DNA from: Octopus sinensis
Taxonomy: Eukaryota
NCBI RefSeq assembly: GCF_006345805.1
Contig: NW_021833068.1
Coordinates: 25,618 to 89,617 of the forward strand
DNA length: 64,000 bases
Direction: 5' to 3'
How positions within the stretch are numbered: position 1 is the stretch's first letter; each line of letters opens with the position of its first letter. Below the pieces are notes generated by a model that saw only the letters and a program-made list of their open reading frames with translations, was not told where the DNA came from and ran no database searches. Both the position numbers and the translations under genes were made by a program. Positions 1 to 64,000 of the stretch are shown piece after piece.

Positions 1-845
1 GGGATCAACTCTAGAATGTTCATCAGACTGTTTTCAATTATTAAGTAAATGAGTTTCAATCATATTCCCTATTTTATCATAGCTGCTCTATAATTTTGGC
101 CAAGGTTGTATATATTTATCAACGAGGATTTGTGTGTTTGAGTCACACTGGGAACTCATCTTTTATTTCTATCTCTGTATTGTATGCTAGCATCAATACT
201 TTGTTTAAATATAAATACATGTTCACAGTTCAATACTAATTTAGTACTGAATGAAAGAAATTTATTGTTCAATATTCTTATACTGAGAGATTCTGTGTAT
301 ACACCCCAACAAAAGATAACTCCTATCAAACATTAGACTGATGTAATTGTTTGATATCTTCATAATATGATAAATCATGATGAATTTGTGCAGTTCAACT
401 TTGTAAAATATGTTGAAACTACCCCTGACATCATTTCCCAATTACAACATTTTTTATACACACCCAGGCTGATTGACTTAACCGTCAAACTCTGTAAACT
501 TGGTCCTTAAACTCTCAGTTGAGATTTTATCCTTGAATCTCCCACTTTACCAAAGCTGACTCTGATGTTCTTGTAAGTAACATTCTCTTTAATTATCAGC
601 TCTCCATGATACTGATAAATCATTAATCACCTCTAATTACTCACAATTGAAAGTAAAAGGTTTACAAATAGAACATTGGGGATTTGGTGATATTTCAGTT
701 AGTTACCATTTATCTTATATTATCATTCGTTAGTCTTATGTTGCAAAGCACAGTCCTTTTGAAGTGTGATCAATCTTCTAATTGGATAAAGACAACGTTT
801 AGTGGATGTAGTGATAGATATACTATCACAAAGAAAGGATCCCAT

Positions 846-877
846 TTATGCCAGGTAAGGGCAGATCTGGGTCTCCA
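846..877 (-). CDS. Possible terminal coding exon of the ankyrin-RING gene (VETQICPYLA*)
   Basis: tattgtag acceptor at 878-880 after a 75-bp intron. Phase 1 matches the RING exon end, and TAA lies at 846-848. Read-through to the stop at 933 or an exon outside the window are equally possible. Confidence 0.3.
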
Positions 878-952
878 CTACAATATGAAGTGCATTATTC
901 CATACCAGAAAGTTAATGAGACAACAGACAGATCAAGAAAGAATGTTCTTAC

Positions 953-1095
953 CAAATCCACTTATGCTGCGTATGTGTTGTCGACATATGGGGCATTGCT
1001 TAAATGTCATTTGAGAACAGCAATTCTGACAACAAATAGTATGTCGACATGGATGGAGTGTGACAGTAGCCTTTTTCTCTTGACACCACCAACAC
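953..1095 (-). CDS. RING-finger exon (C3HC4, MIB/IAP-like): CWWCQEKKATVTLHPCRHTICCQNCCSQMTFKQCPICRQHIRSISGF
   Basis: ttccacag acceptor and gtaaga donor. 143 nt, starting in phase 2 and matching the preceding exon. C-x2-C..PCxH..C-x2-C..C-x2-C spacing. Confidence 0.9.
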
Positions 1096-1324
1096 CTGTG
1101 GAACAAAATATTAACACATCCCATCATTAACATTCATTTATAATAAAATATTTCGTTGTGGACATGTTTAGAGTACAGAATATTAAGGGTCACAACAGTA
1201 ACCAGCAAGAGTAAATCATAAATTCTTCTGTAAACAATTACATACAAGCAGGTTTGTGTGTGTACAAGTGTCACATTAACATACACATACAAGGGTGGGC
1301 TGAAAATATCAAAGGCTGACTAAG

Positions 1325-1412
1325 GTGCAGCCTTCCAACATGCCATCCCAGTCAAACAGTCCAATCCATGCCAGCATGGACAACAGACGTTAAATGATGA
1401 TGATGATGATGA
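1325..1412 (+). mobile_element. Short 3'-tail copy of the RTE LINE/SINE family ending in (GAT)n
   Basis: ccatgccagcatgg...acgttaaatgatgatgat matches the 3' tail of the RTE at 53793-53950 in the opposite orientation. Confidence 0.65.
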
Positions 1413-1744
1413 CATACGCATTGTTAGTGTGTGTTTTAGGTTATTTTCACATGAAAGCGTACATGACAACTGACTGAGTCAGAGAAGAGAGAGAGAAAAA
1501 AATTGTTGGTAGACAGATAAATCCTATTTACTTCTAAATAGCAATTTCAAAATGTGTTCGTTCACTTTATTATTTAGTACTACATTTTCATGGAGGTCAC
1601 CGAACTCTAAAATAGTCAGGGATGGATGGTGAGGTATATCTGTCAACACAAGCAATCATGTGAATGTCATCAAAATAGTGTTTTTCGTTTGATCCACTAA
1701 CAACTGTATTTTCTGTTTATTGTTCTTATTATTGTTGTGTGGTC

Positions 1745-1960
1745 TTAAGGCTGCAAGCTGGCAGAATCATTAGCACACAGAGCAAAATGCTTTCTGGCAT
1801 TCTGTCTGCCTTTACATGCTGAGTTCAAATTCAGCTGCGGTTGACTTTACCTTGCTGTTGATAAAATAAGTACCAGTTGAAAACTGGGGATGTTGTAATT
1901 GACTTATCCCCTCCCTGACCTTGCTGGCCTTGTGCCAGAATTGGAAATCATTATTGTTGT
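1745..1960 (+). mobile_element. SINE-like dispersed repeat
   Basis: gagttcaaatt B-box-like motif and a gataaaataagtaccagttg core, related to sequence near 42215-42250 and 25190-25210. Recognised by pattern only. Confidence 0.45.
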
Positions 1961-2087
1961 CTTGAGTCAAGACACTAATGACGGAATAATACATTGGGAG
2001 AATTCAAACTAAAGAAACATATAAACATGATTATATACAAAACAGAAAATGTCCTGGTTTATCTTGTCGTTGCCAGTGAATACTTAC

Positions 2088-2263
2088 AGTGATTGTAAAA
2101 ATGTTTTTAATTTTTCTTTCAAATGTTGATTTTCTATGCAGTCCAATGGGGTCACTTTCTCATCATTACGATGGTATAAGCTGGCTCCATGGCTGGCAAG
2201 ATAACTCAAAACTACTATTTCAGAGAGCCTCCTATCCTTGTCCAGTTGGAGCTCTCTGCAGCA
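2088..2263 (-). CDS. Exon linking the ankyrin region to the RING: CCRELQLDKDRRLSEIVVLSYLASHGASLYHRNDEKVTPLDCIENQHLKEKLKTFLQS
   Basis: catttgcag acceptor and gtaagt donor. 176 nt, phase 0 to 2, consistent with both neighbours. Confidence 0.88.
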
Positions 2264-3304
2264 CTGCAAATGATGAAATATAAAACGATGAGTAGAATAT
2301 TACACAAATATATATTGTAGATAAACAAATCATGTCAAATGTAGGAAATGTAATGGAACAAGTATCACAAATAACAGAACACAACAAAGCAACAAGAACC
2401 TATCTTTACAACAGGCTTGATAAAGCCAACTGGCCAGAACAAAAGAAATATTTATAGAAGAGTATTGTATATATAAATATAACACAACAACATAACAACA
2501 ATGGCAAGCTACATTTTGTTACACAAAGGCCATTTTAATTACCATGGGGGTCGTGTGATGGTCTATGGTCACTCAAGATTTTCTGTAATTCCTTGTGGAG
2601 ATTTTAACTGGTCGCAACAAGAAGTATTTTTTTAACTACATATATACTCCTACTTGAATTTGTTTACCATCTGCAAAACTGCCATCAAAACTCAGATTTT
2701 TGACATCTTCAGATCTGCATCTATGAAAGCAGTCACCCATATTTTCCTAATGGTAATTTCGATAATCCAAATATTGATTGGGAAACCTTTCACTGGTCAC
2801 AAAGTGCAACTCATTTCCATAACAACAAACAATGAACAGAGAACACCAAGAATATAATAATTTCTTCAGACACAGCAACAAAACCAACACCAGACAGACA
2901 TATCCAAGCATATCAATAATGTTTCCAAAATTTATAAAGAAACATTTTTGGCTGATGAAGTGAAGTAAAGATTGGTGTGGTGGTTGAGGCAACACACCAA
3001 CACATTATAGTCAAGAAATTATTGAAACTGTTAGTCTGATAGACAATTCCTATAATAATGGGTCGTTGACTGCTAGAGTAGCTTCTTCTCACCAAAGTAG
3101 ACATTACAACAATACACAGGTGACCATCAACTGTCTGAAATACATTCACACATCTGTAGTGACCGTTACATATTTGGGAATCAAAGTGTTGCTTAAATTC
3201 TGCAACAACAGACAAAAAACACCATCAAATCTACCAGTGGATAGATGCTGATGTCTTTCAAACAAACAAACAAACACACACACACACACATATATATATA
3301 TATG

Positions 3305-3450
3305 CACCTAGAAGTAGTTGATAGCTACTGTTATCTAGGTAATCAAGTCAGTAGTGGAGGTGGATGCGCCAAGAGCATAGCTACTAGAATAAGATTAAGC
3401 AGGGCAAAGTTCAGAGAGCTTCTATCTTTGTTGGTAACAAAGGGCCTCTA
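3305..3450 (+). mobile_element. RTE-clade LINE fragment (post-RT region)
   Basis: Translates LEVVDSYCYLGNQVSSGGGCAKSIATRIRLSRAKFRELLSLLVTKGL, homologous to the ORF at 56664-57923. Confidence 0.8.
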
Positions 3451-4333
3451 TGACTATCTGTCTAATTACATCGTCATACATACAATCTCGTGACATCACA
3501 CTTTTGTGCGCACATCTTAATGTAAATTCATTCTCATCACATCTCTCTTCTTTACAATCATTACAAGGGGTATTACTGTAGTCAATGTATACACAAACAC
3601 CAAGCCCTGGCAATATTTGGAACCCTAATTATCAACTTTGAATAAACTCAGTTATATATTCATTATCATACTGATAAAAGAAACTTTCCTCGAAGTCCAT
3701 AAATATATTTTCTTTAAATTTAATTGTCCATAAACGAATTTATTTTCCTTTCCTTTCTTTGAAAAAGAATAATGCAATATGCTTTCTCGCAATTAACACA
3801 GTTCAACTCGTTTAACTTGAAATTCGATATTTAAAATAGTTTGTGAATTTCTCTTTCTTAAATTTAAAGACTTATCTCTGTCGTTGGTCACCTCTCCTTC
3901 ATACAGTGATGGCAGTGTTTACATGACACATATTTAAGACAGGTTACCTTCTTTACAGTGGAGTGGCCATGCTTTTGAAGGTGAAAGAAGATGGAATATT
4001 GTTAGTTACATAATACAACTAGTGCTATCAGGAGAAACTGGATTATTTAATACTAAAGGAAGAGAAGTGGATGGGAGTGAAAGAAAATAGCAAACAATGT
4101 CTGCCTGTTTCTCTATTTCTCTCTCTTTCTCTCACTCACACATACACACATCCTCCTCATCATCATTTTACATTCGTTTTCTATGCTGGCATAGGTCGGA
4201 TGGTTTGGGAGGAGTTGGTCGGCCACAGAGCTGCTCAGGCACCAATTGCCAGTTTTGGCATGGTTTCTACGGTTACATGCCCTTCCTAATGCCAACCACA
4301 CACACACATTCACAAACAATTTTAAAAACTTAC

Positions 4334-4543
4334 CTCATCTAAAATAGGAATGCGTTTCACCTCAGAATGAAATTCCTCTTTCTCTGCTGCAATATGCAAA
4401 CAATTATTGCCATCCTTGTCAACGGCATTCATCTTTGCACCGCACGTGATGATTTCATGGACTATTCCGATGTGGGCTGCATACACGGCTTCCAGTAAGG
4501 GTGTTCTTTTATCATCGTTCTCAATATCCAGTTTCACTGAATC
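4334..4543 (-). CDS. Ankyrin exon D: DSVKLDIENDDKRTPLLEAVYAAHIGIVHEIITCGAKMNAVDKDGNNCLHIAAEKEEFHSEVKRIPILDE
   Basis: ttttacttccacaaag acceptor and gtaagt donor. 210 nt, phase 0 to 0, with two ankyrin motifs. Confidence 0.9.
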
Positions 4544-5299
4544 CTTTGTGGAAGTAAAAATAGAAATTGAAAATGTACATGAAAATTAGGGTGGATGTGA
4601 CATTGCTGTCTTCTACTGGGTACTTGATCAACCTGATCATGTACATTTGATGTTTGTTAGTGTAGTCAACCTTCTGTAAGGTCCCTCTATAACACGCTAT
4701 GGATATTTGTTAGGGACATGATAAATCTATTAAGATGTCATAAACAGATTGTTTCAGCCTCATCTTCATTTATCCCTCACTATATAGTATGTTTTAGGGG
4801 ACTAGAACAAGAGTGAAAATATAATTAGCAGATCAAGTCTAGTAAAGACGAATTATATACTTAATGTAAGCCTTTCATGTTGCTATGTTAATAAGGGATC
4901 CATAAAACGGGGGAGTTGGTTAGTGTCCACATCCTTACATCACTGTACATACAGATGCATAAATATATTAACGTTATGGATGTAACACGCACACACACAC
5001 ATATATATACACACACATATATATACACACACACATATATATATACACACACACATTCATATAACAATCAAAATTGCCACTGAATATATATATATATAAT
5101 ATATATGCATATTTACATAAATATATGTACATACCTACATATATATATATGTATATAGATATATACATGCATATATGGGTACAAGACATAAAAAAATGAG
5201 CACAATGAGAAACGAAAACATAGAAATGAACTTTTCTTCGAACAACTAAAAAAAACAAACAGATCTCTTGGATCCACTTTAGACAGCCTCTCCTTCTCT

Positions 5300-6290
5300 C
5301 ACGCGTTCTCTACATTTAGGAGCCTTTCATAGTGGCACTTCCAAGCCTATTTCTTTGCAGAGTCACTAACTGCAAGGGAGCCATCATCCATGTGAACACA
5401 CTTCTCTCCCACAACATCACAATTTTCCTTGGCAAGCCAAAACACTTCAAATCTCTGCTCCTCACATTGCAAGACACTGGCAAACTTCTTCCTTTCTGCT
5501 TCACTCATGGCTGAGTATACCTGCTTCCTAGCTTCCTTTCTAACTGCCAGATACAACTCCCAGCTGCCACCACCCTTCCCATCCTTGTCCCTGTCAATTA
5601 CCCTTTTCCACCACCACATCACCCTATGCCTGGCTGGGACATTGCACCAGCCACAAATTTGGTCTGAAACTCTCAGCAAGTTGTCCCATTGGAACTTCCA
5701 CTTATCCTCAATGCTGCAAGTCTGAAATTCCTCCTCCTTCCCATTATATGCTTCATTTAGGACATCACTAAACTTCTGACTAATTGAAGGTTCCTTCAGC
5801 TTCCATACTCTTCTTTTCCAAACTGGCTTGCTTCTTGGAATCCTTCAAGCCAGTAGCTTGAACTCCCTAATGAGTAACCTATGCTGTGGGCTACATTCTT
5901 CTCTATTGAAGGCCTTTGCATTTATGAGCAGACATGAATCCTGCTTTTGGGTGAGAATGTAGTCAGTTTGGTGAGCATGTACCTTGGATTTATAGGTTAT
6001 CAAGTGGCTGGCCAGCTTTCTGAAGCAAGTGTTGCGATTATTTGGTCATTTGCACCACAGAACTCCAGTAGCCTTGCACTCCCCTCATTTCAGGAACCAA
6101 ATCTGCGTCCCCCATGGAAGATACCTCGGTGCTGCCCAACATATCCATTGAAATCACTGGCCACGAAGATAAGGTCACAGTCATTTATCTTTGAAGTGGC
6201 CAGCAGAAGAGTGTCATAGAAGTAGCCCTTCAGTTGATTTGGCAGACCCAGTTGTCTGTGTGTGTGTGGGGAGGAGCGCATAGGACGAGA
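5300..6290 (-). mobile_element. Degraded RTE-clade LINE fragment (endonuclease/linker region)
   Basis: ORF 5347-5679 (RKEARKQVY...AERKKFASVLQCEEQRFEVF...DVVGEKCVHMDDGSLA) parallels 57923-58165. ORF 6090-6281 contains an endonuclease-like ASDFNGYVG motif. Confidence 0.75.
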
Positions 6291-6717
6291 TGATTGTTGC
6301 TGTGCCTACATTGACTGCAGCTATCAGCATCTGAAAAGGTTGTTTATGGACACCTGTAAATAGGAGTTAATCAGGTATTGTCACCACCAGCAGTGGAGGG
6401 TGCCGCATCCTGGCATTCATGCAATGCAATGTTAATACAAATACAGGTAAATAAGGTAGGTAGACAAATACAGTAAGGGTAGTTAATCCGTTGAATTAGG
6501 TAGGGAGAGGAGAAGGGAAGTTGATTCATCATGTATTGATGGTAATGGATTAACGAAGCAATAGGGACTGAGTGCAGCGTACCCTCATTTAGCTTTGTTG
6601 CTGGGGACAAGGACTTTTAACTTTTCTCTGTTGCATAATCTCAGCATGCAATGTGTCTGGTACGAATAACTCTGTGTGTACATAAACATATACATACATA
6701 TATATATATAAATATAT

Positions 6718-6781
6718 ATTGACCGTCCAACCCATGCTAGCATGGAAAATGGACGCTAAACGATGATGATGATGATGATGA
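6718..6781 (+). mobile_element. Short RTE 3'-tail copy with (GAT)n
   Basis: gaccgtccaacccatgctagcatggaaaatggacgctaaacgatgatgat matches the RTE tail at 53793-53850. Confidence 0.7.
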
Positions 6782-7260
6782 TATATATATATATAATACA
6801 CACATACATAGACATTTATACATATGTACAGAGGGGAAAAAGTAGCCAAAAGAAGCCAAATAAATTATTGGACACAAGATAAAATGCCGACACCAACAAT
6901 GTACATATATAACATATCACACACACATACAACATGACAGAGCGATATTAAAAGATGATGATGATGATGATGATAGTATATATAATCTGATATATATGGG
7001 TTGAATTCATAATGACCTTGTTTTGTCTGACCATTGAAGATAGTACTGTCAGCAGTGGTGGTCAGTTGGACTATCAACACCACTACTACTGTCATCATTG
7101 TTATCACCAATATAATTATTCTTCACAGACCCAAGACCTGCCGTTTAAAGGCTGCTGCAGTGAAGTTGATTAAACCCACCCAGCAGAATTTCACTGGTAT
7201 TTTGATGATATTAATATTGAATATTAAAGACAGGATATAATTATGTATTTGTTAACTAAC

Positions 7261-7297
7261 CTGGGCCAGCATTGAAGCCACCACATCATAGTGTTGA
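7261..7297 (-). CDS. 37-nt exon E completing the last cassette ankyrin repeat: (N)QHYDVVASMLAQ
   Basis: Long pyrimidine tract ending ...ctataactttcag, and a gttagt donor. Phase 2 to 0, which is the phase needed to join exon A1 to exon D. Confidence 0.8.
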
Positions 7298-7399
7298 CTG
7301 AAAGTTATAGAAAGAGGAAAGGAAAAAAATAATTATAATCAGATTAATTAAAACAAATGTAATTGGGTCATTACAACCTAATTACATCAATAATTACTT

Positions 7400-7523
7400 A
7401 CACACATATACATATTATACATGTGTGTATGTATGTATATATATATATATATATATATGTATACACACACATACATACATATATATACACATACATACAT
7501 ACATATATATATATTATATATAT

Positions 7524-7564
<41 letters not shown>

Positions 7565-7911
7565 TATATATATATACACACATACATACATATATATATA
7601 TATACACACATACATACATATATATACACACATACATACATATATATACACACATACATACATATATATATATACACACATACATACATATATATATACA
7701 CACATACATACATATATATACACACATACATACATATATATACACACATACATACATACATATATATATATATATACACACATACATACATACATATATA
7801 TATACACATACATACATATATATATATACACACATACATACATATATACACATACATACATATATACACACATACATACATACATATATACACATACATA
7901 CATATATACAC

Positions 7912-7942
<31 letters not shown>

Positions 7943-7995
7943 CATACATACATACATATACATATATATATATATACATACATACATACATATAC

Positions 7996-8049
<54 letters not shown>

Positions 8050-8064
8050 TACATACACAAATAC

Positions 8065-8110
<46 letters not shown>
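7400..8110. repeat. Compound (TA)/(CATA)/(CA) microsatellite
   Basis: Directly visible low-complexity tract. Confidence 0.95.
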
Positions 8111-8111
<1 letters not shown>

Positions 8112-9117
8112 AAATAAGAAAATGGAGAAATACACCTTAATCAATAATCAACTACCAGATAATACCCAATCACATAATTTATTAACCAACTACATATGAA
8201 CATCAAGGTCAAACATAATAGTACGGAACAAAACAATGCACATCAATGAGTAATATGATACAATAAGTAAAGGAACCGAAACATGTAAAATTCATAAGAA
8301 AATTAAAATTTATCTAATATAGTAGCGTTTTCAAACCTCTTTTTTACAAATATATATACATATATAAACAAATACATATATCCGAAAACAACCACGCACA
8401 CATATATGTATATATATACATACACATACATACTGTTAACTAAAATAGTATTAAGAATCATTAAAATTAAGATAATATTAATTGTTAATACAACGAAAGG
8501 GGTTGGAAGGGTAATTCGTAATATACAAAAAAGAGGGGCCTAAAAGGGTAGAAAAAGGTAAGGGTTAATAAAAGGCAAAGGTTGGGAAATATTGAGATAA
8601 AATTTACAAGAAGGGTATAAACTCAAAACACAGATTTACCATAACCAGTGTAAAGAAGATGTAGGTTATTTGCATAAGATACATAATTAAAAATTACACC
8701 ACATATTCCGTAAACAATCAGAAGACTAGGAAACCGTCCAGATATCAACACTTGTAAATTTTATCTGAATATTTTCCAACAGTAATCAGACACAAGAACA
8801 GGAGTAAAGAGGGGGACAATCTATTAAATGAACCCCTGGATATTACTGGTACAGATTTTGAGCCCAGGAGTTGAACTTGGAACACAAACGGATCAAAGTA
8901 AGGGGATGATTCTGCATTTAGCCCAAGGCCAGAGGAAAGAGGATAATTTCAAGAGAAGGTGGGGGGTGAGGTGTTTTACATGGAATGAAAGGAAGAAGGG
9001 AGAGGATTTGAACCTGTAACGTTGAGGTAACGAAGGATGAGATGAAGTAAAGAATCCAGTCAGGTAACAACAACAACAACAATAATTATGATGATTAATT
9101 AATGAAGTTAGATTACA

Positions 9118-9154
<37 letters not shown>

Positions 9155-9258
9155 GAAGCATGACGACCCATGGTGGGATTATGACATGAATGACTCGAAA
9201 CAAGAAAACAAACATTAAAGAAACAGATTTGGATAATCCAAATCCATTGGGGACTTAC

Positions 9259-9821
9259 TTTCGAACTGCCAGATGTAGAGGGGTGTCACCCTCGAGGTTC
9301 ACCTTATTGATATCGATGCCTTTCTGTTTCAGGAGAAGTTCAACAACTTCCGTGCGTTCACGAGTAGAGGCAAGATGTAGAGGGGTGTTACCTTGCTTGG
9401 TCACAGCATTAACATCCGTGCCATTCTGTTGCAGGAGAAGTTCAACAACGTCCTTGCTTCCATTGCGACAGGCAAGATGGAGAGCTGTCTGACCATCTTC
9501 CTTCACAGCTTTAACATCCGTGTCTTTATCTTGCAGGAGAAGTTCAACAACGTCCTTGCTTCCATAGCGACAGGCAACATGGAGAGCTGTCCAACCATTT
9601 TCCATCACAGCTTTAACATCCGTGCCATTCTGTTGCAGGAGAAGTTCAACAACGTCCTTGCTTCCATTGCGACAGGCAAGATGGAGAGCTGTCCAACCTT
9701 TGTTCTCCACAGCATTAACATCCGTGTCTTTATGTTTCAGGAGAAGTTCAACAACGTCCTTTCTTCCATAGCGACAGGCATCATGCAGAGCTGTCGAACC
9801 CAATTTATTTTTCTGATTAAC
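9259..9821 (-). CDS. Ankyrin exon A1 (563 nt = 257 + 3x102)
   Basis: cttttttag acceptor and gtaagt donor, phase 0 to 2. Open frame of 34-aa repeats (GxTALHxACRxGSKDVVELLL). Confidence 0.92.
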
Positions 9822-10275
9822 CTAAAAAAGATAAAAAATAAAGACATTAAAGATGGTGTTTATTGGGGGAAGAAGGAAAGAAAATGAAAAATGTCAGAGA
9901 AACAGAATCAGATTAATTTAAACAGGTGGAATGAAGGTGGGGGGAAAATAAATGAGATTTATAATGTATCTATACACACACACATCTGTGTATGCATATA
10001 TATATATATATACACTCTCGCACATACATATATACATAAATACCTATATATACATACGTGTTTTATATCTTCACTGATCATTTGTTTATGCATTTTTGTG
10101 TATATATGCGTTTATGTGTGTGTATATTTGTGTATGTATGTACAGGTCTGTGTGAGCTGAAGAAAAGTTTTTAATTAAAAAAATATAAATATAAACTGTT
10201 TCATATACATATAACACAAACCAACATACATATCTTTATACACACACACACATATATATATATATATTCGCTGAC

Positions 10276-10432
10276 CTGTAAATTGTTATTTTCTTTGCTA
10301 TTTAACAGGACTTTGACTACATCTTCATAGTTATTCCCCACAGCCCAATGTAGAGGTGTGTTGCCAAATGAGTCCTGCTTATTAACATTTGCTCCACTGG
10401 AGACTAAGAAGGCCACAACATCAGTTTTGTGG
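10276..10432 (-). CDS. Ankyrin exon B1: HKTDVVAFLVSSGANVNKQDSFGNTPLHWAVGNNYEDVVKVLLNSKENNNLQ
   Basis: ttttcttcctttcag acceptor and gtcagc donor. 157 nt, phase 2 to 0. Confidence 0.9.
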
Positions 10433-11460
10433 CTGAAAGGAAGAAAAACAAACATAAAACATCACATTCACTTAATAATTACATTAAATATACACTCGTG
10501 TTCCATTAAATGCATAAAAACCTATGTATACTACAGCCTCGTGTGTGTATATATATAAATATATATGCAAATATGTATGTATGTAGAGGCAAACCTACAC
10601 AAATGTGCCCCAGGCGAATGTTTCCTTGTAACTTCTAGAAAAATGGATGTTTTTCAATGAATTTTCTTTCACAAATATCCTTCAGATGGCAAATATTCCA
10701 ATTATATCGGAATTTGTTGTGAGAAAAAACTTTTCGGTGGGTGGAGAGAGAAATTTAGTAAAGTTCAACCGAGTCGGCTTTCTTTCCAAAAAAATAGATA
10801 TTTTCAAATGAAATTTTCAATAAAACCGTTTCAGATGGTGAAGATTTCGATTATATCGGAATTTAATATGAAGAAAATTATAAAAGTTGGTGGATTCGCA
10901 CAGATATACACTAACACAAAACAGAAAATAAGAAGATGAACTTTGGGAAAATAACCGTGATGTGTGTCAGTATGTATGTGTGCGAAACCATAAAATTTTT
11001 AAAGTTTTTTCATGTTAAATTCCGATATAATCCTAATCTACACCATTTGAAAGGGATTTGTAGAAATTTTCACAGAAACAAAATATCCACTTTTCTGAAA
11101 GTTATAGAAAAACAAAACGGATTTGGGTGAATTTTGAGAAAGTCAACTCCTCAACGTTTGTTGAAAATTTGTTTTTACAACAATTCCGATATAATTGGAA
11201 TCTTCATCATCTGAAGCATTTTTGTCAAAGAAATTTCATTAAAAAATATCCATTTGTCTCAAAGTTATAAGGAAACAAATTCGTCGTGGGGCCCAGTTGT
11301 GTACGTATGCCTATACATATGCACGCATATATATATTTATATGATCTCGAGTATCGAGTACCTACGTCTGGCTAGCGCGCACGCGCGAATCCGCGTGTGC
11401 GCGACCGGGACCACTCTGCGATAATGTCAAAGTCAATAATATTATACAGGTGTATATGTG

Positions 11461-11491
<31 letters not shown>

Positions 11492-12157
11492 GCATGTATG
11501 TGTATGTATGTATATATATATGTATGTATATAGAGAGACAGACAGACAGAGAAATATGAGCCACTGAAATACGTATAATCGTTAATACACAGTAAACAAA
11601 TGTGTACGTGGGTACTTGTCTATTGTCGTGGTCCCGGTTACGCACGCGCGAATTCGCGCCAGACGTAGGTGCCTGTCGTGGGATGAGGTTCGATATCAAC
11701 TTCGCTTGCCTCAACAGGTCTTTGTGTATAAATGTATAAATTTTTCGCACTAAATTCTTTCCGTAGAATTTATCAAAAAACGCGCAAAATTATTCCGTAG
11801 AATTTATCAAATTAAAAAACGCAAAATTAATATATTTTTTGAAATTGCAAATTATTTAGAATATAAAACAAATGAAGTTAAATTTTAAAAATAAATGTCA
11901 TATACTTATACTCTGTAAGGTGCTGTGTTCACACTTCAATTTACTATTTTCTAGAAATGTTGCCTTTCTAATTGAAACAATTTTCTCAATCTCCATTTAA
12001 AAGTCCATAATGCCTCTTGAGCCATATCAAAATGAACAATTTGAATACGCGGCGGCGGTGGTGGTGGTGGTGGTTGTGTGAGGTTCTAATTTTTTCTGAT
12101 CTCTCTTTGCCCCCCTAGATGGAGTTGTGGTGGGGAGACAGATGAAAGATGTTTCAT

Positions 12158-12196
<39 letters not shown>

Positions 12197-12859
12197 CCTA
12201 CACGATATAGTCTATAAATTTGGGAGTTTTTGAAAGATATATATTTTGTCATCAGATATATATACTTTCTCACACTACAATTAAGATATATTTATTTTAA
12301 ATCGTTCATCTTTTCCCGCGACAACAAAAATTGGGCGCGAAAATTTTTCTAAATATTAGCGGAATGAACAACTGAGATAAAGAGGGGGCAAAGAGAGATC
12401 AGAAAAAAAAATTAGAACCTCACACCACCACCACCACCGCCGCCGCCGCGTAATTCAAAGTTGTTCATTTTGATATGGCTCAAGAGGCATTATGGACTTT
12501 TAAATGGAGATTGAGAAAAATTGTTTCAATTAGAAAGGCAACATTTCTAGAAAATAGTAAATTGAAGTGTGAACACAGCACCTTACAGAGTATAAGTATA
12601 TGACATTTATTTTTAAAATTTAACTTCATTTGTTTTATATTCTAAATAATTTGCAATTTCAAAAAATATATTAATTTTGCGTTTTTTAATTTGATAAATT
12701 CTACGGAATAATTTTGCGCGTTTTTTGATAAATTCTACGGAAAGAATTTAGTGCGAAAAATTTATACATTTATACACAAAGACCTGTTGAGGCAAGCGAA
12801 GTTGATATCGAACCTCATCCCACGACAGGCACCCACGCCAACCCCCTTTGCTTGCGAAG

Positions 12860-13200
12860 ACATGTTGGGGCAAGTGTGGCACCCGGCAAATGCCAGGACC
12901 CCTGGACTGGTGGTACGTAAAAAGCACTATCCGAATCGTGGCCGATGCCAGAGCCGCCTCGACTGGCACCAATCCGACCGTGGCCGTTGCCAGCCTCTCC
13001 TGGCACCTGTGCGGGTGGCATGTAAAAAGCACCCACTACACTCTCGGAGAGTGGTTGGCGTAGGTTAGGAAGGGATCCAGTTGTAGAAACATTGCCAGAT
13101 AAGACTGGAGTCTGGTGCAGCCTTCTGGCTTCCCAGATCCCCGGTCGAACCGTCCAACCATGCTGGCTGGAGAACGGACGTTAAACGATGATGATGATGA
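12860..13200 (+). mobile_element. 5'-truncated RTE 3' UTR copy with (GAT)n tail
   Basis: Shares ccgaccgtggccgttgccagcctc/tggcacctgtg motifs and the tail with 53793-54150 in the opposite orientation. Confidence 0.7.
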
Positions 13201-13244
13201 GAAGAAATTAATTCATTAAGTTTACAAATTAATACTCTTACTCT

Positions 13245-13585
13245 TTCTCTTTTACTTGTTTCAGTCATTTGACTGCGGCCATGCTGGAGCACCGCCTTTT
13301 AGTACTTATTCTATCGGTCTCTTTTGCCGAACCGCTAATAACGGGGACATAAGCACACCAGCATGGTTGGCAATGCTAGGGGGACAAACACAAACACACA
13401 CATACAAATATATATATATATATATATACGACAGGCTTCTTCAGTTTCCGTCTACCAAATCCACTCACAAGGCTTTGGTGGCCCGGGGCTACAGTAGAAG
13501 ACACTTGCCCAAGATTGCCACGCAGTGGGACTGAAACCCGGAACCATGTGGCAGGAGACAAGCTACTTACCACACAGCCACTCCT
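13245..13585 (-). mobile_element. tRNA-derived SINE
   Basis: The minus-strand start aggagtggctgtgtggtaagtagcttg...ggtttcagtcccactg matches the SINE head at 44544. Confidence 0.7.
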
Positions 13586-15826
13586 CGCGCTGTAAAAAAA
13601 AAAGTTTCACAAATTATATACATTCGCGTTTGTGTAAAAAATTATTAACCAAGTTTATAAATTATTATTTGTTCAAAAATATTATTAATATTAATTAATT
13701 TTCAAGAATTATTTAATTTATATAATTAATTCATTAATTTTATTCTGTAAAATAGTAATTAATTCATTTATCTGTAAATCCGCGAGGAAAGCGACTATGT
13801 AATTTTTTTGTGTAAAATTGAAAATGTTATATATACACACCACACACACACACATATATATTTTTAGTGAAATCCAACACCTTTTTTTTTAGGGGGGGGG
13901 GGGTAACGCGCATGCGCGAATTCTGCACTGTGCATGCGCAAGTCACCTCGTAGGATCTCGAGTATCGAGCACCTACGTCTGGCGCGCGCGCGCGCGAATT
14001 CGCGTGTGAGAAACCGGGACCACGACAATAGACAAGTACCAATATTTATATATATATGTGTGTGTGTGTATATATGTTAAACTCCAGTGTTTGACTCGAG
14101 CAAAAAAAAATTGTGCAATAGGTGTAAAATAAAATGTAAAACGAATATGTAAAAAAAAAATACACTCTGGCGAACGAGGGGCGGTGGAGACGACTCGAAA
14201 AATTCACACGATCAATCTCACAGGATCCGAAAACTACATGTTGTTTTACACCTATTACACTTTTTGTTTTCATTTTTGGGACCGGTTGTCGAGTGGGGTT
14301 ACCGGATCGTGTGAATCATCCGAGTCCGCACCCCAGATATACACTGACACAAAACAGAAAATAAAAAGATGAACTTTGGGAAAATAACCGTGATGTGTGT
14401 CAGTATGTATGTGTGCGAAACCATCAAATTTTTAAAGTTTTTTCATGTTAAATTCCGATATAATCCTAATCTACACCATTTGAAAGGTGTTTATGGTGGA
14501 AAAAATATTAGGTGGAAAAAATCAACAGCATAATATAGTGAAATAGCAACATAATAACAATAACAACAATAATAATACAGTACAATGCAAAACATTATAG
14601 ATCAGCAAATACATATAAATGAAAAATATTGATTGACATCAGCAAAATCCAGAAGTGTACATGCATATAAGGGCATACAAGTCAGACTTTTGACGGTGAT
14701 ATATATTAAGTGGTAAGTTAGAAATGATTTAAGATTGAAAGCTCAATAGGATTGACTGGAACATTTGAATTTCAATTGTCTCCGTTACGGTTGGTTTATT
14801 AAGATACACTTACATACATACACACGTATATGTGCGCTTATACATATATACAAGATAAACCAAAAAGACAGAAAATACAAGCTTACATACACACATACAT
14901 ACATAACTACGTACGTATAGATCCATATATATATATATATATATATATATAAACAAATACATATACCCGAAAACAACCACGCACACATATATGTATATAT
15001 ACATACACATACATACTGTTAACTAAAATAGTATTAAGAATCATTAAAATTAAGATAATATTAATTGTTAATACAACGAAAGGGGTTGGAAGGGTAATTC
15101 GTAATATACAAAAAAGAGGGCCTAAAAGGGTAGAAAAAGGTAAGGGTTAATAAAAGGCAAAGGTTGGAAATATTGAGATAAAATTTATAAGAAGGGTATA
15201 AACTCAAAACACAGATTTACCATAACCAGTGTAAAGAAGATGTAGGTTATTTGCATAAGATACATAATTAAAAATTACACCACATATTCCGTAAACAATC
15301 AGAAGACTAGGAAACCGTCCAGATATCAACACTTGTAAATTTTATCTGAATATTTTCCAACAGTAATCAGACACAAGAACAGGAGTAAAGAGGGGGGACA
15401 ATCTATTAATGAACCCCTGGATATTACTGGTACAGATTTTGAGCCAGGAGTTGAACTTGGAACACAAACGGATCAAAGTAAGGGGATGATTCTGCATTTA
15501 GCCCAGGGCCAGGAGGAAAGAGGAAAATTTCAAGAGAAGGTGGGGGATGAGGTGTTTTACATGGAATGAAAGGAAGAAGGGAGAGGATTTGAACCTGTAA
15601 CGTTGAGGTAACGAAGGATGAGATGAAGTAAAGAATCCAGTCAGGTAACATCAACAACAATAATTATGAGGATTAATAATGAAGTTAGATTAGTGTCATT
15701 AGAGTGTGAGAGAGAGAGGTGAAGCATGACGACCCATGGTGGGATTATGACATGAATGACTCGAAACAAGAAAAACAAAGATTAAAGAAAACAGATTTGG
15801 ATAATCCAAATCCATTGGGGACTTAC

Positions 15827-16088
15827 TTTTGAACTGCCAGATGGAGAGGGGTGTCACCCTCTTCGTCCACCTTATTGGATTGATGCCATTTTGTTGCTGG
15901 AGAAAATCAACAACAACTTCCTTGTGTCGATGAGCAGAGGCAAGTTGTTGTAGAGGGGTGGAACCTTGCTTGGTCTCAGCTTTAACATCCGTGCCATTCT
16001 GTTGCAGGAGAAGTTCAACAACGTCCTTGCTTCCATAGCGACAGGCAAAATGGAGAGCTGTCCAGCCCAATTCATTTTGCTGATTAAC
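15827..16088 (-). CDS. Ankyrin exon A2 (short type), frameshifted as assembled
   Basis: Splice sites are intact. It is 262 nt versus 257 nt in A4: two 3-nt slippage duplications and a 1-nt deletion. Confidence 0.7.
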
Positions 16089-16825
16089 CTAAATAAGATA
16101 AACAATAAAGACATTAAAGATGGTGTTTATTGGGAGAAGAAGGAAAAAAATGAAAAATGTCAGAAAAACAGAATCAGATTAATTTAAACAGGTGGAATGA
16201 AGGTTGGGGAAAATAAATGAGATTTATAATGTATCTATACACACACACATATGTGTATGCATATATATATATATACACTCTCGCACATACATATATACAT
16301 ACGTGTTTTATATCTTCACGGATCATTTTTTTATGCATTTTTATGTATATATGCGTTTATGTGTGTGTATATTTGTGTATGTATGTACAGGTCTGTGTGA
16401 GCTGAAGAAAGTTTTTAATTAAAAAAATATAAACTGTTTCGAGAAACTGGCGAACAAATAATTTCAGTTTTGTGAGACCAACTCCGAAAGATCACCCGTT
16501 TTTTTCCAATGAAATTTAACAGAAATCCACCCTTTTCAATGTTGTAGCAGCAAGAATTATGTGTGGATTGTGGGAAAGAAAGTGGAAAAGTGTGTGTTGA
16601 GGGTGGAAGGGTATTGATCTGCAACTCATCAAAGATATTTCATTACCATAATCATTATCTATAAACAAGGAAATGAGCAACTTTTATTTAAAAAATTAAA
16701 TCGTCAATAATGAAGAAACAGATTTGGGGCACTAAACTGTATGTATACATCATATACATAAAACACAAACCAACATACATAACTTTATACACACACACAC
16801 ACATATATATAATATATTCGCTGAC

Positions 16826-16980
16826 CTGTAAATTGTTATTTTCTTTGCTATTAACAGGACTTTGACTACATCTTCATATTATTCTTCACAGCCAGATGTA
16901 GAGGTGTGTTGCCCCCTGAGTCCTGCTTATTAACATTTCCTCCACTGGAGACTAAGAAGGCCACAACATCAATTTTGTGC
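16826..16980 (-). CDS. Ankyrin exon B2, frameshifted as assembled
   Basis: 155 nt versus 157 nt. Two single-T losses in T-runs relative to B4, otherwise matching B4. Confidence 0.7.
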
Positions 16981-18074
16981 CTGAAAGGAGAAAAAAAAAC
17001 AATGAAACATCACATTCACTTAATAATTACATCAAATATACACTCGTTTCCATTAAATGCATAAAACCTATGCATACTACAGCCTCGTGTGTTTGTATAT
17101 ATAATTATATATGCAAATATGTATGTATGTAGAGGCAAACCTACACAAATGTGCCCCAGGCGAATGTTTCCTTGTAACTTCTAGAAAAATGGATGTTTTT
17201 CAATGAAATTTCTTTCACAAATATCATTCAAATGGCAAATATTCCAATTATATCGGAATTGGTTGTGAGAAAAACCTTTTCGGTGGGTGGAGAGAGAAAT
17301 TTAGGAAAGTTCACCCGAGTCGGCTTTCTTTCCCAAAAAAATAGATATTTTCAATAAAACCGTTTCAGATGGTGAAGATTTCGATTATATCGGAATTTAA
17401 TATGAAGAAAATTATAAAAATTGGGGATTCGCACAGATATACACTGACACAAAACAGAAAATAAAAAGATGAACTTTGGGAAATAACCGTGATGTGTGTC
17501 AGTATGTATGTGTGCGAAACTATCAAATTGTTAAAGTTTTTTCATGTTTAAATTCCGATATATCCTAATCTACACCATTTGAAAGGTGTATTAGTTAGGT
17601 GGAAATATTAGGTGGAAAAATATTAGGTGGAAAAATATTAGGTGGAAAAAAATCAACAGCATAATATAGTGAAATAGCCACATAATAACAATAACAACAA
17701 TAATAATACAGTACAATGCAAAAACATTATAGATCAGCAAATACATATAAAATGAAAAATATTGATTGACATCATAGCAAAATCCAGAAGTGTACATGCA
17801 TATAAAGGCATACAAGTCAGACTTTGACGGTGATATATATAAGTGGTAAGTTTAGAAATGATTTAAGATTGAAAGCTCAATAGGATTGACTGGAACATTT
17901 GAATTTCAATGTCTCCGTTACGGTTGGTTTATTAAGATACACTTACATACATACACACGTATATAGCGCTTATATATATATACATAGATAAACCAAAAAA
18001 ACAGAGAAAATACAAGCTTACATACACATACATACATAACTACGTACGTATAGATCAATAGATATATATATATA

Positions 18075-18113
<39 letters not shown>

Positions 18114-18121
18114 TATATATA

Positions 18122-21100
18122 GGAAGTAGAACTAAAAGGAAGTAGAACTAAAAGAAGGACTGGAAGAGCTAAAGGAAAAGAAAAAGCTCAAGCAGGACCA
18201 AAGAGTGAAAACAACAGAAATAGAAGTGGATCCGCAAAGGATGGAACCAAACAGCGCACACGGGTGTGTATGTTCTACCTGAGAGGTTCCTGCTGGCATG
18301 GAAAGGAAGGTGCAGGCTGCCGCTTTGCACATCGGGGACCTCGCCACAGAGACACGAGGCAGATGGACAAACCATCAACACAAAGAAAAGGGATGGACCA
18401 CGCACCACCTGCCCCAAAGCGGAGGGGTACGCATGTTGTGCGCGCCACAAAACAGCCAACATGATGTTGTCGAAAGAGCAGCTGCTGAGCAACAATCATT
18501 TTTGTGCATGGCACAAAAGATTGTACAGCAGCTGACCTGGCTTCATCAAACCCAAGCCCGCAGGTGGGACTACCCACTATATACCAGACCACCACAGCAA
18601 ACAGACACAGGATGGACACCGCCGGCAACAACGTACACCTCACCTCGATACTCCCACTGAACATCAGAGGACTGCAAACACTCAGTAACAGGACAAAGAT
18701 CCCGTTCCTGAGAGACTTTGTTGCATGCAATCAAGCCTTATGCATAGCACTTACAGAAACGCACCTGAAACCGGACATAGCAGATGCGGAGTTACACATA
18801 CCACAGTATGCTGTACTACGGACCGACAGGAAAGAAAGGAGTCATGGAGGTGTTGCTATGTACATCCGTGAGGACCTCACACCCCAGGTCCTCTTGTCAT
18901 ACTCAAACTCGGTGTGTGACACACTAATTGACACACTATTAGGCAACTTGATGTAGTTGTGTGTGCTACATATCGCCCTCCAGATGCCCCAAGCCATGTG
19001 GGCAAGTTTGAAGACTGCCTTATAAAAATAGAAGAAATTCTAACCACATTAGAACAACACATAGGTGTGCTTCTTATGGGAGACTTCAATCTGCCCAATG
19101 TCAGATGGCCCGAGGGCCTTTCTCTCCCAGGAATGACAAGTTGTGAACGAGGACAGGCGAGGTCCCTCCTGAACCTCATCAACACCCTGTACATGGAGCA
19201 GGTAATACTCCAACCAACCAGGGCAGGTAACACACTGGATCTCTGCTTCACAAATGACATGGATCTCATCCATAATGTGAAAGTGACACCGACAATACTC
19301 TCGGATCACAACATGATAGAGCTGACCATGTACGGGCCAAAAGAGAGCACGGACATGCAGCCTACAAGAAACCCTCAAAATCTTTCCAGCTTGAACTACC
19401 ATAAGGCAAACTGGAAACAAATTGAGAAAGAGATCCTCAAACAAAACTGGCCTGAATGTCTCTCCTCGCCAGACATCGACATGAAACTTCAACAATTCAT
19501 GTCTGTAATGCAAGCCATATGCTACAAATGTGTCCCAGAGAGAAAGGCCACTGTACACAAGAACAAAATCCCCAGAGAGAGGAAAATTTTAATGAGACGG
19601 CGTACGAAATTTTCAAATCGCCTAAACAAAACAGATTGAAAGCATGAAAAAGTCCCGCCTAAAAATAAAACTGTTGGAAATCGAAAAATGTCTGCAACTC
19701 TCCCATGAAAAAGAAAGAGCGACAAAGAAGCCTGGGCTATAGAAAACACATAAATCTAACCCAGAGCTTTCTACAGGTATGCCAAAGAAACAGCTACAGT
19801 GCACTGTAGAATAGGGCCACTCCGCGAAAAGGATGGCACACTTACAGGAAAACCAATGAGGGTAAGTGAAATACTGAATGAGCAATTCAAGAGTGTTTTC
19901 ACTCCACCCCTTGGGCATCTCCAAATCACAAATCCAACTGACTTTTTTACCACTGCAGATATAAAATCAGAGGCGGCGACGATAGATTACATCGATATAA
20001 AGGAAGACGATGTAACCAAGGCTATAGATGAAATGAAAACAGACTCAGCTACTGGCCCCGATGGATTCCCGGCATCCTCCTAAAAGCATGTAAGAGAGTC
20101 CTAGCAAGACCACTGCAGTTCCTCTTTCAGAGCTTCCTTGCAGCTGGCAAACTTCCAGGAAACTGAAGGAAGGTAAAATATCCCATTCATAAAGGAGGTA
20201 GCAGAGCGGAAGCCAAGAACTATAGACCTATCTCTCTGACCTCACACATCAGCAAGGTCATGGAACGAATAGTCAGAAGGAAGCTGATCACCTTCCTTGA
20301 AGAAAATGACTTGCTGCCCGACACCCAACATGGTTTCCGACCAGGGAGAAGAAGCTGTTAAACTCAGCTCCTACAACACTATGACTGGGTGCTGAAACGG
20401 CTGCTCAACCACTCAAATGTGGAAGTGATATATCTCGATTTGCAAAGGCCTTTGATAAAGTCGATCATGGAATGATATGTCACAAACTGCGTGATCTCAA
20501 CATAGTTGGGAAAACTGGGAGAATGGCTTCATGACTTTCTGAAGGATAGAAGTCAGGTAGGTAGTAGCCAATGGGGCCACCTCCATTAACACACAAATAG
20601 TGAGCGGTGTTCCGCAGGGCACTGTTCTGGGACCACTACTGTTCATAATGGCCCTCTCAGAACCCTCAGCCACGCAGAGAGCCACGATCACAAGTTATGC
20701 AGATGATACAAAAGTTTCACAGGCAATACAGAACCCTGAGGACACTAAACACCTGCAATGTGAGCTAGACGAAATATAGAAGTGGGCTGAAAAGAATAGC
20801 ATGCAGTTCAATGCTGGAAAGTTTCAAGCTTTATACTATCAGCATGCAAAAACTGAATGCAATACCAATGAATACACTGGACCCGGAGGGATTGCAATCC
20901 CAGAGGCACAATCAGTGCGTGACCTGGGTATTCACATGAGTGATGACGCGACCTTTCATGTACATGTTGCTAAACTGGCAATGAAATGTAGACGGCTGGC
21001 TGGATGGATTCTTAGAACCTTTAGAAACAAGAGAACAAAAAAACCATGATGGTCCTCTGGAAGACACTTGTCCTAAGCCACTTTGACTATCGCTCTCAGC

Positions 21101-21695
21101 TATGGTCACCATCCAGTGTCAAGTTGATCACAGAACTTGAGGCGATCCAACGAAGCTACACAAAGAAGATAGCCTCTATGCAGAATGTAAGCTACTGGGA
21201 AAGACTCAAGAGATTAAAATTATATTCTCTGGAGCGTAGGCGGGAAAGATATGCCATAATATACATCTGGAAGATCCTGGAGGGAACTGTCCTGAACTTT
21301 GGCATCGAGAGTTACGCAAATGCCAGAACTGGGCGCCACTGCGTGGTGCCAAGGACTCCAAACCTGCCATCAAGATGTAGGACAAGATTCTGTGATAGCC
21401 TGGGCTTCCGAGGCCCACAGCTCTTCAATATCCTCCCGAAGAACCTGAGAGACCTGCATGGGGTGGATACAGATGTCTTTAAAATGAAGGGATCTCTTCC
21501 TGTCAGGTGTCCCAGATGAACCAACTTCACGGCAGGAGGGGCAGATGAGGGCAGCTGCATCGAACTCTCTCATGCACCAAATAGCAGTTGCTAGAAAGCC
21601 TCCATGAAGTGAACCAAGTAGCAACACCAAATGGCGGTGCCCCAGCATGGCCACAGCTCATGAGCTGAAATGGAATCAATCAATCAATCAATCAA
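18122..21695 (+). mobile_element. CR1-clade LINE copy 1 (5'-truncated; ORF1 tail, APE and RT), many indels
   Basis: LNIRGL, TETHL, GDFNLP and SDHN endonuclease motifs, RT segments matching copy 2, and an (ATCA)n tail. Inserted in a (TA)n tract. Confidence 0.92.
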
Positions 21696-22494
21696 TATAT
21701 ATAATATATATATATGTATATATATTATATAAACAAATACATATACCCGAAAACAACCACGCACACATATATGTATATATATACATACACATACATACTG
21801 TTAACTAAAATAGTATTAAGAATCATTAAAATTAAGATAATATTAATTGTTAATACAACGAAAGGGGTTGGAAGGGTAATTCGTAATATACAAAAAGAGG
21901 GGCCTAAAAGGGTAGTAGAAAAAGGTAAGGGTTAATAAAAGGCAAAGGTTGGGAAATATTGAGATAAAATTTATAAGAAGGGTATAAACTCAAAACCCAG
22001 ATTTACCATAACCAGTGTAAAGAAGATGTAGGTTATTTGCATAAGATACATAATTAAAAATTACACCACATATTCCGTAAACAATCAGAAGACTAGGAAA
22101 CCGTCCAGATATCAACACTTGTAAATTTTATCTGAATATTTTCCAACAGTAATCAGACACAAGAACAGGAGTAAAGAGGGGGGACAATCTATTAAATGAA
22201 CCCCTGGATATTACTGGTACAGATTTTGACCCCAGGAGTTGAACTTGGAACACAAACGGATCAAAGTAAGGGGATGATTCTGCATTTAGCCCAGGGCCAG
22301 AGGAAAGAGGAAAATTTCAAGAGAAGGTGGGGGGGTGAGGTGTTTTACATGGAATGAAAGGAAGAAGGGAGAGGATTTGAACCTGTAACGTTGAGGTAAC
22401 GAAGGATGAGATGAAGTAAAGAATCCAGTCAGGTAACAACAACAACAACAATAATTATGATGATTAATTAATGAAGTTAGATTACAGTGTCATT

Positions 22495-22542
<48 letters not shown>

Positions 22543-22646
22543 GAAGCATGACGACCCATGGTGGGATTATGACATGAATGACTCGAAACAAGAAAACAAA
22601 GATTAAAGAAACAGATTTGGATAATCCAAATCCATTGGGGACTTAC

Positions 22647-23311
22647 TTTCGAACTGCCAGATGGAGAGGGGTGTCACCCTTGAGGTTCACCTTATTGACA
22701 TCCATGCCTTTCTGTTTCAGGAGAAAATCAACAACTTCCGTGCGTCCATGAGAAGAGGCAAGATGTAGAGGGGTGTAACCATGGTTGGTCACAGCATTAA
22801 CATCCGTGCCATTCTGTTGCAGGAGAAGTTCAACAACATCCTTGCTTCCATAGCGACAGGCAAGATGGAGAGCTGTCCAACCATGTTCCCTCACAGCCTT
22901 AACATCCGTGTCTTTATGTTGCAGGAGAAGTTCAACAACGTCCTTGCTTCTATAGCGACAGGCAAGATGGAGAGCTGTCGAACCATCTTCCATCACAGCC
23001 TTAACATCCGTGTCTTTATGTTGCAGGAGAAGTTCAACAACGTCCTTGCTTCCATAGCGACAGGCAAGATGGAGAGCTGTCCAACCATCTTCCATCACAG
23101 CCTTAACATCCGTGTCTTTATGTTGCAGGAGAAGTTCAACAACGTCCTTGCTTCCATAGCGACAGGCAAGATGGAGAGCTGTCGAACCATCTTCCATCAC
23201 AGCCTTAACATCCGTGTCTTTATGTTGCAGGAGAAGTTCCACAACGTCCTTGCTTCCATATTGACAGGCAACATGGAGAGCTGTTGCACTAAAATTATTT
23301 TTCTGATTAAC
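22647..23311 (-). CDS. Ankyrin exon A3 (665 nt = 257 + 4x102)
   Basis: Open frame with intact AG/GT, phase 0 to 2. Confidence 0.92.
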
Positions 23312-23766
23312 CTAAAAAAGATAAACAATAAAGACATTAAAGATGGTGTTTATTGGGGGAGAAGGAAAAAAAATGAAAAATGTCAGAGAAACAGAATCAG
23401 ATAAATTTAAACAGGTGGAATGAAGGTTGGGGGAAAATAAATGAGATTTATAATGTATCTATACACACACACATATGTGTATGCATATATATATATATAT
23501 ATACACTCTCGCACATACATATATACATAAATACCTATATATACATACGTGTTTTATATCTTCACGGATCATTTGTTTATGCATTTTTGTGTATATATGC
23601 GTTTATGTGTGTGTATATTTGTGTATGTATGTACAGGTCTGTGTGAGCTGAAGAAAAGTTTTTAATTAAAAACATATAAATATAAACTGTTTCAAATACA
23701 TAAAACACAAACCAACATACATATCATTATACACACACACACACATATATATATATATTCGCTGAC

Positions 23767-23923
23767 CTGTAAATTGTTATTTTCTTTGCTATTTAACAGG
23801 ACTTTGACTACATCTTCATAGTTATTCCACACAGCCAGATGTAGAGGTGTGTCGCCCCATGAGTCCTGCTTATTAACATTTGCTCCACTGGAGACTAAGA
23901 AGGCCACAGAATCCGTTCGGTGG
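23767..23923 (-). CDS. Ankyrin exon B3: HRTDSVAFLVSSGANVNKQDSWGDTPLHLAVWNNYEDVVKVLLNSKENNNLQ
   Basis: 157 nt, same splice contexts as B1. Confidence 0.9.
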
Positions 23924-24030
23924 CTGAAAGGAAGAAAAACAAACATAAAACATCACATTCACTTAATAATTACATTAAATATACACTCGTGTTCCATTAA
24001 ATGCATAAAAACCTATGTATACTACAGCCT

Positions 24031-24076
<46 letters not shown>

Positions 24077-24937
24077 CAAATATGTATGTATGTAGAGGCA
24101 AACCCACACAAATGTGCCCCAGGCGAATGTTTCCTTGTAACTTCTAGAAAAATGGATGTTTTTCAATGAAATTTCTTTCACAAATATCCTTCAGATGGCA
24201 AATATTCCAATTATATCGGAATTTGTTGTAAGAAAAACCTTTTCGGTGGGTGGAGAGAGAAATTTAGGAAAGTTCACCCGAGTCGGCTTTCTTTCCAAAA
24301 AAATAGATATTTTCAATGAAATTTCAATAAAACCGTTTCGGATGGTGAAGATTTCGATTATATCGGAATTTAATATGAAGAAAATTATAAAAATTGGTGG
24401 ATTCGCACAGATATACACTGACACAAAACAGAAAATAAAAAGATGAACTTGGGAAAATAACCGTGATGTGTGTCAGTATGTGTGTGTGAAACCATCAAAT
24501 TTTTAAAGTTCTTTCATGTTAAATTCCGATATAATCCTAATCTACACCATTTGAAAGGGATTTGTAGAAATTTTCACAGAAACAAAATATCCACTTTTCT
24601 GAAAGTTATAGAAAAACAAAACGGATTTGGGTGAATTTTGAGAAAGTCAACTCCTCAACGTTTGAAAATTTGTTTTTACAACAATTTCCGATATAATTGG
24701 AATCTTCATCATCTGAAGCATTTTTGTCAAAGAAATTTCATTAAAAAATATCAATTTGTCTCAAAGTTATAAGGAAACAAATTCGTCGTGGGGCCCAGTT
24801 GTGTACGTATGCCTATACATATGCACGCATATATATATTTATAGGATCTCGAGTATCGAGTACCTACGTCTGGCTAGCGCGCACGCGCGAATCCGGGACC
24901 GCTCTGCGATAATGTCAAAGTCAATAATATTATACAG

Positions 24938-24995
<58 letters not shown>

Positions 24996-25557
24996 ATGCA
25001 TGTATGTGTATGTATGTATATATATATGTATGTATATAGAGAGACAGACAGACAGAGAAATATGAGCCACTGAAATACGTATAATCGTTAATACACAGTA
25101 GACAAATGTGTACGTGTGTGTGTATACTCATATTAATAGGTGAGGGTATAAAGTATAAATATTTTTATCCCAGCGAGTGTACAATAGAAAACAAGGATTA
25201 AGTACCGTTGTTAGTATCTATATATTTGGTATACATTGAAAAATGTATTGTAATCCTTTTGCGAAAGATGGAATGTCTGAAAATTATAGACAAACTAATT
25301 GATAGCAGATTTCTCATCAATCTAAAAATCAACAACAACAGCAGCACGTCGTAATTGGCGGGAAAACTACGTCTGCAAATGTAATGTTGTCATAGCAACA
25401 GACTATGCAAGAGAAAGTTTGCTGTTAAGGGCAACGAGGCGTATTTTTACCGCCAAAAGAAACAGTTAAGTATGGCGGTCATATAACACACGTAAATGAA
25501 TATATAAACACACAAATATTTATTATATATATGTGTGTGTGTATACAAATATATATT

Positions 25558-25592
<35 letters not shown>

Positions 25593-26450
25593 ATGTTAAA
25601 CTCCAGTGTTTGACTCGAGCAAAAAAAAATTGTGCAATAGGTGTAAAATAAAATGTATTAAACAAATATGTAAAAAAAAAATACACTCTGGCGAACGAGG
25701 GGCGGTGGAGACGACTCGGAAAATTCACACGATCAATCTCACAGGATCCGAAAACTACATGTTGTTTTATACCTGTTACACTTTTTGTTTTCATTTTTGG
25801 GACCGGTTGTCGAGTGGGGTTACCGGATCGTGTGAATCATCCGAGTCCGCACCCCAGATATACACTGACACAAAACAGAAAATAAAAAGATGAACTTTGG
25901 GAAAATAACCGTGATGTGTGTCAGTATGTATGTGTGCGAAACCATCAAATTTTTAAAGTTTTTTCATGTTAAATTCCGATATAATCCTAATCTACACCAT
26001 TTGAAAGGTGTATTAGGTGGAAAAAATATTAGGTGGAAAAAAAATCAACAGCATAATATAGTGAAATAGCAACATAATAACAATAACGAACAATAATAAT
26101 ACAGTACAATGCAAAACATTATAGATCAGCAAATACATATAAAATGAAAAATATTGATTGACATCAGCAAAATCCAGAAGTGTACATGCATATAAAGGCA
26201 TACAAGTCAGACTTTTGACGGTGATATATATTAAGTGGTAAGTTTAGAAATGATTTAAGATTGAAAGCTCAATAGGATTGACTGGAACATTTGAATTTCA
26301 ATTGTCTCCGTTACGGTTGGTTTATTAAGATACACTTACATACATACACACGTATATGTGCGCTTATACATATATACATAGATAAACCAAAAAAAACAGA
26401 AAATACAAGCTTACATACACACATACATACATAACTACGTACGTATAGAT

Positions 26451-26492
<42 letters not shown>

Positions 26493-27369
26493 CAAATACA
26501 TATACCCGAAAACAACCACGCACACATATATGTATATATATACATACACATACATACTGTTAACTAAAATTGTATTAAGAATCATTAAAATTAAGATAAT
26601 ATTAATTGTTAATACAACGAAAGGGGTTGGAAGGGTAATTCGTAATATACAAAAAAGAGGGGCCTAAAAGTGTAGAAAAAGGTAAGGGTTAATAAAAGGC
26701 AAAGGTTGGGAAATATTGAGATAAAATTTATAAGAAGGGTATAAACTCAAAACACAGATTTACCATAACCAGTGTAAAGAAGATGTAGGTTATTTGCATA
26801 AGATACATAATTAAAAATTACACCACATATTCCGTAAACAATCAGAAGACTAGGAAACCGTCCAGATATCAACACTTGTAAATTTTATCTGAATATTTTC
26901 CAACAGTAATCAGACACAAGAACAGGAGTAAAGAGGGGGGACAATCTATTAAATGAACCCCTGGATATTACTGGTACAGATTTTGACCCCAGGAGTTGAA
27001 CTTGGAACACAAACGGATCAAAGTAAGGGGATGATTCTGCATTTAGCCCAGGGCCAGAGGAAAGAGGAAAATTTCAAGAGAAGGTGGGGGATGAGGTGTT
27101 TTACATGGAATGAAAGGAAGAAGGGAGAGGATTTGAACCTGTAACGTTGAGGTAACGAAGGATGAGATGAAGTAAAGAATCCAGTCAGGTAACATCCACA
27201 ACAATAATTATGAGGATTAATTAATGAAGTTAGATTAGTGTCATTAGAGTGTGAGAGAGAGAGGTGAAGCATGACGACCCATGGTGGGATTATGACATGA
27301 ATGACTCGAAACAAGAAAACAAACATTAAAGAAACAGATTTGGATAATCCAAATCCATTGGGGACTTAC

Positions 27370-27626
27370 TTTTGAACTGCCAGATGGAGAGGGGTGTCAC
27401 CCTCTTCGTCCACCTTATTGGCATTGATGCCATTCTGTTGCTGGAGAAAATCAACAACTTCCTTGTGTCGATGAGCAGAGGCAAGTTGTAGAGGGGTGGA
27501 ACCTTGCTTGGTCTCAGCTTTAACATCCGTGCCATTCTGTTGCAGGAGAAGTTCAACAACGTCCTTGCTTCCATAGCGACAGGCAAAATGGAGAGCTGTC
27601 CAGCCCAATTCATTTTGCTGATTAAC
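27370..27626 (-). CDS. Ankyrin exon A4 (short type, 257 nt)
   Basis: Open frame VNQQNELGWTALHFACRYG...GDTPLHLAVQ, phase 0 to 2. Confidence 0.9.
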
Positions 27627-28365
27627 CTAAATAAGATAAACAATAAAGACATTAAAGATGGTGTTTATTGGGAGAAGAAGGAAAAAAATGAAAAATGTCA
27701 GAAAAACAGAATCAGATTAATTTAAACAGGTGGAATGAAGGTGGGGGGAAAATAAATGAGATTTATAATGTATCTATACACACACACATATGTGTATGCA
27801 TATATATATATATACACTCTCGCACATACATATATACATACGTGTTTTATATCTTCACGGATCATTTGTTTATGCATTTTTGTGTATATATGCGTTTATG
27901 TGTGTGTATATTTGTGTATGTATGTACAGGTCTGTGTGAGCTGAAGAAAAGTTTTTAATTAAAAAAATATAAACTGTTTCGAGAAACTGGCGAACAAATA
28001 ATTTCAGTTTTGTGAGACCAACTCCGAAAGATCACCCGTTTTTTTTCCAATGAAATTTAACAGAAATCCACCCTTTTCAATGTTGTAGCAAAGAATTATG
28101 TGTGGATTGTGGGAAAGAAAGTGGAAAAGTGTGTGTTGAGGGTGGAAGGGTATTGATCTGCAACTCATCAAAGATATTTCATTACCATAATCATTATCTA
28201 TAAACAAGGAAATGAGCAACTTTTATTTAAAAAATATAAATCGTCAATAATGAAGAAACAAGATTTGGGGCACTAAACTGTATGTATACATCATATACAT
28301 AAAACACAAACCAACATACATAACTTTATACACACACACACATATATATATATATATTCGCTGAC

Positions 28366-28522
28366 CTGTAAATTGTTATTTTCTTTGCTATTTAACAGGA
28401 CTTTGACTACATCTTCATATTTATTCTTCACAGCCAGATGTAGAGGTGTGTTGCCCCCTGAGTCCTGCTTATTAACATTTCCTCCACTGGAGACTAAGAA
28501 GGCCACAACATCAATTTTGTGC
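28366..28522 (-). CDS. Ankyrin exon B4: HKIDVVAFLVSSGGNVNKQDSGGNTPLHLAVKNKYEDVVKVLLNSKENNNLQ
   Basis: 157 nt with intact splice sites. Confidence 0.9.
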
Positions 28523-29583
28523 CTGAAAGGAAGAAAAACAAACATGAAACATCACATTCACTTAATAATTACATCAAATATACACTCGTGTTCCATTAAA
28601 TGCATAAAAACCTATGTATACTACAGCCTCGTGTGTGTATATATAATTATATATGCAAATATGTATGTATGTAGAGGCAAACCTACACAAATGTGCCCCA
28701 GGCGAATGTTTCCTTGTAACTTCTAGAAAAATGGATGTTTTTCAATGAAATTTCTTTCACAAATATCATTCAAATGGCAAATATTCCAATTATATCGGAA
28801 TTTGTTGTGAGAAAAACCTTTTCGGTGGGTGGAGAGAGAAATTTAGGAAAGTTCACCCGAGTCGGCTTTCTTTCCAAAAAAATAGATATTTTCAATAAAA
28901 CCGTTTCAGATGGTGAAGATTTCGATTATATCGGAATTTAATATGAAGAAAATTATAAAAATTGGTGGATTCGCACAGATATACACTGACACAAAACAGA
29001 AAATAAAAAGATGAACTTTGGGAAAATAACCGTGATGTGTGTCAGTATGTATGTGTGCGAAACCATCAAATTTTTAAAGTTTTTTCATGTTAAATTCCGA
29101 TATAATCCTAATCTACACCATTTGAAAGGTGTATTAGGTGGAAAAATATTAGGTGGAAAAATATTAGGTGGAAAAAATCAACAGCATAATATAGTGAAAT
29201 AGCAACATAATAACAATAACAACAATAATAATACAGTACAATGCAAAACATTATAGATCAGCAAATACATATAAAATGAAAAATATTGATTGACATCATA
29301 GCAAAATCCAGAAGTGTACATGCATATAAAGGCATACAAGTCAGACTTTTGACGGTGATATATATTAAGTGGTAAGTTTAGAAATGATTTAAGATTGAAA
29401 GCTCAATAGGATTGACTGGAACATTTGAATTTCAATTGTCTCCGTTACGGTTGGTTTATTAAGATACACTTACATACATACACACGTATATATGCGCTTA
29501 TACATATATACATAGATAAACCAAAAAAACAGAAAATACAAGCTTACATACACACATACATACATAACTACGTACGTATAGAT

Positions 29584-29642
<59 letters not shown>

Positions 29643-29644
<2 letters not shown>

Positions 29645-32600
29645 AAGTAGAACTAAAAGAAGGACTGGAAGAGCTAAAGGAAAAGAAAAAGCTCAAGCAG
29701 GACCAAAGAGTGAAACAACCAGAAATAGAAGTGGATCCGCAAAGGATGGAACCAAACAGCGCACACGGGTGTGTATGTTCTACCTGAGAGGTTCCTGCTG
29801 GCATGGAAAGGAAGGTGCAGGCTGCCGCTTTGCACATCGGGGACCTTGCCACAGAGACACGAGGCAGATGGACAAACCATCAACACAAAGAAAAGGGATG
29901 GACCACGCACCACCTGCCCCAAAGCGGAGGTACGCAGATGTTGTGCGCGCCACAAACAGCCAACATGATGTTGTCGAAAGAGCAGCTGCTGAGCAACAAT
30001 CTTTTTTGTGCATGGCACAAAAGATTGTACAGCAGCTGACCTGGCTTCATCAAACCCAAGCCCGCAGGTGGGACTACCCACTATATACCAGACCACCACA
30101 GCAAACAGACACAGGATGGACACCGCCGTCAACAACGTACACCTCACCTCGATACTCCTACTGAACATCAGAGGACTGCAAACACTCAGTAACAGGACAA
30201 AGATCCCGTTCCTGAGAGACTTTGTTGCATGCAATCAAGCCTTATGCATAGCACTTACAGAAACGCACCTGAAACCGGACATAGCAGATGCGGAGTTACA
30301 CATACCACAGTATGCTGTACTACGGACCGACAGGAAAGAAAGGAGTCATGGAGGTGTTGCTATGTACATCCGTGAGGACCTCACACCCCAGGTCCTCTTG
30401 TCATACTCAAACTCGGTGTGTGACACACTAATTGTACATATTAGGCAACTTGATGTAGTTGTGTGTGCTACATATCGCCCTCCAGATGCCCCAAGCCATG
30501 TGGGCAAGTTTGAAGACTGCCTTATAAAAATAGAAGAAATTCTAACCACATTAGAACAACACATAGGTGTGCTTCTTATGGGAGACTTCAATCTGCCCAA
30601 TGTCAGATGGCCCGAGGGCCTTTCTCTCCCAGGAATGACAAGTTGTGAACGAGGACAGGCGAGGTCCCTCCTGAACCTCATCAACACCCTGTACATGGAG
30701 CAGGTAATACTCCAACCAACCAGGGCAGGTAACACACTGGATCTCTGCTTCACAAATGACATGGATCTCATCCATAATGTGAAAGTGACACCGACAATAC
30801 TCTCGGATCACAACATGATAGAGCTGACCATGTACGGGCCAAAAGAGAGCACGGACATGCAGCCTACAAGAAACCCTCAAAATCTTTCCAGCTTGAACTA
30901 CCATAAGGCAAACTGGAAACAAATTGAGAAAGAGATCCTCAAACAAAACTGGCCTGAATGTCTCTCCTCGCCAGACATCGACATGAAACTTCAACAATTC
31001 ATGTCTGTAATGCAAGCCATATGCTACAAATGTGTCCCAGAGAGAAAGGCCACTGTACACAAGAACAAAATCCCCAGAGAGAGGAAAATTTTAATGAGAC
31101 GGCGTACGAAATTTTCAAATCGCCTAAACAAACAGATTGAAAGCAGTGAAAAGTCCCGCCTAAAAATAAAACTGTTGGAAATCGAAAAATGTCTGCAACT
31201 CTCCCATGAAAAAGAAAGAGCAGACAAAGAAGCCTGGGCTATAGAAAACATAAAATCTAACCCCAGAGCTTTCTACATGTATGCCAAAGAAACAGCTACG
31301 GTGCACTGTAGGATAGGGCCACTCCTTGAAAAGGATGGCACACTCACAGGAAAAACAATGAGGGTAAGTGAAATACTGAATGAGCAATTCAAGAGTGTTT
31401 TCACTCCACCCCTTGGGCATTTCCAAATCACCAATCCAACTGACTTTTTTACCACTGCAGATATAAAATCAGAGGCGGCGACGATAGATTACATCGATAT
31501 AAAGGAAGACGATGTAACCAAGGCTATAGATGAAATGAAAACAGACTCAGCTACTGGCCCCGATGGATTCCCGGCAATCCTCCTAAAAGCATGTAAGAGA
31601 GTCCTAGCAAGACCACTGCAGTTCCTCTTTCAGAGCTTCCTTGCAGCTGGCAAACTTCCAGGAAAACTGAAGGAAGGAAGGTAAAATATGCCCCATTCAT
31701 AAAGGAGGTAGCAGAGCGGAAGCCAAGAACTATAGACCTATCTCTCTGACCTCACACATCAGCAAGGTCATGGAACGAATAGTCAGAAGGAAGCTGATCA
31801 CCTTCCTTGAAGAAAATACTTGCTGCCCGACACCCAACATGGTTTCCGACCAGGGAGAAGCTGTTTAACTCAGCTCCTACAACACTATGACTGGGTGCTG
31901 AAACGGCTGCTCAACCACTCAAATGTGGAAGTGATATATCTCGACTTTGCAAAGGCCTTTGATAAAGTCGATCATGGAATGATATGTCACAAACTGCGTG
32001 ATCTCAACATAGTTGGAAAACTGGGAGAATGGCTTCATGACTTTCTGAAGGATAGAAGTCAGGTGGTAGTAGCCAATGGGGCCACCTCCATTAACACACA
32101 AATAGTGAGCGGTGTTCCGCAGGGCACTGTTCTGGGACCACTACTGTTCATAATGGCCCTCTCAGACATGCCCTCAGCCACGCAGAGAGCCACGATCACA
32201 AGTTATGCAGATGATACAAAAGTTTCACAGGCAATACAGAACCCTGAGGACACTAAACACCTGCAATGTGAGCTAGACGAAATATAGAAGTGGGCTGAAA
32301 AGAATAGCATGCAGTTCAATGCTGGAAAGTTTCAAGCTTTATACTATCAGCATGCAAAACTGAATGCAATACCCAATGAATACACTGGACCCGGAGGGAT
32401 TGCAATCCCAGAGGCACAATCAGTGCGTGACCTGGGTATTCACATGAGTGATGACGCGACCTTTCATGTACATGTTGCTAAACTGGCAATGAAATGTAGA
32501 CGGCTGGCTGGATGGATTCTTAGAACCTTTAGAACAAGAGAACAAAAAACCATGATGGTCCTCTGGAAGACACTTGTCCTAAGCCACTTTGACTATCGCT

Positions 32601-33204
32601 CTCAGCTATGGTCACCATCCAGTGTCAAGTTGATCACAGAACTTGAGGCGATCCAACGAAGCTACACAAAGAAGATAGCCTCTATGCAGAATGTAAGCTA
32701 CTGGGAAAGACTCAAGAGATTAAAATTATATTCTCTGGAGCGTAGGCGGGAAAGATATGCCATAATATACATCTGGAAGATCCTGGAGGGAACTGTCCTG
32801 AACTTTGGCATCGAGAGTTACGCAAATGCCAGAACTGGGCGCCACTGCGTGGTGCCAAGGACTCCAAACCTGCCATCAAGATGTAGGACAAGATTCTGTG
32901 ATAGCCTGGGCTTCCGAGGCCCACAGCTCTTCAATATCCTCCCGAAGAACCTGAGAGACCTGCATGGGGTGGATACAGATGTCTTTAAAATGAAGCTGGA
33001 TCTCTTCCTGTCAGGTGTCCCAGATGAACCAACTTCACGGCAGGAGGGGCAGATGAGGGCAGCTGCATCGAACTCTCTCATGCACCAAATAGCAGTTGCT
33101 AGAAAGCCTCCATGAAGTGAAACCAAGTAGCAACACCAAATGGCGGTGCCCCAGCATGGCCACAGCTCATGAGCTGAAACTGGAATCAATCAATCAATCA
33201 ATCA

Positions 33205-33205
<1 letters not shown>
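29643..33205 (+). mobile_element. CR1-clade LINE copy 2 (ORF1 tail with CCCH finger; ORF2 APE-RT, disrupted)
   Basis: ORFs 29769-30164, 30008-31684, 31820-32287 and 32309-33115. QHGFRPGRSC, YLDFAKAFDKVDH, GVPQGTVLGPLLF and YADDTK motifs. (ATCA)n tail. Confidence 0.95.
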
Positions 33206-33243
<38 letters not shown>

Positions 33244-34003
33244 AACAAATACATATACCCGAAAACAACCACGCACACATATATGTATATATATACATAC
33301 ACATACATACTGTTAACTAAAATAGTATTAAGAATCATTAAAATTAAGATAATATTAATTGTTAATACAACGAAAGGGGTTGGAAGGGTAATTCGTAATA
33401 TACAAAAAAGAGGGGCCTAAAAGGGTAGAAAAAGGTAAGGGTTAATAAAAGGCAAAGGTTGGGAAATATTGAGATAAAATTTATAAGAAGGGTATAAACT
33501 CAAAACCCAGATTTACCATAACCAGTGTAAAGAAGATGTAGGTTATTTGCATAAGATACATAATTAAAAATTACACCACATATTCCGTAAACAATCAGAA
33601 GACTAGGAAACCGTCCAGATATCAACACTTGTAAATTTTATCTGAATATTTTCCAACAGTAATCAGACACAAGAACAGGAGTAAAGAGGGGGGACAATCT
33701 ATTAAATGAACCCCTGGATATTACTGGTACAGATTTTGACCCCAGGAGTTGAACTTGGAACACAAACGGATCAAAGTAAGGGGATGATTCTGCATTTAGC
33801 CCAGGGCCAGAGGAAAGAGGAAAATTTCAAGAGAAGGTGGGGGGTGAGGTGTTTTACATGGAATGAAAGGAAGAAGGGAGAGGATTTGAACCTGTAACGT
33901 TGAGGTAACGAAGGATGAGATGAAGTAAAGAATCCAGTCAGGTAACAACAACAACAACAATAATTATGATGATTAATTAATGAAGTTAGATTACAGTGTC
34001 ATT

Positions 34004-34041
<38 letters not shown>

Positions 34042-34145
34042 GAAGCATGACGACCCATGGTGGGATTATGACATGAATGACTCGAAACAAGAAAACAAAG
34101 ATTAAAGAAACAGATTTGGATAATCCAAATCCATTGGGGACTTAC

Positions 34146-34911
34146 TTTTGAACTGCCAGATGGAGAGGGGTGTCACCCTTGAGGTTCACCTTATTGACAT
34201 CCATGCCTTTCTGTTTCAGGAGAAAATCAACAACTTCCGTGCGTCCATGAGAAGAGGCAAGATGTAGAGGGGTGTAACCATGGTTGGTCACAGCATTAAC
34301 ATCCGTGCCATTCTGTTGCAGGAGAAGTTCAACAACATCCTTGCTTCCATAGCGACAGGCAAGATGGAGAGCTGTCCAACCATTTTCCGTCACTGCTTTA
34401 ACATCGATGCCATTCTGTTGCAGGAGAAGTTCAACAACATCCTTGCTTCCATAGCGACAGGCAAGATGGAGAGCTGTCCAACCATGTTCCTCACAGCCTT
34501 AACATCCGTGTCTTTATGTTGCAGGAGAAGTTCAACAACGTCCTTGCTTCTATAGCGACAGGCAAGATGGAGAGCTGTCGAACCATCTTCCATCACAGCC
34601 TTAACATCCGTGTCTTTATGTTGCAGGAGAAGTTCAACAACGTCCTTGCTTCCATAGCGACAGGCAAGATGGAGAGCTGTCGAACCATCTTCCATCACAG
34701 CTTTAACATCCGTGTCTTTATGTTGCAGGAGAAGTTCAACAACGTCCTTGCTTCCATAGCGACAGGCAAGATGGAGAGCTGTCGAACCATCTTCCATCAC
34801 AGCCTTAACATCCGTGTCTTTATGTTGCAGGAGAAGTTCAACAACGTCCTTGCTTCCATATTGACAGGCAACATGGAGAGCTGTTGCACTAAAATTATTT
34901 TTCTGATTAAC
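34146..34911 (-). CDS. Ankyrin exon A5 (766 nt; expected 767 = 257 + 5x102), one-base frameshift as assembled
   Basis: Splice sites are intact. It reads gttcctcac near 34489 where A3 has gttccctcac, a loss of one C from a homopolymer. Confidence 0.8.
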
Positions 34912-35328
34912 CTAAAAAAGATAAACAATAAAGACATTAAAGATGGTGTTTATTGGGGGAAGAAGGAAAAAAATGAAAAATGTCAGAGAAACAGAATCAG
35001 ATAAATTTAAACAGGTGGAATGAAGGTTGGGGGAAAATAAATGAGATTTATAATGTATCTATACACACACACATATGTGTATGCATATATATATATATAT
35101 ACACTCTCGCACATACATATATACATAAATACCTATATATACATACGTGTTTTATATCTTCACGGATCATTTGTTTATGCATTTTTGTGTATATATGCGT
35201 TTATGTGTGTGTATATTTGTGTATGTATGTACAGGTCTGTGTGAGCTGAAGAAAAGTTTTTAATTAAAAACATATAAATATAAACTGTTTCATATACATA
35301 AAACACAAACCAACATACATATCATTAT

Positions 35329-35360
<32 letters not shown>

Positions 35361-35368
35361 TCGCTGAC

Positions 35369-35525
35369 CTGTAAATTGTTATTTTCTTTGCTATTTAACA
35401 GGACTTTGACTACATCTTCATAGTTATTCCACACAGCCAGATGTAGAGGTGTGTCGCCCCATGAGTCCTGCTTATTAACATTTGCTCCACTGGAGACTAA
35501 GAAGGCCACAGAATCCGTTCGGTGG
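35369..35525 (-). CDS. Ankyrin exon B5 (same peptide as B3)
   Basis: 157 nt with intact splice sites. Confidence 0.9.
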
Positions 35526-35632
35526 CTGAAAGGAAGAAAAACAAACATAAAACATCACATTCACTTAATAATTACATCAAATATACACTCGTGTTCCATT
35601 AAATGCATAAAAACCTATGTATACTACAGCCT

Positions 35633-35665
<33 letters not shown>

Positions 35666-36541
35666 GTGCAAATATGTATTATGTAAAGGCAAAACTACAC
35701 AATTGTGCCCCAGGCGAATGTTTCCTTGTAACTTCTAGAAAAATGGATGTTTTTCAATGAAATTTCTTTCACAAATATCCTTCAGATGGCAAATATTCCA
35801 ATTATATCGGAATTTGTTGTAAGAAAAACCTTTTCGGTGGGTGGAGAGAGAAATTTAGGAAAGTTCACCCGAGTCGGCTTTCTTTCCAAAAAAATAGATA
35901 TTTTCAAATGAAATTTTCAATAAAACCGTTTCGGATGGTGAAGATTTCGATTATATCGGAATTTAATATGAAGAAAATTATAAAAATTGGTGGATTCGCA
36001 CAGATATACACTGACACAAAACAGAAAATAAAAAGATGAACTTTGGGAAAATAACCGTGATGTGTGTCAGTATGTATGTGTGCGAAACTATCAAATTTTT
36101 AAAGTTTTTTCATGTTAAATTCCGATATAATCCTAATCTACACCATTTGAAAGGGATTTGTAGAAATTTTCACAGAAACAAAATATCCACTTTTCTGAAA
36201 GTTATAGAAAAACAAAACGGATTTGGGTGAATTTTGAGAAAGTCAACTCCTCAACGTTTGAAAATTTGTTTTTACAACAATTTCCGATATAATTGGAATC
36301 TTCATCATCTGAAGCATTTTTGTCAAAGAAATTTCATTAAAAAATATCAATTTGTCTCAAAGTTATAAGGAAACAAATTCGTCGTGGGGCCCAGTTGTGT
36401 ACGTATGCCTATACATATGCACGCATATATATATTTATAGGATCTCGAGTATCGAGTACCTACGTCTGGCTAGCGCGCACGCGCGAATCCGGGACCACTC
36501 TGCGATAATGTCAAAGTCAATAATATTATACAGGTGTATAT

Positions 36542-36628
<87 letters not shown>

Positions 36629-37186
36629 GCATGTATGTGTATGTATGTATATATATATGTATGTATATAGAGAGACAGACAGACAGAGAAATATGAGCCA
36701 CTGAAATACGTATAATCGTTAATACACAGTAGACAAATGTGTACGTGTGTGTATATCATATTAATAGGTGAGGGTATAAAGTATAAATATTTTTATCCCA
36801 GCGAGTGTACAATAGAAAACAAGGATTAAGTACCGTTGTTAGTATCTATATATTTGGTATACATTGAAAAATGTATTGTAATCCTTTTGCGAAAGATGGA
36901 ATGTCTGAAAATTATAGACAAACTAATTGATAGCAGATTTCTCATCAATCTAAAAAATCAACAACAACAGCAGCACGTCGTAATTGGCGGGAAAACTACG
37001 TCTGCAAATGTAATGTTGTCATAGCAACAGACTATGCAAGAGAAAGTTTGCTGTTAAGGGCAACGAGGCGTATTTTTACCGCCAAAAGAAACAGTTAAGT
37101 ATGGCGGTCATATAACACACATAAATGAATATATAAACACACAAATATTTATTATATATATGTGTGTGTGTATACATATATATATT

Positions 37187-37219
<33 letters not shown>

Positions 37220-38976
37220 ATATGTTAAACTCCAGTGTTTGACTCGAGCAAAAAAAAATTGTGCAATAGGTGTAAAATAAAATGTATTAAACAAATATGT
37301 AAAAAAAAAATACACTCTGGCGAACGAGGGGCGGTGGAGACGACTCGGAAAATTCACACGATCAATCTCACAGGATCCGAAAACTACATGTTTTATACCT
37401 GTTACACTTTTTGTTTTCATTTTTGGGACCGGTTGTCGAGTGGGGTTACCGGATCGTGTGAATCATCCGAGTCCGCACCCCAGATATACACTGACACAAA
37501 ACAGAAAATAAAAAGATGAACTTTGGGAAAATAACCGTGATGTGTGTCAGTATGTATGTGTGCGAAACCATCAAATTTTTAAAGTTTTTTCATGTTAAAT
37601 TCCGATATAATCCTAATCTACACCATTTGAAAGGTGTATTAGGTGGAAAAAATATTAGGTGGAAAAAATCAACAGCATAATATAGTGAAATAGCAACATA
37701 ATAACAATAACAACAATAATAATACAGTACAATGCAAAACATTATAGATCAGCAAATACATATAAAATGAAAAATATTGATTGACATCAGCAAAATCCAG
37801 AAGTGTACATGCATATAAAGGCATACAAGTCAGACTTTTGACGGTGATATATATTAAGTGGTAAGTTTAGAAATGATTTAAGATTGAAAGCTCAATAGGA
37901 TTGACTGGAACATTTGAATTTCAATTGTCTCCGTTACGGTTGGTTTATTAAGATACACTTACATACATACACACGTATATGTGCGCTTATACATATATAC
38001 ATAGATAAACCAAAAAGACAGAAAATACAAGCTTACATACACACATACATACATAACTACGTACGTATAGATCCATATATATATATATATATATATAAAC
38101 AAATACATATACCCGAAAACAACCACGCACACATATATGTATATATATACATACACATACATACTGTTAACTAAAATAGTATTAAGAATCATTAAAATTA
38201 AGATAATATTAATTGTTAATACAACGAAAGGGGTTGGAAGGGTAATTCGTAATATACAAAAAAGAGGGGCCTAAAAGGGTAGAAAAAGGTAAGGGTTAAT
38301 AAAAGGCAAAGGTTGGGAAATATTGAGATAAAATTTATAAGAAGGGTATAAACTCAAAACCCAGATTTACCATAACCAGTGTAAAGAAGATGTAGGTTAT
38401 TTGCATAAGATACATAATTAAAAATTACACTACATATTCCGTAAACAATCAGAAGACTAGGAAACCGTCCAGATATCAACACTTGTAAATTTTATCTGAA
38501 TATTTTCCAACAGTAATCAGACACAAGAACAGGAGTAAAGAGGGGGGACAATCTATTAAATGAACCCCTGGATATTACTGGTACAGATTTTGACCCCGGG
38601 AGTTGAACTTGGAACACAAACGGATCAAAGTAAGGGGATGATTCTGCATTTAGCCCAAGGCCAGAGGAAAGAGGATAATTTCAAGAGAAGGTGGGGGATG
38701 AGGTGTTTTACATGGAATGAAAGGAAGAAGGGAGAGGATTTGAACCTGTAACGTTGAGGTAACGAAGGATGAGATGAAGTAAAGAATCCAGTCAGGTAAC
38801 ATCAACAACAATAATTATGAGGATTAATTAATGAAGTTAGATTAGTGTCATTAGAGTGTGAGAGAGAGAGGTGAAGCATGACGACCCATGGTGGGATTAT
38901 GACATGAATGACTCGAAACAAGAAAACAAACATTAAAGAAACAGATTTGGATAATCCAAATCCATTGGGGACTTAC

Positions 38977-39233
38977 TTTTGAACTGCCAGATGGAGAGGG
39001 GTGTCACCCTCTTCGTCCACCTTATTGGCATTGATGCCATTCTGTTGCTGGAGAAAATCAACAACTTCCTTGTGTCGATGAGCAGAGGCAAGTTGTAGAG
39101 GGGTGGAACCTTGCTTGGTCTCAGCTTTAACATCCGTGTCTTTATGTTTCAGGAGAAGTTCAACAACGTCCTTGCTTCCATAGCGACAGGCAAAATGGAG
39201 AGCTGTCCAGCCCAATTCATTTTGCTGATTAAC
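38977..39233 (-). CDS. Ankyrin exon A6 (short type, 257 nt; LLLKHKDTDV variant)
   Basis: Open frame, phase 0 to 2. Confidence 0.9.
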
Positions 39234-39678
39234 CTAAATAAGATAAACAATAAAGACATTAAAGATGGTGTTTATTGGGAGAAGAAGGAAAAAAATGAAA
39301 AATGTCAGAAAAACAGAATCAGATTAATTTAAACAGGTGGAATGAAGGTTGGGGGAAAATAAATGAGATTTATAATGTATCTATACACACACACATTTGT
39401 GTATGCATATATATATATATACACTCTCGCACATACATATATACATAAATACCTATATATACATACGTGTTTTATATCTTCACGGATCATTTGTTTATGC
39501 ATTTTTGTGTATATATGCGTTTATGTGTGTGTATATTTGTGTATGTATGTACAGGTCTGTGTGAGCTGAAGAAAAGTTTTTAATTAAAAACATATAAATA
39601 TAAACTGTTTCATATACATAAAACACAAACCAACATACATATCATTATACACACACATATATATATATATTCGCTGAC

Positions 39679-39835
39679 CTGTAAATTGTTATTTTCTTTG
39701 CTATTTAACAGGACTTTGACTACATCTTCATAGTTCTTCTTCACAGCCAGATGTAGAGGTGTGTTGCCCCCTGAGTCCTGCTTATTAACATTTGCTCCAC
39801 TGGAGACTAAGAAGGCCACAACATCAGTTTTGTGC
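39679..39835 (-). CDS. Ankyrin exon B6: HKTDVVAFLVSSGANVNKQDSGGNTPLHLAVKKNYEDVVKVLLNSKENNNLQ
   Basis: 157 nt with intact splice sites. First cassette in transcription order. Confidence 0.9.
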
Positions 39836-39942
39836 CTGAAAGGAAGAAAAACAAATATGAAACATCACATTCACTTAATAATTACATCAAATATACATTC
39901 GTGTTCCATTAAATGCATAAAAACCTATGTATACTACAGCCT

Positions 39943-39973
<31 letters not shown>

Positions 39974-41169
39974 GCAAATATGTATTATGTAAAGGCAAAC
40001 CTACACAAATGTGCCCCAGGCGAATGTTTCCTTGTAACTTCTAGAATAATGGATGTTTTTCAATGAAATTTCTTTCACAAATATCCTTCAGATGGCAAAT
40101 ATTCCAATTATATCGGAATTTGTTGTAAGAAAAACCTTTTCGGTGGGTGGAGAGAGAAATTTAGGAAAGTTCACCCGAGTCGGCTTTCTTTCCAAAAAAA
40201 TAGATATTTTCAAATGAAATTTTCAATAAAACCGTTTCGGATGGTGAAGATTTCGATTATATCGGAATTTAATATGAAGAAAATTATAAAAATTGGTGGA
40301 TTCGCACAGATATACACTGACACAAAACAGAAAATAAAAAGATGAACTTTGGGAAAATAACCGTGATGTGTGTCAGTATGTATGTGTGCGAAACCATCAA
40401 ATTTTAAAAGTTTTTTCATGTTAAATTCCGATATAATCCTAATCTACACCATTTGAAAGGGATTTGTAGAAATTTTCACAGAAACAAAATATCCACTTTT
40501 CTGAAAGTTATAGAAAAACAAAACGGATTTGGGTGAATTTTGAGAAAGTCAACTCCTCAACGTTTGAAAATTTGTTTTTACAACAATTTCCGATATAATT
40601 GGAATCTTCATCATCTGAAGCATTTTTGTCAAAGAAATTTCATTAAAAAATATCCATTTGTCTAAAAGTTATAAGGAAACAAATTCGTCGTGGGGCCCAG
40701 TTGTGTAGGTATGCCTATACATATGGACGCATATATATATTTATATATAGAAGCCTGTCTCGCGTTTTCGGCATTTCCTGTTTCATTAAGTTTTTTTTCT
40801 ATTTCGAACCTCGTCCTGCCATAGAGATTTCTCCCTCGTGGGGTCTCCCTTCTCTCTCTCTCTTTCCCCCTCTTCTATCTAACACGCCAATCGTCCCCCC
40901 CCCGAAAAACCCCTAATCTCTATATAAACCAGTGTTTGCTCGGTTCCTGCCTCTACTCGATTCCTCATTGCTTTGCTTCGGATGATAAACTTGGATTTCA
41001 GAAATGTGCAGCTAAGATAACCTTGTTTCATTACCGTTTAGGCGCTGATCTCGAACCCCGATACCTTCTCCCCTCTCCATTAACTATCTCCCTCCTCTCT
41101 GTTTTAAGAATTTTAACCAATGAAATCCCAGCATTGCTGCGTTATCGATATTGATAAAGAAATATAGCA

Positions 41170-42090
41170 GACGCACGACACACACACACACACTCTCTCT
41201 CTCTCTCAAACACATGCATATACATTTGCACAAGCACATAGTAATTAATATATAAGCGTACACACACATACAAACGACACACACACACACACACTCTCTC
41301 TCTCTCTCTCTCTCTCTCAAACACATGCATATACATTTGCACAAGCACATAGTAATTAATATATAAGCGTACACACACACACAAACGACACACACACACA
41401 CACACACTCTCTCTCTCTCTCAAACACATGCATATACATTTGCACAAACACATAGTAATTAATATATAAGCGTACACACACATACAAACAACACACACAC
41501 ACACTCTCTCTCTCTCTCTCAAACACATGCATATACATTTGCACAAACACATAGTAATTAATATATAAGCGTACACACACATACAAACGACACACACACA
41601 CCACACACTCTCTCTCTCTCTCTCTCTCAAACACATGCATATACATTTGCACAAACACATAGTAATTAATATATAAGCGTACACACACATACAAACGACA
41701 CACACACACTCTCTCTCTCTCTCAAACACATGCATATACATTTGCACAAACACATAGTAATTAATATATAAGCGTACACACACATACAAACGACACACAC
41801 ACACTCTCTCTCTCAAACACATGCATATACATTTGCACAAGCACATAGTACTTAATATATAAGCGTACACACACATACAAACGACACACACAGACACTCT
41901 CTCTCTCTCTCTCTCTCTCAAACACATGCATATACATTTGCACAAGCACATAGTACTTAATATATAAGCGTACACACACATACAAACGACACACACACAC
42001 ACTCTCTCCCTCTCTCAAACACATGCATATACATTTGCACAAGCACATAGTAATTAATATATAAGCGTACACACACATACAAACGGACAT
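41170..42090. repeat. Minisatellite, nine ~100-bp units each embedding (CA)n(CT)n
   Basis: caaacacatgcatatacatttgcacaa recurs nine times between ~41207 and ~42016. Confidence 0.92.
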
Positions 42091-42756
42091 ATACATACAC
42101 ACACATACGCACACAAGCATACATTACACGTTCATGTTTTGCCCCTTGCCGCAACAAATTTGCACAAAAGGTAAATAAACCAGAAGGTGGGGGGTCAATG
42201 TTTCATCGTTTCGGGGTCGATAAATTAAGTACCAATTACGCACTGGTGTCGAGGATTTTTCCCCAATTTATATCACAGCTTCCGACAAGCTGGGGGCATC
42301 ATTTTATGAAAAAATATTTTGCAAATTTTTACAATACGACTCACACTCCACGCGCAAACTCGAGATCTATTTAGGCATATTATTGTTTTGTTTTTGTTGT
42401 TTTTGGCCATTCAAAACCATGGGAGAAGCCTTTTTGGTAAAAAAAAATAAAGAAAATATTCAAAAAATATCGTTAATATTTTTATTGGGCGACGAAATTA
42501 ATCGATTTAAGAGATATAGCTGTTATTTCTAGCACATGTAGAAGACAGAAGAAGAGGTCAATAATTTGAGCTCGAATGCTGCGATTTCATTGGTTAAAAT
42601 TCTTAAAATTAAACTACGTTTAAGTTACGAATTACAATTTTGTTTTCAATTTTGTTTACAATAATGTTTTCTTTTGACACATTCTACCAGTATACGAAGT
42701 TTCAACTTGTTTAGTTAACTAGGAAAATCTGGCCCTCAAAATGAAAAGATCCTATA

Positions 42757-42810
<54 letters not shown>

Positions 42811-43189
42811 GAGAGAGAGGAGGAGAGAGAGAAAGAAATATGAGCAACTGAAATGTGTATATTTATGAATGTAATCGTAATATACAGCAAACAAATGTGA
42901 GTGTATATACATATATTAATAGGTGAAGGTATAATGTATACATATTTTCGTCTCAGCAAGACCATCTTGAGTTTTAGTTTATACATCCCACAATGTATAG
43001 CTTCTTCTCATGTCTACCAAATACTGCATTTAGCAGAATATACACACATATTAGAGAGATCGTCACAGATTATAAAACTATATAATGAAGGAAAATCGTT
43101 TTGTGAAAGAGAGAATGTCTGACAATTATAGACAAACTGATCGAAGGCAGATTTCTCATCAATCCCAAAAAACAACAACGGATCTTTTC

Positions 43190-43520
43190 CTTTTGACCGG
43201 CACATGTCAACACAATTTCTAGTTAACTAAACACTTTTAAACTTCGTATACTGGTAGAATGTGTTTATAAAACATCATTTTTTCTTTGCTTTATTGAGAA
43301 AATTCTATATGTTGTAAGATATTTCCACTTTAAATTGAAGCATTTCGGCAATTTTAACCAATCGCTGACCTCCATTTGGGGTGAAAACATTCCGTGCTGT
43401 ATGAATATGTCCCTCGTTTAAGAAACAGATTGGGTTTATTTACATTTGCGAAGTAAAAAAGATACCCTTCCTCCACCCCTAACCCTAACCCTGACTCACC
43501 CTAACTCTAACCCTAAATCT
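43190..43520 (+). mobile_element. Dispersed non-autonomous DNA-type repeat; second copy at ~49400-49680, inverted partial copy at ~42675-42725
   Basis: Shared cacatgt.aacacaatttctagttaactaaacacttttaaact...tactggtagaatgtg...aaaaaagatacccttc sequence. Confidence 0.6.
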
Positions 43521-43521
43521 A

Positions 43522-43683
43522 AAATAGATTGAAATGCAATAGATCGATACTAGGGTTATAATTATGGGTGACGATTTCATACGACACCACTACGGAAAAT
43601 GAGATTTTTTTCGAGCGGTGTCAAATGAAAATGTCACCCATAATTATAACCCTAGTATCGATCTATTGCATTTCAATCTATTT
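43522..43683. repeat. Inverted repeat with 51-bp perfect arms
   Basis: 43522-43572 is the exact reverse complement of 43633-43683. Confidence 0.9.
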
Positions 43684-44038
43684 ACAGATTATTTACTGCC
43701 ATAACAAGCCATAGGATCTTTCTTCTTGTTTTAGATCTCAAATAACATTTTCTTTGGAGAAAAATTGATCGATTTCTCCAAAATCAATATCAAGAGAGGA
43801 CACTGAATCACACAGCGTCAATCTTAAGAACTGTTGGATCTCAAAGAATATCTCCAAAACAAAAAGAATCTGTTATGACAAGAAATGATGAAAAAGATTT
43901 TATTTGGTTACTACTATCATGTTGTTATCGTGTCACACTGCCACTATTATGGTATCTTTTGATATTAAATTTGTCTGGAATTGCAAGAAATTTTGAAACA
44001 AAAGCAGATCTGAAGATTTTAGTTAATTCAAGCCTTAC

Positions 44039-44193
44039 TTCTCCACTGCATAATGCAATGCTGTCCACTTCTTGTCTTCGTCACTGATGTTGAGATCAGC
44101 GCCAGATTCTGTCAATAAGGTTATTAACTCTTTATTGCCTTGTTCACAGGCAACCATGAGAACCGTAACACCTTTTGAATTTCTGTTGTTGAC
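44039..44193 (-). CDS. Ankyrin exon C: VNNRNSKGVTVLMVACEQGNKELITLLTESGADLNISDEDKKWTALHYAVE
   Basis: tcttcttcag-type acceptor at 44194-44196 and gtaagg donor. 155 nt, phase 0 to 2, joining exon B in frame. Confidence 0.9.
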
Positions 44194-44305
44194 CTGAAGA
44201 GAAGAAAGAGAAGACATGTGAAATATATTAAAGAAGAGAGAGAGAGAGAGAGAGAGAGAGGAGGAGAAGAGAGAGAGAGAGAGGAGAAAAGAGAGAGAGA
44301 AAAGG

Positions 44306-44339
<34 letters not shown>

Positions 44340-44543
44340 GAGAGAGAGTAAAGAAGATGCAAGAGTGAAAAAAAGGAATACGAAAGAGAAATAAAGATAA
44401 ACACACACACACACAAATGCACACACACACACACACACACACACCACACACACACATCATGTTGCAGGGGTTTTCTCAGCCAGATTTTGCCCTTATTTAG
44501 AGTTACACTCCTCCTAGACGAGTCAGGAGACCTTGTAGACACA

Positions 44544-44700
44544 GGCGTGGCTGTGTGGTAAGGAGTTTGCTTTCCAACCACATGGTTCCTGGTTCAATCT
44601 CACTGTGTGTGTGGCACTTGAGTGTCTTCTTTTATAGCCCTGGGATGACCAAAGCTTTGTGAGTGAGCCTGACAGAAAATGAAAGAGACCCATCATACAT
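44544..44700 (+). mobile_element. tRNA-derived SINE
   Basis: ggcgtggctgtgtggtaagg A-box-like and ggttcaatctc B-box-like motifs. Confidence 0.65.
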
Positions 44701-44715
44701 ATGTATGTGTGTGTG

Positions 44716-44765
<50 letters not shown>

Positions 44766-47239
44766 TATATAAGCGTGCACACACACACAAGTATGTGTGT
44801 GTCTAATTATATATTTGTAAATATGTATTTGTGTATATATGTGTGTGTGTGTGATATATATATATATACATGTATCCTCATTCTATATGAATCAAGATTG
44901 GAGCCTGGTGCAGCCATCTGGTTCGCCAATCCTTAATCACATCGTCTATACTGATATGTATGCATGTATGTATGTATAGGTTACATCTCCAATCTGGTAT
45001 GCTCATTTTGTCCAGAATACCGAACTACTGGAAGCTGTCCACAGATGTACAACCACACAAATAGCCTCTCTCAATCACTTATTATTCCTTAAAAGTATTG
45101 CTTTTCCATGCATCAACACACAAAAGTTTTTATTTCTAGCAACTCACTTGATAGAATCCCACAAGATTATCCCTCATCTTCCAATAACAACTTTGACCAC
45201 TTCTGCAATTTAATATCTTTACCACTCTGAGACATGCTTATAAAGTAAAAAAAAAACATCCATCCCAGTTTCCATGATATCAGAAACAATATTTTTATGC
45301 TCAGAATTGTCAAGGCATGGAATAAACTATCTACATTGGTTGTTAGCTGTATCCTTCAAAAACACCACACTTTCTGTAATTCAGAAACACTACATCTGAG
45401 GTTCCTATGCACCCTTTCCTTTTTGTGGTTCTTTTACTGCTCCCTTTTATGTCTTTATGAGTTTTATTCTGTGTTATACTATGACATGCACTTTAGGCGA
45501 CCATTGGGGTCTTTCTTGACATGATTTGTGCTTCCTGTCCTTTCATAGAAGTGGACAGAGCAATATCGAGGGAAACCAGTACAAATACCGTTTCATGGCA
45601 GATGGATGAGTCTTTCTTATGAAACATGAAATGTCTGTCTTTAGTTACAACCTCACTTTTGTCTGAGTGAAGGCCAAAAAAAATCAGTTGAGACAATCTT
45701 CCAGTTTATTACTGGTATCTGTGATATCAATTATGAATTGAAGAGAACACTGACAAGATTTCAAACTTGGTATCTGACAGGAGACACACAGGTAAATAAG
45801 AGAAACCATCTACACTAACCAACAGCAGAGATTAGACCATAAGATAGTGTATAAAGTAATTGGACAGGTGAAGAGCTATAAAGGGTGAAAACCCTCAGAA
45901 ATAATTGTGTAGATTCTAAATATGTCAGACAGGGTTTTAGTTTTATATTCCCTGGAAAAGCTCATGAAATTCTACACTGGGTTATCACTGATGCCTGGCA
46001 TAGTAGCACTTTCATTTAATGCTATAATGATGAAGGAGATTTAAATGATGGTGAAATAGGGCATAGGTAAATGATGGTGAAATAGGGCATAGGTAAATCA
46101 GGGCTAAAAAGGCTTAGAAAGACTGTTCAGTTCATGCATAAGCTCAAGGAAAAGATTGAAAATCCTTTTATCTTAATCACTGAATCTATTACAAAGTAAT
46201 TATTTGTGATTAGACATCTGCGACAACTTTGGAACGACACCAACCACAGCTAAATATGTGCAACTATGGAAAAGGAGGAGACACAAATGAAAAGAAACAA
46301 TGGAGAAAATAAGAAATATTCTGAAAGTAGGGATCAGAATTTTGAGCCTAAATGAGGCAGCAGCAGTGTCAGGGCTTACATTAGTTTGTAGCCATACAAT
46401 ATGTAAGAAGGTGTGAGTGGTTCATACACAACTGTATTACACCTGTACAAAAAAACACTATCGACTTCACCTTGAGGAAAACACCTACCCTCACTAAACT
46501 GGCAGACATTCACCCACCATTGAAATACATGTATGATGGTCATCAAGAAATTAAAGGATGTTTTTTCTGCATTTCACCATTTGTCAGCTGTCTTCCCTCC
46601 CAAATTAAAAGCCACATTTTCTGGTCTCTTACCTAGAGTATCTCTATAGATTTTACAAAATCATTCCACCCACCACTCCCTAACCATGATGGTTCTATAC
46701 CAGTGCTTCTTAAACTTTTCAATTATGGCCCTTTTTTATTTACTAAGAGTTTTTCAATGCCCCTTTTCTTGCTATGATTCAATATCTCTGATTTTTAATG
46801 TTCTCACGGGTCAGATTAATTTACCTTTGGGTCCTAGTCTTGACATGGGTGACTACTTACCACAGCACCACCCCACAATAAGTGAACATTTGATGCATCA
46901 CCACTTCACTTTAGTTTCTGATCCAAACTCAACTACACATTGAGTTTTATATATTTGTACGACCATAGCCACCTTGGCTCCCTGGTCCTTATAAAATTTT
47001 CCACAAACCCTACCCAAGGGTAGCACTACTCTCTTAGGGAAGCCCTGTTTTATAATTCTTGCTGATAGTGTCCTATCTGCTGACTACCAGCCAGTCATTC
47101 TAACTTCCAATATTTCAATTATGAAGTAAAAAGTCATAAACAACCATCATCTTTGTCCCTTTGGGTATCTTTCTCTATTCAATGAGCCCCAGAACAGTTC
47201 CATAAAGCCGGTTCAAGCAGAGGTCTGATTCCTACGTGA

Positions 47240-47480
47240 CTCCCCAGTGTTTTGGTTATGTTTGACAACTTCTGCAAAAGAAATACTGTAGCCCTTGACG
47301 TCGGTAAAACCTTTAACTGTGTATGGCAAGAGAATTTCTTGACAAAGTCATCATTTATCTATTGGGTCCATCTGTCCCCCATCTCTTGAACTGAACATTT
47401 CCTGCCAGAATACTCCATTGCAGTGTGTAAGGATGGGTTTCTCTCTCACTCACATTCCATCAATTCTGGCATACCTCATT
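47240..47480 (+). mobile_element. Degraded LINE RT fragment (CR1/Jockey-like)
   Basis: Weak translations DVGKTFNCVWQ and SINSGIP resemble the RT DxxKAFDxVxH and xNSGVPQG segments. Confidence 0.4.
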
Positions 47481-47649
47481 GTCTGGTTGAATATTTATAA
47501 AAAGTGACAATGATGAGGATTAGAGGAAAGAGGTAAAGAAAGAAATGAAATATTAAGGACAAATATATCTGGTTATTTAGGAACATTTAATATTGTGTAT
47601 AAAATAAACAAACATTTAACATTGAAGAAGCAATATAAAGTAAACTTAC

Positions 47650-47733
47650 TTGATCAGGATTTTTTTTGATAAATCGTTTCACATCTTTAAAGTCCCCATT
47701 CTGAATCTTGCTTATAATTTTATCTACATCCAT
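47650..47733 (-). CDS. First visible coding exon: MDVDKIISKIQNGDFKDVKRFIKKNPDQ
   Basis: cttactttcctttttattcaaaag acceptor, ATG 2 nt into the exon, gtaagt donor, phase 0 into exon C. Resembles the first ankyrin-like helix pair of Mind bomb proteins. The ATG could be internal if upstream coding exons exist. Confidence 0.78.
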
Positions 47734-48031
47734 GTCTTTTGAATAAAAAGGAAAGTAAGATAGTTTTTAAAAACTTATAAAATGAGGTAAAGAGCATTTT
47801 AAAGAAGACTGTGTTTCTCAAATCTCCCATGAAATGACATAAATATTAAAAACTTCAGCTTATCTCAACAATTATTTATAGCTGAATGTTCTCCTTGACA
47901 CTAATAAACCTAACAACAGTCATTGTGTTGCATCTTTTGGTTTGCTACATTGCTCTGCTTATCACAGTCTCATTGGTCACACACACACACACACAAGCAC
48001 ACAAACACACAAGCACACACACACACACACA

Positions 48032-48084
<53 letters not shown>

Positions 48085-48393
48085 GCGTGTGTGTATTTAC
48101 ATTTGTTGTCTCTGGCAATTTCTTAGCTTTCGGTGATTAGATTGTTATCATTTCTCCCGTTGACGAATAGACCATTGGAATAAGAGATCCCCTACTTGAG
48201 CAACAGGTAAGAATTAAGGACATGAAGGGGATCCAGAAATAAAAAAAGGCATCAAATACATATTCATCTAACCCATGCTAGCATGGAAAACAGACGTAAA
48301 AATGACTACCATACGTACATATGCAAACATATGTACATCTATGTATATGTATACATATGTGTGTGTGTTTGTGTGCGCGTGTGTGTGTGTAAA

Positions 48394-48650
48394 GGCATGT
48401 GGCCTAGTGGTTAGGGTGTTGCGCTCACAGTGGCTAGATTGTGGGTTCAATTCCCATACTGAGCAGTACCTTGTATTCTTGAGCAAAACACCCCATTTCA
48501 CTTTGCTGCAGTCCACTCAGCTGTAAATGGATCACCCTCCAAGAGACTTGTGTTGTGATTAGGGGGAACACTCACTGGCCTGCTTGAAAGATGAAATGAT
48601 GCAAAGCACATTGTGACCAGGGATGTGTAACAGCATTTGATAGTCTGGTC
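48394..48650 (+). mobile_element. tRNA-derived SINE
   Basis: tggcctagtgg A box and gggttcaattccc B box. Related head at ~52425. Confidence 0.7.
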
Positions 48651-48651
48651 A

Positions 48652-49352
48652 ACACACACGTCTATATACGCGCATACCCGCACGTCTATATACGCACACA
48701 CACATGCGTGCACAATAAACGGTTCATACACACGTCTATATACACACATGTACAAGAAAAAACACGGCTAAAGGCAAAATACAGGAAAATGTGTAAAAAA
48801 ATATATAAAAAGACAATGAGTAAAACACGTCCTATATACGCACATGCTCGCATATACGCACACACACACACACGTCTATACACGCCCGTTCCGCACACAT
48901 GCACACATCCACACATCCACACACAAAAGATTCCATATACACGTCTATATACGCACAGGGAAAATGCAGGGTGGAAGGTAGAATAGAGAAATAATATGTG
49001 TAAAAAATATATGAGCAATAAACCTATAAAACAATATCTCTATAAATATGTAAAAAATATATATAGATATATATATATATAAAATATAAAGAAATATAAG
49101 TAAAAAGTATAGAGAGATAAAAAGCTTGTACGTGGACACGCGTGCATGCGAGTATGTGTGTATATAGACGTGTTTTAGTCTTTGTCGTTTTTACACACTT
49201 TTTGCCCATTTTCCTCTATTTTGCCTTTTGCCGTTTTTTCTTGTACATGTGCGTATATAGATGTGTGTATGAACCTTTTTGTGTGTGTGTGCGCGTATAT
49301 AGACGTGTGTGTGTACGTGCATACGGGTATGCGTGTATATAGACGTGTTTTA
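48652..49352. repeat. Imperfect inverted repeat (MITE/foldback-like), ~200-bp arms
   Basis: 48652-48860 aligns by eye to the reverse complement of 49145-49352, with an internal acacgtctatatac motif. Confidence 0.7.
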
Positions 49353-49877
49353 CTTTTATTACTTATTTTTTTATATGTATTTTGGATCTTTTCCTCTTGA
49401 ACAGCACATGTTAACACAATTTCTAGTTAACTAAACACTTTTAAACTCCATATACTGGTAGAATGTGTTTATAAAACATCATTTTTTCTTGGCTTTATTG
49501 AGAAAATTCTATAGTTTGTAAGATATTTCCACTTTAAAATCGAGCATTTCGGCAATTTTAACCAATCACTGGAGTCTATTTGGGGTGAAAACATTCCGTG
49601 CTGTATGAATATGCCCCTCGTTTAAGAAACAGATTGGGCTTATTTACATTTGCGAAGAAAAAAAGATACCCTTCCCCACCCCTTTTTACACATGCCACTG
49701 GCACAGGTGCCAGTAAGGCGACGTTGGTAACGATCACGCTCGAATGGTGCCCTTTTACATATATATATATGTATACGACAAGAAATAATTTTTGTCTCCT
49801 TTTTATGGAAACAAAGGGTTTATAGGACTGCAAAAAAAGAAGTGCTCAAATGTAACTGAGACAGAGATAAAGAAACA

Positions 49878-50660
49878 TTGATCATAAAATAAACATCAAA
49901 TTCGAGTCAATGACTTTATATATAACACCGTATCTCCAAACATTTCATCATATATAAATATTACCATGGCTCTTAAACATACAGAGTATACATATATAAA
50001 AAAAAAACATATAAAGTAGACATAAAAATCATCAAAGGTAAAAAATATATATGTGAATAAAAATGCAGGTGTATAGAACGGCCTATCAAGAAGGTATATA
50101 CAATCGACTAAGAATTCTAAAGCGTGTCATGCTACTAAAAATCCAAATAAAATATCGACTAAAAAGAAAAATTTTCTTACTCCCCTCAAATGAAAGAGTA
50201 CGTCAAAAAAGTTTGTTTCATAAAACCCATGGTAGGTTAGAGTCCAGGAGCCAAAAGAGTTCCACAAAATCAAGTGAAACACACCTATGGCCATTTCAGG
50301 AGTTCATTGCCGCAGTTCGATTACGAGTTAAAGCGCATCTTGGCAATGACCCCCACATCATGATGAACAGGAATCTCAACAAATTCTTTGTTTAGTCGAT
50401 TGATATTTTATTTTAGTTTATTTGGATTTTTAGCAGCAAGATACGCTTTAGAATTTTTAGCCAATTGTATATACCTTCTTGATAGGCTGTTCTATATATC
50501 TGTGTTTTTATTCGTGTATATATTTTTCACCTTCTGTGTATTTTATATATGTATACTTTTTATGTTTAAGAGCCATGGTAATATTTATATATGATGAAAT
50601 GTTACGGTGTTATATATAAAGTCGCTGACTCGAATTTGATGTTTGTTCTATGATCAATAT
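49878..50660. repeat. Long inverted repeat (MITE/foldback-like), ~280-bp arms and ~225-bp spacer
   Basis: For example catttcatcatatataaatattaccatggctcttaaacata and cctatcaagaaggtatatacaat have reverse complements at ~50560-50600 and ~50465-50487. Confidence 0.8.
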
Positions 50661-50699
50661 TTATATATATATATAATGTATATATATATATATGCCCAG

Positions 50700-51845
50700 G
50701 AAAAACCACTACAGATTTTCCTCCAGAGTTTTCTTGCGAATGGCAAGCTGCCAAGCAAACTTTAGAAGGGAATAATATGCCCAATCCATGAAGGAGGAAG
50801 CAGAGCAGGTGCCATAACTTATAGGCCTATGTCTCTGACTTCACACACAAGCAAAGTCATTCCTGGAAGAAAGTGACTTGCTGAGTGATAGCATGGTTTT
50901 CGACCAAGTAGGAGTTGCCTGACACAGCTCCTATAGCACAATGACTGGGTGCTGAAACAGTTACTTAACAACTCAAATGTGGACGTAATATACTTTGCAA
51001 AAGCTTTTGATAAAGTTAATCATGATATGATATGCCACAAACTACGTGATCTTGGCAAAGCTGGAAAACTTGGAGAATGATTACATGACTTTCTGAAAGA
51101 CAGAAGTCAGGCATTGGTAGCCAGTGGTACCACCTCAACGGAACCACAAATAGTGAGTTGTGTTCCACAGGGCACTTGTCTTAGGGCCACTGATTTTCAT
51201 AGTGGCCCTCTCAGATATGCTCTCCGCTGCCCTGATACCTTTGCTAGCTACGGAGACGACATGAAATTTTTGCAGAAAATGCAAAACCGTAGTGATGTTG
51301 CATGCCTGCAGCAGTAGCTGGATGCAATTTACAGATGGTCTGAGGACAATAATATGCAGTTTAATGCTGGAAAATTTCAAGCCCTGCACTACCAGCACCC
51401 AAATTTGAACGGAAAACATACAGGGTATACTGGCCTAGTGGGGAATTACAATCACGTGTGTGATCTGGGTATCGACATGAGTGATGATACCTCTTTCCAA
51501 GTGCACTTTAACAAGATGACGACAAAGTGCAGATGGCTGGATGGATGGATCCTGTGAACCTTCAGAGCCAGGGACAAAGAAACCATGATGGTCCGCTGGA
51601 GGACATTTATCCTCAGCTGCCTGGACTACTGCTCCTGACAACGGTCACCCCACAGTGTAAAATTAACAGTGGACCTTGAAGCAATCCAGTGAAGCTACTA
51701 AAAGAATATCATCTCATTGCAACAGCTCAACTACTGGGGAAGGCTGAAACAGGTAAGACTTTACTCCCTAGAGTGAAGGTGGGGAAGATATGCAGTGATA
51801 TACATCTGGAAGATCCTGGAAGGGATTGTACCAAATTTTGGCTTA
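50700..51845 (+). mobile_element. Older, degraded CR1-clade LINE fragment of the same family as 29643-33205 (RT to C-terminus)
   Basis: HGFRPSRSCLTQLL, FAKAFDKVNHD, MQFNAGKFQALHYQH and YAVIYIWKILEG, with stops and frameshifts. Confidence 0.85.
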
Positions 51846-52361
51846 TATATGACAAGATTTAAGACGAGAAAATTTTTTCTTTACCTTGAATCAGAAGTTT
51901 TCAGTTGGATAAGTTTGAGTTTTAAGATTTTCAGCTGAGTAAGTTTGTTCGGAGTTTTAAAATTTGAGATATCAATCTTCAAGTCCTCTCACTGGTATGA
52001 ATAAAATGATCTTAGATTCATAAATTTATATAATTGTAGTAAAAGGAAGTAAGTCGTCTCAGCCAATAAGGCTATTCATTGTGTTTTTCGTGGAATTTTA
52101 TTTATATATACATTTATCTTCTTTTATTACGTTCACTCATTATCATGCTACTCTAACTGATATGAATTTCTGTGACCTTGGATGTTGTTTACAACTTATC
52201 CTCTCAAAGTCTAATTCAATTCATTTAGTACACACATACACACTCACACCTATGTATGGAGATTATATGAAGCCCACTTAAACCTTGACAACTTGTTAAA
52301 ATTTTTATCATTGGTTTTATTGGGCAACACCTATATGGAAACATGATCATACACACACACA

Positions 52362-52416
<55 letters not shown>

Positions 52417-52424
52417 ATTGTAAA

Positions 52425-52625
52425 CATGTGTGGCCTAGTGATTACATTATGGCATTCCCGATCTTGTGTTCATGATTTCGAATCCCAGAGGGTGGTGCTT
52501 AGAAGTCCTCAGATGAATACCTCATTTCACATTGTTCCCGTCAACTGAGTTGTAAATAAATAACCCTGTGATCGACTGGTGCCCTGTTTCAGGAGAATAT
52601 CATGATCTGTGTCGCTTATACACCT
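52425..52625 (+). mobile_element. Degraded tRNA-derived SINE
   Basis: catgtgtggcctagtg head and a gatttcgaatccc B-box-like motif. Confidence 0.5.
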
Positions 52626-53088
52626 TAGTCCTCAGAATAACGTGAAGAATTGCAGTGTGACCAGCAGGGCACAGCAATGGCTGATCATCTGGACACTACA
52701 GTGATTTATATATATATATATATATATATGTTTGTGACTGTATAAAATAGGTACAAGCGTGGCTGTGCAGTTAAGAGATTTCCTACTGCTATAGCAAAGG
52801 TTTCTGCATCAATTTTGTATGTTTTACTGTTAGTGTTAGTACAGTATTCTTTCTCAGTTCTATTTAACCATGATGCATTGAGGTTGAAATCCCTCTTTTC
52901 ATTCCAAATTTTTCACCAGAATGATTGTAGAGCTTCTCGGGAGGGAACTTTCTTAATGGTAATGTTTTCCTTCCTTGTCTCTCTCTATAATGCTTGTGGG
53001 TTGGAAGCAAACTCACGATTGATATTGGCTTGTTCAAAAATTTGCATGTGATAGCAAAGTTTCTCGCTTGTCGTCCTGAGTTCATGTT

Positions 53089-53620
53089 TTAAAGATTTTT
53101 GAGAAGCCTAATTTCTGAAGATTGGTATTTAGGCAGTATGTTCCATATCCACAGAGCCCCAATAACTACAGGTATAAGCCTGAACTTGTAATCTGGATAG
53201 ATTAACTGCAGATTTCTCAATAGTTCAATGTAGGTATTCTCTTTTTCACTCATCTTCAGATTTATGTTAACATCTGTTGGGCAGCTAATTTCCACAACTC
53301 TACACAGTTTCTCTCCTCTATCCCAAATCATTATATCAGGTCTTTTGTGCTTACATTTTACTGAGGTCTTCACTGGGACATTCCACCAGTGGCTATGGTT
53401 TCTACTGTACTGTGGGTTCTTATTTCTCTGTCCGCAGGGTTATCCTTCTGACAGATTTCATTATAGAGTGTCCTTGCTACAACATCATGTCTCATTGGTA
53501 GAGAACCGTGATGACATTTTTGGACAATGACGTGTGATGTGGCTGATATCGTCAGTGTTAATTCCACAAAGTAGGTGTCGGTTGCCATATTTTACTGCTT
53601 CTCCTGCATCTCTACCCCTT
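53089..53620 (-). mobile_element. Fragment of a restriction-like-endonuclease LINE (R2/R4/NeSL-type C-terminus)
   Basis: Frameshifted zinc-knuckle remnant LCG...DISHI..HCPKM followed by RHDVVA, RPDI, VEISCP, EKENTY and IPVVIGAL motifs. Confidence 0.75.
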
Positions 53621-53792
53621 TTGCACATCAGGTTGATATTTCCTGTTCCTGGATTGCAAACACATACCCTTCAAAGTGGGAGGTAGTTACCTGGCTATTG
53701 GTCCATGATAGACTGCTTTGATGATCAATGTTACTATCATCTCTGAGCTTTTTACTAACATACTATGTACATATGTACATATGTGTGAATGT

Positions 53793-56700
53793 ATCATCAT
53801 CATCATCATCATCATTTAGCGTCCGTTTTCCATGCTAGCATGGGTTGGAAGGTTCAACTGGGGTCGGGAGCCCGAAGGCTGCACCAGCCAGTCAGATCTG
53901 GCAGTGTTTCTACAGCTGGATGCCCTTCCTAACGCCAAACACTCCTGAGTGTAGTGGGTGATTTTAGTGTGCCACCGACACAGGTGCCAGACGAGGCTGG
54001 CGAACGGCCACGCTCGGATGGTTTTTTATGTGCCACCGACACAGGTGCCAGACGAGGCTGGCAGACGGCCACGCTCGGATGGTGTTTTTATGTGCCACCG
54101 ACAAGGTGCCAGATGAGGCTGGCGGACGGCCACGATCGGATGGTGTTTGTTACGTCCCCAAAGCACGGAGGCCAGTCTATTGCGGTACTGCTACAGCCAC
54201 GTTCGGGTGATTTTCTTGTGTGCCACCGGCACTGGTACCACAAAGATACAAATTCCATTGATGTTCATCTATTTGATTGTTTGTTTTGATTTGATTTGAT
54301 TTTCACTTGCCTCAACAGGTCTTCACAAGTGTCACAAGAAGGAAGGTATGAACAGGTGGACTGACTACGTCCCAGGTAGGGGCCACGGGTTATGGCCTGC
54401 CTGACTAGTCTTGCCGGGTCTTCGGATGGTGTTTTTATGGGTGCCACCGACACAGGTGCCAGATGAGGCTGGCGAACGGCCACGATCGGATGGTGTTTGT
54501 TGCGTGCCCACAGCACGGAGGCCAGTCGATGCGGTACTGGCTACGGCCACGTTCGGATGGTTTTCTTGTGTGCCACCGGCACTGGTACCACAAAGATACA
54601 AATTCCATTGATGTTCATCTATTTTGATTTGATTTGATTTGATTTTCACTTGCCTCAACAGGTCTTCACAGGTCTTCACAAGTGTCACAAGAAGGAAGGA
54701 AGGTATGCACAGGTGGACTGACTACGTCCCAAGTAGGGGCCACGGGTTATGGCCTGACTAGTCTTGCCGGGTCTTCGGTTGGTGTTTTTATGTGCCACCG
54801 ACACAGGTGCCAGATGAGGCTGGCGGACGGCCACGATCGGATGGTGTTTGTTATGTGCCCACATCACAGAGGCCAGTCGATGCGGTACTGGCTACGGCCA
54901 CGTTCGGAAGGTTTTCTTGTGTGCCACCGGTACTGGTACCACAAAGACACAAATTCCATTGATGTTCATCTATTTTGATTTGGTTTGATTTGATTTGATT
55001 TGATTTTGATTTTCACTTGCCTCAACAGGTCTACACAAGTGTCACACACTTGCCTCAACAGGTCTTCACAAGGGTCATAAGTAGGAAGGTATGCACAGGT
55101 GGACTGACTACGTCGCCGGGTCTTCGGATGGTGTTTTTATGTGCCACCGACACAGGTGCCAGATGAGGCTGGCGAACGGCCACGATCGGATGGTTTTCTT
55201 GTGTGCCACCGACAAAGATACAAATTCCATTGATGTTCATCTATTTTGATTTGGTTTGATTTTGATTTTCACTTGCCTCAACAGGTCTTCACAAGTGTCA
55301 CACGTGTCACACACTTGCCTCAACAGGTCTCCACAAGTGTCACACACTTGCCTCTGCCTCAACAGGTCTTCACAAAGTGTCACACACGTGCCTCTGCCTC
55401 AACAGGTCTTCACAAGTGTCACACACTTGCCTCAACAGGTCTTCACAAGTGTCATAAGAGGGAAGGTATGCACAGGTGGACTGACTACGTCGCCGGGTCT
55501 TCGGATGGTGTTTTTATGTGCCACCGACACAGGTGCCAGATGAGGCTGGCGAACGGCCACGATCAGATGGTGTTTGTTGTGCCCACAGCACGGAGGCCAG
55601 TCGATGCGGTACTGGCTACGGCCACGTTCGGATGGTTTTCTTGTGTGCCACCGGTACTGGGACCACAAAGATACAAATTCCATTGATGTTCATCTATTTT
55701 GATTTGTTTTGATTTGATTTTCACTTGCCTCAACAGGTCTCCACAAGTGTCACACACTTGCCTCTGCCTCAACAGGTCTTCACAAGTGTCACACACTTGC
55801 CTCAACAGGTCTTCACAAGTGTCATAAGAGGGAAGGTATGCACAGGTGGACTGACTACGTCGCCGGGTCTTCGGATGGTGTCTTTATGTGCCACCGACAC
55901 AGGTGCCAGATGAGGCTGGCGAACGGCCACGATCGGATGGTGTTTGTTGTGCCCACAGCACGGAGCCAGTCGATGCGGTACTGGCTACGGCCACGTTTGG
56001 GTGGTTTTCTTGTGTGCCACCGGCACTGGTACCGCAAAGAATACAATTCCACTGATGTTCATCTATTTTGATTTGTTTTGATTTGATTTTCACTTGCCTC
56101 AACAGGTCTTCATAAGTGTCACAAGAAGGAAGGTATGCACAGGAGGACTGACTACGTCCCAGGTAGGGGCCACGGGTTATGGCCTGACTAGTCTTGCCGG
56201 GTCTTCTCACGCACAGCATACTTCCATAGGTCTCGGTCTCTAGACATTTCCTTAGTGAGACCTAAGGTTCGAAGGTCGTGCTTCACCACCTCGTCCCAGG
56301 TTTTCCTGTTCACCTCTCTTTCCAGAGCCAGTTCCTCTTCCACAGTTCCCTCAACTGCTAGGGTGTAGCACTTTTGCACACAACTATCTTCAGCCTTTCT
56401 CGTCACATGACCATACCAGCGCAGCCGTCTCTCTTGCACACCACAACTGACGCTTCTTAGGTTCAACTTTTCTCTCAAGGAACTTACACTCTGACGATTA
56501 TGAACACTGACATTACACATCCATCGGAGAATACTGGCTTCATTTCTTGCGAGCTTACGCATACCCTCAGCAGTCACGGCCCATGTTTCACTACCATGTA
56601 GCATGGCTGTACGTACACATGCATCATACAGTCTGCCTTTTACTCTGAGCGAGAGGCCTTTTGTCACCAGCAGGGGTAAGAGCTCTCTAACTTTGCCCAG

Positions 56701-58168
56701 GCTATTCTTACTCTAACAGTTACACTTTCAGCACACCCACCCCCCCTACTGACTTGGTCTCCTAGGTAGCGGAAGCTATCAACTACTTCTAGTTTGTCTC
56801 CCTGGAACGTGGCAGAAGTTGGTCTCTGCACATTTCCAGTGTTTATTGCTCCTGAGCATTTGCCACAGACAAAAACTATTTTCCTAGTTAGCCTTCCTTT
56901 GACATTGCTGCACCTCTTATGTGTCCATAGCTTACACTTGGTGCATCTTATAGAGTTTCTACCTACACCTTTTTTACAGATCGAGCAGGGCCATCTACCT
57001 GAAGGCGTTTGTGATTGATCTACCTTCCTACTTATTAGGACTTTGGTTTTGGCTAGGTTGATTCTAAGGCCCTTCGATTCTAATCCTTGTTTCCACACCT
57101 GAAACTTCTCCTCCAGTTCTGATAGTGACTCAGCAATTAGAGCAAGGTCATCAGCATAGAGGAGCTCCCGGGGGCAACCTGTCTTGAATTCCTCCGTTAT
57201 TGCCTGGAGGACTATGATAAATAGGAGGGGACTGAGGACTGAACCTTGGTGGACCCCAACCTCTACCCGGAATTCTTCACTGTACTCGTTGCCAACCCTC
57301 ACCTTACTAGCAGCGTCTCTGTACATAGCTTGCACAGCTCTCACCAACCATTCTCCTATCCCTAGTTTCCTCATTGACCACCAGATAAGGGATCGGGGGA
57401 CCCTGTCAAAGGCTTTCTCCAAGTCAACAAAAGCCAGGTACAAGGGCTTATCTTTGGCTAGGTATTTCTCCTGCAGCTGTCTTACCAGGAATATAGCATC
57501 AGTAGTACTTTTCCCTGGCACGAACCCAAACTGCATATCATCTAAGCTAACTCTCTCTCTAATTAGTTGGGCTATAACCCTCTCCGTAACCTTCATTACC
57601 TGATCCAGCAGATTGATGCCCCTGTAGTTATTTGTCTCTAGGGCGTCGCCTTTACCTTTGTAGCAGTTGACTATTATGCTGCTACACCAGTCATTGGGTA
57701 TGACCCCCTCGTGTATCACCTGGTTAACTATACGGGTGACTAAGCTATCGCCGACACCACCAGATATTTTGAGCATCTCTGCAGTAATTCCTGATGGGCC
57801 TGGGGCTTTCCCTGTTTTCATGCTTCTAATTGCCTTATCTACTAAGGAACTGATAACTCGGATTGCTGGTCCCTGTTGGGTCGACATTCGGCAGACTCTC
57901 TTTATCCCATTCATTTTCTTCATTCAGCACCTATCATCATAGTGGCGTCTCCAAGCCTCTCTCTTTGCATCCTCATTAAGCGCAAGTGAACCGTCATCCT
58001 TGCGAACACATTTCTCTCCTACCACGTCACGATTCTCTCTCACACACTGTCTTGCAACACGAAATACCTCAAGTCTTTCATCCTCACGACGCAGGACATT
58101 GGCAAATTTTTCCTTATCTGCCTCCCCTCTGGCTAGATAGACCTGTCTCCTGGCTTCCCTTCTGGCAG
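53793..58168 (-). mobile_element. 5'-truncated RTE-clade LINE with RT ORF, tandemly amplified 3' UTR and (GAT)n tail
   Basis: ORFs 56664-57923 (QFGFVPGKST, FVDLEKAFDRVPR, GVHQGSVLSP, YADDL) and 56188-56667. catcat tail at 53793-53815. The 5' end abuts (TA)n. Confidence 0.93.
53950..56210 (-). repeat. About six tandem ~270-450-bp units made of the RTE stop-codon region plus 3' UTR, with internal ~30-bp sub-repeats
   Basis: The ttcca(t/c)tgatgttcatctat marker recurs six times (~54250, 54600, 54950, 55225, 55680, 56045), as does gactgactacgtc. Confidence 0.9.
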
Positions 58169-58620
<452 letters not shown>

Positions 58621-59789
58621 ATATCGGGTCACCCCATAAATAATGGAGTTTTTTATGCTTCTTTTATTTTCCAAAATTACGATAAGCAAAGTTGTATTTT
58701 AATCTAAAATATACCCTCCTTCATTTTCTACAATGCTCTTCCATCTATCTAATCTAAGGGGAATATCACTGTAAGACTACAAAAATGTCCCCAAAATATC
58801 ACACTGCCTTGGCTTTGTTGTCTCACTTTATTCAACATATACATACTCACACACGACCCGCGTTGGACCCCCTCGCTCATACTAGTATTGAACCGGGAAT
58901 CTAACAGTGGTCCTCCTGTAGCACCTACATAGCCTTACCTGCCATTTAGGTCTTCTGGATACCAAGACCTCTCAAATTGTGTGTGTGTGTGTGTGTATGA
59001 AAGTATGCATGTATATAGAGATAAATTACACTGGTGGATTTGTGGAACAGGTAAATTGCTGCTCAAGGTGACTCTTTCGATGTAGATGGGTAAGTTATTT
59101 TTTATTAAAAATAACTAATTGGTGAACCTTTTAACTCCACCTCGTGGATACGATCTGGATGACCATATATTATTTTGTCCATGGCCACAATGGTGCCTCC
59201 AAGTAATCCATTTGGTACTTGTGAGACAGCTGGAAGCATCTGAGCAGATATGCAAGGCGTTTCCACCCTCTCTTCTAATGGCCCTTGCATTCATTTAAAA
59301 GACTTTTCCTTGCTTTAAGATGTGGAACATTTTTAAGAAGGCTTCCAGATGTCTGAAGAACACTGACTACCCCACCTACTCTGAATTATAAAGGAACGAA
59401 TGGCTTACACCACTGGTCATGTCCAGCACTACCAACGTATCTACTATGTCCTGGTTGATGGTATGAGATCCAGTCCTCTCTGAATAAACATAATTACTCC
59501 ACGACCCATTACCAGAAGTCTTGGAGATGTATAAACCTGTAGCCACTCAAGATGGTCACGAATGCTGGTCTCCCTGATAGCCACAACCTCCAGTACTCTG
59601 GAGTAGGTGTTCCAACTTCCAAGGTAGCCATGTGCCTTCACACTGTCTATTCTGAATATGATCATAATTGATAAGAGAGGATGAGGGTGAAAAGAAAAAC
59701 CCTGTTTCTGTGGAGAAACAAGTATTCTGTCCCTCTGGTGATTTGTGGTTGTATCTACAATTATTTCTTTATAGAAACTTTTATTACAC

Positions 59790-60400
59790 CCGCTCAGGTA
59801 GGTGGCCCCGCTCGATTTGTAGAAAAGGTGTAGGTAGAAACTCCATAAGATGTACCCAGTGTAAACTATGGACACATAAGAGGTGCAGCAACATCAAAGG
59901 AAGGTTAACCAGGAAGATAGCTTTCGTGTGAGGCAGATGCACGGGGGGCAATAGATAGCACAGATACTCAGAAAACAGATTCCATCACACTCCAGGGGGA
60001 GAAACTAGAAGTAGTTGATAGCTTCCACTACCTAGGTGAGCAAGTTAGTAGTGGGGGTGGATGCTCAGAGAGCGTCACCACTAGAAAAAGAATAGCCTGG
60101 GCAAAGTTTAGAAAGCTCCTACCCCTACTGGCGACAAAGGGTCTCTCGCTCAGAGTGAAAGGTAGATTGTACGATGCATGTGTGCGAATTGCCATGCTTC
60201 ACAGCAGTGAAACATGGGCTGTGATTGTGGAGGACGTGTAGGCTTGAAAGAAATGAAGCTAGCATGATCCGCTGGATGTGTAATGTCAGTGTGCATGCAC
60301 GACAGAGTGTAAGCGTCCTGAGAGAAATGTTGGAGATAAGAAGCATTGGATGTGGCGTACAGGAGAGACATTTGTATTGGTGGTCATGTACTATGGATGG
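59790..60400 (+). mobile_element. RTE-clade LINE fragment (C-terminal region)
   Basis: GRWPRSICRKGVGRNSIRCTQCKLWTHKRCS...LEVVDSFHYLG...KGLSLRVKGRLYDAC, close to 56188-57010. Confidence 0.85.
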
Positions 60401-60859
60401 ATAAGGAAAGGAGCGTTGCTAGAAACCCAACAAAATTAAAAACAAGACCTGTTGAAAGGTTGGATGAAAGGCTGTCTGGCAATAGCAGCTGAAAAGGTTG
60501 GAATTAATTCCAGTTGGTTTTAAGTTAATCATTCAACTTAAATATTACTTTACACACTCTGCTATCATATTTTGTTATACATGTATGCGTGTATGTATAT
60601 ATATGTAATTATGTATGCATGTCTGTGTTATACCTGTATGTATGTACATATGTATTTATCGAAGTGTATTTGTAAATATATATATATACATAAAAAGTCA
60701 GAGAGAGAGAGAGAGAAGGAGGAAGCGGGAGAGACCGTTGATGCACAGGTTTTGGGTTTGGGGTACTGACTTTCCTTGTTCTATGACCAAATCCGAACAT
60801 TTCTTTTGGCCAAATTCCATGCCTATCTCAGCTGAAAAGGTTATTAATTCCAGTTGTTT

Positions 60860-61045
60860 TTAAGCATTGTTCACACTTTTAGCATAAATCTTCAGGTCGT
60901 CTACAAAGAAATTATGAGTTACATTGATATGGTAGGTGAGTACATATGTTTGTGTGTATAAAATACAGCGTACATCTAAACACAATAAGAGGTGTCCATC
61001 ATTGGACTGCCTCACGCTAGAAGGAACAGCTAAAGTCCAAACCAC
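60860..61045 (-). mobile_element. Small RT fragment (R4/NeSL-like)
   Basis: THNFFVDDLKIYAKS catalytic motif. Confidence 0.55.
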
Positions 61046-61309
61046 TAATTGGCGATAAAGTCTCGAAGGGAATGGAAAAGAAAAACATTTACCATCTATT
61101 TCCTGGATCGGTATTATTAATTATGTTTCTATGTATGTATTTATGTATTTATGTATGTGTATTTGTATATTATATATATATATATATGTATGTATGTATA
61201 TATATATATAACATGTATATATATATATATTTGTATATATATATATATATATATACATGTATATATATATATATTTGTATATATATATATATATATTATG
61301 TATGTATGT

Positions 61310-61358
<49 letters not shown>

Positions 61359-61371
61359 ATATATATATTTT

Positions 61372-61629
61372 CGTGACTAACCAGACCATCAGATGTTGTT
61401 ACACATCGCTGGTCACAATGAGTTCGCATTGTTTTAGCCTTCGAATGACGCCACCCCGCTGGCTAAGCAAGCAGGCCAACAGAAGAAAGAGTGGTGAAAG
61501 AGTACAGCAGGGATCACCACCCCCTTCCGGAGACTCGTGGAACTTTTAGGTGTTTTTGCTGAATAAACACTCACAACACCCGGTATCGAAACCGCGAGTC
61601 CGCTGCCCTAAACACTGGGCCATTGCGCC
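61372..61629 (-). mobile_element. tRNA-derived SINE between (TA)n tracts
   Basis: The minus-strand head ggcgcaatggcccagtgtt...ggtttcgataccggg has A/B-box-like motifs. Confidence 0.65.
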
Positions 61630-61724
61630 TACACACACATATATATATATATGAATATATATATATGTATATATATACACATATATATATATATATATAT
61701 TATATATACATATATAATTATATA

Positions 61725-61769
<45 letters not shown>

Positions 61770-61801
61770 ATAATATATATTATATATATATATATAATAT
61801 A

Positions 61802-64000
61802 TTTCAACAATTGAGGGCAAAATTAATTAATTATTAATCAATCACCAAGTGTTCAGTATGCAAAGGGACCATTCAAGGCGAATTCAAATTATTCATTATA
61901 TAAAAGGGCTAGTAAATAAATTACTTTGCCGCACTGAACTCATTAGAAATAGCAGCTAAAAAACTTTTTTAAAGCTATTTCTAATACTTAAAAAGAAAAT
62001 CTCTCTCATATATAGTGTTTGATTAATTCAACTCACAAAAGTTTGGGGGTAAGGACATCGAAAAATCAAATGCTAAGGTTATTCGAGAACGTACGTTTCA
62101 AGATTAGTCAAAACAACATTTCTATCATCGGCTCAGAAATTCCTTGTTTGGATTTGGAACACTGAAAATAAGAACATACCCTTTCGAAGATCTGCTTCCA
62201 ACTAACAGTGCCAAACCAATTCAAATAAGCAAGCGAAGAATCTCTGTTCTCCTCTTTTCCACCAGCGTGGGTTAAAATCATCACACACTATGCTTATTTC
62301 GGTAAAATCCGAAGCATTAATCAGAGGGAGATTAATTATAATTCAACAATTGAGGGCAAAATTATTAATTATTAATCAATTTCACCAAGTGTTCAGTATG
62401 CAAAGGGACCATTCAAGGCGAATTCAAATTATTACATTATATAAAAGGGCTTAGTAAGATAAATTACTTTGCCGCATACTGAACATTAGAAATAGCAGCT
62501 AAAAAACTTTTTTAAAGCTATTTCTAATACTTAAAGAAAATCTCTCTCATATATAGTGTTTGATTAATTCAACTCACAAAAGTTTGGGGGTAAGGACATC
62601 GAAAAATCAAATGCTAAGGTTATTCGAGAACGTACGTTTCAAGATTAGTCAAAACAACATTTCTATCATCGGCTCAGAAATTCCTTGGTTTGGATTTGGG
62701 AACACTGAAAATAAGAACATACCCTTTCGAAGATCTGCTTCCAACTAACAGTGCCAAACAAATTCAAATAAGCAAGCGAAGAATCTCTGTTCTCCCCCCT
62801 TTCCCCACCACGTGGGTTAAAATCATCACACACTATGCTTATTTCGGTAAAATCCGAAGCATTAATCAGAGGGAGATTAATTATAATTTCAACAATTGAG
62901 GGCAAAATTAATTAATTATTAATCAATTTCACCAAGTGTTCAGTATGCAAAGGGACCATTCAAGGCGAATTCAAATTATTACATTATATAAAAGGGCTTA
63001 GTAAGATAAATTACTTTGCCGCATACTGAACTCATTAGAAATAGCAGCTAAAAAACTTTTTTAAAGCTATTTCTAATACTTAAAGAAAATCTCTCTCATA
63101 TATAGTGTTTGATTAATTCAACTCACAAAAGTTTGGGGGTAAGGACATCGAAAAATCAAATGCTAAGGTTATTCGAGAACGTACGTTTCAAGATTAGTCA
63201 AAACAACATTTCTATCATCGGCTCAGAAATTCCTTGGTTTGGATTTGGGAACACTGAAAATAAGAACATACCCTTTCGAAGATCTGCTTCCACTACAGTG
63301 CCAACAATTCCATAAGCAAGCGAAGAATCTCTGTTCCTCCCCTTTCCACCAGCGTGGGTTAAAATCATCACACACTATGCTTATTTCGGTAAAATCCGAA
63401 GCATTAATCAGAGGGAGATTAATTATAATTTCAACAATTGAGGGCAAAATTAATTAATTATTAATCAATTTCACCAAGTGTTCAGTATGCAAAGGGACCA
63501 TTCAAGGCGAATTCAAATTATTACATTATATAAAGGGGCTTAGTAAGATAAATTACTTTGCCGCATACTGAACTCATTAGAAATCAGCTAAAAAACTTTT
63601 TTAAAGCTATTTCTAATACTTAAGAAATCTCTCTCTATATAGTGTTTGATTAATTCAACTCACAAAAGTTTGGGGGTAAGGACATCGAAAAATCAAATGC
63701 TAAGTTATTCGAGAACGTACGTTTCAAGATTAGTCAAAACAACATTTCTATCATCGGCTCAGAAATTCCTTGGTTTGGATTTGGGACACTGAAAATAAGA
63801 ACATACCCTTTCGAAGATCTGCTTCCAACTAACAGTGCCAACAAATTCAAATAAGCAAGCGAAAAGAATCTCTGTTCTCCCCTTTCCACCAGCGTGGGTT
63901 AACATCATCACACACTATGCTTATTTCGGTAAAATCCGAAGCATTAATCAGAGGGAGATTAATTATAATTTCAACAATTGAGGCAAAATTAATTAATTAT
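61802..64000. repeat. AT-rich tandem satellite, ~542-bp unit, four full units and continuing past the window
   Basis: ttcaacaattgagg(g)caaaatt recurs at ~61802, 62341, 62887, 63429 and 63969. Confidence 0.95.

Follow-up and report, generated by a model that had tools for sequence, protein, structure and literature searches.

Exon organisation of the locus

The window (the whole 64,000-nt stretch of Octopus sinensis contig NW_021833068.1 that was analysed) probably contains nearly all of one minus-strand gene, an estimate that applies jointly to the whole of the explanation preferred below. Eighteen minus-strand exons with canonical AG/GT boundaries are arranged in the order start exon, C, six B-A pairs, E, D, linker and RING (Table 1). 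The chain is real: every exon of the original prediction was located on this strand with canonical edges, and the exon phases claimed there were borne out by the codon splits at the exon ends. Exons C and A end with two nucleotides of a codon, exons B, E and RING start with one, and phase 0 is found at the end of B and E and at the start of A and D; the B-A cassette is phase-symmetric.

Table 1. Features of the window (positions counted from its first letter; exons named by type and, for B and A, by approximate position in kb).
Feature	Position	Strand	Description
Start exon	47733-47650	-	First coding exon, ATG; 84 nt (28 codons), phase 0 at its end: MDVDKIISKIQNGDFKDVKRFIKKNPDQ
Exon C	44193-44039	-	155 nt; ankyrin repeats begin here; last 2 nt belong to a split codon
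Cassette 1	39835-38977	-	Intact; B39 39835-39679 (157 nt), short A39 39233-38977 (257 nt)
Cassette 2	35525-34146	-	B35 35525-35369 (157 nt), long A34 34911-34146 (766 nt)
Cassette 3	28522-27370	-	Intact; B28 28522-28366 (157 nt), short A27 27626-27370 (257 nt)
Cassette 4	23923-22647	-	Intact; B23 23923-23767 (157 nt), long A23 23311-22647 (665 nt, 6.5 units)
Cassette 5	16980-15827	-	Frame-broken as assembled; B16 16980-16826, A16 16088-15827
Cassette 6	10432-9259	-	Intact; B10 10432-10276 (157 nt), long A09 9821-9259 (563 nt, 5.5 units)
Exon E	7297-7261	-	37 nt, (N)QHYDVVASMLAQ; finishes the repeat split by A, phase 0 restored
Exon D	4543-4334	-	210 nt; ankyrin repeat and atypical insert
Linker exon	2263-2088	-	176 nt; last, MIB-like degenerate ankyrin repeat
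RING exon	1095-953, or to stop at 933 if read through	-	C3HC4, 8 zinc ligands
LINE-type retrotransposon	29630-33205	+	Endonuclease and reverse transcriptase (Pfam Exo_endo_phos_2, RVT_1)
Second copy of the same LINE insertion	18096-21700	+	More fragmented; from self-alignment

Exon C shares 90% identity with its counterparts in O. vulgaris and O. sinensis relatives, and exon D shares 98.6% with the D exon of an O. vulgaris locus (L003). Exon E matches NQHYHMVASMLAQ of the relative P0007 and the E exons of P0120, P0122 and P0124. The most diverged cassette copy is the sixth (93-94% to the other copies). An Rfam scan of the window gave no matches.

Reading frame, repeat number and size of the product

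The full chain measures 4535 nt as assembled and 4533 nt with consensus exon lengths, which corrects the 4545 nt given originally. It is open only with the consensus lengths, because three exons carry indels that break the frame in the assembly: A34 (7.5 units of 102 nt) has lost 1 nt in a GGG run (now GG), B16 (155 nt) has two 1-nt deletions, both in A runs, and A16 (262 nt) has changes of +3, +3 and -1 nt. The single product of about 1514 aa that had been proposed is thus absent from the assembly as an open reading frame of that order. When A34 and B28, together with B16 and A16, are left out, an intact reading frame of 1064 aa is obtained. Single-base indels amount to about 6-8 per kb in the B16/A16 stretch, against about 3 per kb in the rest of the array, and to about 1 per kb when the 3′ end is compared with L003; because of this local excess of homopolymer indels, the lesions of B16 and A16 are probably consensus errors. 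Strong splice sites, identical in each of the 12 cassette exons, lead default exon definition to predict inclusion, and neither stop codons nor splice-site losses were seen in these exons.

The cassette pairs encode 36 ankyrin repeats (4+9+4+8+4+7), the number originally counted; the earlier total of about 40 agrees with 38 repeats anchored from C to A09 and about three more in E, D and the linker. The repeats are tandem, 33-34 aa long and match PF00023/PF12796, and Pfam scores on the intact 1064-aa chain reach 769 bits (Ank_2) and 716 bits (Ank). Both domain types expected from the prediction were found, the RING scoring 43.5 bits with zf-C3HC4_3 (cut-off 27). Provided that every cassette is spliced in and that the three frame lesions stem from assembly errors, the product would have about 41 ankyrin repeats and measure about 1510 aa as far as the RING exon; spacer and Death domain, encoded outside the window, would add about 120-190 aa. 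The locus is a candidate for a giant transcript, in which all copies would enter one intact protein.

RING exon and 3′ end

The RING is of the IAP/MIB type and retains all eight zinc ligands (C-x2-C-x11-C-x-H-x3-C-x2-C-x8-C-P-x-C-R); in the PDB it is closest to cIAP1, MYLIP and cIAP2. The exon probably ends at a conserved donor (TTTG/gtaaga, after position 953). The 3′ end of the window is 98.9% identical to L003, in which spacer and Death-domain exons lie 3.9-10.4 kb downstream of the RING, the Death exon itself at 10.4 kb. No Death-domain match was found in positions 1-932 of the window, the roughly 950 nt that follow the RING exon. The RING exon, which had tentatively been placed last, is therefore very probably followed by further exons. 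Given the donor and the downstream exons of L003, the product would be an ankyrin-RING-Death protein, instead of the solenoid plus RING first envisaged, and by analogy with L003 its Death exons would lie outside the window, past its left end. In the predicted model of the paralog P0001 the Death domain has a pLDDT of about 90 and matches the death domains of ankyrin-G (the closest), FADD, RAIDD and RIPK1; residues 1-226 fall below 50 and are uninformative for the MIB-like end and the RING.

An Octopus family with ankyrin-RING-Death architecture

The gene is a member of an Octopus multigene family whose proteins begin with an N-terminus of 28 aa, continue through an ankyrin solenoid and a single RING of the IAP/MIB type, and end, after short spacer exons, in a Death domain. 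Exon set, order and phases are shared by the window, as determined by tblastn of family proteins and by comparison with P0122 and P0124, which read start-C-B-A-E-D-linker-RING-spacer-Death with a single B and A. Named relatives include isoforms of O. sinensis LOC115225502 and P0122, P0124, P0125 and P0120; automatic annotation calls family members "MIB2-like", "ankyrin-3-like" or "PP6 ankyrin subunit B-like". The relatives have a single B and a single A exon and are 600-730 aa in length. Homology matches were listed at about 0.57-1.75 times the query length, so that annotated products of this locus of 380-600 aa may be missed; among the matches in this range no annotated Octopus relative exceeds 726 aa. 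Alternative junctions are annotated in relatives from A to RING (P0012), B to D (P0005) and A through E to D (P0007). The P0005 gene spans 116 kb.

Cassettes were counted in related loci as the prediction had proposed. O. sinensis scaffold L001, collinear with window positions 53668-3875, has one B-A pair, as do L002 and L003; six are present only in the window among the loci compared. The family is clustered on at least one octopus chromosome, with very different structures between close relatives, and a literature search found no description of an Octopus ankyrin-RING-Death family.

Origin of the cassette array

Self-alignment of positions 14042-23284 with 25561-34782 gave 97.5% identity over 9.3 kb, further copies being 93-97% identical; such similarity is far beyond chance. 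Within the array no additional C, E, D, linker or RING copies were found, and intragenic amplification of the B-A cassette in one gene is supported. A series of truncated gene copies was rejected as an explanation: C, E, D, linker, RING and Death copies are all missing between cassettes.

The LINE at 29630 lies antisense in the intron after A34, inside a duplicated unit of 11.5 kb. It is present in two copies, and the unit was therefore duplicated after the insertion; in the short units the LINE sites are empty. Long-type units most resemble the B-A pair of L003 gene 1 (96%); for short-type units the nearest sequences are L001, L002 and the A exon of L003 gene 2. From these identity levels a likely order of events may be proposed. 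Short-type and long-type B-A units, nearest to two different paralog lineages, would have become neighbours; the LINE would then have inserted downstream of a long-type A exon; and a block of about 11.5 kb (short B and A, long B and A, LINE) would have been repeated about three times through unequal crossing-over. Any number of cassettes gives a continuous solenoid, because splice sites, phases and the point at which the ankyrin repeat is cut are the same throughout.

Between cassette types pN is 0.15-0.17 and pS 0.05-0.06, pN being at least equal to pS between cassettes, and variation in the 34-aa repeat is concentrated at hairpin-tip positions. Nested inverted repeats lie upstream of the B exons; they were considered as splicing "selector" elements, and have the appearance of a foldback repeat.

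Relation to Mind bomb

Profile positions 3-134 of E-D-linker align in one stretch with residues 236-380 of MIB1 (8v0e_A, 92 bits). Among the 60 matches listed, only the best stretch of 8v0e covers the whole profile; the others are partial and fall mostly on the generic ankyrin core. A real Mind bomb affinity of the C-terminal ankyrin end is thus supported. The original view of a reduced Mind bomb-like paralog is supported in part; the gene is one member of a family, not a singular truncated MIB. No MIB_HERC2 or ZZ domain was found in the approximately 16 kb upstream (positions 47734-64000), as had been predicted; the Pfam scan covered minus-strand ORFs of at least 30 aa outside low-complexity and satellite-derived ORFs, and only RVT_1 exceeded the threshold. 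Sub-threshold PHD/C1 zinc-finger matches occur in the same retroelement ORFs as the reverse transcriptase.

Discussion

The locus is best explained, with good probability, as a gene of the Octopus ankyrin-RING-Death family in which amplification has produced six B-A pairs. That a complete Mind bomb gene is present, its MIB/HERC2, ZZ and REP exons lying further upstream outside the window, is most improbable. A possible acceptor (ttcaaaag/AC) immediately precedes the ATG, and the upstream sequence is limited to 16 kb; against this stand the result of the ORF scan, a stop in frame 13 codons upstream of the ATG, the homologous 28-aa exon with which P0122 and P0124 are annotated as beginning, and the Death domain and single RING of the family. 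More weight is due to the proposal that the gene is real and the giant protein is not, the cassettes being alternative, partly skipped or decaying pseudo-exons and the products of a size usual for the family, up to about 1100 aa. We consider this possible, though on balance unlikely. Three of the 12 cassette exons are frame-broken as assembled, the 1064-aa frame is intact once A34 with B28 and B16 with A16 are skipped, phase symmetry permits any subset, annotated relatives have many isoforms with differing exon joins, the longest relative among the matches listed has 726 aa, and the pN values fit relaxed constraint; yet the indel pattern of B16 and A16 resembles consensus error rather than decay, and the cassettes show neither stop codons nor loss of their strong splice sites. 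A related proposal, that the six cassettes form a bank of alternative modules with variable or mutually exclusive inclusion on a constant RING-Death chassis, is distinctly improbable. The pN excess, the hairpin-tip variation and the many predicted isoforms of relatives may fit it without demonstrating it, and an analogy may be drawn with the variable-exon arrays of some immune and neuronal genes. If it were true, one locus would provide a repertoire of substrate or ligand specificities on solenoids varied in length and surface.

The number of cassettes also depends on the assembly. Two haplotypes placed in tandem, or a collapsed and re-expanded repeat, could have inflated the array from a true number of, for example, two to four; this is rather improbable. 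The two 9.3-kb blocks differ by 97 substitutions (about 1%) and 76 indels, 56 of them of 1 nt (39 of these in homopolymers), and a perfect 321-nt inverted repeat (11664-12837), a pattern that sometimes arises from assembly artefacts, lies within the array. Since blocks 2 and 3 differ by only about 1% in substitutions, in the plausible range of heterozygosity, the array could in part be falsely duplicated, and since the O. sinensis counterpart and the two related loci have one cassette each, the count of six comes from this assembly alone. Conversely, the window is free of N gaps, the three long A exons vary in sequence and hold 5.5, 6.5 and 7.5 units, blocks 1 and 2 differ mainly by substitutions (74, to 8 indels, in 2.4 kb), the last long B-A pair reaches no more than 93-94% identity with the others, and block 3 carries its own unique 2.4-kb insert. 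These differences between blocks and long A exons identify at least four to five cassettes as distinct sequences.

For the amplified family gene, a function can be proposed from its domain families: the solenoid would bind substrates or partners, the RING would recruit E2~ubiquitin, and through its Death domain the ligase would dock into death-domain signalling complexes that act in apoptosis or innate immunity. Provided that the array is real and expressed, it illustrates growth of a repeat protein in two ways at once, by gain of 102-nt units within an exon and by duplication of a phase-symmetric exon pair; the amplification would be recent, given the single pair of close relatives, and expression of the intact chain would make an unusually long binding domain possible. 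Should it instead be an artefact of assembly, or a copy in decay, the locus would be one ordinary member among others of a gene family specific to the lineage. The domain combination, clustering, structural divergence and lack of a literature description make the family a candidate cephalopod-specific branch of ubiquitin/death-domain signalling.

Comparison with known systems

The closest systems are the family relatives, with which the window shares exon set and order, the ankyrin unit of 34 aa, the type of RING and the donor that follows it, at 78-96% identity in the C-terminal exons; they differ in having one B and one A exon in 600-730 aa, whereas the window has six pairs and its Death exons would lie outside. 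In MIB1 and MIB2 an ankyrin domain likewise precedes zf-C3HC4_3 RINGs, and E-D-linker is collinear with the last approximately 145 residues of the MIB1 ANK domain (8v0e). Mind bomb proteins have two or three C-terminal RINGs and lack a Death domain, whereas one RING exon, and neither a MIB/HERC2-ZZ-MIB/HERC2 (MZM) module nor a REP substrate-binding region, was found within the window, a Death domain is present in the relatives, and the solenoid is up to about four times longer.

Among solved structures, the RINGs of cIAP1, cIAP2, XIAP, MYLIP/IDOL and CGRRF1 are the best matches. This class and the present RING have in common the E2-contact Pro and the Arg that follows the last Cys; here the loop joining ligands 6 and 7 has 2-3 residues more, and BIR and FERM domains are missing. 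Likeness of the solenoid to that of canonical ankyrins is generic (about 33%). ANK1, ANK2 and ANK3 resemble the family in combining a long N-terminal ankyrin solenoid with a C-terminal Death domain, but where they carry a ZU5-UPA module the family has a RING.

Exon chain and reading frame

The DNA of the window is eukaryotic and rich in AT and in repeats, and nucleotide and protein matches assign it to the Octopus vulgaris / O. sinensis group. A chain of 18 exons, all flanked by canonical AG/GT splice sites, is readable on the minus strand; individual A and B exons are designated by their approximate position in kb (A34, B16). With respect to codon phase, two bases are left at the end of C and A, one base stands at the start of B, E and RING, and phase 0 is found at the end of B and E and at the start of A and D. 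The B-A pair (cassette) is therefore phase-symmetric, and the frame is kept with any number of pairs. Since the exon borders cut the ankyrin repeat at one common place, after helix 1, concatenated cassettes also keep a continuous solenoid. From C through the last A exon, 38 ankyrin repeats were anchored (4+9+4+8+4+7 in the cassette pairs), with about three further repeats in E, D and the linker. Reading of the exons confirmed the chain, phases and repeat count of the original prediction. A (CT)n/(GT)n run of ~230 nt (44210-44440, minus strand) lies directly upstream of the acceptor of exon C as an exceptionally long polypyrimidine tract.

Positions of exons and tandem repeats in the window
Feature	Position	Strand	Details
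Start exon	47733-47650	minus	canonical splice borders
Exon C	44193-44039	minus	canonical AG/GT
B exons (n=6)		minus	157 nt, alternating with A exons; canonical AG/GT
A exons (n=6)		minus	short (257 nt) or long (563/665/766 nt); canonical AG/GT
Exon E	7297-7261	minus	canonical AG/GT
Exon D	4543-4334	minus	canonical AG/GT
Linker exon	2263-2088	minus	canonical AG/GT
RING exon	1095-953	minus	canonical AG/GT
Satellite arrays and microsatellite	41175-42102; 54075-56206; 61795-64000; 7406-8109		satellites: 99-nt unit ×9 in the intron between C and B39, 370-nt unit ×6 and ~540-nt unit ×4 upstream of the gene; microsatellite: TA/CA-rich, 0.7 kb, in the intron between A09 and E

The single frame of ~1514 aa that had been proposed is not open as assembled. 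The full chain comes to 4535 nt, and its frame is broken in three exons: A34 (GGG>GG at about 34.49 kb), B16 (two 1-nt deletions, in A runs) and A16 (two 3-nt duplications and one 1-nt deletion). Placing N at each 1-nt deletion gives a conceptual product of 1512 aa; when A34+B28 and B16+A16 are skipped, an intact ORF of 1064 aa is obtained. Both B16 and A16 have their lesions within a region (about 14-21.6 kb) where small indels are unusually frequent: comparison with the sister block gave 76 indel events alongside 97 substitutions, 56 of the indels being 1 nt long and 39 of these 56 lying in homopolymers. Blocks 1 and 2, by comparison, are separated by 28 substitutions and 10 indels over 3 kb, and the 3′ end of the window is separated from the O. 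vulgaris reference by 72 substitutions and only 6 gaps over 6.8 kb. This local excess of 1-nt and homopolymer indels points to consensus error, rather than decay, as the source of the lesions in B16 and A16.

Cassette array and copy number

In the self-alignment, a unit of ~11.5 kb with the order B-short, A-short, B-long, A-long, LINE forms a higher-order tandem repeat of about three copies. Positions 14042-23284 and 25561-34782 are 97.5% identical across 9.3 kb; the first block shares 96-97.6% identity with the other blocks, and the last B-long/A-long pair 93-94% with the other copies. The LINE (endonuclease and reverse transcriptase, antisense to the gene) is located at the equivalent point after two long A exons, and the short A exons have no insertion at the corresponding site, which makes the insertion older than the block duplication. 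Within the array, C, E, D, linker and RING have no additional copies, which rules out a row of whole genes and indicates amplification of an exon pair within one gene. Exon-cassette amplification, as originally proposed, is supported.

The O. sinensis counterpart scaffold (L001) is collinear with window positions 53668-3875 at 91-96% identity and carries one B and one short A exon between C and E. An O. sinensis paralog locus (L002) and the O. vulgaris locus in OX597842.1 (L003) each have a single B-A pair after C, L003 having a lone additional A exon further downstream, before E. Compared with these three loci, the six B-A pairs are unique to the window. This fits a very recent lineage- or haplotype-specific expansion; it also fits inflation of the array by the assembly, against which it must be weighed that the long A exons differ in unit number (5.5, 6.5, 7.5), that blocks 1 and 2 diverge mainly by substitutions and that block 3 has a unique 2.4-kb insert. 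These features argue that most copies are real, and the cassette amplification is likely to be genuine. The nearest match of the long-type units is the B-A pair of one O. vulgaris paralog (96%); the short-type units are nearest to a second paralog lineage and the O. sinensis counterpart. Because the two types are nearest to different paralogs, the array looks as if paralogs lying side by side had undergone unequal exchange and the block had then been repeated.

Within the insert of the third block (about 11.6-14.0 kb) lies a 100% inverted repeat of 321 nt (11664-11984/12517-12837, spacer 532 nt) with additional arms (98% and 93%); either a young foldback element or an error of assembly may account for it. 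The intron just upstream of a B exon contains nested imperfect inverted repeats (10619-11277; arms of 96 and 115 nt with 79-85% complementarity), and homologous repeats precede B39 (40.0-40.7 kb) and the other long-type B exons (about 24.1-24.8 and 35.7-36.4 kb); as a result, these regions can be aligned to their homologues in either orientation (~73%).

Exon D has only ~80% protein identity to L001, in surroundings (2.8 kb of DNA) of 93% identity, and homology between the window and L001 ends at 3875, the linker exons beyond being of different paralog types. Judged from these alignments, the window locus is a mosaic of paralog lineages. In the orthologous start exon of L001 (6410-6500), several small indels, which may be an assembly error in that scaffold, scramble the conserved peptide and explain the internal-Met start of the annotated protein P0007. 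Positions 624-3322 of L003 are an inverted copy (95-98% identity) of the start-exon region (window 44972-47809) and belong to a divergently oriented neighbouring ankyrin gene; the annotation of L003 fuses two adjacent family genes into one product of 712 aa (P0120).

Domains, 3′ end and family membership

Both Pfam families expected from the original prediction were found, namely ankyrin repeats and one zf-C3HC4_3 RING (43 bits, cut-off 27). The RING has all eight zinc ligands and the CP-x-C-R motif, and its best solved-structure matches are cIAP1, MYLIP, cIAP2, CGRRF1 and XIAP. A RING E3 ligase is the most likely product of the gene.

The RING had been taken as the end of the protein, but its exon terminates in a donor (TTTG/gtaaga). 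Window positions 1-6718 are 98.9% identical to L003, the alignment reaching the first base of the window, and downstream of the RING exon of L003 lie spacer exons, at 3.9-6.7 kb, and a Death exon, at 10.4 kb. As the window ends ~950 nt past the RING, Death exons would fall outside it, and the "solenoid plus RING" architecture is most likely a window-edge artefact. The 51-nt spacer exon after the RING (VCPKSEEKAVQTVAESV) is duplicated in L003 (61713-61763 and 62016-62066), and its peptide occurs three times in the database relative P0125, so exon-level duplication recurs in the octopus family.

The database relatives are Octopus proteins that automated annotation has named variously (MIB2-like, ankyrin-3-like, PP6 ankyrin subunit B-like). 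P0122 (726 aa) and P0124 (607 aa), both full-length, have the order start-C-B-A-E-D-linker-RING-spacer-Death with one B and one A exon, the latter made up of roughly 4-8 of the 34-aa units. In other isoforms of the annotation RING directly follows A, D directly follows B, or E follows A, and all these joins are phase-compatible in the window gene too. The Death domain of the paralog P0001 passes Pfam, and its model (pLDDT ~90) matches the death domains of ankyrin-G, TRADD, FADD, RAIDD and RIPK1. Literature searches yielded no description of an octopus ankyrin-RING-Death family; the cassette amplification is a new variant in a family known so far from automatic annotation alone.

The E-D-linker profile aligned as a single stretch to 8v0e, the ankyrin structure of MIB1 (profile positions 3-134 to residues 236-380, 92 bits). 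Among the 60 matches listed, only 8v0e spans the whole profile, the others being partial and mostly to the generic ankyrin core, which supports a specific kinship of these exons with the ankyrin end of Mind bomb. Over the 16 kb upstream a retroelement was the sole find, and neither MIB_HERC2 nor ZZ was detected; an in-frame stop lies 13 codons upstream of the ATG, and the paralogs begin at the equivalent Met. The retroelement ORF (56191-57923, minus strand) encodes RVT_1 (113 bits) followed by a PHD/C1-like zinc finger, with a partial inverted copy (59668-60369, plus strand; 80% identity) 2 kb away. The proposal of a reduced, Mind bomb-derived paralog is partly supported: the MIB1-like ankyrin end and the lack of MIB_HERC2/ZZ in the upstream 16 kb stand, but one RING and a predicted Death domain place the gene outside MIB proper, and it is better described as a member of a separate ankyrin-RING-Death family.

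Sequence variation and putative function

Between cassette copies pN was at least equal to pS, the near-identical pair A34/A23 being the sole exception; for short versus long A types, pN was 0.15-0.17 and pS 0.05-0.06, on only 3-4 synonymous changes. Among distinct 34-aa units, the most variable sites are the one that follows the leading Gly and the three closing positions of the unit, which correspond to the hairpin tips, and the helices are almost fixed. This pattern fits diversification of a putative binding surface; relaxed constraint or gene conversion could explain it as well. The ankyrin solenoid would select the partners of the ligase, and the Death domain would place the ligase in death-domain assemblies. 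This clustered, structurally unstable octopus family resembles lineage-specific expansions of immune and apoptosis genes in other invertebrates.

What the first reader, a model, noticed from the sequence alone, without database searches (positions are those of the whole stretch)
9259..39835. Phase-symmetric B/A exon cassettes allow Dscam-like combinatorial splicing of the ankyrin surface
Seen: all B exons are phase 2 to 0 and all A exons are phase 0 to 2. Upstream exon C ends in phase 2, downstream exon E starts in phase 2, and splice-site contexts are near-identical between copies. Any B can therefore join any downstream A, and any A can join any downstream B or E. Counting alternating paths through (BA)x6 gives 233 in-frame routes, including total skipping, if all 12 exons are intact. 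Copies encode different surface residues, so the isoforms would differ in both length and binding face. Established: duplicated alternative exon arrays diversify receptors such as arthropod Dscam1. Inference only: whether skipping occurs cannot be seen from DNA, and constitutive inclusion of all exons is equally compatible.
Basis: partly seen in the sequence, partly recalled or inferred. Interest (0 to 1): 0.8.

Follow-up and report, generated by a model that had tools for sequence, protein, structure and literature searches.

The report
Six-fold ankyrin exon-pair array in octopus
An octopus gene for an ankyrin-repeat RING ubiquitin-ligase-like protein carries six tandem copies of a two-exon ankyrin cassette where its closest relatives carry one. 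The copies fit together in frame because they are duplicates, and nothing in the DNA points to Dscam-style regulated exon choice.

Summary
The exons, phases, splice sites and coordinates are as described. B exons (157 nt) are phase 2->0, A exons (257-767 nt) are 0->2, C ends in phase 2 and E starts in phase 2. The count of 233 routes is arithmetically correct.

Three of the 12 exons (A5, B2, A2) are frameshifted in the given sequence, which leaves 50 in-frame routes. B3 and B5 are identical. The B2/A2 defects lie in a segment that looks like assembly consensus error.

The phase symmetry is inherited, not independent evidence. The array is a tandem amplification of a 4.8-6.8 kb unit, introns included, and each B+A pair is a multiple of 3.

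The gene is a member of an octopus family with ankyrin repeats, a RING finger and, in relatives, a Death domain. Two collinear Octopus vulgaris loci and all 14 family proteins examined have one B-A cassette.

I found no docking/selector RNA complementarity. Octopus sinensis RefSeq isoforms of a relative vary only outside the ankyrin region.

The copies differ mainly at canonical ankyrin binding-surface positions, and nonsynonymous change runs 3-6 times the intron rate.

Whether cassettes are skipped cannot be decided from DNA.

The parts
47650..47733 (-). Exon 1a, coding start (MDVDKIISKIQNGDFKDVKRFIKKNPDQ), ends in phase 0
   Evidence: tblastn to the N-termini of P0011 and P0008 (79% and 69% identity); ATG and donor CAA|gtaagt
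45589..45627 (-). Candidate alternative first coding exon 1b (MFHKKDSSICHET)
   Evidence: 93% identity to the N-terminus of P0002/P0003; donor ACG|gtattt
44039..44193 (-). Exon C, 155 nt, phase 0->2, 1.5 ankyrin repeats
   Evidence: Acceptor ttctcttcag|, donor AA|gtaagg; 90% amino-acid identity to P0080
39679..39835 (-). B6, 157 nt, phase 2->0, intact
38977..39233 (-). A6, 257 nt, phase 0->2, intact (short type, 2.5 repeats)
35369..35525 (-). B5, 157 nt, intact, identical to B3
34146..34911 (-). A5, 766 nt instead of 767: 1-nt loss (GGG->GG) near 34497, stops downstream; 7.5 repeats if the lost base is allowed for
28366..28522 (-). B4, 157 nt, intact
27370..27626 (-). A4, 257 nt, intact (short type)
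23767..23923 (-). B3, 157 nt, intact
22647..23311 (-). A3, 665 nt, intact (6.5 repeats)
16826..16980 (-). B2, 155 nt: two 1-nt deletions in A runs, in-frame stops
   Evidence: lies in the indel-rich segment
15827..16088 (-). A2, 262 nt: +3, +3 and -1 relative to A4, frameshifted
   Evidence: lies in the indel-rich segment
10276..10432 (-). B1, 157 nt, intact
9259..9821 (-). A1, 563 nt, intact (5.5 repeats)
7261..7297 (-). Exon E, 37 nt, phase 2->0 (QHYDVVASMLAQ, second helix of the hybrid repeat)
4334..4543 (-). Exon D, 210 nt, phase 0->0
2088..2263 (-). Exon F, 176 nt, phase 0->2
953..1095 (-). RING-finger exon, starts in phase 2 (zf-C3HC4_3); the gene continues beyond the window start
8335..42900 (-). 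Tandem array of six 4.8-6.8 kb units. It is organised as three long-A/short-A super-units of about 11.5-13.4 kb.
29130..33208 (+). Non-LTR retrotransposon in the A5->B4 intron, antisense to the gene, with APE endonuclease and RT open reading frames. A second copy with broken reading frames lies at about 17587-21693 in the A3->B2 intron.

Best explanation
The region is a tandem amplification of an in-frame two-exon ankyrin cassette (B+A) inside one octopus gene.

Gene model. The exon order is 1a - C - (B-A)x6 - E - D - F - RING exon, continuing beyond the window. Relatives end in a Death domain.

Origin (inferred). An ancestral single B-A unit, with breakpoints in the C-B and A-E introns, was multiplied by unequal crossing-over. 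It first gave a long-A/short-A pair and then about three copies of that pair. A LINE was carried along in two of the copies. Separately, a 102-nt (34-aa) repeat inside the A exon expanded and contracted.

Why the phases match. Each unit was copied with its introns, and B+A is a multiple of 3 (414, 720, 822 or 924 nt). All copies therefore share phases and splice sites by descent. Every in-frame junction rebuilds a normal ankyrin repeat, with helix 1 from the upstream exon and helix 2 from the downstream exon.

Selection (shown). The cassettes are not neutral junk. They differ mostly by nonsynonymous changes at canonical ankyrin target-binding positions, at several times the intron rate.

Expression (inferred, not shown). 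Ordinary exon-definition splicing should include most or all intact cassettes, giving a very long solenoid of up to about 38-40 repeats. Each B is probably tied to its own A across the short 445-739 nt intron. Occasional skipping of whole B-A pairs is the likeliest variation, rather than regulated Dscam-like choice. At least the unit-2 frameshifts are probably consensus errors of the assembly.
For: - Exon map, phases and splice sites.
- Units are repeated with their introns. Megablast identities are about 92-98%. Substitution distances in aligned non-coding parts are 0.012-0.037.
- A-exon lengths are 257 + n x 102 nt in the window. They are 461 and 359 nt at the two O. vulgaris loci.
- O. vulgaris loci L001 and L002 are collinear with the window from about 61 kb down to 3875. 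Flanks are 95-98% identical. Each locus holds one B-A unit.
- All 14 family proteins among the 120 best hits have exactly one B exon. No database protein covers two B exons of the query.
- Pfam finds ankyrin families plus zf-C3HC4_3. The hits span the C/B and B/A junctions. The relative P0008 adds a Death domain.
- Test isoforms with 0, 1 or 4 cassettes are all open.
- B exons have pN/pS above 1 in every informative pair.
- Nonsynonymous differences exceed the intron-rate expectation in 7 of 8 pairs (P = 0.00015 to 0.021).
- Variable codons are enriched at DARPin-randomised positions (Fisher P = 0.009).
- Family-wide entropy peaks at the same positions, B codons 32, 22, 24 and 29.
- Differences between units 2 and 4 are almost all derived in unit 2. 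They have an indel-to-substitution ratio near 1:1: 27+22 against 4+3 outside the LINE, and 16+21 against 2+2 in the LINE part.
Against: - No transcript data were available, so the expression mode is inference only.
- As assembled, full inclusion meets a stop codon in A5.
- The window units do not form a clade separate from the O. vulgaris units. The array may therefore be older than it looks, or be shaped by gene conversion between paralogues. The O. vulgaris assembly may also have collapsed an array.
- The excess of nonsynonymous change could partly come from gene conversion from more distant paralogues rather than selection on new mutations.
- The window is a mosaic relative to O. vulgaris. 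Its C exon resembles P0080, its F and RING exons resemble P0006/P0008, and collinearity with L001 and L002 breaks at 3875. Strict orthology of L001 or L002 is therefore not established.
Confidence: 0.7

Rival explanations
1. One reading: the array is a cassette library used by regulated or stochastic combinatorial splicing. It would produce many isoforms that differ in the length and binding face of the ankyrin surface, as Dscam1 does for Ig domains.
For: - Phase compatibility is real, and the junctions tried rebuild ankyrin repeats.
- Cassettes differ at binding positions, with signs of diversifying selection.
- As assembled, full inclusion is not open, so some skipping would be needed if the frameshifts are real.
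- Gene models of relatives contain phase-compatible skips: B->D in P0080, A->RING exon in P0002/P0003, and E->F in P0013.
Against: - No docking/selector complementarity was found.
- Units are multiples of 3 and structurally additive, so nothing enforces exclusivity.
- The collinear O. vulgaris loci and all family proteins examined have one cassette.
- O. sinensis RefSeq isoforms X1-X6 of a relative are invariant across the ankyrin region.
- Near-identical splice contexts follow from duplication, not from conservation.
- The O. vulgaris models with skips are submitter predictions (CAI accessions) of unknown transcript support.
Confidence: 0.08
2. Part of the array is an assembly artefact. At least unit 2 (about 14.0-22.5 kb), and perhaps a whole 11.5 kb super-unit, would be a false or badly polished duplicate. 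The true copy number would then be lower and the B2/A2 frameshifts not real.
For: - The block 14.0-22.5 kb matches 25.5-34.0 kb with 0-4 mismatches per 500 nt in most bins, but 3-9 small gaps per 500 nt.
- The differences are almost all derived in unit 2, and indels are about as frequent as substitutions.
- 49 of 64 gap events are 1 nt long, and about half of those lie in homopolymers.
Against: - Units 1, 3, 5 and 6 differ by real structural features: 5.5, 6.5, 7.5 or 2.5 repeats in A, LINE present or absent, and different B codons.
- Their substitution-to-indel ratios are normal.
- The mosaic identity pattern is typical of unequal crossing-over and gene conversion.
Confidence: 0.2
3. The array, or the whole gene, is decaying. 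The duplicated exons would be pseudo-exons, the frameshifts real, and transcripts that include them degraded by nonsense-mediated decay or never made.
For: - Three of 12 exons are frameshifted.
- A LINE sits in two introns.
- The gene is a mosaic relative to O. vulgaris.
- No matching protein is present in the databases searched.
Against: - Nine exons keep open frames and canonical splice sites.
- Nonsynonymous change is concentrated at binding positions and exceeds the intron rate, while the scaffold residues stay invariant. That is not neutral decay.
- The unit-2 defects look technical.
Confidence: 0.12
4. Protocadherin-like use: each B exon has its own upstream start, and each unit is spliced as an alternative 5' block to the constant E-D-F-RING exons.
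For: Four models of relatives (P0006, P0014, P0055, P0079) start at MFVF(L/F)PFSH. That is an ATG in the polypyrimidine tract 23 nt upstream of the B acceptor. The same ATG is present upstream of B1, B3, B4 and B5 in the window. It is absent upstream of B6 (ATA) and B2.
Against: - Such starts are what gene predictors produce when the upstream exon is missed.
- No promoter evidence is available.
- An A exon of an upstream unit would still have to skip all downstream units.
Confidence: 0.03

Closest known systems
Tandem exon-block amplification in repeat-domain genes (for example the NBPF Olduvai two-exon doublets, the nebulin triplicated eight-exon block, and titin Ig/PEVK exon blocks; from my own knowledge)
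   Same: - A multi-exon unit is duplicated together with its introns.
- The unit length keeps the reading frame, and each unit adds whole structural repeats.
- Intron identity between copies is high.
- Copy number differs between close relatives (6 here against 1 at two collinear O. vulgaris loci).
   Different: - The domain is an ankyrin repeat, and the host gene is a cephalopod ANK-RING(-Death) family member.
- There are two nested levels of repeat expansion: a 102-nt intra-exon unit and the B-A cassette.
- Expression of the copies was not shown here.
Dscam1 mutually exclusive exon clusters and other tandem-duplication-derived mutually exclusive exons (PMC6071210, PMC9013439)
   Same: The exons are tandemly duplicated and homologous, with matching phases. 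Their differences fall on the binding surface.
   Different: - Dscam variants substitute for one another, one per cluster, and the exon 6 cluster relies on docking/selector RNA pairing.
- Here the units are frame-neutral and additive.
- No docking/selector pairing was found.
- The array is absent from the closest loci examined.
Octopus ANK-RING-Death family: O. vulgaris CAI9744078-CAI9744133 on OX597842.1, and O. sinensis XP_029652223 and XP_036370076-79, labelled MIB2-like, ankyrin-3-like and similar
   Same: - The exon plan is the same (1a, C, B, A, E, D, F, RING) with the same phases.
- Exon identity at the nucleotide level is about 90-95%.
- Flanks are collinear.
   Different: - The relatives have one B-A cassette, against six in the window.
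- The window gene has no identical protein in the database.
- The Death-domain exons lie outside the window.
Long natural ankyrin solenoids: NOMPC and ankyrin-1/2 (best PDB matches 5vkq, 4rlv and 7tw3). From my own knowledge, NOMPC has 29 repeats and ankyrins have 24.
   Same: The repeat sequence is canonical. Many contiguous repeats form one binding groove.
   Different: A full-inclusion product would have about 38-40 repeats, more than either. Its domain context is a RING finger, not a channel or a spectrin-binding module.

Membership tests
Dscam-like mutually exclusive exon array | Cluster of tandemly duplicated, homologous alternative exons | tested here: met
   Six B and six A exons sit in six tandem units.
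Dscam-like mutually exclusive exon array | Exactly one variant per cluster is included in each mRNA | not testable with these tools
   No transcript data were available. Sequence logic argues against enforced exclusivity, because B+A is a multiple of 3 and multi-unit products stay open.
Dscam-like mutually exclusive exon array | Docking site outside the array that is complementary to a selector sequence next to each variant (competing RNA structures; PMC6071210) | tested here: not met
   I searched the unique introns C-B6, A1-E, E-D and the region upstream of C against the array. Only complementarities of 11-22 nt turned up, and all were AT-, CA- or CT-rich low-complexity matches at E>=0.3. 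G-U pairs and bulged helices were not searched exhaustively.
Dscam-like mutually exclusive exon array | Array conserved in related genomes | tested here: not met
   Two collinear O. vulgaris loci and 14 family proteins from three Octopus species have a single B-A cassette. Strict orthology of those loci is not proven.
In-frame tandem exon-block amplification of a repeat protein | Unit duplicated with its introns, at high non-coding identity | tested here: met
   Non-coding distances between units are 0.012-0.037, and 300-nt intron blocks are 92-100% identical.
In-frame tandem exon-block amplification of a repeat protein | Unit length is a multiple of 3 and its boundaries are in register with the structural repeat | tested here: met
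   157+257 = 414, 157+563 = 720 and 157+665 = 822 nt. Pfam ankyrin hits span the junctions.
In-frame tandem exon-block amplification of a repeat protein | Copy number differs from close relatives | tested here: met
   Six units here against one at L001 and L002.
In-frame tandem exon-block amplification of a repeat protein | The extra copies are expressed in mRNA | not testable with these tools
   No RNA data were available. No database protein contains two B exons.
Octopus ANK-RING-Death (MIB2-like) family | Ankyrin repeats followed by a C3HC4 RING finger | tested here: met
   Ank families score E = 1e-35 to 1e-68. zf-C3HC4_3 scores 41.7 bits against a cut-off of 27.
Octopus ANK-RING-Death (MIB2-like) family | C-terminal Death domain | not testable with these tools
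   The gene runs off the window start after the RING exon (953). The relative P0008 has a Death domain (34.8 bits).
Octopus ANK-RING-Death (MIB2-like) family | Shared exon plan and phases (C, B, A, E, D, F, RING) | tested here: met
   tblastn and blastn of the relatives onto the window and onto L001/L002.

The most novel reading that the evidence does not exclude
The six cassettes are all functional and are used in different combinations, either as whole B-A pairs or as cross-joined B_i-A_j. One germline gene of a RING/Death-domain signalling protein would then yield tens of isoforms with different ankyrin recognition surfaces. That would be a cephalopod, intracellular counterpart of arthropod Dscam1 diversification, perhaps in innate immunity.
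Probability: 0.07. Interest if true: 0.8.

Novelty: new member of a known kind. Interest (0 to 1): 0.35.

Why it matters
If the array is real, it shows how a repeat-protein recognition surface can grow and diversify quickly. Two nested expansion mechanisms are at work: a 102-nt intra-exon unit and a two-exon cassette. Change is concentrated at the target-binding positions.

The host family (ANK-RING-Death, clustered on O. vulgaris OX597842.1) is hypervariable at those same positions. I found no description of it in the searchable literature. Its architecture, a RING finger plus a variable binding module, recalls arms-race E3 ligases, so the family may deserve study in its own right.

For the scan, the main lesson is a caution. 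Phase symmetry in a tandem duplicate is automatic and is not evidence of regulated splicing.

Tried and rejected
- Docking/selector search. Exact 11-mers and blastn-short reverse-complement searches between the unique introns and the array gave only low-complexity matches. A ViennaRNA duplex scan timed out. The single test window that ran paired through a telomere-like CCCTAA tract and was not meaningful.
- Finding the window's own locus or species by exact-protein look-up of window ORFs (B3 ORF and an RT ORF). Nothing was on record.
- Fetching the loci of P0080, P0006, P0014 and P0002. P0080's range was too long, and the other three were not on record.
- Literature on this octopus family or on ankyrin exon arrays. 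None was found.
- Search for the 17-aa CPK mini-exons in window 1-952. None was found.
- The 'isoform X22/X14' names of the O. vulgaris proteins as evidence of many isoforms. I rejected this because they are CAI submitter entries with names that look transferred. The same 'isoform X14' name sits on different proteins (P0002, P0005, P0080), at least two of which map to different places on OX597842.1.

Full report
**What is there.**
- The window is AT-rich eukaryotic DNA (32-45% GC over most of its length) full of microsatellites and retroelements.
- A minus-strand gene spans it from 47733 to beyond position 1.
- Its exons are:
  - 1a: 47733-47650
  - candidate alternative 1b: 45627-45589
  - C: 44193-44039
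  - six B/A pairs
  - E: 7297-7261
  - D: 4543-4334
  - F: 2263-2088
  - RING-finger exon: 1095-953.
- Pfam finds ankyrin families (E down to 3e-68) and zf-C3HC4_3 (41.7 bits, cut-off 27) in a spliced one-cassette product. The relative P0008 also has a C-terminal Death domain.
- The best database hits are Octopus vulgaris, O. sinensis and O. bimaculoides proteins with the same architecture. They carry names such as MIB2-like and ankyrin-3-like. None is identical to the window product, and the best local identity is 66%.

**Check of the observation.**
- The reported limits are exact: B6 starts at 39835 and A1 ends at 9259.
- All B exons have the acceptor ...cctttcag| and the donor |gtcagcgaat. 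They are 157 nt and run phase 2->0.
- All A exons have the acceptor ...atctt(a/t)tttag| and the donor |gtaagtcccc. They run phase 0->2, and their lengths are 257 + n x 102 nt.
- C ends in phase 2, and E begins in phase 2 and ends in phase 0.
- The figure of 233 is the correct Fibonacci count.
- The intactness caveat fails, however:
  - A5 is 766 nt (GGG->GG near 34497, then stops).
  - B2 is 155 nt (two 1-nt deletions, with stops).
  - A2 is 262 nt (+3, +3, -1).
  - Without these three exons, 50 in-frame routes remain. Full inclusion as assembled meets a stop in A5.
- B3 and B5 are identical.

**Why the phases match.**
- The exons sit in six tandem units of 4.8-6.8 kb that were copied with their introns.
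- Blocks of 300 nt of intron are 92-100% identical between units.
- Substitution distances over about 2 kb of aligned non-coding sequence are 0.012-0.037.
- The units alternate between a long-A type (units 1, 3, 5) and a short-A type (units 2, 4, 6). This gives three super-units.
- A non-LTR retrotransposon (APE endonuclease plus RT) lies antisense in the introns upstream of B4 and B2.
- Each B+A pair is a multiple of 3 (414, 720 or 822 nt; 924 nt for unit 5 if its lost base is counted). Tandem copies are therefore frame-neutral automatically.
- Every permitted junction joins helix 1 of one ankyrin repeat to helix 2 of another. Pfam ankyrin hits run across the C/B and B/A junctions, and test isoforms with 0, 1 or 4 cassettes are all open.
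- The symmetry is thus a consequence of duplication. It is not an independent signal of regulated splicing.

**Comparison with relatives.**
- Two O. vulgaris loci on OX597842.1 are collinear with the window from about 61 kb down to 3875. These are L001 at 29.03-29.09 Mb and L002 at 28.35-28.42 Mb.
- Their flanks are 95-98% identical to the window and their units are 92-95% identical. Each contains one B exon and one A exon, of 461 and 359 nt.
- All 14 family proteins among the 120 best hits contain exactly one B exon.
- The query held two B exons, yet no hit covered both.
- The window units do not form a clade apart from the O. vulgaris units.
- The window is also a mosaic. Its C exon resembles P0080, its F and RING exons resemble P0006/P0008, and collinearity with L001 and L002 ends at 3875.
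- The cluster therefore evolves by duplication and exchange, and strict orthology is uncertain.
- In O. sinensis, five retrieved RefSeq isoforms (X1 and X3-X6) of one relative are identical throughout the ankyrin region. They differ only by 17-aa CPKxxEKAV cassettes between the RING finger and the Death domain.

**Tests of the Dscam analogy.**
- I searched for a docking site in the unique introns (C-B6, A1-E, E-D and upstream of C) that is complementary to a site present in every unit.
- Only AT-, CA- or CT-rich matches of 11-22 nt appeared, at E>=0.3. The published model for duplication-born competing structures (PMC6071210) is therefore not seen here.
- Units are additive rather than substitutive, so nothing in the frame enforces mutual exclusivity.
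- Some O. vulgaris gene models contain phase-compatible skips: B->D, A->RING exon and E->F. These are submitter predictions of unknown transcript support.

- Among the four distinct intact B sequences, 10 of 52 codons vary. Nine of those include amino-acid changes, and several involve two or three nucleotide changes (codons 22, 32, 29, 5, 2).
- pN/pS is above 1 in every informative pair.
- Nonsynonymous differences exceed what the intron distance predicts in 7 of 8 pairs (P = 0.00015 to 0.021).
- The variable codons are enriched at the positions randomised in designed ankyrin binders. That mapping comes from my own knowledge of DARPin design. Fisher P = 0.009.
- Across the family, the entropy peaks fall at B codons 32, 22, 24 and 29 (ANK positions 13, 3, 5 and 10) on an otherwise near-invariant scaffold.
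- The 34-aa repeats inside the A exons vary at the equivalent positions.
- The cassettes therefore look selected for different binding faces, or they received such differences by gene conversion.

**Quality of the assembly.**
- Unit 2 and unit 4 are near-identical in substitutions but differ by 64 gap events, 49 of them 1 nt long.
- With outgroups, the differences are almost all derived in unit 2: 27 indels and 22 substitutions against 4 and 3. In the LINE part the counts are 16 and 21 against 2 and 2.
- The noisy stretch runs from about 14.5 to 22 kb.
- Two tandem copies of equal age should not differ tenfold in rate, nor show a 1:1 indel-to-substitution ratio. The B2 and A2 frameshifts are therefore probably consensus errors.
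- The A5 frameshift is a single homopolymer loss in a cleaner region, and it remains undecided.

**Verdict.**
- The best reading is a tandem amplification of an in-frame ankyrin cassette in a diversifying octopus ANK-RING(-Death) gene family.
- I expect mostly inclusion, with possible skipping of whole B-A pairs. Only cDNA and accurate long genomic reads can settle this.

Noticed in passing
B exons of the window and family proteins P0001-P0080: Across the octopus ANK-RING-Death family, the B exon is nearly invariant except at four hypervariable codons (32, 22, 24, 29 = ANK positions 13, 3, 5, 10). This is the pattern of a recognition surface under diversifying selection. I found no paper describing this family.
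   Followed up: partly
O. sinensis XP_029652223 and XP_036370076-79 (alignment A1); outside the window: RefSeq isoforms of a relative differ only by inclusion of 0-3 tandem 17-aa CPKxxEKAVxxxxES segments, presumably mini-exons, between the RING finger and the Death domain. This is an annotated combinatorial cassette array in the same family, but not in the ankyrin part. No such segment lies in window 1-952.
   Followed up: partly
window 14500-22000: This segment has an excess of 1-nt indels relative to its twin at 25.5-34 kb. Almost all are derived in this copy, which suggests a poorly polished stretch of the assembly.
   Followed up: yes
window 29130-33208 and about 17587-21693, + strand: Two copies of a non-LTR retrotransposon. 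The first has a 558-aa ORF with an APE endonuclease domain, followed by RT ORFs. Each copy abuts a unit boundary. A related copy lies in O. vulgaris L002 at 3-2343.
   Followed up: partly
window 41175-42102: A 99-nt tandem repeat (about 9 copies, CA/CT-rich) lies in the C-B6 intron, just upstream of the array.
   Followed up: no
window 43470-43683: A telomere-like CCCTAA tract lies next to a 160-nt palindrome (43522-43683) in the C-B6 intron. The neighbouring 300 nt recur at 49384-49683, so a repeat element is probable.
   Followed up: no
window 54075-56206 and 56188-57923: A GC-rich 370-nt tandem repeat (about 6 copies) sits next to a minus-strand retroelement. The retroelement has an intact 419-aa RT ORF with a weak, sub-threshold PHD-like match.
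   Followed up: no
window 1-3875 versus L001/L002: Collinearity with both O. vulgaris loci stops at 3875. The downstream F and RING exons belong to a different subfamily type (CWWCQEKKATVTLHPC, 98% identical to O. vulgaris CAI9744133). The gene therefore looks like a recombinant between cluster members.
   Followed up: partly
window 45589-45627 and upstream of B exons (e.g. 10433-10455): There is a candidate alternative first exon 1b. In addition, an in-frame ATG lies 23 nt upstream of the B1, B3, B4 and B5 acceptors. It is absent upstream of B6 and B2. Several gene models of relatives use the equivalent ATG as their start (MFVFLPFSH).
   Followed up: no

What the first reader, a model, noticed from the sequence alone, without database searches (positions are those of the whole stretch)
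10276..39835. Exon B copies diverge more than the adjacent intron, almost only by amino-acid changes at ankyrin contact positions
Seen (hand alignment): B1 and B3 differ at 11 of 157 nt. Ten of these fall in codons that change the amino acid (K>R, V>S, F>W, N>D, W>L, G>W) and one is synonymous (ACT/ACG). Yet the adjoining ~120 nt of intron (10433-10556 versus the block from 23924) is identical. B1 versus B4 and B4 versus B6 show only non-synonymous differences. The 3' ~55 nt encoding the outer helix (YEDVVKVLLNSKENNNLQ) is invariant in the intact copies. Variation clusters at QDS[F/W/G]G[N/D]TPLH[W/L]AV[G/W/K][N/K][N/K]. Established: the beta-turn and first-helix positions form the ankyrin target-binding face and largely coincide with the positions randomised in DARPin libraries. 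Inference: diversifying selection on a recognition surface coupled to an E3 RING, as expected for an intracellular pathogen-sensing or arms-race ubiquitin ligase. Counts are small and copies are not independent.
Basis: partly seen in the sequence, partly recalled or inferred. Interest (0 to 1): 0.87.

Follow-up and report, generated by a model that had tools for sequence, protein, structure and literature searches.

The report
Hypervariable ankyrin exons in octopus ligase
An octopus gene for an ankyrin-repeat, RING-type ubiquitin ligase carries six tandem copies of a two-exon ankyrin module whose introns and framework codons are nearly identical, while a few codons on the ankyrin binding face differ far more than neutral change predicts, as in a family of rapidly diversifying recognition proteins.

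Summary
B1 and B3 differ at 11 of 157 nt, 10 of them in amino-acid-changing codons. The 125 nt of intron upstream are identical and the last 54 nt of the exon never vary. That identical flank is a local extreme. Over about 800 clean intron columns the units differ by 1.3-2.9%, against 5.7-8.3% in exon B.

The excess holds when homologous B exons from O. vulgaris and O. sinensis are added (24/157 against 47/795 minimum changes, p=5e-4). Synonymous density roughly matches the intron (2 of ~34 synonymous sites). My own codon models give omega 2.5-3.7. M1a/M2a, M7/M8 and M8a/M8 tests give LRT 37-76 on three trees. The selected codons are 22, 29 and 32, which are ankyrin positions 3, 10 and 13 (beta-turn and inner helix).

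The gene (minus strand) reads ANK, RING (zf-C3HC4_3), then a Death domain in its relatives. It belongs to a large family seen only in Octopus and is not a Mind bomb orthologue.

Caveats:
- Only four distinct B alleles exist (B3=B5, B2=B4).
- Three exons carry frameshifts, possibly assembly errors.
- The array is absent from the O. vulgaris reference.
- Short inter-paralogue gene conversion also occurs.
- An immune role is inferred, not shown.

The parts
47650..47733 (-). Exon E1: start codon, MDVDKIISKIQNGDFKDVKRFIKKNPDQ, phase-0 donor
   Evidence: Matches the N-termini of P0002, P0004 and P0005.
44039..44193 (-). Exon A0 (ankyrin, phase 0 to 2). Its first 22 codons differ at 16/66 nt from the O. 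vulgaris orthologue; the rest differs at 1/87.
39679..39835 (-). Exon B6 (157 nt, phase 2 to 0), 'even' type. Closest to the single B exon of the O. vulgaris orthologue (3 differences, all non-synonymous).
38977..39233 (-). Exon A6 (257 nt, 2.5 ankyrin repeats of 34 codons), intact
35369..35525 (-). Exon B5, identical to B3
34146..34911 (-). Exon A5 (766 nt, 7.5 repeats) with a 1-nt deletion in a GGG run (frameshift)
29568..33115 (+). LINE-type retroelement (endonuclease and RT ORFs) between modules 5 and 4, antisense to the gene. It is part of the 11.5-kb super-unit.
   Evidence: Exo_endo_phos_2, 46.7 bits.
28366..28522 (-). Exon B4, 'even' type
27370..27626 (-). Exon A4 (257 nt), intact
23767..23923 (-). 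Exon B3, 'odd' type (HRTDSV...SWGD...LAVW)
22647..23311 (-). Exon A3 (665 nt, 6.5 repeats; internal repeats about 90% identical), intact
18123..21519 (+). Second, more degraded copy of the same LINE between modules 3 and 2
16825..16979 (-). Exon B2: same as B4 but with two 1-nt deletions in A-runs (frameshifts)
15827..16088 (-). Exon A2 (262 nt): two 3-nt insertions and one 1-nt deletion relative to A4 (frameshift)
10276..10432 (-). Exon B1, 'odd' type (HKTDVV...SFGN...WAVG)
9259..9821 (-). Exon A1 (563 nt, 5.5 repeats), intact
7261..7297 (-). Short exon C ((K)QHYDVVASMLAQ, phase 2 to 0) that links the last A exon in frame to exon X
4334..4543 (-). Exon X (ankyrin-like, DSVKLDIENDDKRTPLLEAV...)
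2088..2263 (-). Exon Y (CCRELQLDKDRRLSEIVVLSYLASHGASLYHRNDEKVTPLD...)
953..1095 (-). RING exon (zf-C3HC4_3). It has 8 nt differences from the O. vulgaris orthologue, 7 in amino-acid-changing codons, and its peptide matches paralogue P0021 at 47 of 48 residues (I/K). The linker and Death-domain exons of relatives would lie beyond window position 1.

Best explanation
The region is the ankyrin part of one minus-strand Octopus gene. Its exon order is E1, A0, six [B exon + A exon] modules, C, X, Y and RING. In its relatives a repeat linker and a C-terminal Death domain follow.

Shown:
- The six modules are a recent intragenic tandem amplification, arranged as three (even, odd) pairs. A LINE lies between successive pairs, in the intron that follows each odd module.
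- Introns and framework codons are kept 97-99% alike by recent duplication and by recombination or gene conversion.
- A handful of exon-B codons on the concave ankyrin face (repeat positions 3, 5, 10, 13, 14) carry many non-synonymous, often two-nucleotide, differences.
- The same codons are hypervariable in B exons of paralogues and orthologues in three Octopus species, and in the 34-codon repeats of the A exons.

Inferred:
- The best reading is concerted evolution of the scaffold with positive diversifying selection on the ligand-binding residues. New variants arise by point substitution and are also moved between family members by short (about 35-50 nt) gene-conversion patches.
- The variable ankyrin groove would choose the ligand, the RING would ubiquitinate it or signal through it, and the Death domain would couple to death-fold signalling.
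- Every B+A module is a multiple of 3 nt, so modules can be spliced in series or skipped without breaking the frame.
For: Anatomy and splice phases.

Domains: Pfam Ank and zf-C3HC4_3 in the window model. Death domain (63.8 bits) in the syntenic O. vulgaris protein P0001.

Array structure and mosaic units.

Exon against intron:
- 7 close copies: 24/157 against 47/795 minimum changes, p=4.8e-4.
- All 24 changes lie in the first 103 nt (p=9e-7); none lie in the last 54 nt.
- Pairwise exon/intron ratios are 2-5.
- Window copies only: p=0.002.

Codon models:
- M0 omega 2.47 (LRT 5.6, p=0.018).
- M1a/M2a LRT 49.4, M7/M8 49.3, M8a/M8 49.1.
- About 6% of sites have omega about 31: codons 22 and 32 (P=1.0) and codon 29 (P=0.84-0.87).
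- Star tree LRT 76. Close set of 7: LRT 37, omega 3.7.

Event-count control: counting each new amino acid as one event, codon 22 has 5 and codon 32 has 6, against 0.41 expected (Bonferroni P 0.004 and 0.00025).

Fourteen B peptides: highest entropy at ankyrin positions 13, 3, 5, 10, 14 and 1.

A repeats: non-synonymous states sit at positions 31-33a, 1-5, 10, 13-16 and 25-28. Only synonymous changes occur at 6-9, 11-12 and 17-24.

AlphaFold model of P0021: the variable codons lie in the loop before helix 1, in helix 1 and at its end. The invariant part is helix 2.

Family: 66 clusters at E<1e-30. All 10 sampled are Octopus.
Against: - There are only four distinct B alleles in the window and nine B exons in all, so tests rest on 52 codons.
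- Many changes are two-nucleotide changes within a codon. Recombination is evident (unit 6 mosaic; A0 and RING patches). Both can inflate site-model tests.
- Some variants (CGA Arg, TGG-GGC-GAC, TGG at position 10, ATT Ile) are shared with paralogues, so they are not independent events.
- Whole-exon pairwise pN/pS is only 1-3.
- Three of the 12 array exons are frameshifted.
- The array is absent from the O. vulgaris reference locus.
- No reads, transcripts or population data were available.
- The codon models are my own implementation, not codeml or HyPhy.
Confidence: 0.62

Rival explanations
1. Neutral import. Exon-restricted short-tract gene conversion from diverged paralogues, whose introns are not homologous, raises exon divergence above intron divergence. 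No selection for diversity is needed.
For: In A0 the window and its O. vulgaris orthologue differ at 16/66 nt within otherwise identical sequence. The O. vulgaris patch equals paralogue L003 at 33/34 nt, including synonymous sites. The RING exon differs at 8 nt from the orthologue and its peptide matches paralogue P0021 at 47 of 48 residues. Several B variants are shared with paralogues.
Against: Across the 7 close B copies, 22 of the 24 minimum changes are non-synonymous and 2 synonymous. Synonymous density (about 0.06) equals the intron's. Codons between the variable ones stay identical to the close set and do not carry the differences that mark distant paralogues L003 and L004. An 11-mer donor search in about 290 kb of family loci found no donor for the B3 patches and one 14-nt match for B1's LHW. 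Conversion can only shuffle variation that already exists at these particular codons.
Confidence: 0.2
2. Relaxed constraint. The extra modules are redundant pseudo-exons of a recent amplification and are decaying freely.
For: B2, A2 and A5 carry frameshifts. The O. vulgaris reference and every paralogue examined has a single B exon.
Against: Decay gives omega near 1 spread evenly. Here the last 54 nt have no change (3.2 expected at the intron rate) and the changes concentrate in a few codons. All 12 acceptor and donor sites are intact. The super-units differ by 76 small indels against 97 substitutions, a ratio typical of polishing errors, so the frameshifts may be artefacts. The same codons vary in single-copy, annotated paralogues.
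Confidence: 0.1
3. Assembly artefact. The array is over-expanded, or haplotypes were laid in tandem, so the 'copies' are partly alleles.
For: Super-unit copies differ by 1.06% in substitutions, the same as the window against the O. vulgaris reference (1.07%). The indel load suggests a noisy assembly. The reference locus lacks the array.
Against: There are three (even, odd) pairs, more than two haplotypes can give. Units differ structurally: 2.5 to 7.5 A repeats, and a 260-nt intron insertion in units 2 and 4 only. Even if some copies were alleles, the hypervariable-codon pattern would remain and is seen in three independently assembled species.
Confidence: 0.08

Closest known systems
Highly internally conserved (HIC) ANK/TPR/WD repeat domains of fungal NOD-like receptors (HET-E/HET-D type; Dyrka et al. 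2014, PMC4986451)
   Same: Tandem repeats are about 90% identical to each other. Repeat number varies. Concerted evolution is combined with positive diversifying selection at a few positions on the concave ankyrin face (inner helix and beta-hairpin). The genes belong to lineage-specific families attached to signalling or death-type domains (compared).
   Different: Here the host is an animal. No NACHT or NB-ARC domain is present; the effector side is a RING plus a Death domain. The repeats are split into an intron-containing two-exon module that has itself been amplified with a LINE. The cited paper reports HIC repeats as rare in metazoa (0.8%).
Designed ankyrin repeat proteins (DARPin libraries; Binz et al. 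2003, from established knowledge)
   Same: A fixed framework carries variation at repeat positions 3, 5, 13 and 14. Four of the six most variable B positions are DARPin-randomised positions. DARPin chains are among the best sequence matches in the PDB.
   Different: This is natural, not designed. Positions 10 and 1 also vary, while DARPin positions 2 and 33 are not prominent in exon B. The repeat is 34 residues long in the A exons.
Mind bomb E3 ligases (MIB1/MIB2), the name NCBI gives many family members
   Same: Ankyrin repeats are followed by a C-terminal zf-C3HC4_3 RING.
   Different: There are no MIB/HERC2 or ZZ domains. There is a single RING. Relatives have a Death domain at the C-terminus. 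Members were found only in Octopus. It is not an orthologue.
Ankyrin plus Death-domain proteins (ankyrins, NF-kB p100/p105, ANKDD1; from established knowledge)
   Same: An ankyrin solenoid is combined with a death-fold domain.
   Different: A RING and CPKSEEK-type linker repeats lie between them. The binding-face residues are hypervariable and the genes sit in tandem clusters.
Arrays of duplicated cassette exons (Dscam-type)
   Same: Tandemly duplicated, frame-preserving exon modules differ mainly at binding residues.
   Different: Nothing here shows mutually exclusive splicing. Serial inclusion is equally compatible with the phases.

Membership tests
Ankyrin repeat proteins (Pfam Ank, Ank_2) | 33-residue helix-turn-helix-loop repeats with the TPLH motif, scoring above the Pfam gathering threshold | tested here: met
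   Ank_2 128.5 bits (cut-off 27.3) and Ank 112 bits on the minimal window model. The AlphaFold model shows paired helices.
RING E3 ligases, zf-C3HC4_3 type | C3HC4 zinc-ligand pattern above the Pfam threshold | tested here: met
   42.4 bits (cut-off 27) for window exon 953-1095. Ligase activity was not tested.
Mind bomb (MIB1/MIB2) | N-terminal MIB/HERC2 domains and a ZZ zinc finger ahead of the ankyrin repeats, with two or three C-terminal RINGs | tested here: not met
   Pfam scans of the window model, P0001 and P0021 list no MIB_HERC2 or ZZ hits and one RING. The protein starts 28 residues before the first ankyrin repeat.
Death-domain proteins | Death domain (PF00531) above threshold | not testable with these tools
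   The exons would lie beyond window position 1. The syntenic O. vulgaris protein P0001 has Death at 63.8 bits (cut-off 22.6), and the domain is present in most family members. tblastn finds no Death-domain sequence inside the window.
Fungal-type HIC repeat receptors (NLR) | A central NACHT or NB-ARC nucleotide-binding domain | tested here: not met
   No such Pfam hit in the window model or its relatives.
Fungal-type HIC repeat receptors (NLR) | Repeats at least 85% identical over at least 100 residues | tested here: met
   The A3 and A5 102-nt repeat arrays show 92% matches in Tandem Repeats Finder; the repeat sequences are listed.
Fungal-type HIC repeat receptors (NLR) | Positive selection at concave-face positions, with repeat-number variation | tested here: met
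   Site models and position mapping. A exons hold 2.5 to 7.5 repeats. Module number differs from the O. vulgaris reference.
Alternatively spliced cassette-exon arrays | Modules that preserve the reading frame when skipped | tested here: met
   157+257=414, 157+563=720 and 157+665=822 nt are all multiples of 3. Phases are 2 to 0 for B and 0 to 2 for A.
Alternatively spliced cassette-exon arrays | Transcripts that use different modules | not testable with these tools
   No RNA data were available. NCBI lists up to 15 isoforms for family members, but these models were not verified.

The most novel reading that the evidence does not exclude
Octopuses have evolved a germline-encoded family of natural 'DARPin-like' intracellular receptors. 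A constant ankyrin scaffold carries hypervariable groove residues and is wired to a RING and a Death domain. Functionally this would parallel NLR or TRIM-type innate sensors. In this gene an intragenic array of exchangeable two-exon modules would add combinatorial diversity by copy-number variation, patch gene conversion and possibly alternative splicing.
Probability: 0.18. Interest if true: 0.85.

Novelty: new variant of a known kind. Interest (0 to 1): 0.62.

Why it matters
Cephalopods lack adaptive immunity and their innate recognition repertoire is poorly known. An Octopus-restricted, clustered family of dozens of genes may qualify as such a repertoire. It pairs a conserved ankyrin scaffold and rapidly diversifying binding-face residues with ubiquitin-ligase and death-fold signalling domains. 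That would make it a concrete candidate for a lineage-specific recognition system and a rare animal example of the 'conserved repeats with hypervariable positions' mode described for fungal NLRs. It also gives a natural data set on which ankyrin positions tolerate and exploit variation. Finally, the locus shows exon-module amplification, LINE insertion and patch gene conversion acting together.

Tried and rejected
Tools that failed or gave nothing:
- The first protein search with the whole 858-aa model timed out. Restricting the words to the non-ankyrin C-terminus worked.
- Locus look-ups for P0002, P0004, P0005, P0021 and P0028 found nothing on record.

My own errors, corrected:
- Early BLAST against 'L001' mixed two loci held in one file. 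I noticed this through a coordinate mismatch and redid it.
- The first 8-sequence flank alignment misaligned units 2 and 4 upstream of their homology limit and inflated intron divergence. I excluded those columns and the error-prone unit 2.

Ideas considered and rejected:
- A1 out of frame with exon X: resolved by finding the 37-nt exon C.
- An RNA-editing-like A>G signature as the source of the changes: the changes are of all types.
- Mind bomb orthology: no MIB/HERC2 or ZZ domain.
- DNA donors for the B-specific patches among other ankyrin repeats of the family: only one 14-nt match.

Literature: three of the four literature searches looked for this octopus family and found no description of it; the fourth supplied the fungal NLR comparison. 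One DARPin paper did not state the randomised positions, so those come from established knowledge (Binz et al. 2003).

Full report
**What is there**

The window is eukaryotic DNA with introns, microsatellites and LINEs. The feature lies on the minus strand. Six copies of a 157-nt exon ('B') were found at 10276-10432, 16825-16979, 23767-23923, 28366-28522, 35369-35525 and 39679-39835. Each is followed about 450 nt downstream by an 'A' exon built from 102-nt (34-codon) ankyrin repeats. The A exons are 563, 262, 665, 257, 766 and 257 nt long.

B starts in phase 2 and ends in phase 0. A starts in phase 0 and ends in phase 2. The modules can therefore be spliced in series, and each intact B+A pair is a multiple of 3 nt.

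Upstream lie a start exon (47733-47650) and a first ankyrin exon, A0 (44193-44039). Downstream lie a 37-nt exon C (7297-7261), exon X (4543-4334), exon Y (2263-2088) and a RING exon (1095-953). A minimal spliced model scores for Ank/Ank_2 and zf-C3HC4_3 in Pfam.

**Array architecture**

Self-comparison shows three (even, odd) unit pairs. A LINE (endonuclease and RT ORFs on the plus strand) lies between successive pairs. Region 14042-23284 matches 25561-34782 at 97.5%, and 22656-27973 matches 34257-39598 at 96.8%.

B3 is identical to B5. B2 equals B4 except for two 1-nt deletions. The window therefore holds four distinct B alleles. Unit 6 is a mosaic: its exons are of the even type, but its B-A intron lacks the 260-nt insertion of units 2 and 4. 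Recombination within the array is thus evident.

The two full super-units differ by 97 substitutions (1.06%) but also by 76 indel events. Of these, 56 are single-base and 31 lie in homopolymers. That ratio suggests imperfect polishing. The frameshifts in B2, A2 and A5 may therefore be artefacts.

**Check of the observation**

- B1 and B3 differ at 11/157 nt. Ten differences lie in codons that change the residue and one is ACT/ACG.
- B1 against B4 and B4 against B6 differ only in amino-acid-changing codons.
- The last 54 nt are invariant.
- The intron upstream of B1 and B3 is identical for 125 nt.

That identity is, however, a local extreme. Over about 800 gap-free, microsatellite-masked intron columns between the upstream flank and the A exon, B1/B3 units differ by 2.6%. 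All inter-type pairs differ by 1.4-2.9%, against 5.7-8.3% in exon B. Exon/intron ratios are 2-5, with pairwise Fisher p from 2e-4 to 0.07. Within the window alone, exon B has 19/157 minimum changes and the introns 40/812 (p=0.002).

Path-averaged Nei-Gojobori counts give 9 non-synonymous and 2 synonymous steps for B1 against B3, pN/pS 1.2. The 10:1 tally is therefore not significant on its own.

**Relatives**

A protein search seeded from the non-ankyrin C-terminus found only Octopus proteins. They carry assorted automatic names such as 'MIB2-like', 'ankyrin repeat protein RF_0381' and 'PP6 regulatory ankyrin repeat subunit B-like'. Their architecture is ANK, RING, CPKSEEK-type linker repeats and a Death domain. 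The Death domain scores 63.8 bits in P0001.

An exhaustive phmmer search of 1.84 billion representatives gave 66 clusters at E<1e-30. All ten that I looked up, down to E=8e-27, are O. sinensis, O. vulgaris or O. bimaculoides proteins. They lie on contigs of eight different lengths, so on several scaffolds.

None has MIB/HERC2 or ZZ domains, so the Mind bomb name is superficial. I found no paper describing this family.

**The orthologous locus**

O. vulgaris OX597842.1:28.16-28.23 Mb (L001) is collinear with both flanks of the array. Substitution divergence there is 1.07%, and most 150-nt windows show 0-1 differences. L001 has a single B exon. In place of modules 5 to 1 it has about 23.5 kb of other sequence, including relics of a RING and a Death domain, followed by a partial unit. 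Each of the other four family loci I fetched also has one B exon.

The six-module array is therefore specific to this assembly. It could be a copy-number variant, a species difference or an assembly problem. I could not decide which without reads.

**Selection tests**

I added the B exons of L001 (O. vulgaris) and L002 (O. sinensis), whose flanking introns are 97-98% identical to those of the window units.
- The seven close copies show 47 minimum changes in 795 intron columns (0.059 per site).
- They show 24 in the 157 exon columns (0.153 per site; p=4.8e-4).
- All 24 lie in the first 103 nt (p=9e-7); none lie in the last 54 nt.
- Two of the 24 are synonymous. This gives a synonymous density of about 0.06, equal to the intron's, and a non-synonymous density of about 0.18.

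I wrote a codon-model likelihood program (F3x4, all branch lengths optimised) and applied it to nine B exons.
- M0 omega is 2.47 (against omega=1: LRT 5.6, p=0.018).
- M1a/M2a LRT is 49.4, M7/M8 49.3 and M8a/M8 49.1.
- About 6% of codons have omega about 31.
- Codons 22 and 32 have posterior 1.0 and codon 29 has 0.84-0.87.
- The result survives a star tree (LRT 76) and restriction to the seven closest sequences (LRT 37, omega 3.7).

As a control against multi-nucleotide changes, I counted each new amino acid as one event. Codons 22 and 32 then have 5 and 6 events, against 0.41 expected from the synonymous density (Bonferroni P=0.004 and 0.00025).

**Where the variable codons lie**

In 14 B peptides from the family, the highest-entropy positions are ankyrin positions 13, 3, 5, 10, 14 and 1. 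Four of these six are positions randomised in DARPin libraries (hypergeometric P=0.005). The DARPin positions come from established knowledge (Binz et al. 2003).

An AlphaFold model of family member P0021 has pLDDT 87-94 over the B exon. It places codons 22 and 24 in the loop before helix 1, codon 29 in helix 1, and codons 32-34 at its end. The invariant 3' part forms helix 2, the outer helix.

The 14 distinct internal repeats of the A exons show the same rule. Amino-acid variation sits at positions 31-33a, 1-5, 10, 13-16 and 25-28. Positions 6-9, 11-12 and 17-24 carry only synonymous changes.

**Gene conversion is also at work**

Between the window and L001, exon A0 differs at 16 of its first 66 nt but at 1 of the remaining 87, inside flanks that are nearly identical. 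The L001 version of the patch equals paralogue L003 at 33/34 nt, including synonymous sites.

The RING exon differs at 8 nt (7 in amino-acid-changing codons) from L001, and its peptide matches paralogue P0021 at 47 of 48 residues. Short templated patches are therefore exchanged between family members, and some B variants are shared with paralogues.

For exon B itself, an 11-mer search of about 290 kb of family loci found no donor for the B3-specific patches. It found a single 14-nt match for B1's LHW motif. The codons between the variable ones do not carry the marks of distant paralogues. Conversion can redistribute variation and inflate tree-based tests. It does not explain why variation exists almost only at binding-face codons while synonymous and intron sites stay at about 6%.

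**Verdict**

The most likely explanation (confidence about 0.6) is concerted evolution of an ankyrin scaffold with positive diversifying selection on its binding face, in a member of an Octopus-specific ANK-RING-Death family. Point substitution and patch conversion supply the variants.

[quoted passage not shown] These show concerted evolution, repeat-number polymorphism and positive selection on the concave face (PMC4986451). The octopus genes lack the NOD domain and are not members of that family.

The rivals are neutral exon-limited conversion (0.2), decay of redundant pseudo-exons (0.1) and assembly artefact (0.08).

A role in pathogen sensing or another conflict is plausible from the architecture and the lineage-specific expansion. 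Nothing I could run bears on it.

Noticed in passing
window 44128-44193 (first 22 codons of exon A0) compared with L001 17005-17070: This patch differs at 16/66 nt from the O. vulgaris orthologue, while the rest of the exon (1/87) and the flanking introns are nearly identical. The O. vulgaris version matches paralogue L003 at 33/34 nt, so this is a short inter-paralogue gene-conversion tract over binding-face codons.
   Followed up: yes
window 953-1095 (RING exon) and 2088-2150 (3' half of exon Y): The RING exon has 8 differences from the O. vulgaris orthologue, 7 of them in amino-acid-changing codons, in a region otherwise about 0.5% diverged. The window's version matches another O. vulgaris paralogue (P0021) at 47 of 48 residues. 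Residues next to the zinc ligands change (CWWC/CRWC, CRHTICC/CQHTVIC).
   Followed up: partly
window 14042-23284 compared with 25561-34782: The two super-unit copies differ by 97 substitutions but 76 indel events, mostly single bases and often in homopolymers. This indel excess suggests polishing errors and casts doubt on the frameshifts in B2, A2 and A5.
   Followed up: partly
window 18123-21519 and 29568-33115 (+ strand): Two copies of a LINE-type element (endonuclease and RT ORFs) lie antisense within introns of the array and were duplicated with it. The second copy keeps a 563-aa ORF.
   Followed up: partly
window about 16450-16750 and 27990-28290 (B-A intron of units 2 and 4): A 260-nt insertion is present only in units 2 and 4. 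Its start is also seen in the O. sinensis paralogue L004, yet unit 6, which has 'even'-type exons, lacks it. The units are therefore recombinant mosaics.
   Followed up: partly
window 27370-27626 and 38977-39233 (A4, A6), second repeat: The 'even'-type A exons read TPLQ instead of the conserved TPLH motif. The histidine is replaced in both intact copies.
   Followed up: no
window 41175-42102: A tandem array of about 99 nt with 9 copies, rich in CA/CT dinucleotides, lies in the intron between A0 and B6. It is also present at the orthologous O. vulgaris position (L001 19144-21122).
   Followed up: no
window 54075-56206 and 56664-57923 (-): A GC-rich 370-nt tandem repeat (6 copies) sits next to a 419-aa reverse-transcriptase ORF with a PHD-like finger. 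This is another retroelement upstream of the gene. A further repeat of about 540 nt lies at 61795-64000.
   Followed up: partly
window 11664-12114 and 12384-12837: A 450-nt inverted repeat at 97.6% identity lies in the unique stretch between units 1 and 2.
   Followed up: no
P0007, P0019 and P0021 (O. sinensis and O. vulgaris gene models); window 35526-35549 and equivalents: Several annotated family proteins begin with MFVFLPFS. This is the translation of the polypyrimidine tract and acceptor of the intron just upstream of a B exon, so these models are probably truncated at their 5' ends (one starts at a contig end).
   Followed up: partly
L001 27919-33913: The O. vulgaris reference has relics of a second RING and Death domain between its B/A unit and the downstream partial unit. 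The annotated protein P0001 fuses two adjacent family genes.
   Followed up: partly

What the first reader, a model, noticed from the sequence alone, without database searches (positions are those of the whole stretch)
22647..34911. Second, intra-exon tier of expansion: 102-bp ankyrin units vary in number (0, 3, 4, 5 extra) and differ by non-synonymous single bases
Seen: A exon lengths are 257, 563, 665 and 767 (766 as assembled), that is 257 + n x 102. In A3 three consecutive units (starting 22897, 22999 and 23101) are identical except at 22951 (GGA>AGA, G>R) and 23082 (TCG>TGG, S>W), with no synonymous change. Across A exons the hairpin reads ENKGW, MENGW, KEDGQ, MEDGS, MEDGW, REHGW, TENGW, TKQGN and TNHGY on a largely constant ALHxAC..G.KDVVELLL scaffold. 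The repeats are 34 aa rather than the canonical 33. Inference: an accordion-like coding minisatellite, reminiscent of PRDM9 zinc-finger or TALE arrays, in which unequal crossover shuffles specificity residues. It is probably polymorphic between individuals.
Basis: partly seen in the sequence, partly recalled or inferred. Interest (0 to 1): 0.72.

Follow-up and report, generated by a model that had tools for sequence, protein, structure and literature searches.

The report
Expanding ankyrin-repeat array in octopus exon
Inside one exon of an octopus gene for a putative ubiquitin ligase (ankyrin repeats, RING finger, death domain), a 102-base unit encoding one ankyrin repeat is repeated a variable number of times, and the copies differ mostly at the tip of the binding loop; this is a good animal example of a known way that repeat proteins evolve, not a new mechanism.

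Summary
On the minus strand there are six 'A' exons of 563, 262 (a broken 257), 665, 257, 766 and 257 nt, that is 257 + n x 102 with n = 3, 0, 4, 0, 5, 0. Each 102-nt unit encodes a 34-residue ankyrin repeat. The two cited substitutions (22951 G>R, 23082 S>W) are exact. The window is octopus DNA, 98.3% identical to its Octopus vulgaris ortholog. The gene belongs to an octopus family with ankyrin repeats, a RING finger and a death domain.

The accordion reading is well supported. Unit 4 of A3 is an exact chimera of units 4 and 5 of A5, while the rest of the two exons differs at 4 of 563 nt. The O. vulgaris ortholog has n = 1 and 0, and paralogs range from n = 0 to 8. Differences between units cluster in the beta-hairpin tip (15 of 31 changes in 15 of 102 nt). 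An independent O. sinensis array varies at the canonical ankyrin binding positions.

Three things are not shown: positive selection (28 nonsynonymous to 3 synonymous changes, P = 0.057; about neutral in the paralog), polymorphism between individuals, and expression. Several copies carry frameshifts. The closest known analogue is the highly internally conserved ankyrin repeats of fungal NLR proteins. I class it as a new member of a known kind, of moderate interest.

The parts
22647..23311 (-). Exon A3, 665 nt = 257 + 4 x 102. The frame is open. It starts in phase 0 and ends with 2 nt of a split codon. Units: u0 23311-23210, u1 23209-23108, u2 23107-23006, u3 23005-22904, u4 22903-22802, u5 22801-22700, terminal part 22699-22647.
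   Evidence: Pfam Ank/Ank_2 E = 1e-74 / 4e-103; AlphaFold2 model pLDDT 98.1
22904..23209 (-). Three near-identical MEDG(S/W) units of A3 (0-2 nt apart). The substitutions are S>W at 23082 and G>R at 22951.
22802..22903 (-). A3 unit 4 (REHGW). It is a chimera of A5 unit 4 (5' part) and A5 unit 5 (3' part), which marks a 102-bp unequal exchange.
34146..34911 (-). Exon A5, 766 nt = 257 + 5 x 102 - 1. One base is missing from a GGG run at 34489-34490, which breaks the frame as assembled. It has one extra unit, TENGW (34402-34301), relative to A3.
9259..9821 (-). Exon A1, 563 nt = 257 + 3 x 102, frame open. Internal units are ENKGW, MENGW and KEDGQ.
27370..27626 (-). Exon A4, 257 nt (n = 0), frame open; short type.
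38977..39233 (-). Exon A6, 257 nt (n = 0), frame open. It differs from A4 unit 0 by 4 clustered nt (QQNG to KHKD), which looks like a conversion tract.
15827..16088 (-). Exon A2, 262 nt (a 257-nt exon with +3, +3, -1). It is frameshifted, either a pseudo-exon or an assembly error.
23767..23923 (-). Exon B3 (157 nt, starts with 1 nt of a split codon, two ankyrin repeats), the partner of A3. Homologous B exons: B1 10276-10432, B2 16826-16980 (two 1-nt deletions), B4 28366-28522, B5 35369-35525, B6 39679-39835.
44039..44193 (-). Upstream ankyrin exon e0 (155 nt), which precedes the six B+A pairs.
953..7297 (-). Single-copy 3' exons: c0 7261-7297, c1 4334-4543, c2 2088-2263 and c3 953-1095 (RING finger, zf-C3HC4_3). 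Nearly identical to O. vulgaris P0121 (c1 differs at one residue); 84-98% identical over c1-c3 to P0005.
29700..33200 (+). LINE retrotransposon (endonuclease + reverse transcriptase) inside the 11.6-kb duplicated super-unit. A second, more degraded copy lies at about 18000-21600. Context only, not part of the coding array.

Best explanation
The 102-bp periodicity is a real, in-frame tandem array. Each unit encodes one 34-residue ankyrin repeat: a 7-residue helix, a 9-residue helix and a hairpin loop.

The array lies inside the 'A' exon of an octopus gene whose family has the architecture ankyrin repeats, RING finger (zf-C3HC4_3), death domain. That architecture suggests an E3 ubiquitin ligase whose ankyrin groove selects the partner.

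Adjacent units share scaffold stretches of about 75-80 nt that are identical or nearly so. Out-of-register pairing (unequal crossover, gene conversion or replication slippage) therefore adds or removes exact multiples of 102 bp. This keeps both the reading frame and the solenoid fold.

The same exchanges homogenise the scaffold, while differences persist at the beta-hairpin tip (positions 1, 2, 3, 5) and in the helix-2/hairpin linker. Each gain, loss or reshuffle therefore changes the putative recognition surface.

Shown here: the array, its fold, the chimeric unit, copy-number differences between duplicated exons, species and paralogs, and the clustering of variation.

Inferred: that the variable residues set binding specificity, that selection maintains their diversity, and that the exons are expressed.
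For: - Array and exon lengths.
- Ankyrin identity: Pfam Ank E = 1e-74 and Ank_2 E = 4e-103. The AlphaFold2 model built with an alignment has pLDDT 98.1. It matches DARPin and ankyrin structures at TM 0.89-0.93 and rmsd 1.2-1.7 A.
- Unequal exchange: A3 unit 4 equals A5 unit 4 over nt 1-97 and A5 unit 5 over nt 20-102. The rest of A3 and A5 differs at 4 of 563 nt, whereas A5 units 4 and 5 differ at 6 base substitutions (plus the missing base in unit 4).
- Recent in-place amplification: the MEDG units are 0-2 nt apart and cluster together, while first and last units cluster by position across exons and species.
- Copy number across loci: the O. vulgaris ortholog L004 (98.3% identical flank) has n = 1 and n = 0. 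L001 has n = 2, L003 n = 1 and O. sinensis P0122 n = 5. L005 has n = 8, seen as 9.7 copies by Tandem Repeats Finder.
- Clustering of change: 15 of 31 minimal changes fall in the 15-nt hairpin (P about 1e-5). In L005, 18 of 23 changes fall in codons for positions 33, 1, 2, 3, 5, 10, 12, 13 and 14.
- Family architecture (ankyrin repeats, RING, death domain).
Against: - No expression or population data are available.
- A5 (-1 nt), A2 (+3, +3, -1) and B2 (two -1) are out of frame as assembled.
- G>R at 22951 replaces the conserved Gly15, and the short-type exons have TPLQ instead of TPLH. Both suggest relaxed constraint in some copies.
- The overall excess of nonsynonymous change is borderline (28 to 3, P = 0.057).
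- In the O. sinensis array the binding-face codons show 15 nonsynonymous and 3 synonymous changes on 22 and 5 sites, a ratio of about 1. Hypervariable patches could therefore simply be segments that escape homogenisation.
- Scaffold identity holds at synonymous sites too, so it reflects recency or conversion rather than demonstrated purifying selection.
Confidence: 0.75

Rival explanations
1. These are decaying duplicate exons. The six B+A pairs are recent, redundant copies. Most are not used, and the 102-bp arrays drift neutrally as ordinary minisatellites with no role in specificity.
For: - Frameshifts in A5, A2 and B2.
- Gly15>Arg shared by A3 and A5, and TPLH>TPLQ in A2, A4 and A6.
- The O. 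vulgaris ortholog makes do with two A exons and one B exon.
- The nonsynonymous to synonymous ratio is not significantly above neutral.
- An NCBI model of a paralog (P0123) reads through a frameshift.
Against: - A1, A3, A4, A6 and five of the six B exons keep open frames and perfect AG/GT splice sites.
- Neutral drift would spread changes evenly, yet half of them fall in 15% of the unit, at the positions that form the ankyrin binding face. The same pattern recurs in an independent array.
- The single-base deletions in G and A runs are of the type that long-read consensus errors produce.
Confidence: 0.15
2. This is an assembly artefact. The unit counts (3, 4, 5), and perhaps the tandem super-units themselves, come from mis-assembly of a repetitive region or from two haplotypes placed in tandem.
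For: - The super-units are 96.4-97.6% identical, which makes the region hard to assemble.
- Homopolymer-type single-base deletions at 34489-34490 and in B2 point to imperfect consensus.
- No second assembly of this genome was available.
Against: - The arrays are under 0.8 kb, which single long reads span easily.
- Each array has its own unit sequences. The TENGW unit exists only in A5, W at 23082 only in A3, and A1's three units are all different. A collapse or expansion would instead give identical units.
- There are three super-unit copies, which two haplotypes cannot explain.
- Independent assemblies of two other species show n from 0 to 8 in the same family.
- If A3 and A5 were alleles placed in tandem, the 4-versus-5 difference would itself be the predicted polymorphism.
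Confidence: 0.07

Closest known systems
Highly internally conserved ankyrin, TPR and WD repeats of fungal NLR proteins (Podospora anserina and others; Dyrka et al. 2014, PMC4986451; Paoletti et al. 2007, PMC1805685)
   Same: - Ankyrin repeats are nearly identical to each other within one protein. A3's four internal units average 89% amino-acid and 96% nucleotide identity over 136 residues.
- Repeat number varies.
- Exchange between repeats is evident.
- Variable sites lie in the hairpin and inner-helix binding face.
- The array is attached to a death-fold or cell-death signalling module.
   Different: - There is no NACHT or NB-ARC domain. The partner domains are a RING finger and a death domain.
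- The host is an animal. PMC4986451 reports that only 0.8% of metazoan ankyrin, TPR and WD repeats reach this level of internal conservation.
- The repeat is 34 residues, not 33.
- Allelic repeat-number polymorphism and positive selection are shown in the fungi but not here.
PRDM9 zinc-finger array and TALE repeat arrays (coding minisatellites). This comparison rests on my own knowledge and was not tested here.
   Same: - In-frame tandem units lie within one exon. TALE units are also 102 bp and 34 aa.
- Scaffolds are near-identical, with differences concentrated at contact residues.
- Unit number changes by unequal exchange.
   Different: - Those arrays read DNA; ankyrin repeats bind proteins.
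- The fold is different.
- The extreme allelic diversity of PRDM9 has no counterpart shown here.
Designed ankyrin repeat proteins (DARPins) and consensus ankyrin proteins
   Same: - The model superposes on DARPins at rmsd 1.2 A and TM 0.93 (6mol_A).
- The natural variable positions, above all in the O. sinensis paralog (1, 2, 3, 5, 13, 14), coincide with the positions randomised in DARPin libraries (2, 3, 5, 13, 14, 33; my own knowledge).
- Whole repeats can be added or removed without loss of fold.
   Different: - This array is natural, with a 34-residue period.
- In the window's own array positions 13 and 14 are almost fixed, and a second variable patch lies in the helix-2/hairpin linker (positions 26-28).
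Mind bomb 2 (MIB2) E3 ligase, the name NCBI gives to many family members
   Same: Ankyrin repeats followed by a C-terminal RING finger of the zf-C3HC4_3 type.
   Different: - Pfam finds no MIB/HERC2 domain, ZZ finger or MIB repeats in the three family members scanned.
- There is a single RING finger.
- There is a C-terminal death domain that MIB2 lacks.

Membership tests
Ankyrin repeat (Pfam PF00023 / PF12796) | Sequence match to the ankyrin profile, with the TxLH motif and conserved Gly and Leu scaffold | tested here: met
   Ank E = 1.1e-74 (7 stretches) and Ank_2 E = 3.6e-103 on B3+A3. PDB sequence hits to ankyrin-1/2 at E = 3e-145.
Ankyrin repeat (Pfam PF00023 / PF12796) | Helix-turn-helix plus hairpin units stacked into a solenoid | tested here: met
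   AlphaFold2 model with alignment: pLDDT 98.1, with helices of 7 and 9 residues per unit. Foldseek TM 0.89-0.93 to AnkB, ankyrin-1 and DARPins.
Ankyrin repeat (Pfam PF00023 / PF12796) | Canonical 33-residue period | tested here: not met
   The period is 34 residues (102 nt). The extra residue lies between helix 2 and the hairpin (QHKDT/QQNGT against the consensus four residues). This is a length variant of the family, not grounds for exclusion.
Highly internally conserved repeat arrays as in fungal NLRs (PMC4986451) | More than 85% identity between repeats over at least 100 residues | tested here: met
   A3 internal units: mean 89% amino-acid and 96% nucleotide identity over 4 x 34 residues. 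The three MEDG units are at least 94% identical in amino acids, differing by 0-2 nt.
Highly internally conserved repeat arrays as in fungal NLRs (PMC4986451) | Repeat-number variation | tested here: met
   Met between duplicated exons (3, 4, 5), between species (ortholog 1 and 0) and between paralogs (0 to 8). Variation between alleles could not be tested.
Highly internally conserved repeat arrays as in fungal NLRs (PMC4986451) | Variable sites concentrated on the binding face (hairpin and inner helix) | tested here: met
   Window: 15 of 31 changes fall in hairpin codons (P about 1e-5). L005: 18 of 23 changes fall in positions 33, 1, 2, 3, 5, 10, 12, 13 and 14. The mapping to the face uses repeat position and the model's secondary structure, not a computed surface.
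Highly internally conserved repeat arrays as in fungal NLRs (PMC4986451) | Positive diversifying selection at those sites | tested here: inconclusive
   28 nonsynonymous to 3 synonymous changes overall, P = 0.057. L005 binding-face codons give 15 to 3 on 22 and 5 sites, a ratio of about 1.
Highly internally conserved repeat arrays as in fungal NLRs (PMC4986451) | NOD (NACHT or NB-ARC) domain upstream of the repeats | tested here: not met
   Pfam on P0121, P0122 and P0005 finds ankyrin repeats, zf-C3HC4_3 and Death only.
Hypervariable coding minisatellite (PRDM9 / TALE type) | In-frame tandem units within one exon, with near-identical DNA | tested here: met
Hypervariable coding minisatellite (PRDM9 / TALE type) | Many alleles of different length within populations | not testable with these tools
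   Only one assembly of this genome was available, and no read sets.
Mind bomb (MIB1/MIB2) E3 ligases | N-terminal MIB/HERC2 domains, ZZ finger and MIB repeats | tested here: not met
   None found by Pfam in three family members scanned. The window's own N-terminus lies outside the part studied.
Mind bomb (MIB1/MIB2) E3 ligases | Ankyrin repeats followed by a zf-C3HC4_3 RING finger | tested here: met
   RING exon c3 at 953-1095, 98% identical to P0005. PF13920 found in P0121, P0122 and P0005.

The most novel reading that the evidence does not exclude
Octopuses may carry a lineage-specific family of E3 ligases (ankyrin repeats, RING, death domain) that works as a germline-diversified intracellular recognition repertoire. 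In this reading the ankyrin groove is diversified on two nested levels: minisatellite-like gain, loss and reshuffling of 34-residue repeats, and tandem duplication of B+A exon pairs that are used as alternative cassettes or alternative first exons. It would be an animal counterpart of the highly conserved repeat arrays of fungal NLRs, feeding into death-domain signalling.
Probability: 0.15. Interest if true: 0.8.

Novelty: new member of a known kind. Interest (0 to 1): 0.45.

Why it matters
Repeat arrays that stay nearly identical yet vary at contact residues and in copy number are a recurrent solution for fast-evolving recognition. Examples are PRDM9, TALEs, fungal NLRs and lamprey VLRs.

Such ankyrin arrays are rare in animals: 0.8% of metazoan ankyrin, TPR and WD repeats, according to PMC4986451. 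I found no paper describing this octopus family.

If the arrays are expressed and polymorphic, they would give cephalopods a candidate fast-evolving substrate-recognition module linked to ubiquitination and death-domain signalling. They would also provide natural 'DARPin libraries' for studying how repeat number and hairpin residues set specificity.

In practice, the locus also shows that gene models in this family are unreliable: there are merged genes, read-through of frameshifts, and start codons placed in introns.

Tried and rejected
- **Locus look-ups.** Six family proteins (P0005, P0008, P0004, P0002, P0122, P0124) were not on record. DNA-level comparison was therefore limited to L001 to L005.
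- **Single-sequence AlphaFold2.** The model was mediocre (pLDDT 72.8, loops modelled as helices). I discarded it in favour of the alignment-based model.
- **First guess at the ortholog.** I first took L001 (the P0001 gene) for the ortholog because its flanks are 97% identical. I rejected it when the 3' exons matched only at 40-47% and L004 matched at 98.3% over 6.7 kb.
- **Species of the window.** Not resolved. It is closest to O. vulgaris, is not identical to the O. vulgaris or O. sinensis loci fetched, and no protein encoded by the window is in the protein database.
- **Whole-unit test of nonsynonymous against synonymous change.** Borderline in the window (P = 0.057) and null in L005 (P = 0.49). 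I therefore do not claim positive selection.
- **Literature.** Three searches for this octopus family (octopus ankyrin / death-domain expansions, MIB2-like mollusc expansions, tandem duplication in O. vulgaris / O. sinensis) found nothing on it; a fourth, on ankyrin-repeat evolution in general, supplied the fungal NLR and metazoan repeat papers used for comparison.
- **Duplication then divergence for A5 unit 5.** I considered that this unit arose by duplication followed by divergence, rather than A3 having lost a unit. It is disfavoured: it needs 6 substitutions in 204 nt against 4 in the other 563 nt.

Full report
**1. What is in the sequence**

The window is AT-rich eukaryotic DNA full of microsatellites. 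Tandem Repeats Finder reports 102-bp arrays at only three places: 9317-9800, 22698-23284 (5.8 copies, 92% matches) and 34197-34884 (6.8 copies).

The coding strand is the minus strand. Conserved acceptors (ttttttag|GTTAATCAG) and donors (AA|GTAAGT) define six homologous 'A' exons:

| Exon | Coordinates | Length (nt) | Extra units (n) |
|---|---|---|---|
| A1 | 9259-9821 | 563 | 3 |
| A2 | 15827-16088 | 262 | 0 (broken) |
| A3 | 22647-23311 | 665 | 4 |
| A4 | 27370-27626 | 257 | 0 |
| A5 | 34146-34911 | 766 | 5 (one base short) |
| A6 | 38977-39233 | 257 | 0 |

- A2 is a 257-nt exon with two 3-nt insertions and a 1-nt deletion.
- A5 lacks one G of a GGG run at 34489-34490.
- The cited substitutions are exact. 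Units 1 to 3 of A3 differ only by TCG>TGG at 23082 and GGA>AGA at 22951.

**2. What the unit is**

Each 102-nt unit encodes a 34-residue ankyrin repeat.
- Pfam gives Ank E = 1e-74 and Ank_2 E = 4e-103 for the B3+A3 translation. The 33-position profile aligns to 34 residues.
- Compared with the consensus, the extra residue lies in the linker between helix 2 and the hairpin (QHKDT or QQNGT, where the consensus has four residues).
- A single-sequence AlphaFold2 model was poor (pLDDT 72.8). With an alignment of 53 homologs the A3 product is predicted at pLDDT 98.1 and pTM 0.93. It forms a regular solenoid with helices of 7 and 9 residues per unit.
- That model superposes on DARPins, ankyrin-1 and ankyrin-B at TM 0.89-0.93 and rmsd 1.2-1.7 A.

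**3. The gene around it**

- Every A exon starts in phase 0 and ends with two bases of a codon.
- Each A exon is preceded by a 157-nt 'B' exon (one base plus 52 codons, two more ankyrin repeats). B1, B3, B4, B5 and B6 are intact. B2 has two 1-nt deletions in A runs.
- Upstream of the six pairs lies one further ankyrin exon, e0 (44039-44193).
- Downstream lie single-copy exons: c0 (7261-7297), c1 (4334-4543), c2 (2088-2263) and c3 (953-1095). Exon c3 is a RING finger.

The best protein hits are Octopus vulgaris and O. sinensis models. NCBI names them 'MIB2-like', 'ankyrin-3-like' or 'phosphatase 6 regulatory ankyrin repeat subunit B-like'. Pfam finds ankyrin repeats, one zf-C3HC4_3 RING finger and a death domain in them, and none of the Mind-bomb-specific domains. 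The family is therefore an ankyrin-RING-death family, not MIB2 proper.

The six pairs alternate between a long type and a short type. They form three copies of an 11.6-kb super-unit that are 96.4-97.6% identical. Each of the two complete copies carries the same LINE (endonuclease plus reverse transcriptase) on the opposite strand.

**4. Comparison with other genomes**

The true ortholog is O. vulgaris OX597842.1, 28.157-28.235 Mb (locus L004).
- Window 1-6718 matches it at 98.3%.
- e0, c0 and c1-c3 are all recognisable there.
- L004 has only one B exon and two A exons, of 359 nt (n = 1) and 257 nt (n = 0). A RING exon and a death-domain exon lie between them.
- The six-pair array and the long internal arrays are therefore specific to the window's lineage. 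They arose within roughly the divergence seen in the flanks (2-6%).

Other family loci give other unit numbers:

| Locus or protein | Species | n |
|---|---|---|
| L001 | O. vulgaris | 2 |
| L003 | O. vulgaris | 1 |
| L002 | O. sinensis | 0 |
| P0124 | O. sinensis | 2 |
| P0122 | O. sinensis | 5 |
| L005 (encodes P0123) | O. sinensis | 8 |

The L005 A exon is 1070 nt, with 9.7 copies by Tandem Repeats Finder and one codon deleted. Unit number is thus labile across the whole family.

**5. Evidence for the accordion mechanism**

- *A chimeric unit.* A3 and A5 belong to the youngest duplicates. Outside the region of the extra unit they differ at 4 of 563 nt. A3 unit 4 is identical to A5 unit 4 over nt 1-97 and to A5 unit 5 over nt 20-102, while A5 units 4 and 5 differ from each other at six base substitutions, apart from the base missing from unit 4. 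An out-of-register exchange within the shared 78-nt stretch, removing exactly 102 bp, explains this. Duplication followed by six substitutions in 204 nt is several-fold more change than the background.
- *The unit tree.* In a neighbour-joining tree, first units and last (TPLH-type) units cluster by position across exons and species. The three MEDG units of A3 and of A5 cluster together at 0-2 nt distance, with A1's MENGW unit as nearest relative. This points to an in-place triplication that happened after the A1 copy split off and before the A3/A5 duplication.
- *A conversion tract.* A6 unit 0 differs from A4 unit 0 only by four clustered bases. They swap the linker QQNG for KHKD, a motif present in other units. 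That is a conversion-like tract.

**6. Where units differ**

Among 14 internal units (12 from the window, 2 from L001), the minimum number of changes is 28 nonsynonymous and 3 synonymous.
- 15 fall in the five hairpin codons (ankyrin positions 1-5), all nonsynonymous.
- 7 fall in the helix-2/hairpin linker.
- Only 6 fall in the 19 scaffold codons.
- The hairpin concentration is far from uniform (P about 1e-5).
- The overall excess of nonsynonymous change is only borderline: P = 0.057 against 77% nonsynonymous sites.

In the independent O. sinensis array (L005, nine internal units), 18 of 23 changes lie in codons for positions 33, 1, 2, 3, 5, 10, 12, 13 and 14. There, synonymous changes are concentrated in the same codons: 15 nonsynonymous and 3 synonymous changes on 22 and 5 sites, a ratio of about 1.

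Entropy profiles of both arrays show an invariant scaffold and variable hairpin positions. In the paralog, positions 13 and 14 at the end of helix 1 vary as well. These are the positions known to form the ankyrin binding groove, and the ones randomised in DARPin libraries (my own knowledge; see also PMC4986451).

The pattern 'constant scaffold, variable contact positions' is therefore robust and recurrent. Whether it reflects diversifying selection, or only patches that escape homogenisation, is not decided by these data.

**7. Caveats on function**

- There is no transcript evidence for this window.
- A5, A2 and B2 are out of frame as assembled. Three of the four single-base deletions lie in homopolymer runs and could be consensus errors. 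A2 also carries two triplet insertions.
- G>R at 22951 (also present in A5) replaces the conserved Gly15, and the short exons read TPLQ instead of TPLH. Some copies may therefore be under relaxed constraint.
- NCBI models in related species use one B+A pair per transcript. They often start at an ATG in the intron just upstream of B (MFVFLPFS...). One model merges two genes, and another reads through a frameshift.
- A to next-B splicing and A to c0 splicing are both frame-compatible. Whether the pairs are included serially or used alternatively is open.

**8. Comparison with what is known**

The closest documented case is the highly internally conserved ankyrin, TPR and WD repeats of fungal NLR proteins. 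These show more than 85% identity over at least 100 residues, repeat-number polymorphism, exchange between repeats, and variable or positively selected sites on the concave face (PMC4986451). A3 meets the identity criterion: 89% amino-acid identity over 136 residues. The gene lacks a NOD domain, and allelic polymorphism and selection remain untested.

Three literature searches for this octopus family found no description of it; the comparison papers came from a fourth, general search on ankyrin-repeat evolution.

**9. Verdict**

- The accordion and unequal-exchange interpretation is well supported by the chimeric unit and by copy-number differences between duplicates, species and paralogs.
- The claims about specificity residues under selection and about polymorphism between individuals are plausible but unproven.
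- This is a new member of a known kind of system, of moderate interest.
- It would rise in importance if the nested exon-pair and repeat-unit expansions prove to be an expressed, polymorphic recognition repertoire.

Noticed in passing
window 9259-44193 (six B+A exon pairs), compared with L004 17005-51595: The window has six B+A exon pairs between e0 and c0. The O. vulgaris ortholog (98.3% identical flank) has one B exon, two A exons, and a RING exon plus a death-domain exon between them. This is a large, very recent structural difference at the exon-pair level.
   Followed up: partly
window ~29700-33200 and ~18000-21600, + strand: Two copies of a LINE (Exo_endo_phos_2 endonuclease and RVT_1 reverse transcriptase ORFs) lie at the same relative place in the 11.6-kb super-unit. 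The element therefore inserted before the super-unit duplicated. The 18-21.6 kb copy has more broken ORFs.
   Followed up: partly
window 34489-34490 (A5); 15827-16088 (A2); 16826-16980 (B2): There are frame-breaking indels. A5 has GGG>GG. A2 has +CAA, +GTT and -G. B2 has two AAA>AA deletions. These are either pseudo-exons or long-read consensus errors, and the sequence alone cannot tell which.
   Followed up: partly
window, about 25 nt upstream of the B exon acceptors (for example 23946, 10455, 28545, 35548, minus strand): An in-frame ATG (MFVFLPFS...) sits in the polypyrimidine tract before at least four B exons. NCBI models of relatives (P0004, P0005, P0008) use it as the start codon. The B+A pairs might act as alternative first exons.
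   Followed up: no
window 39233-39132 (A6 unit 0) compared with 27626-27525 (A4 unit 0): The two units differ only by four clustered bases, which turn the linker QQNG into KHKD. That motif is present in other units and in O. vulgaris. It looks like a short gene-conversion tract.
   Followed up: partly
L005 7536-8605 and 18365-19011 (O. sinensis VCDQ01005398.1): This paralog has a 1070-nt A exon with eight extra 102-bp units, one of them lacking a codon. It also has a 166-bp tandem repeat that seems to duplicate a small exon encoding VCPKSEEKAVQAVVESV. That would be a third level of repeat expansion in the family.
   Followed up: partly
window 41175-42102; 54075-56206; 17595-17650, 26011-26042, 29132-29176, 37637-37669: Three non-coding repeats were seen. 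A 99-bp satellite (9 copies) lies between e0 and B6 and is also present, with more copies, in L004. A GC-rich 370-bp array has 6 copies. A 15-16-bp minisatellite (TATTAGGTGGAAAAA) varies from 2 to 3.9 copies between super-units.
   Followed up: no
window 44039-44193 (e0) compared with L004 17005-17159: Exon e0 is only about 90% identical to its O. vulgaris counterpart, while neighbouring non-coding sequence is 94-98% identical. Compared with L001, the matching region is 81% identical.
   Followed up: no
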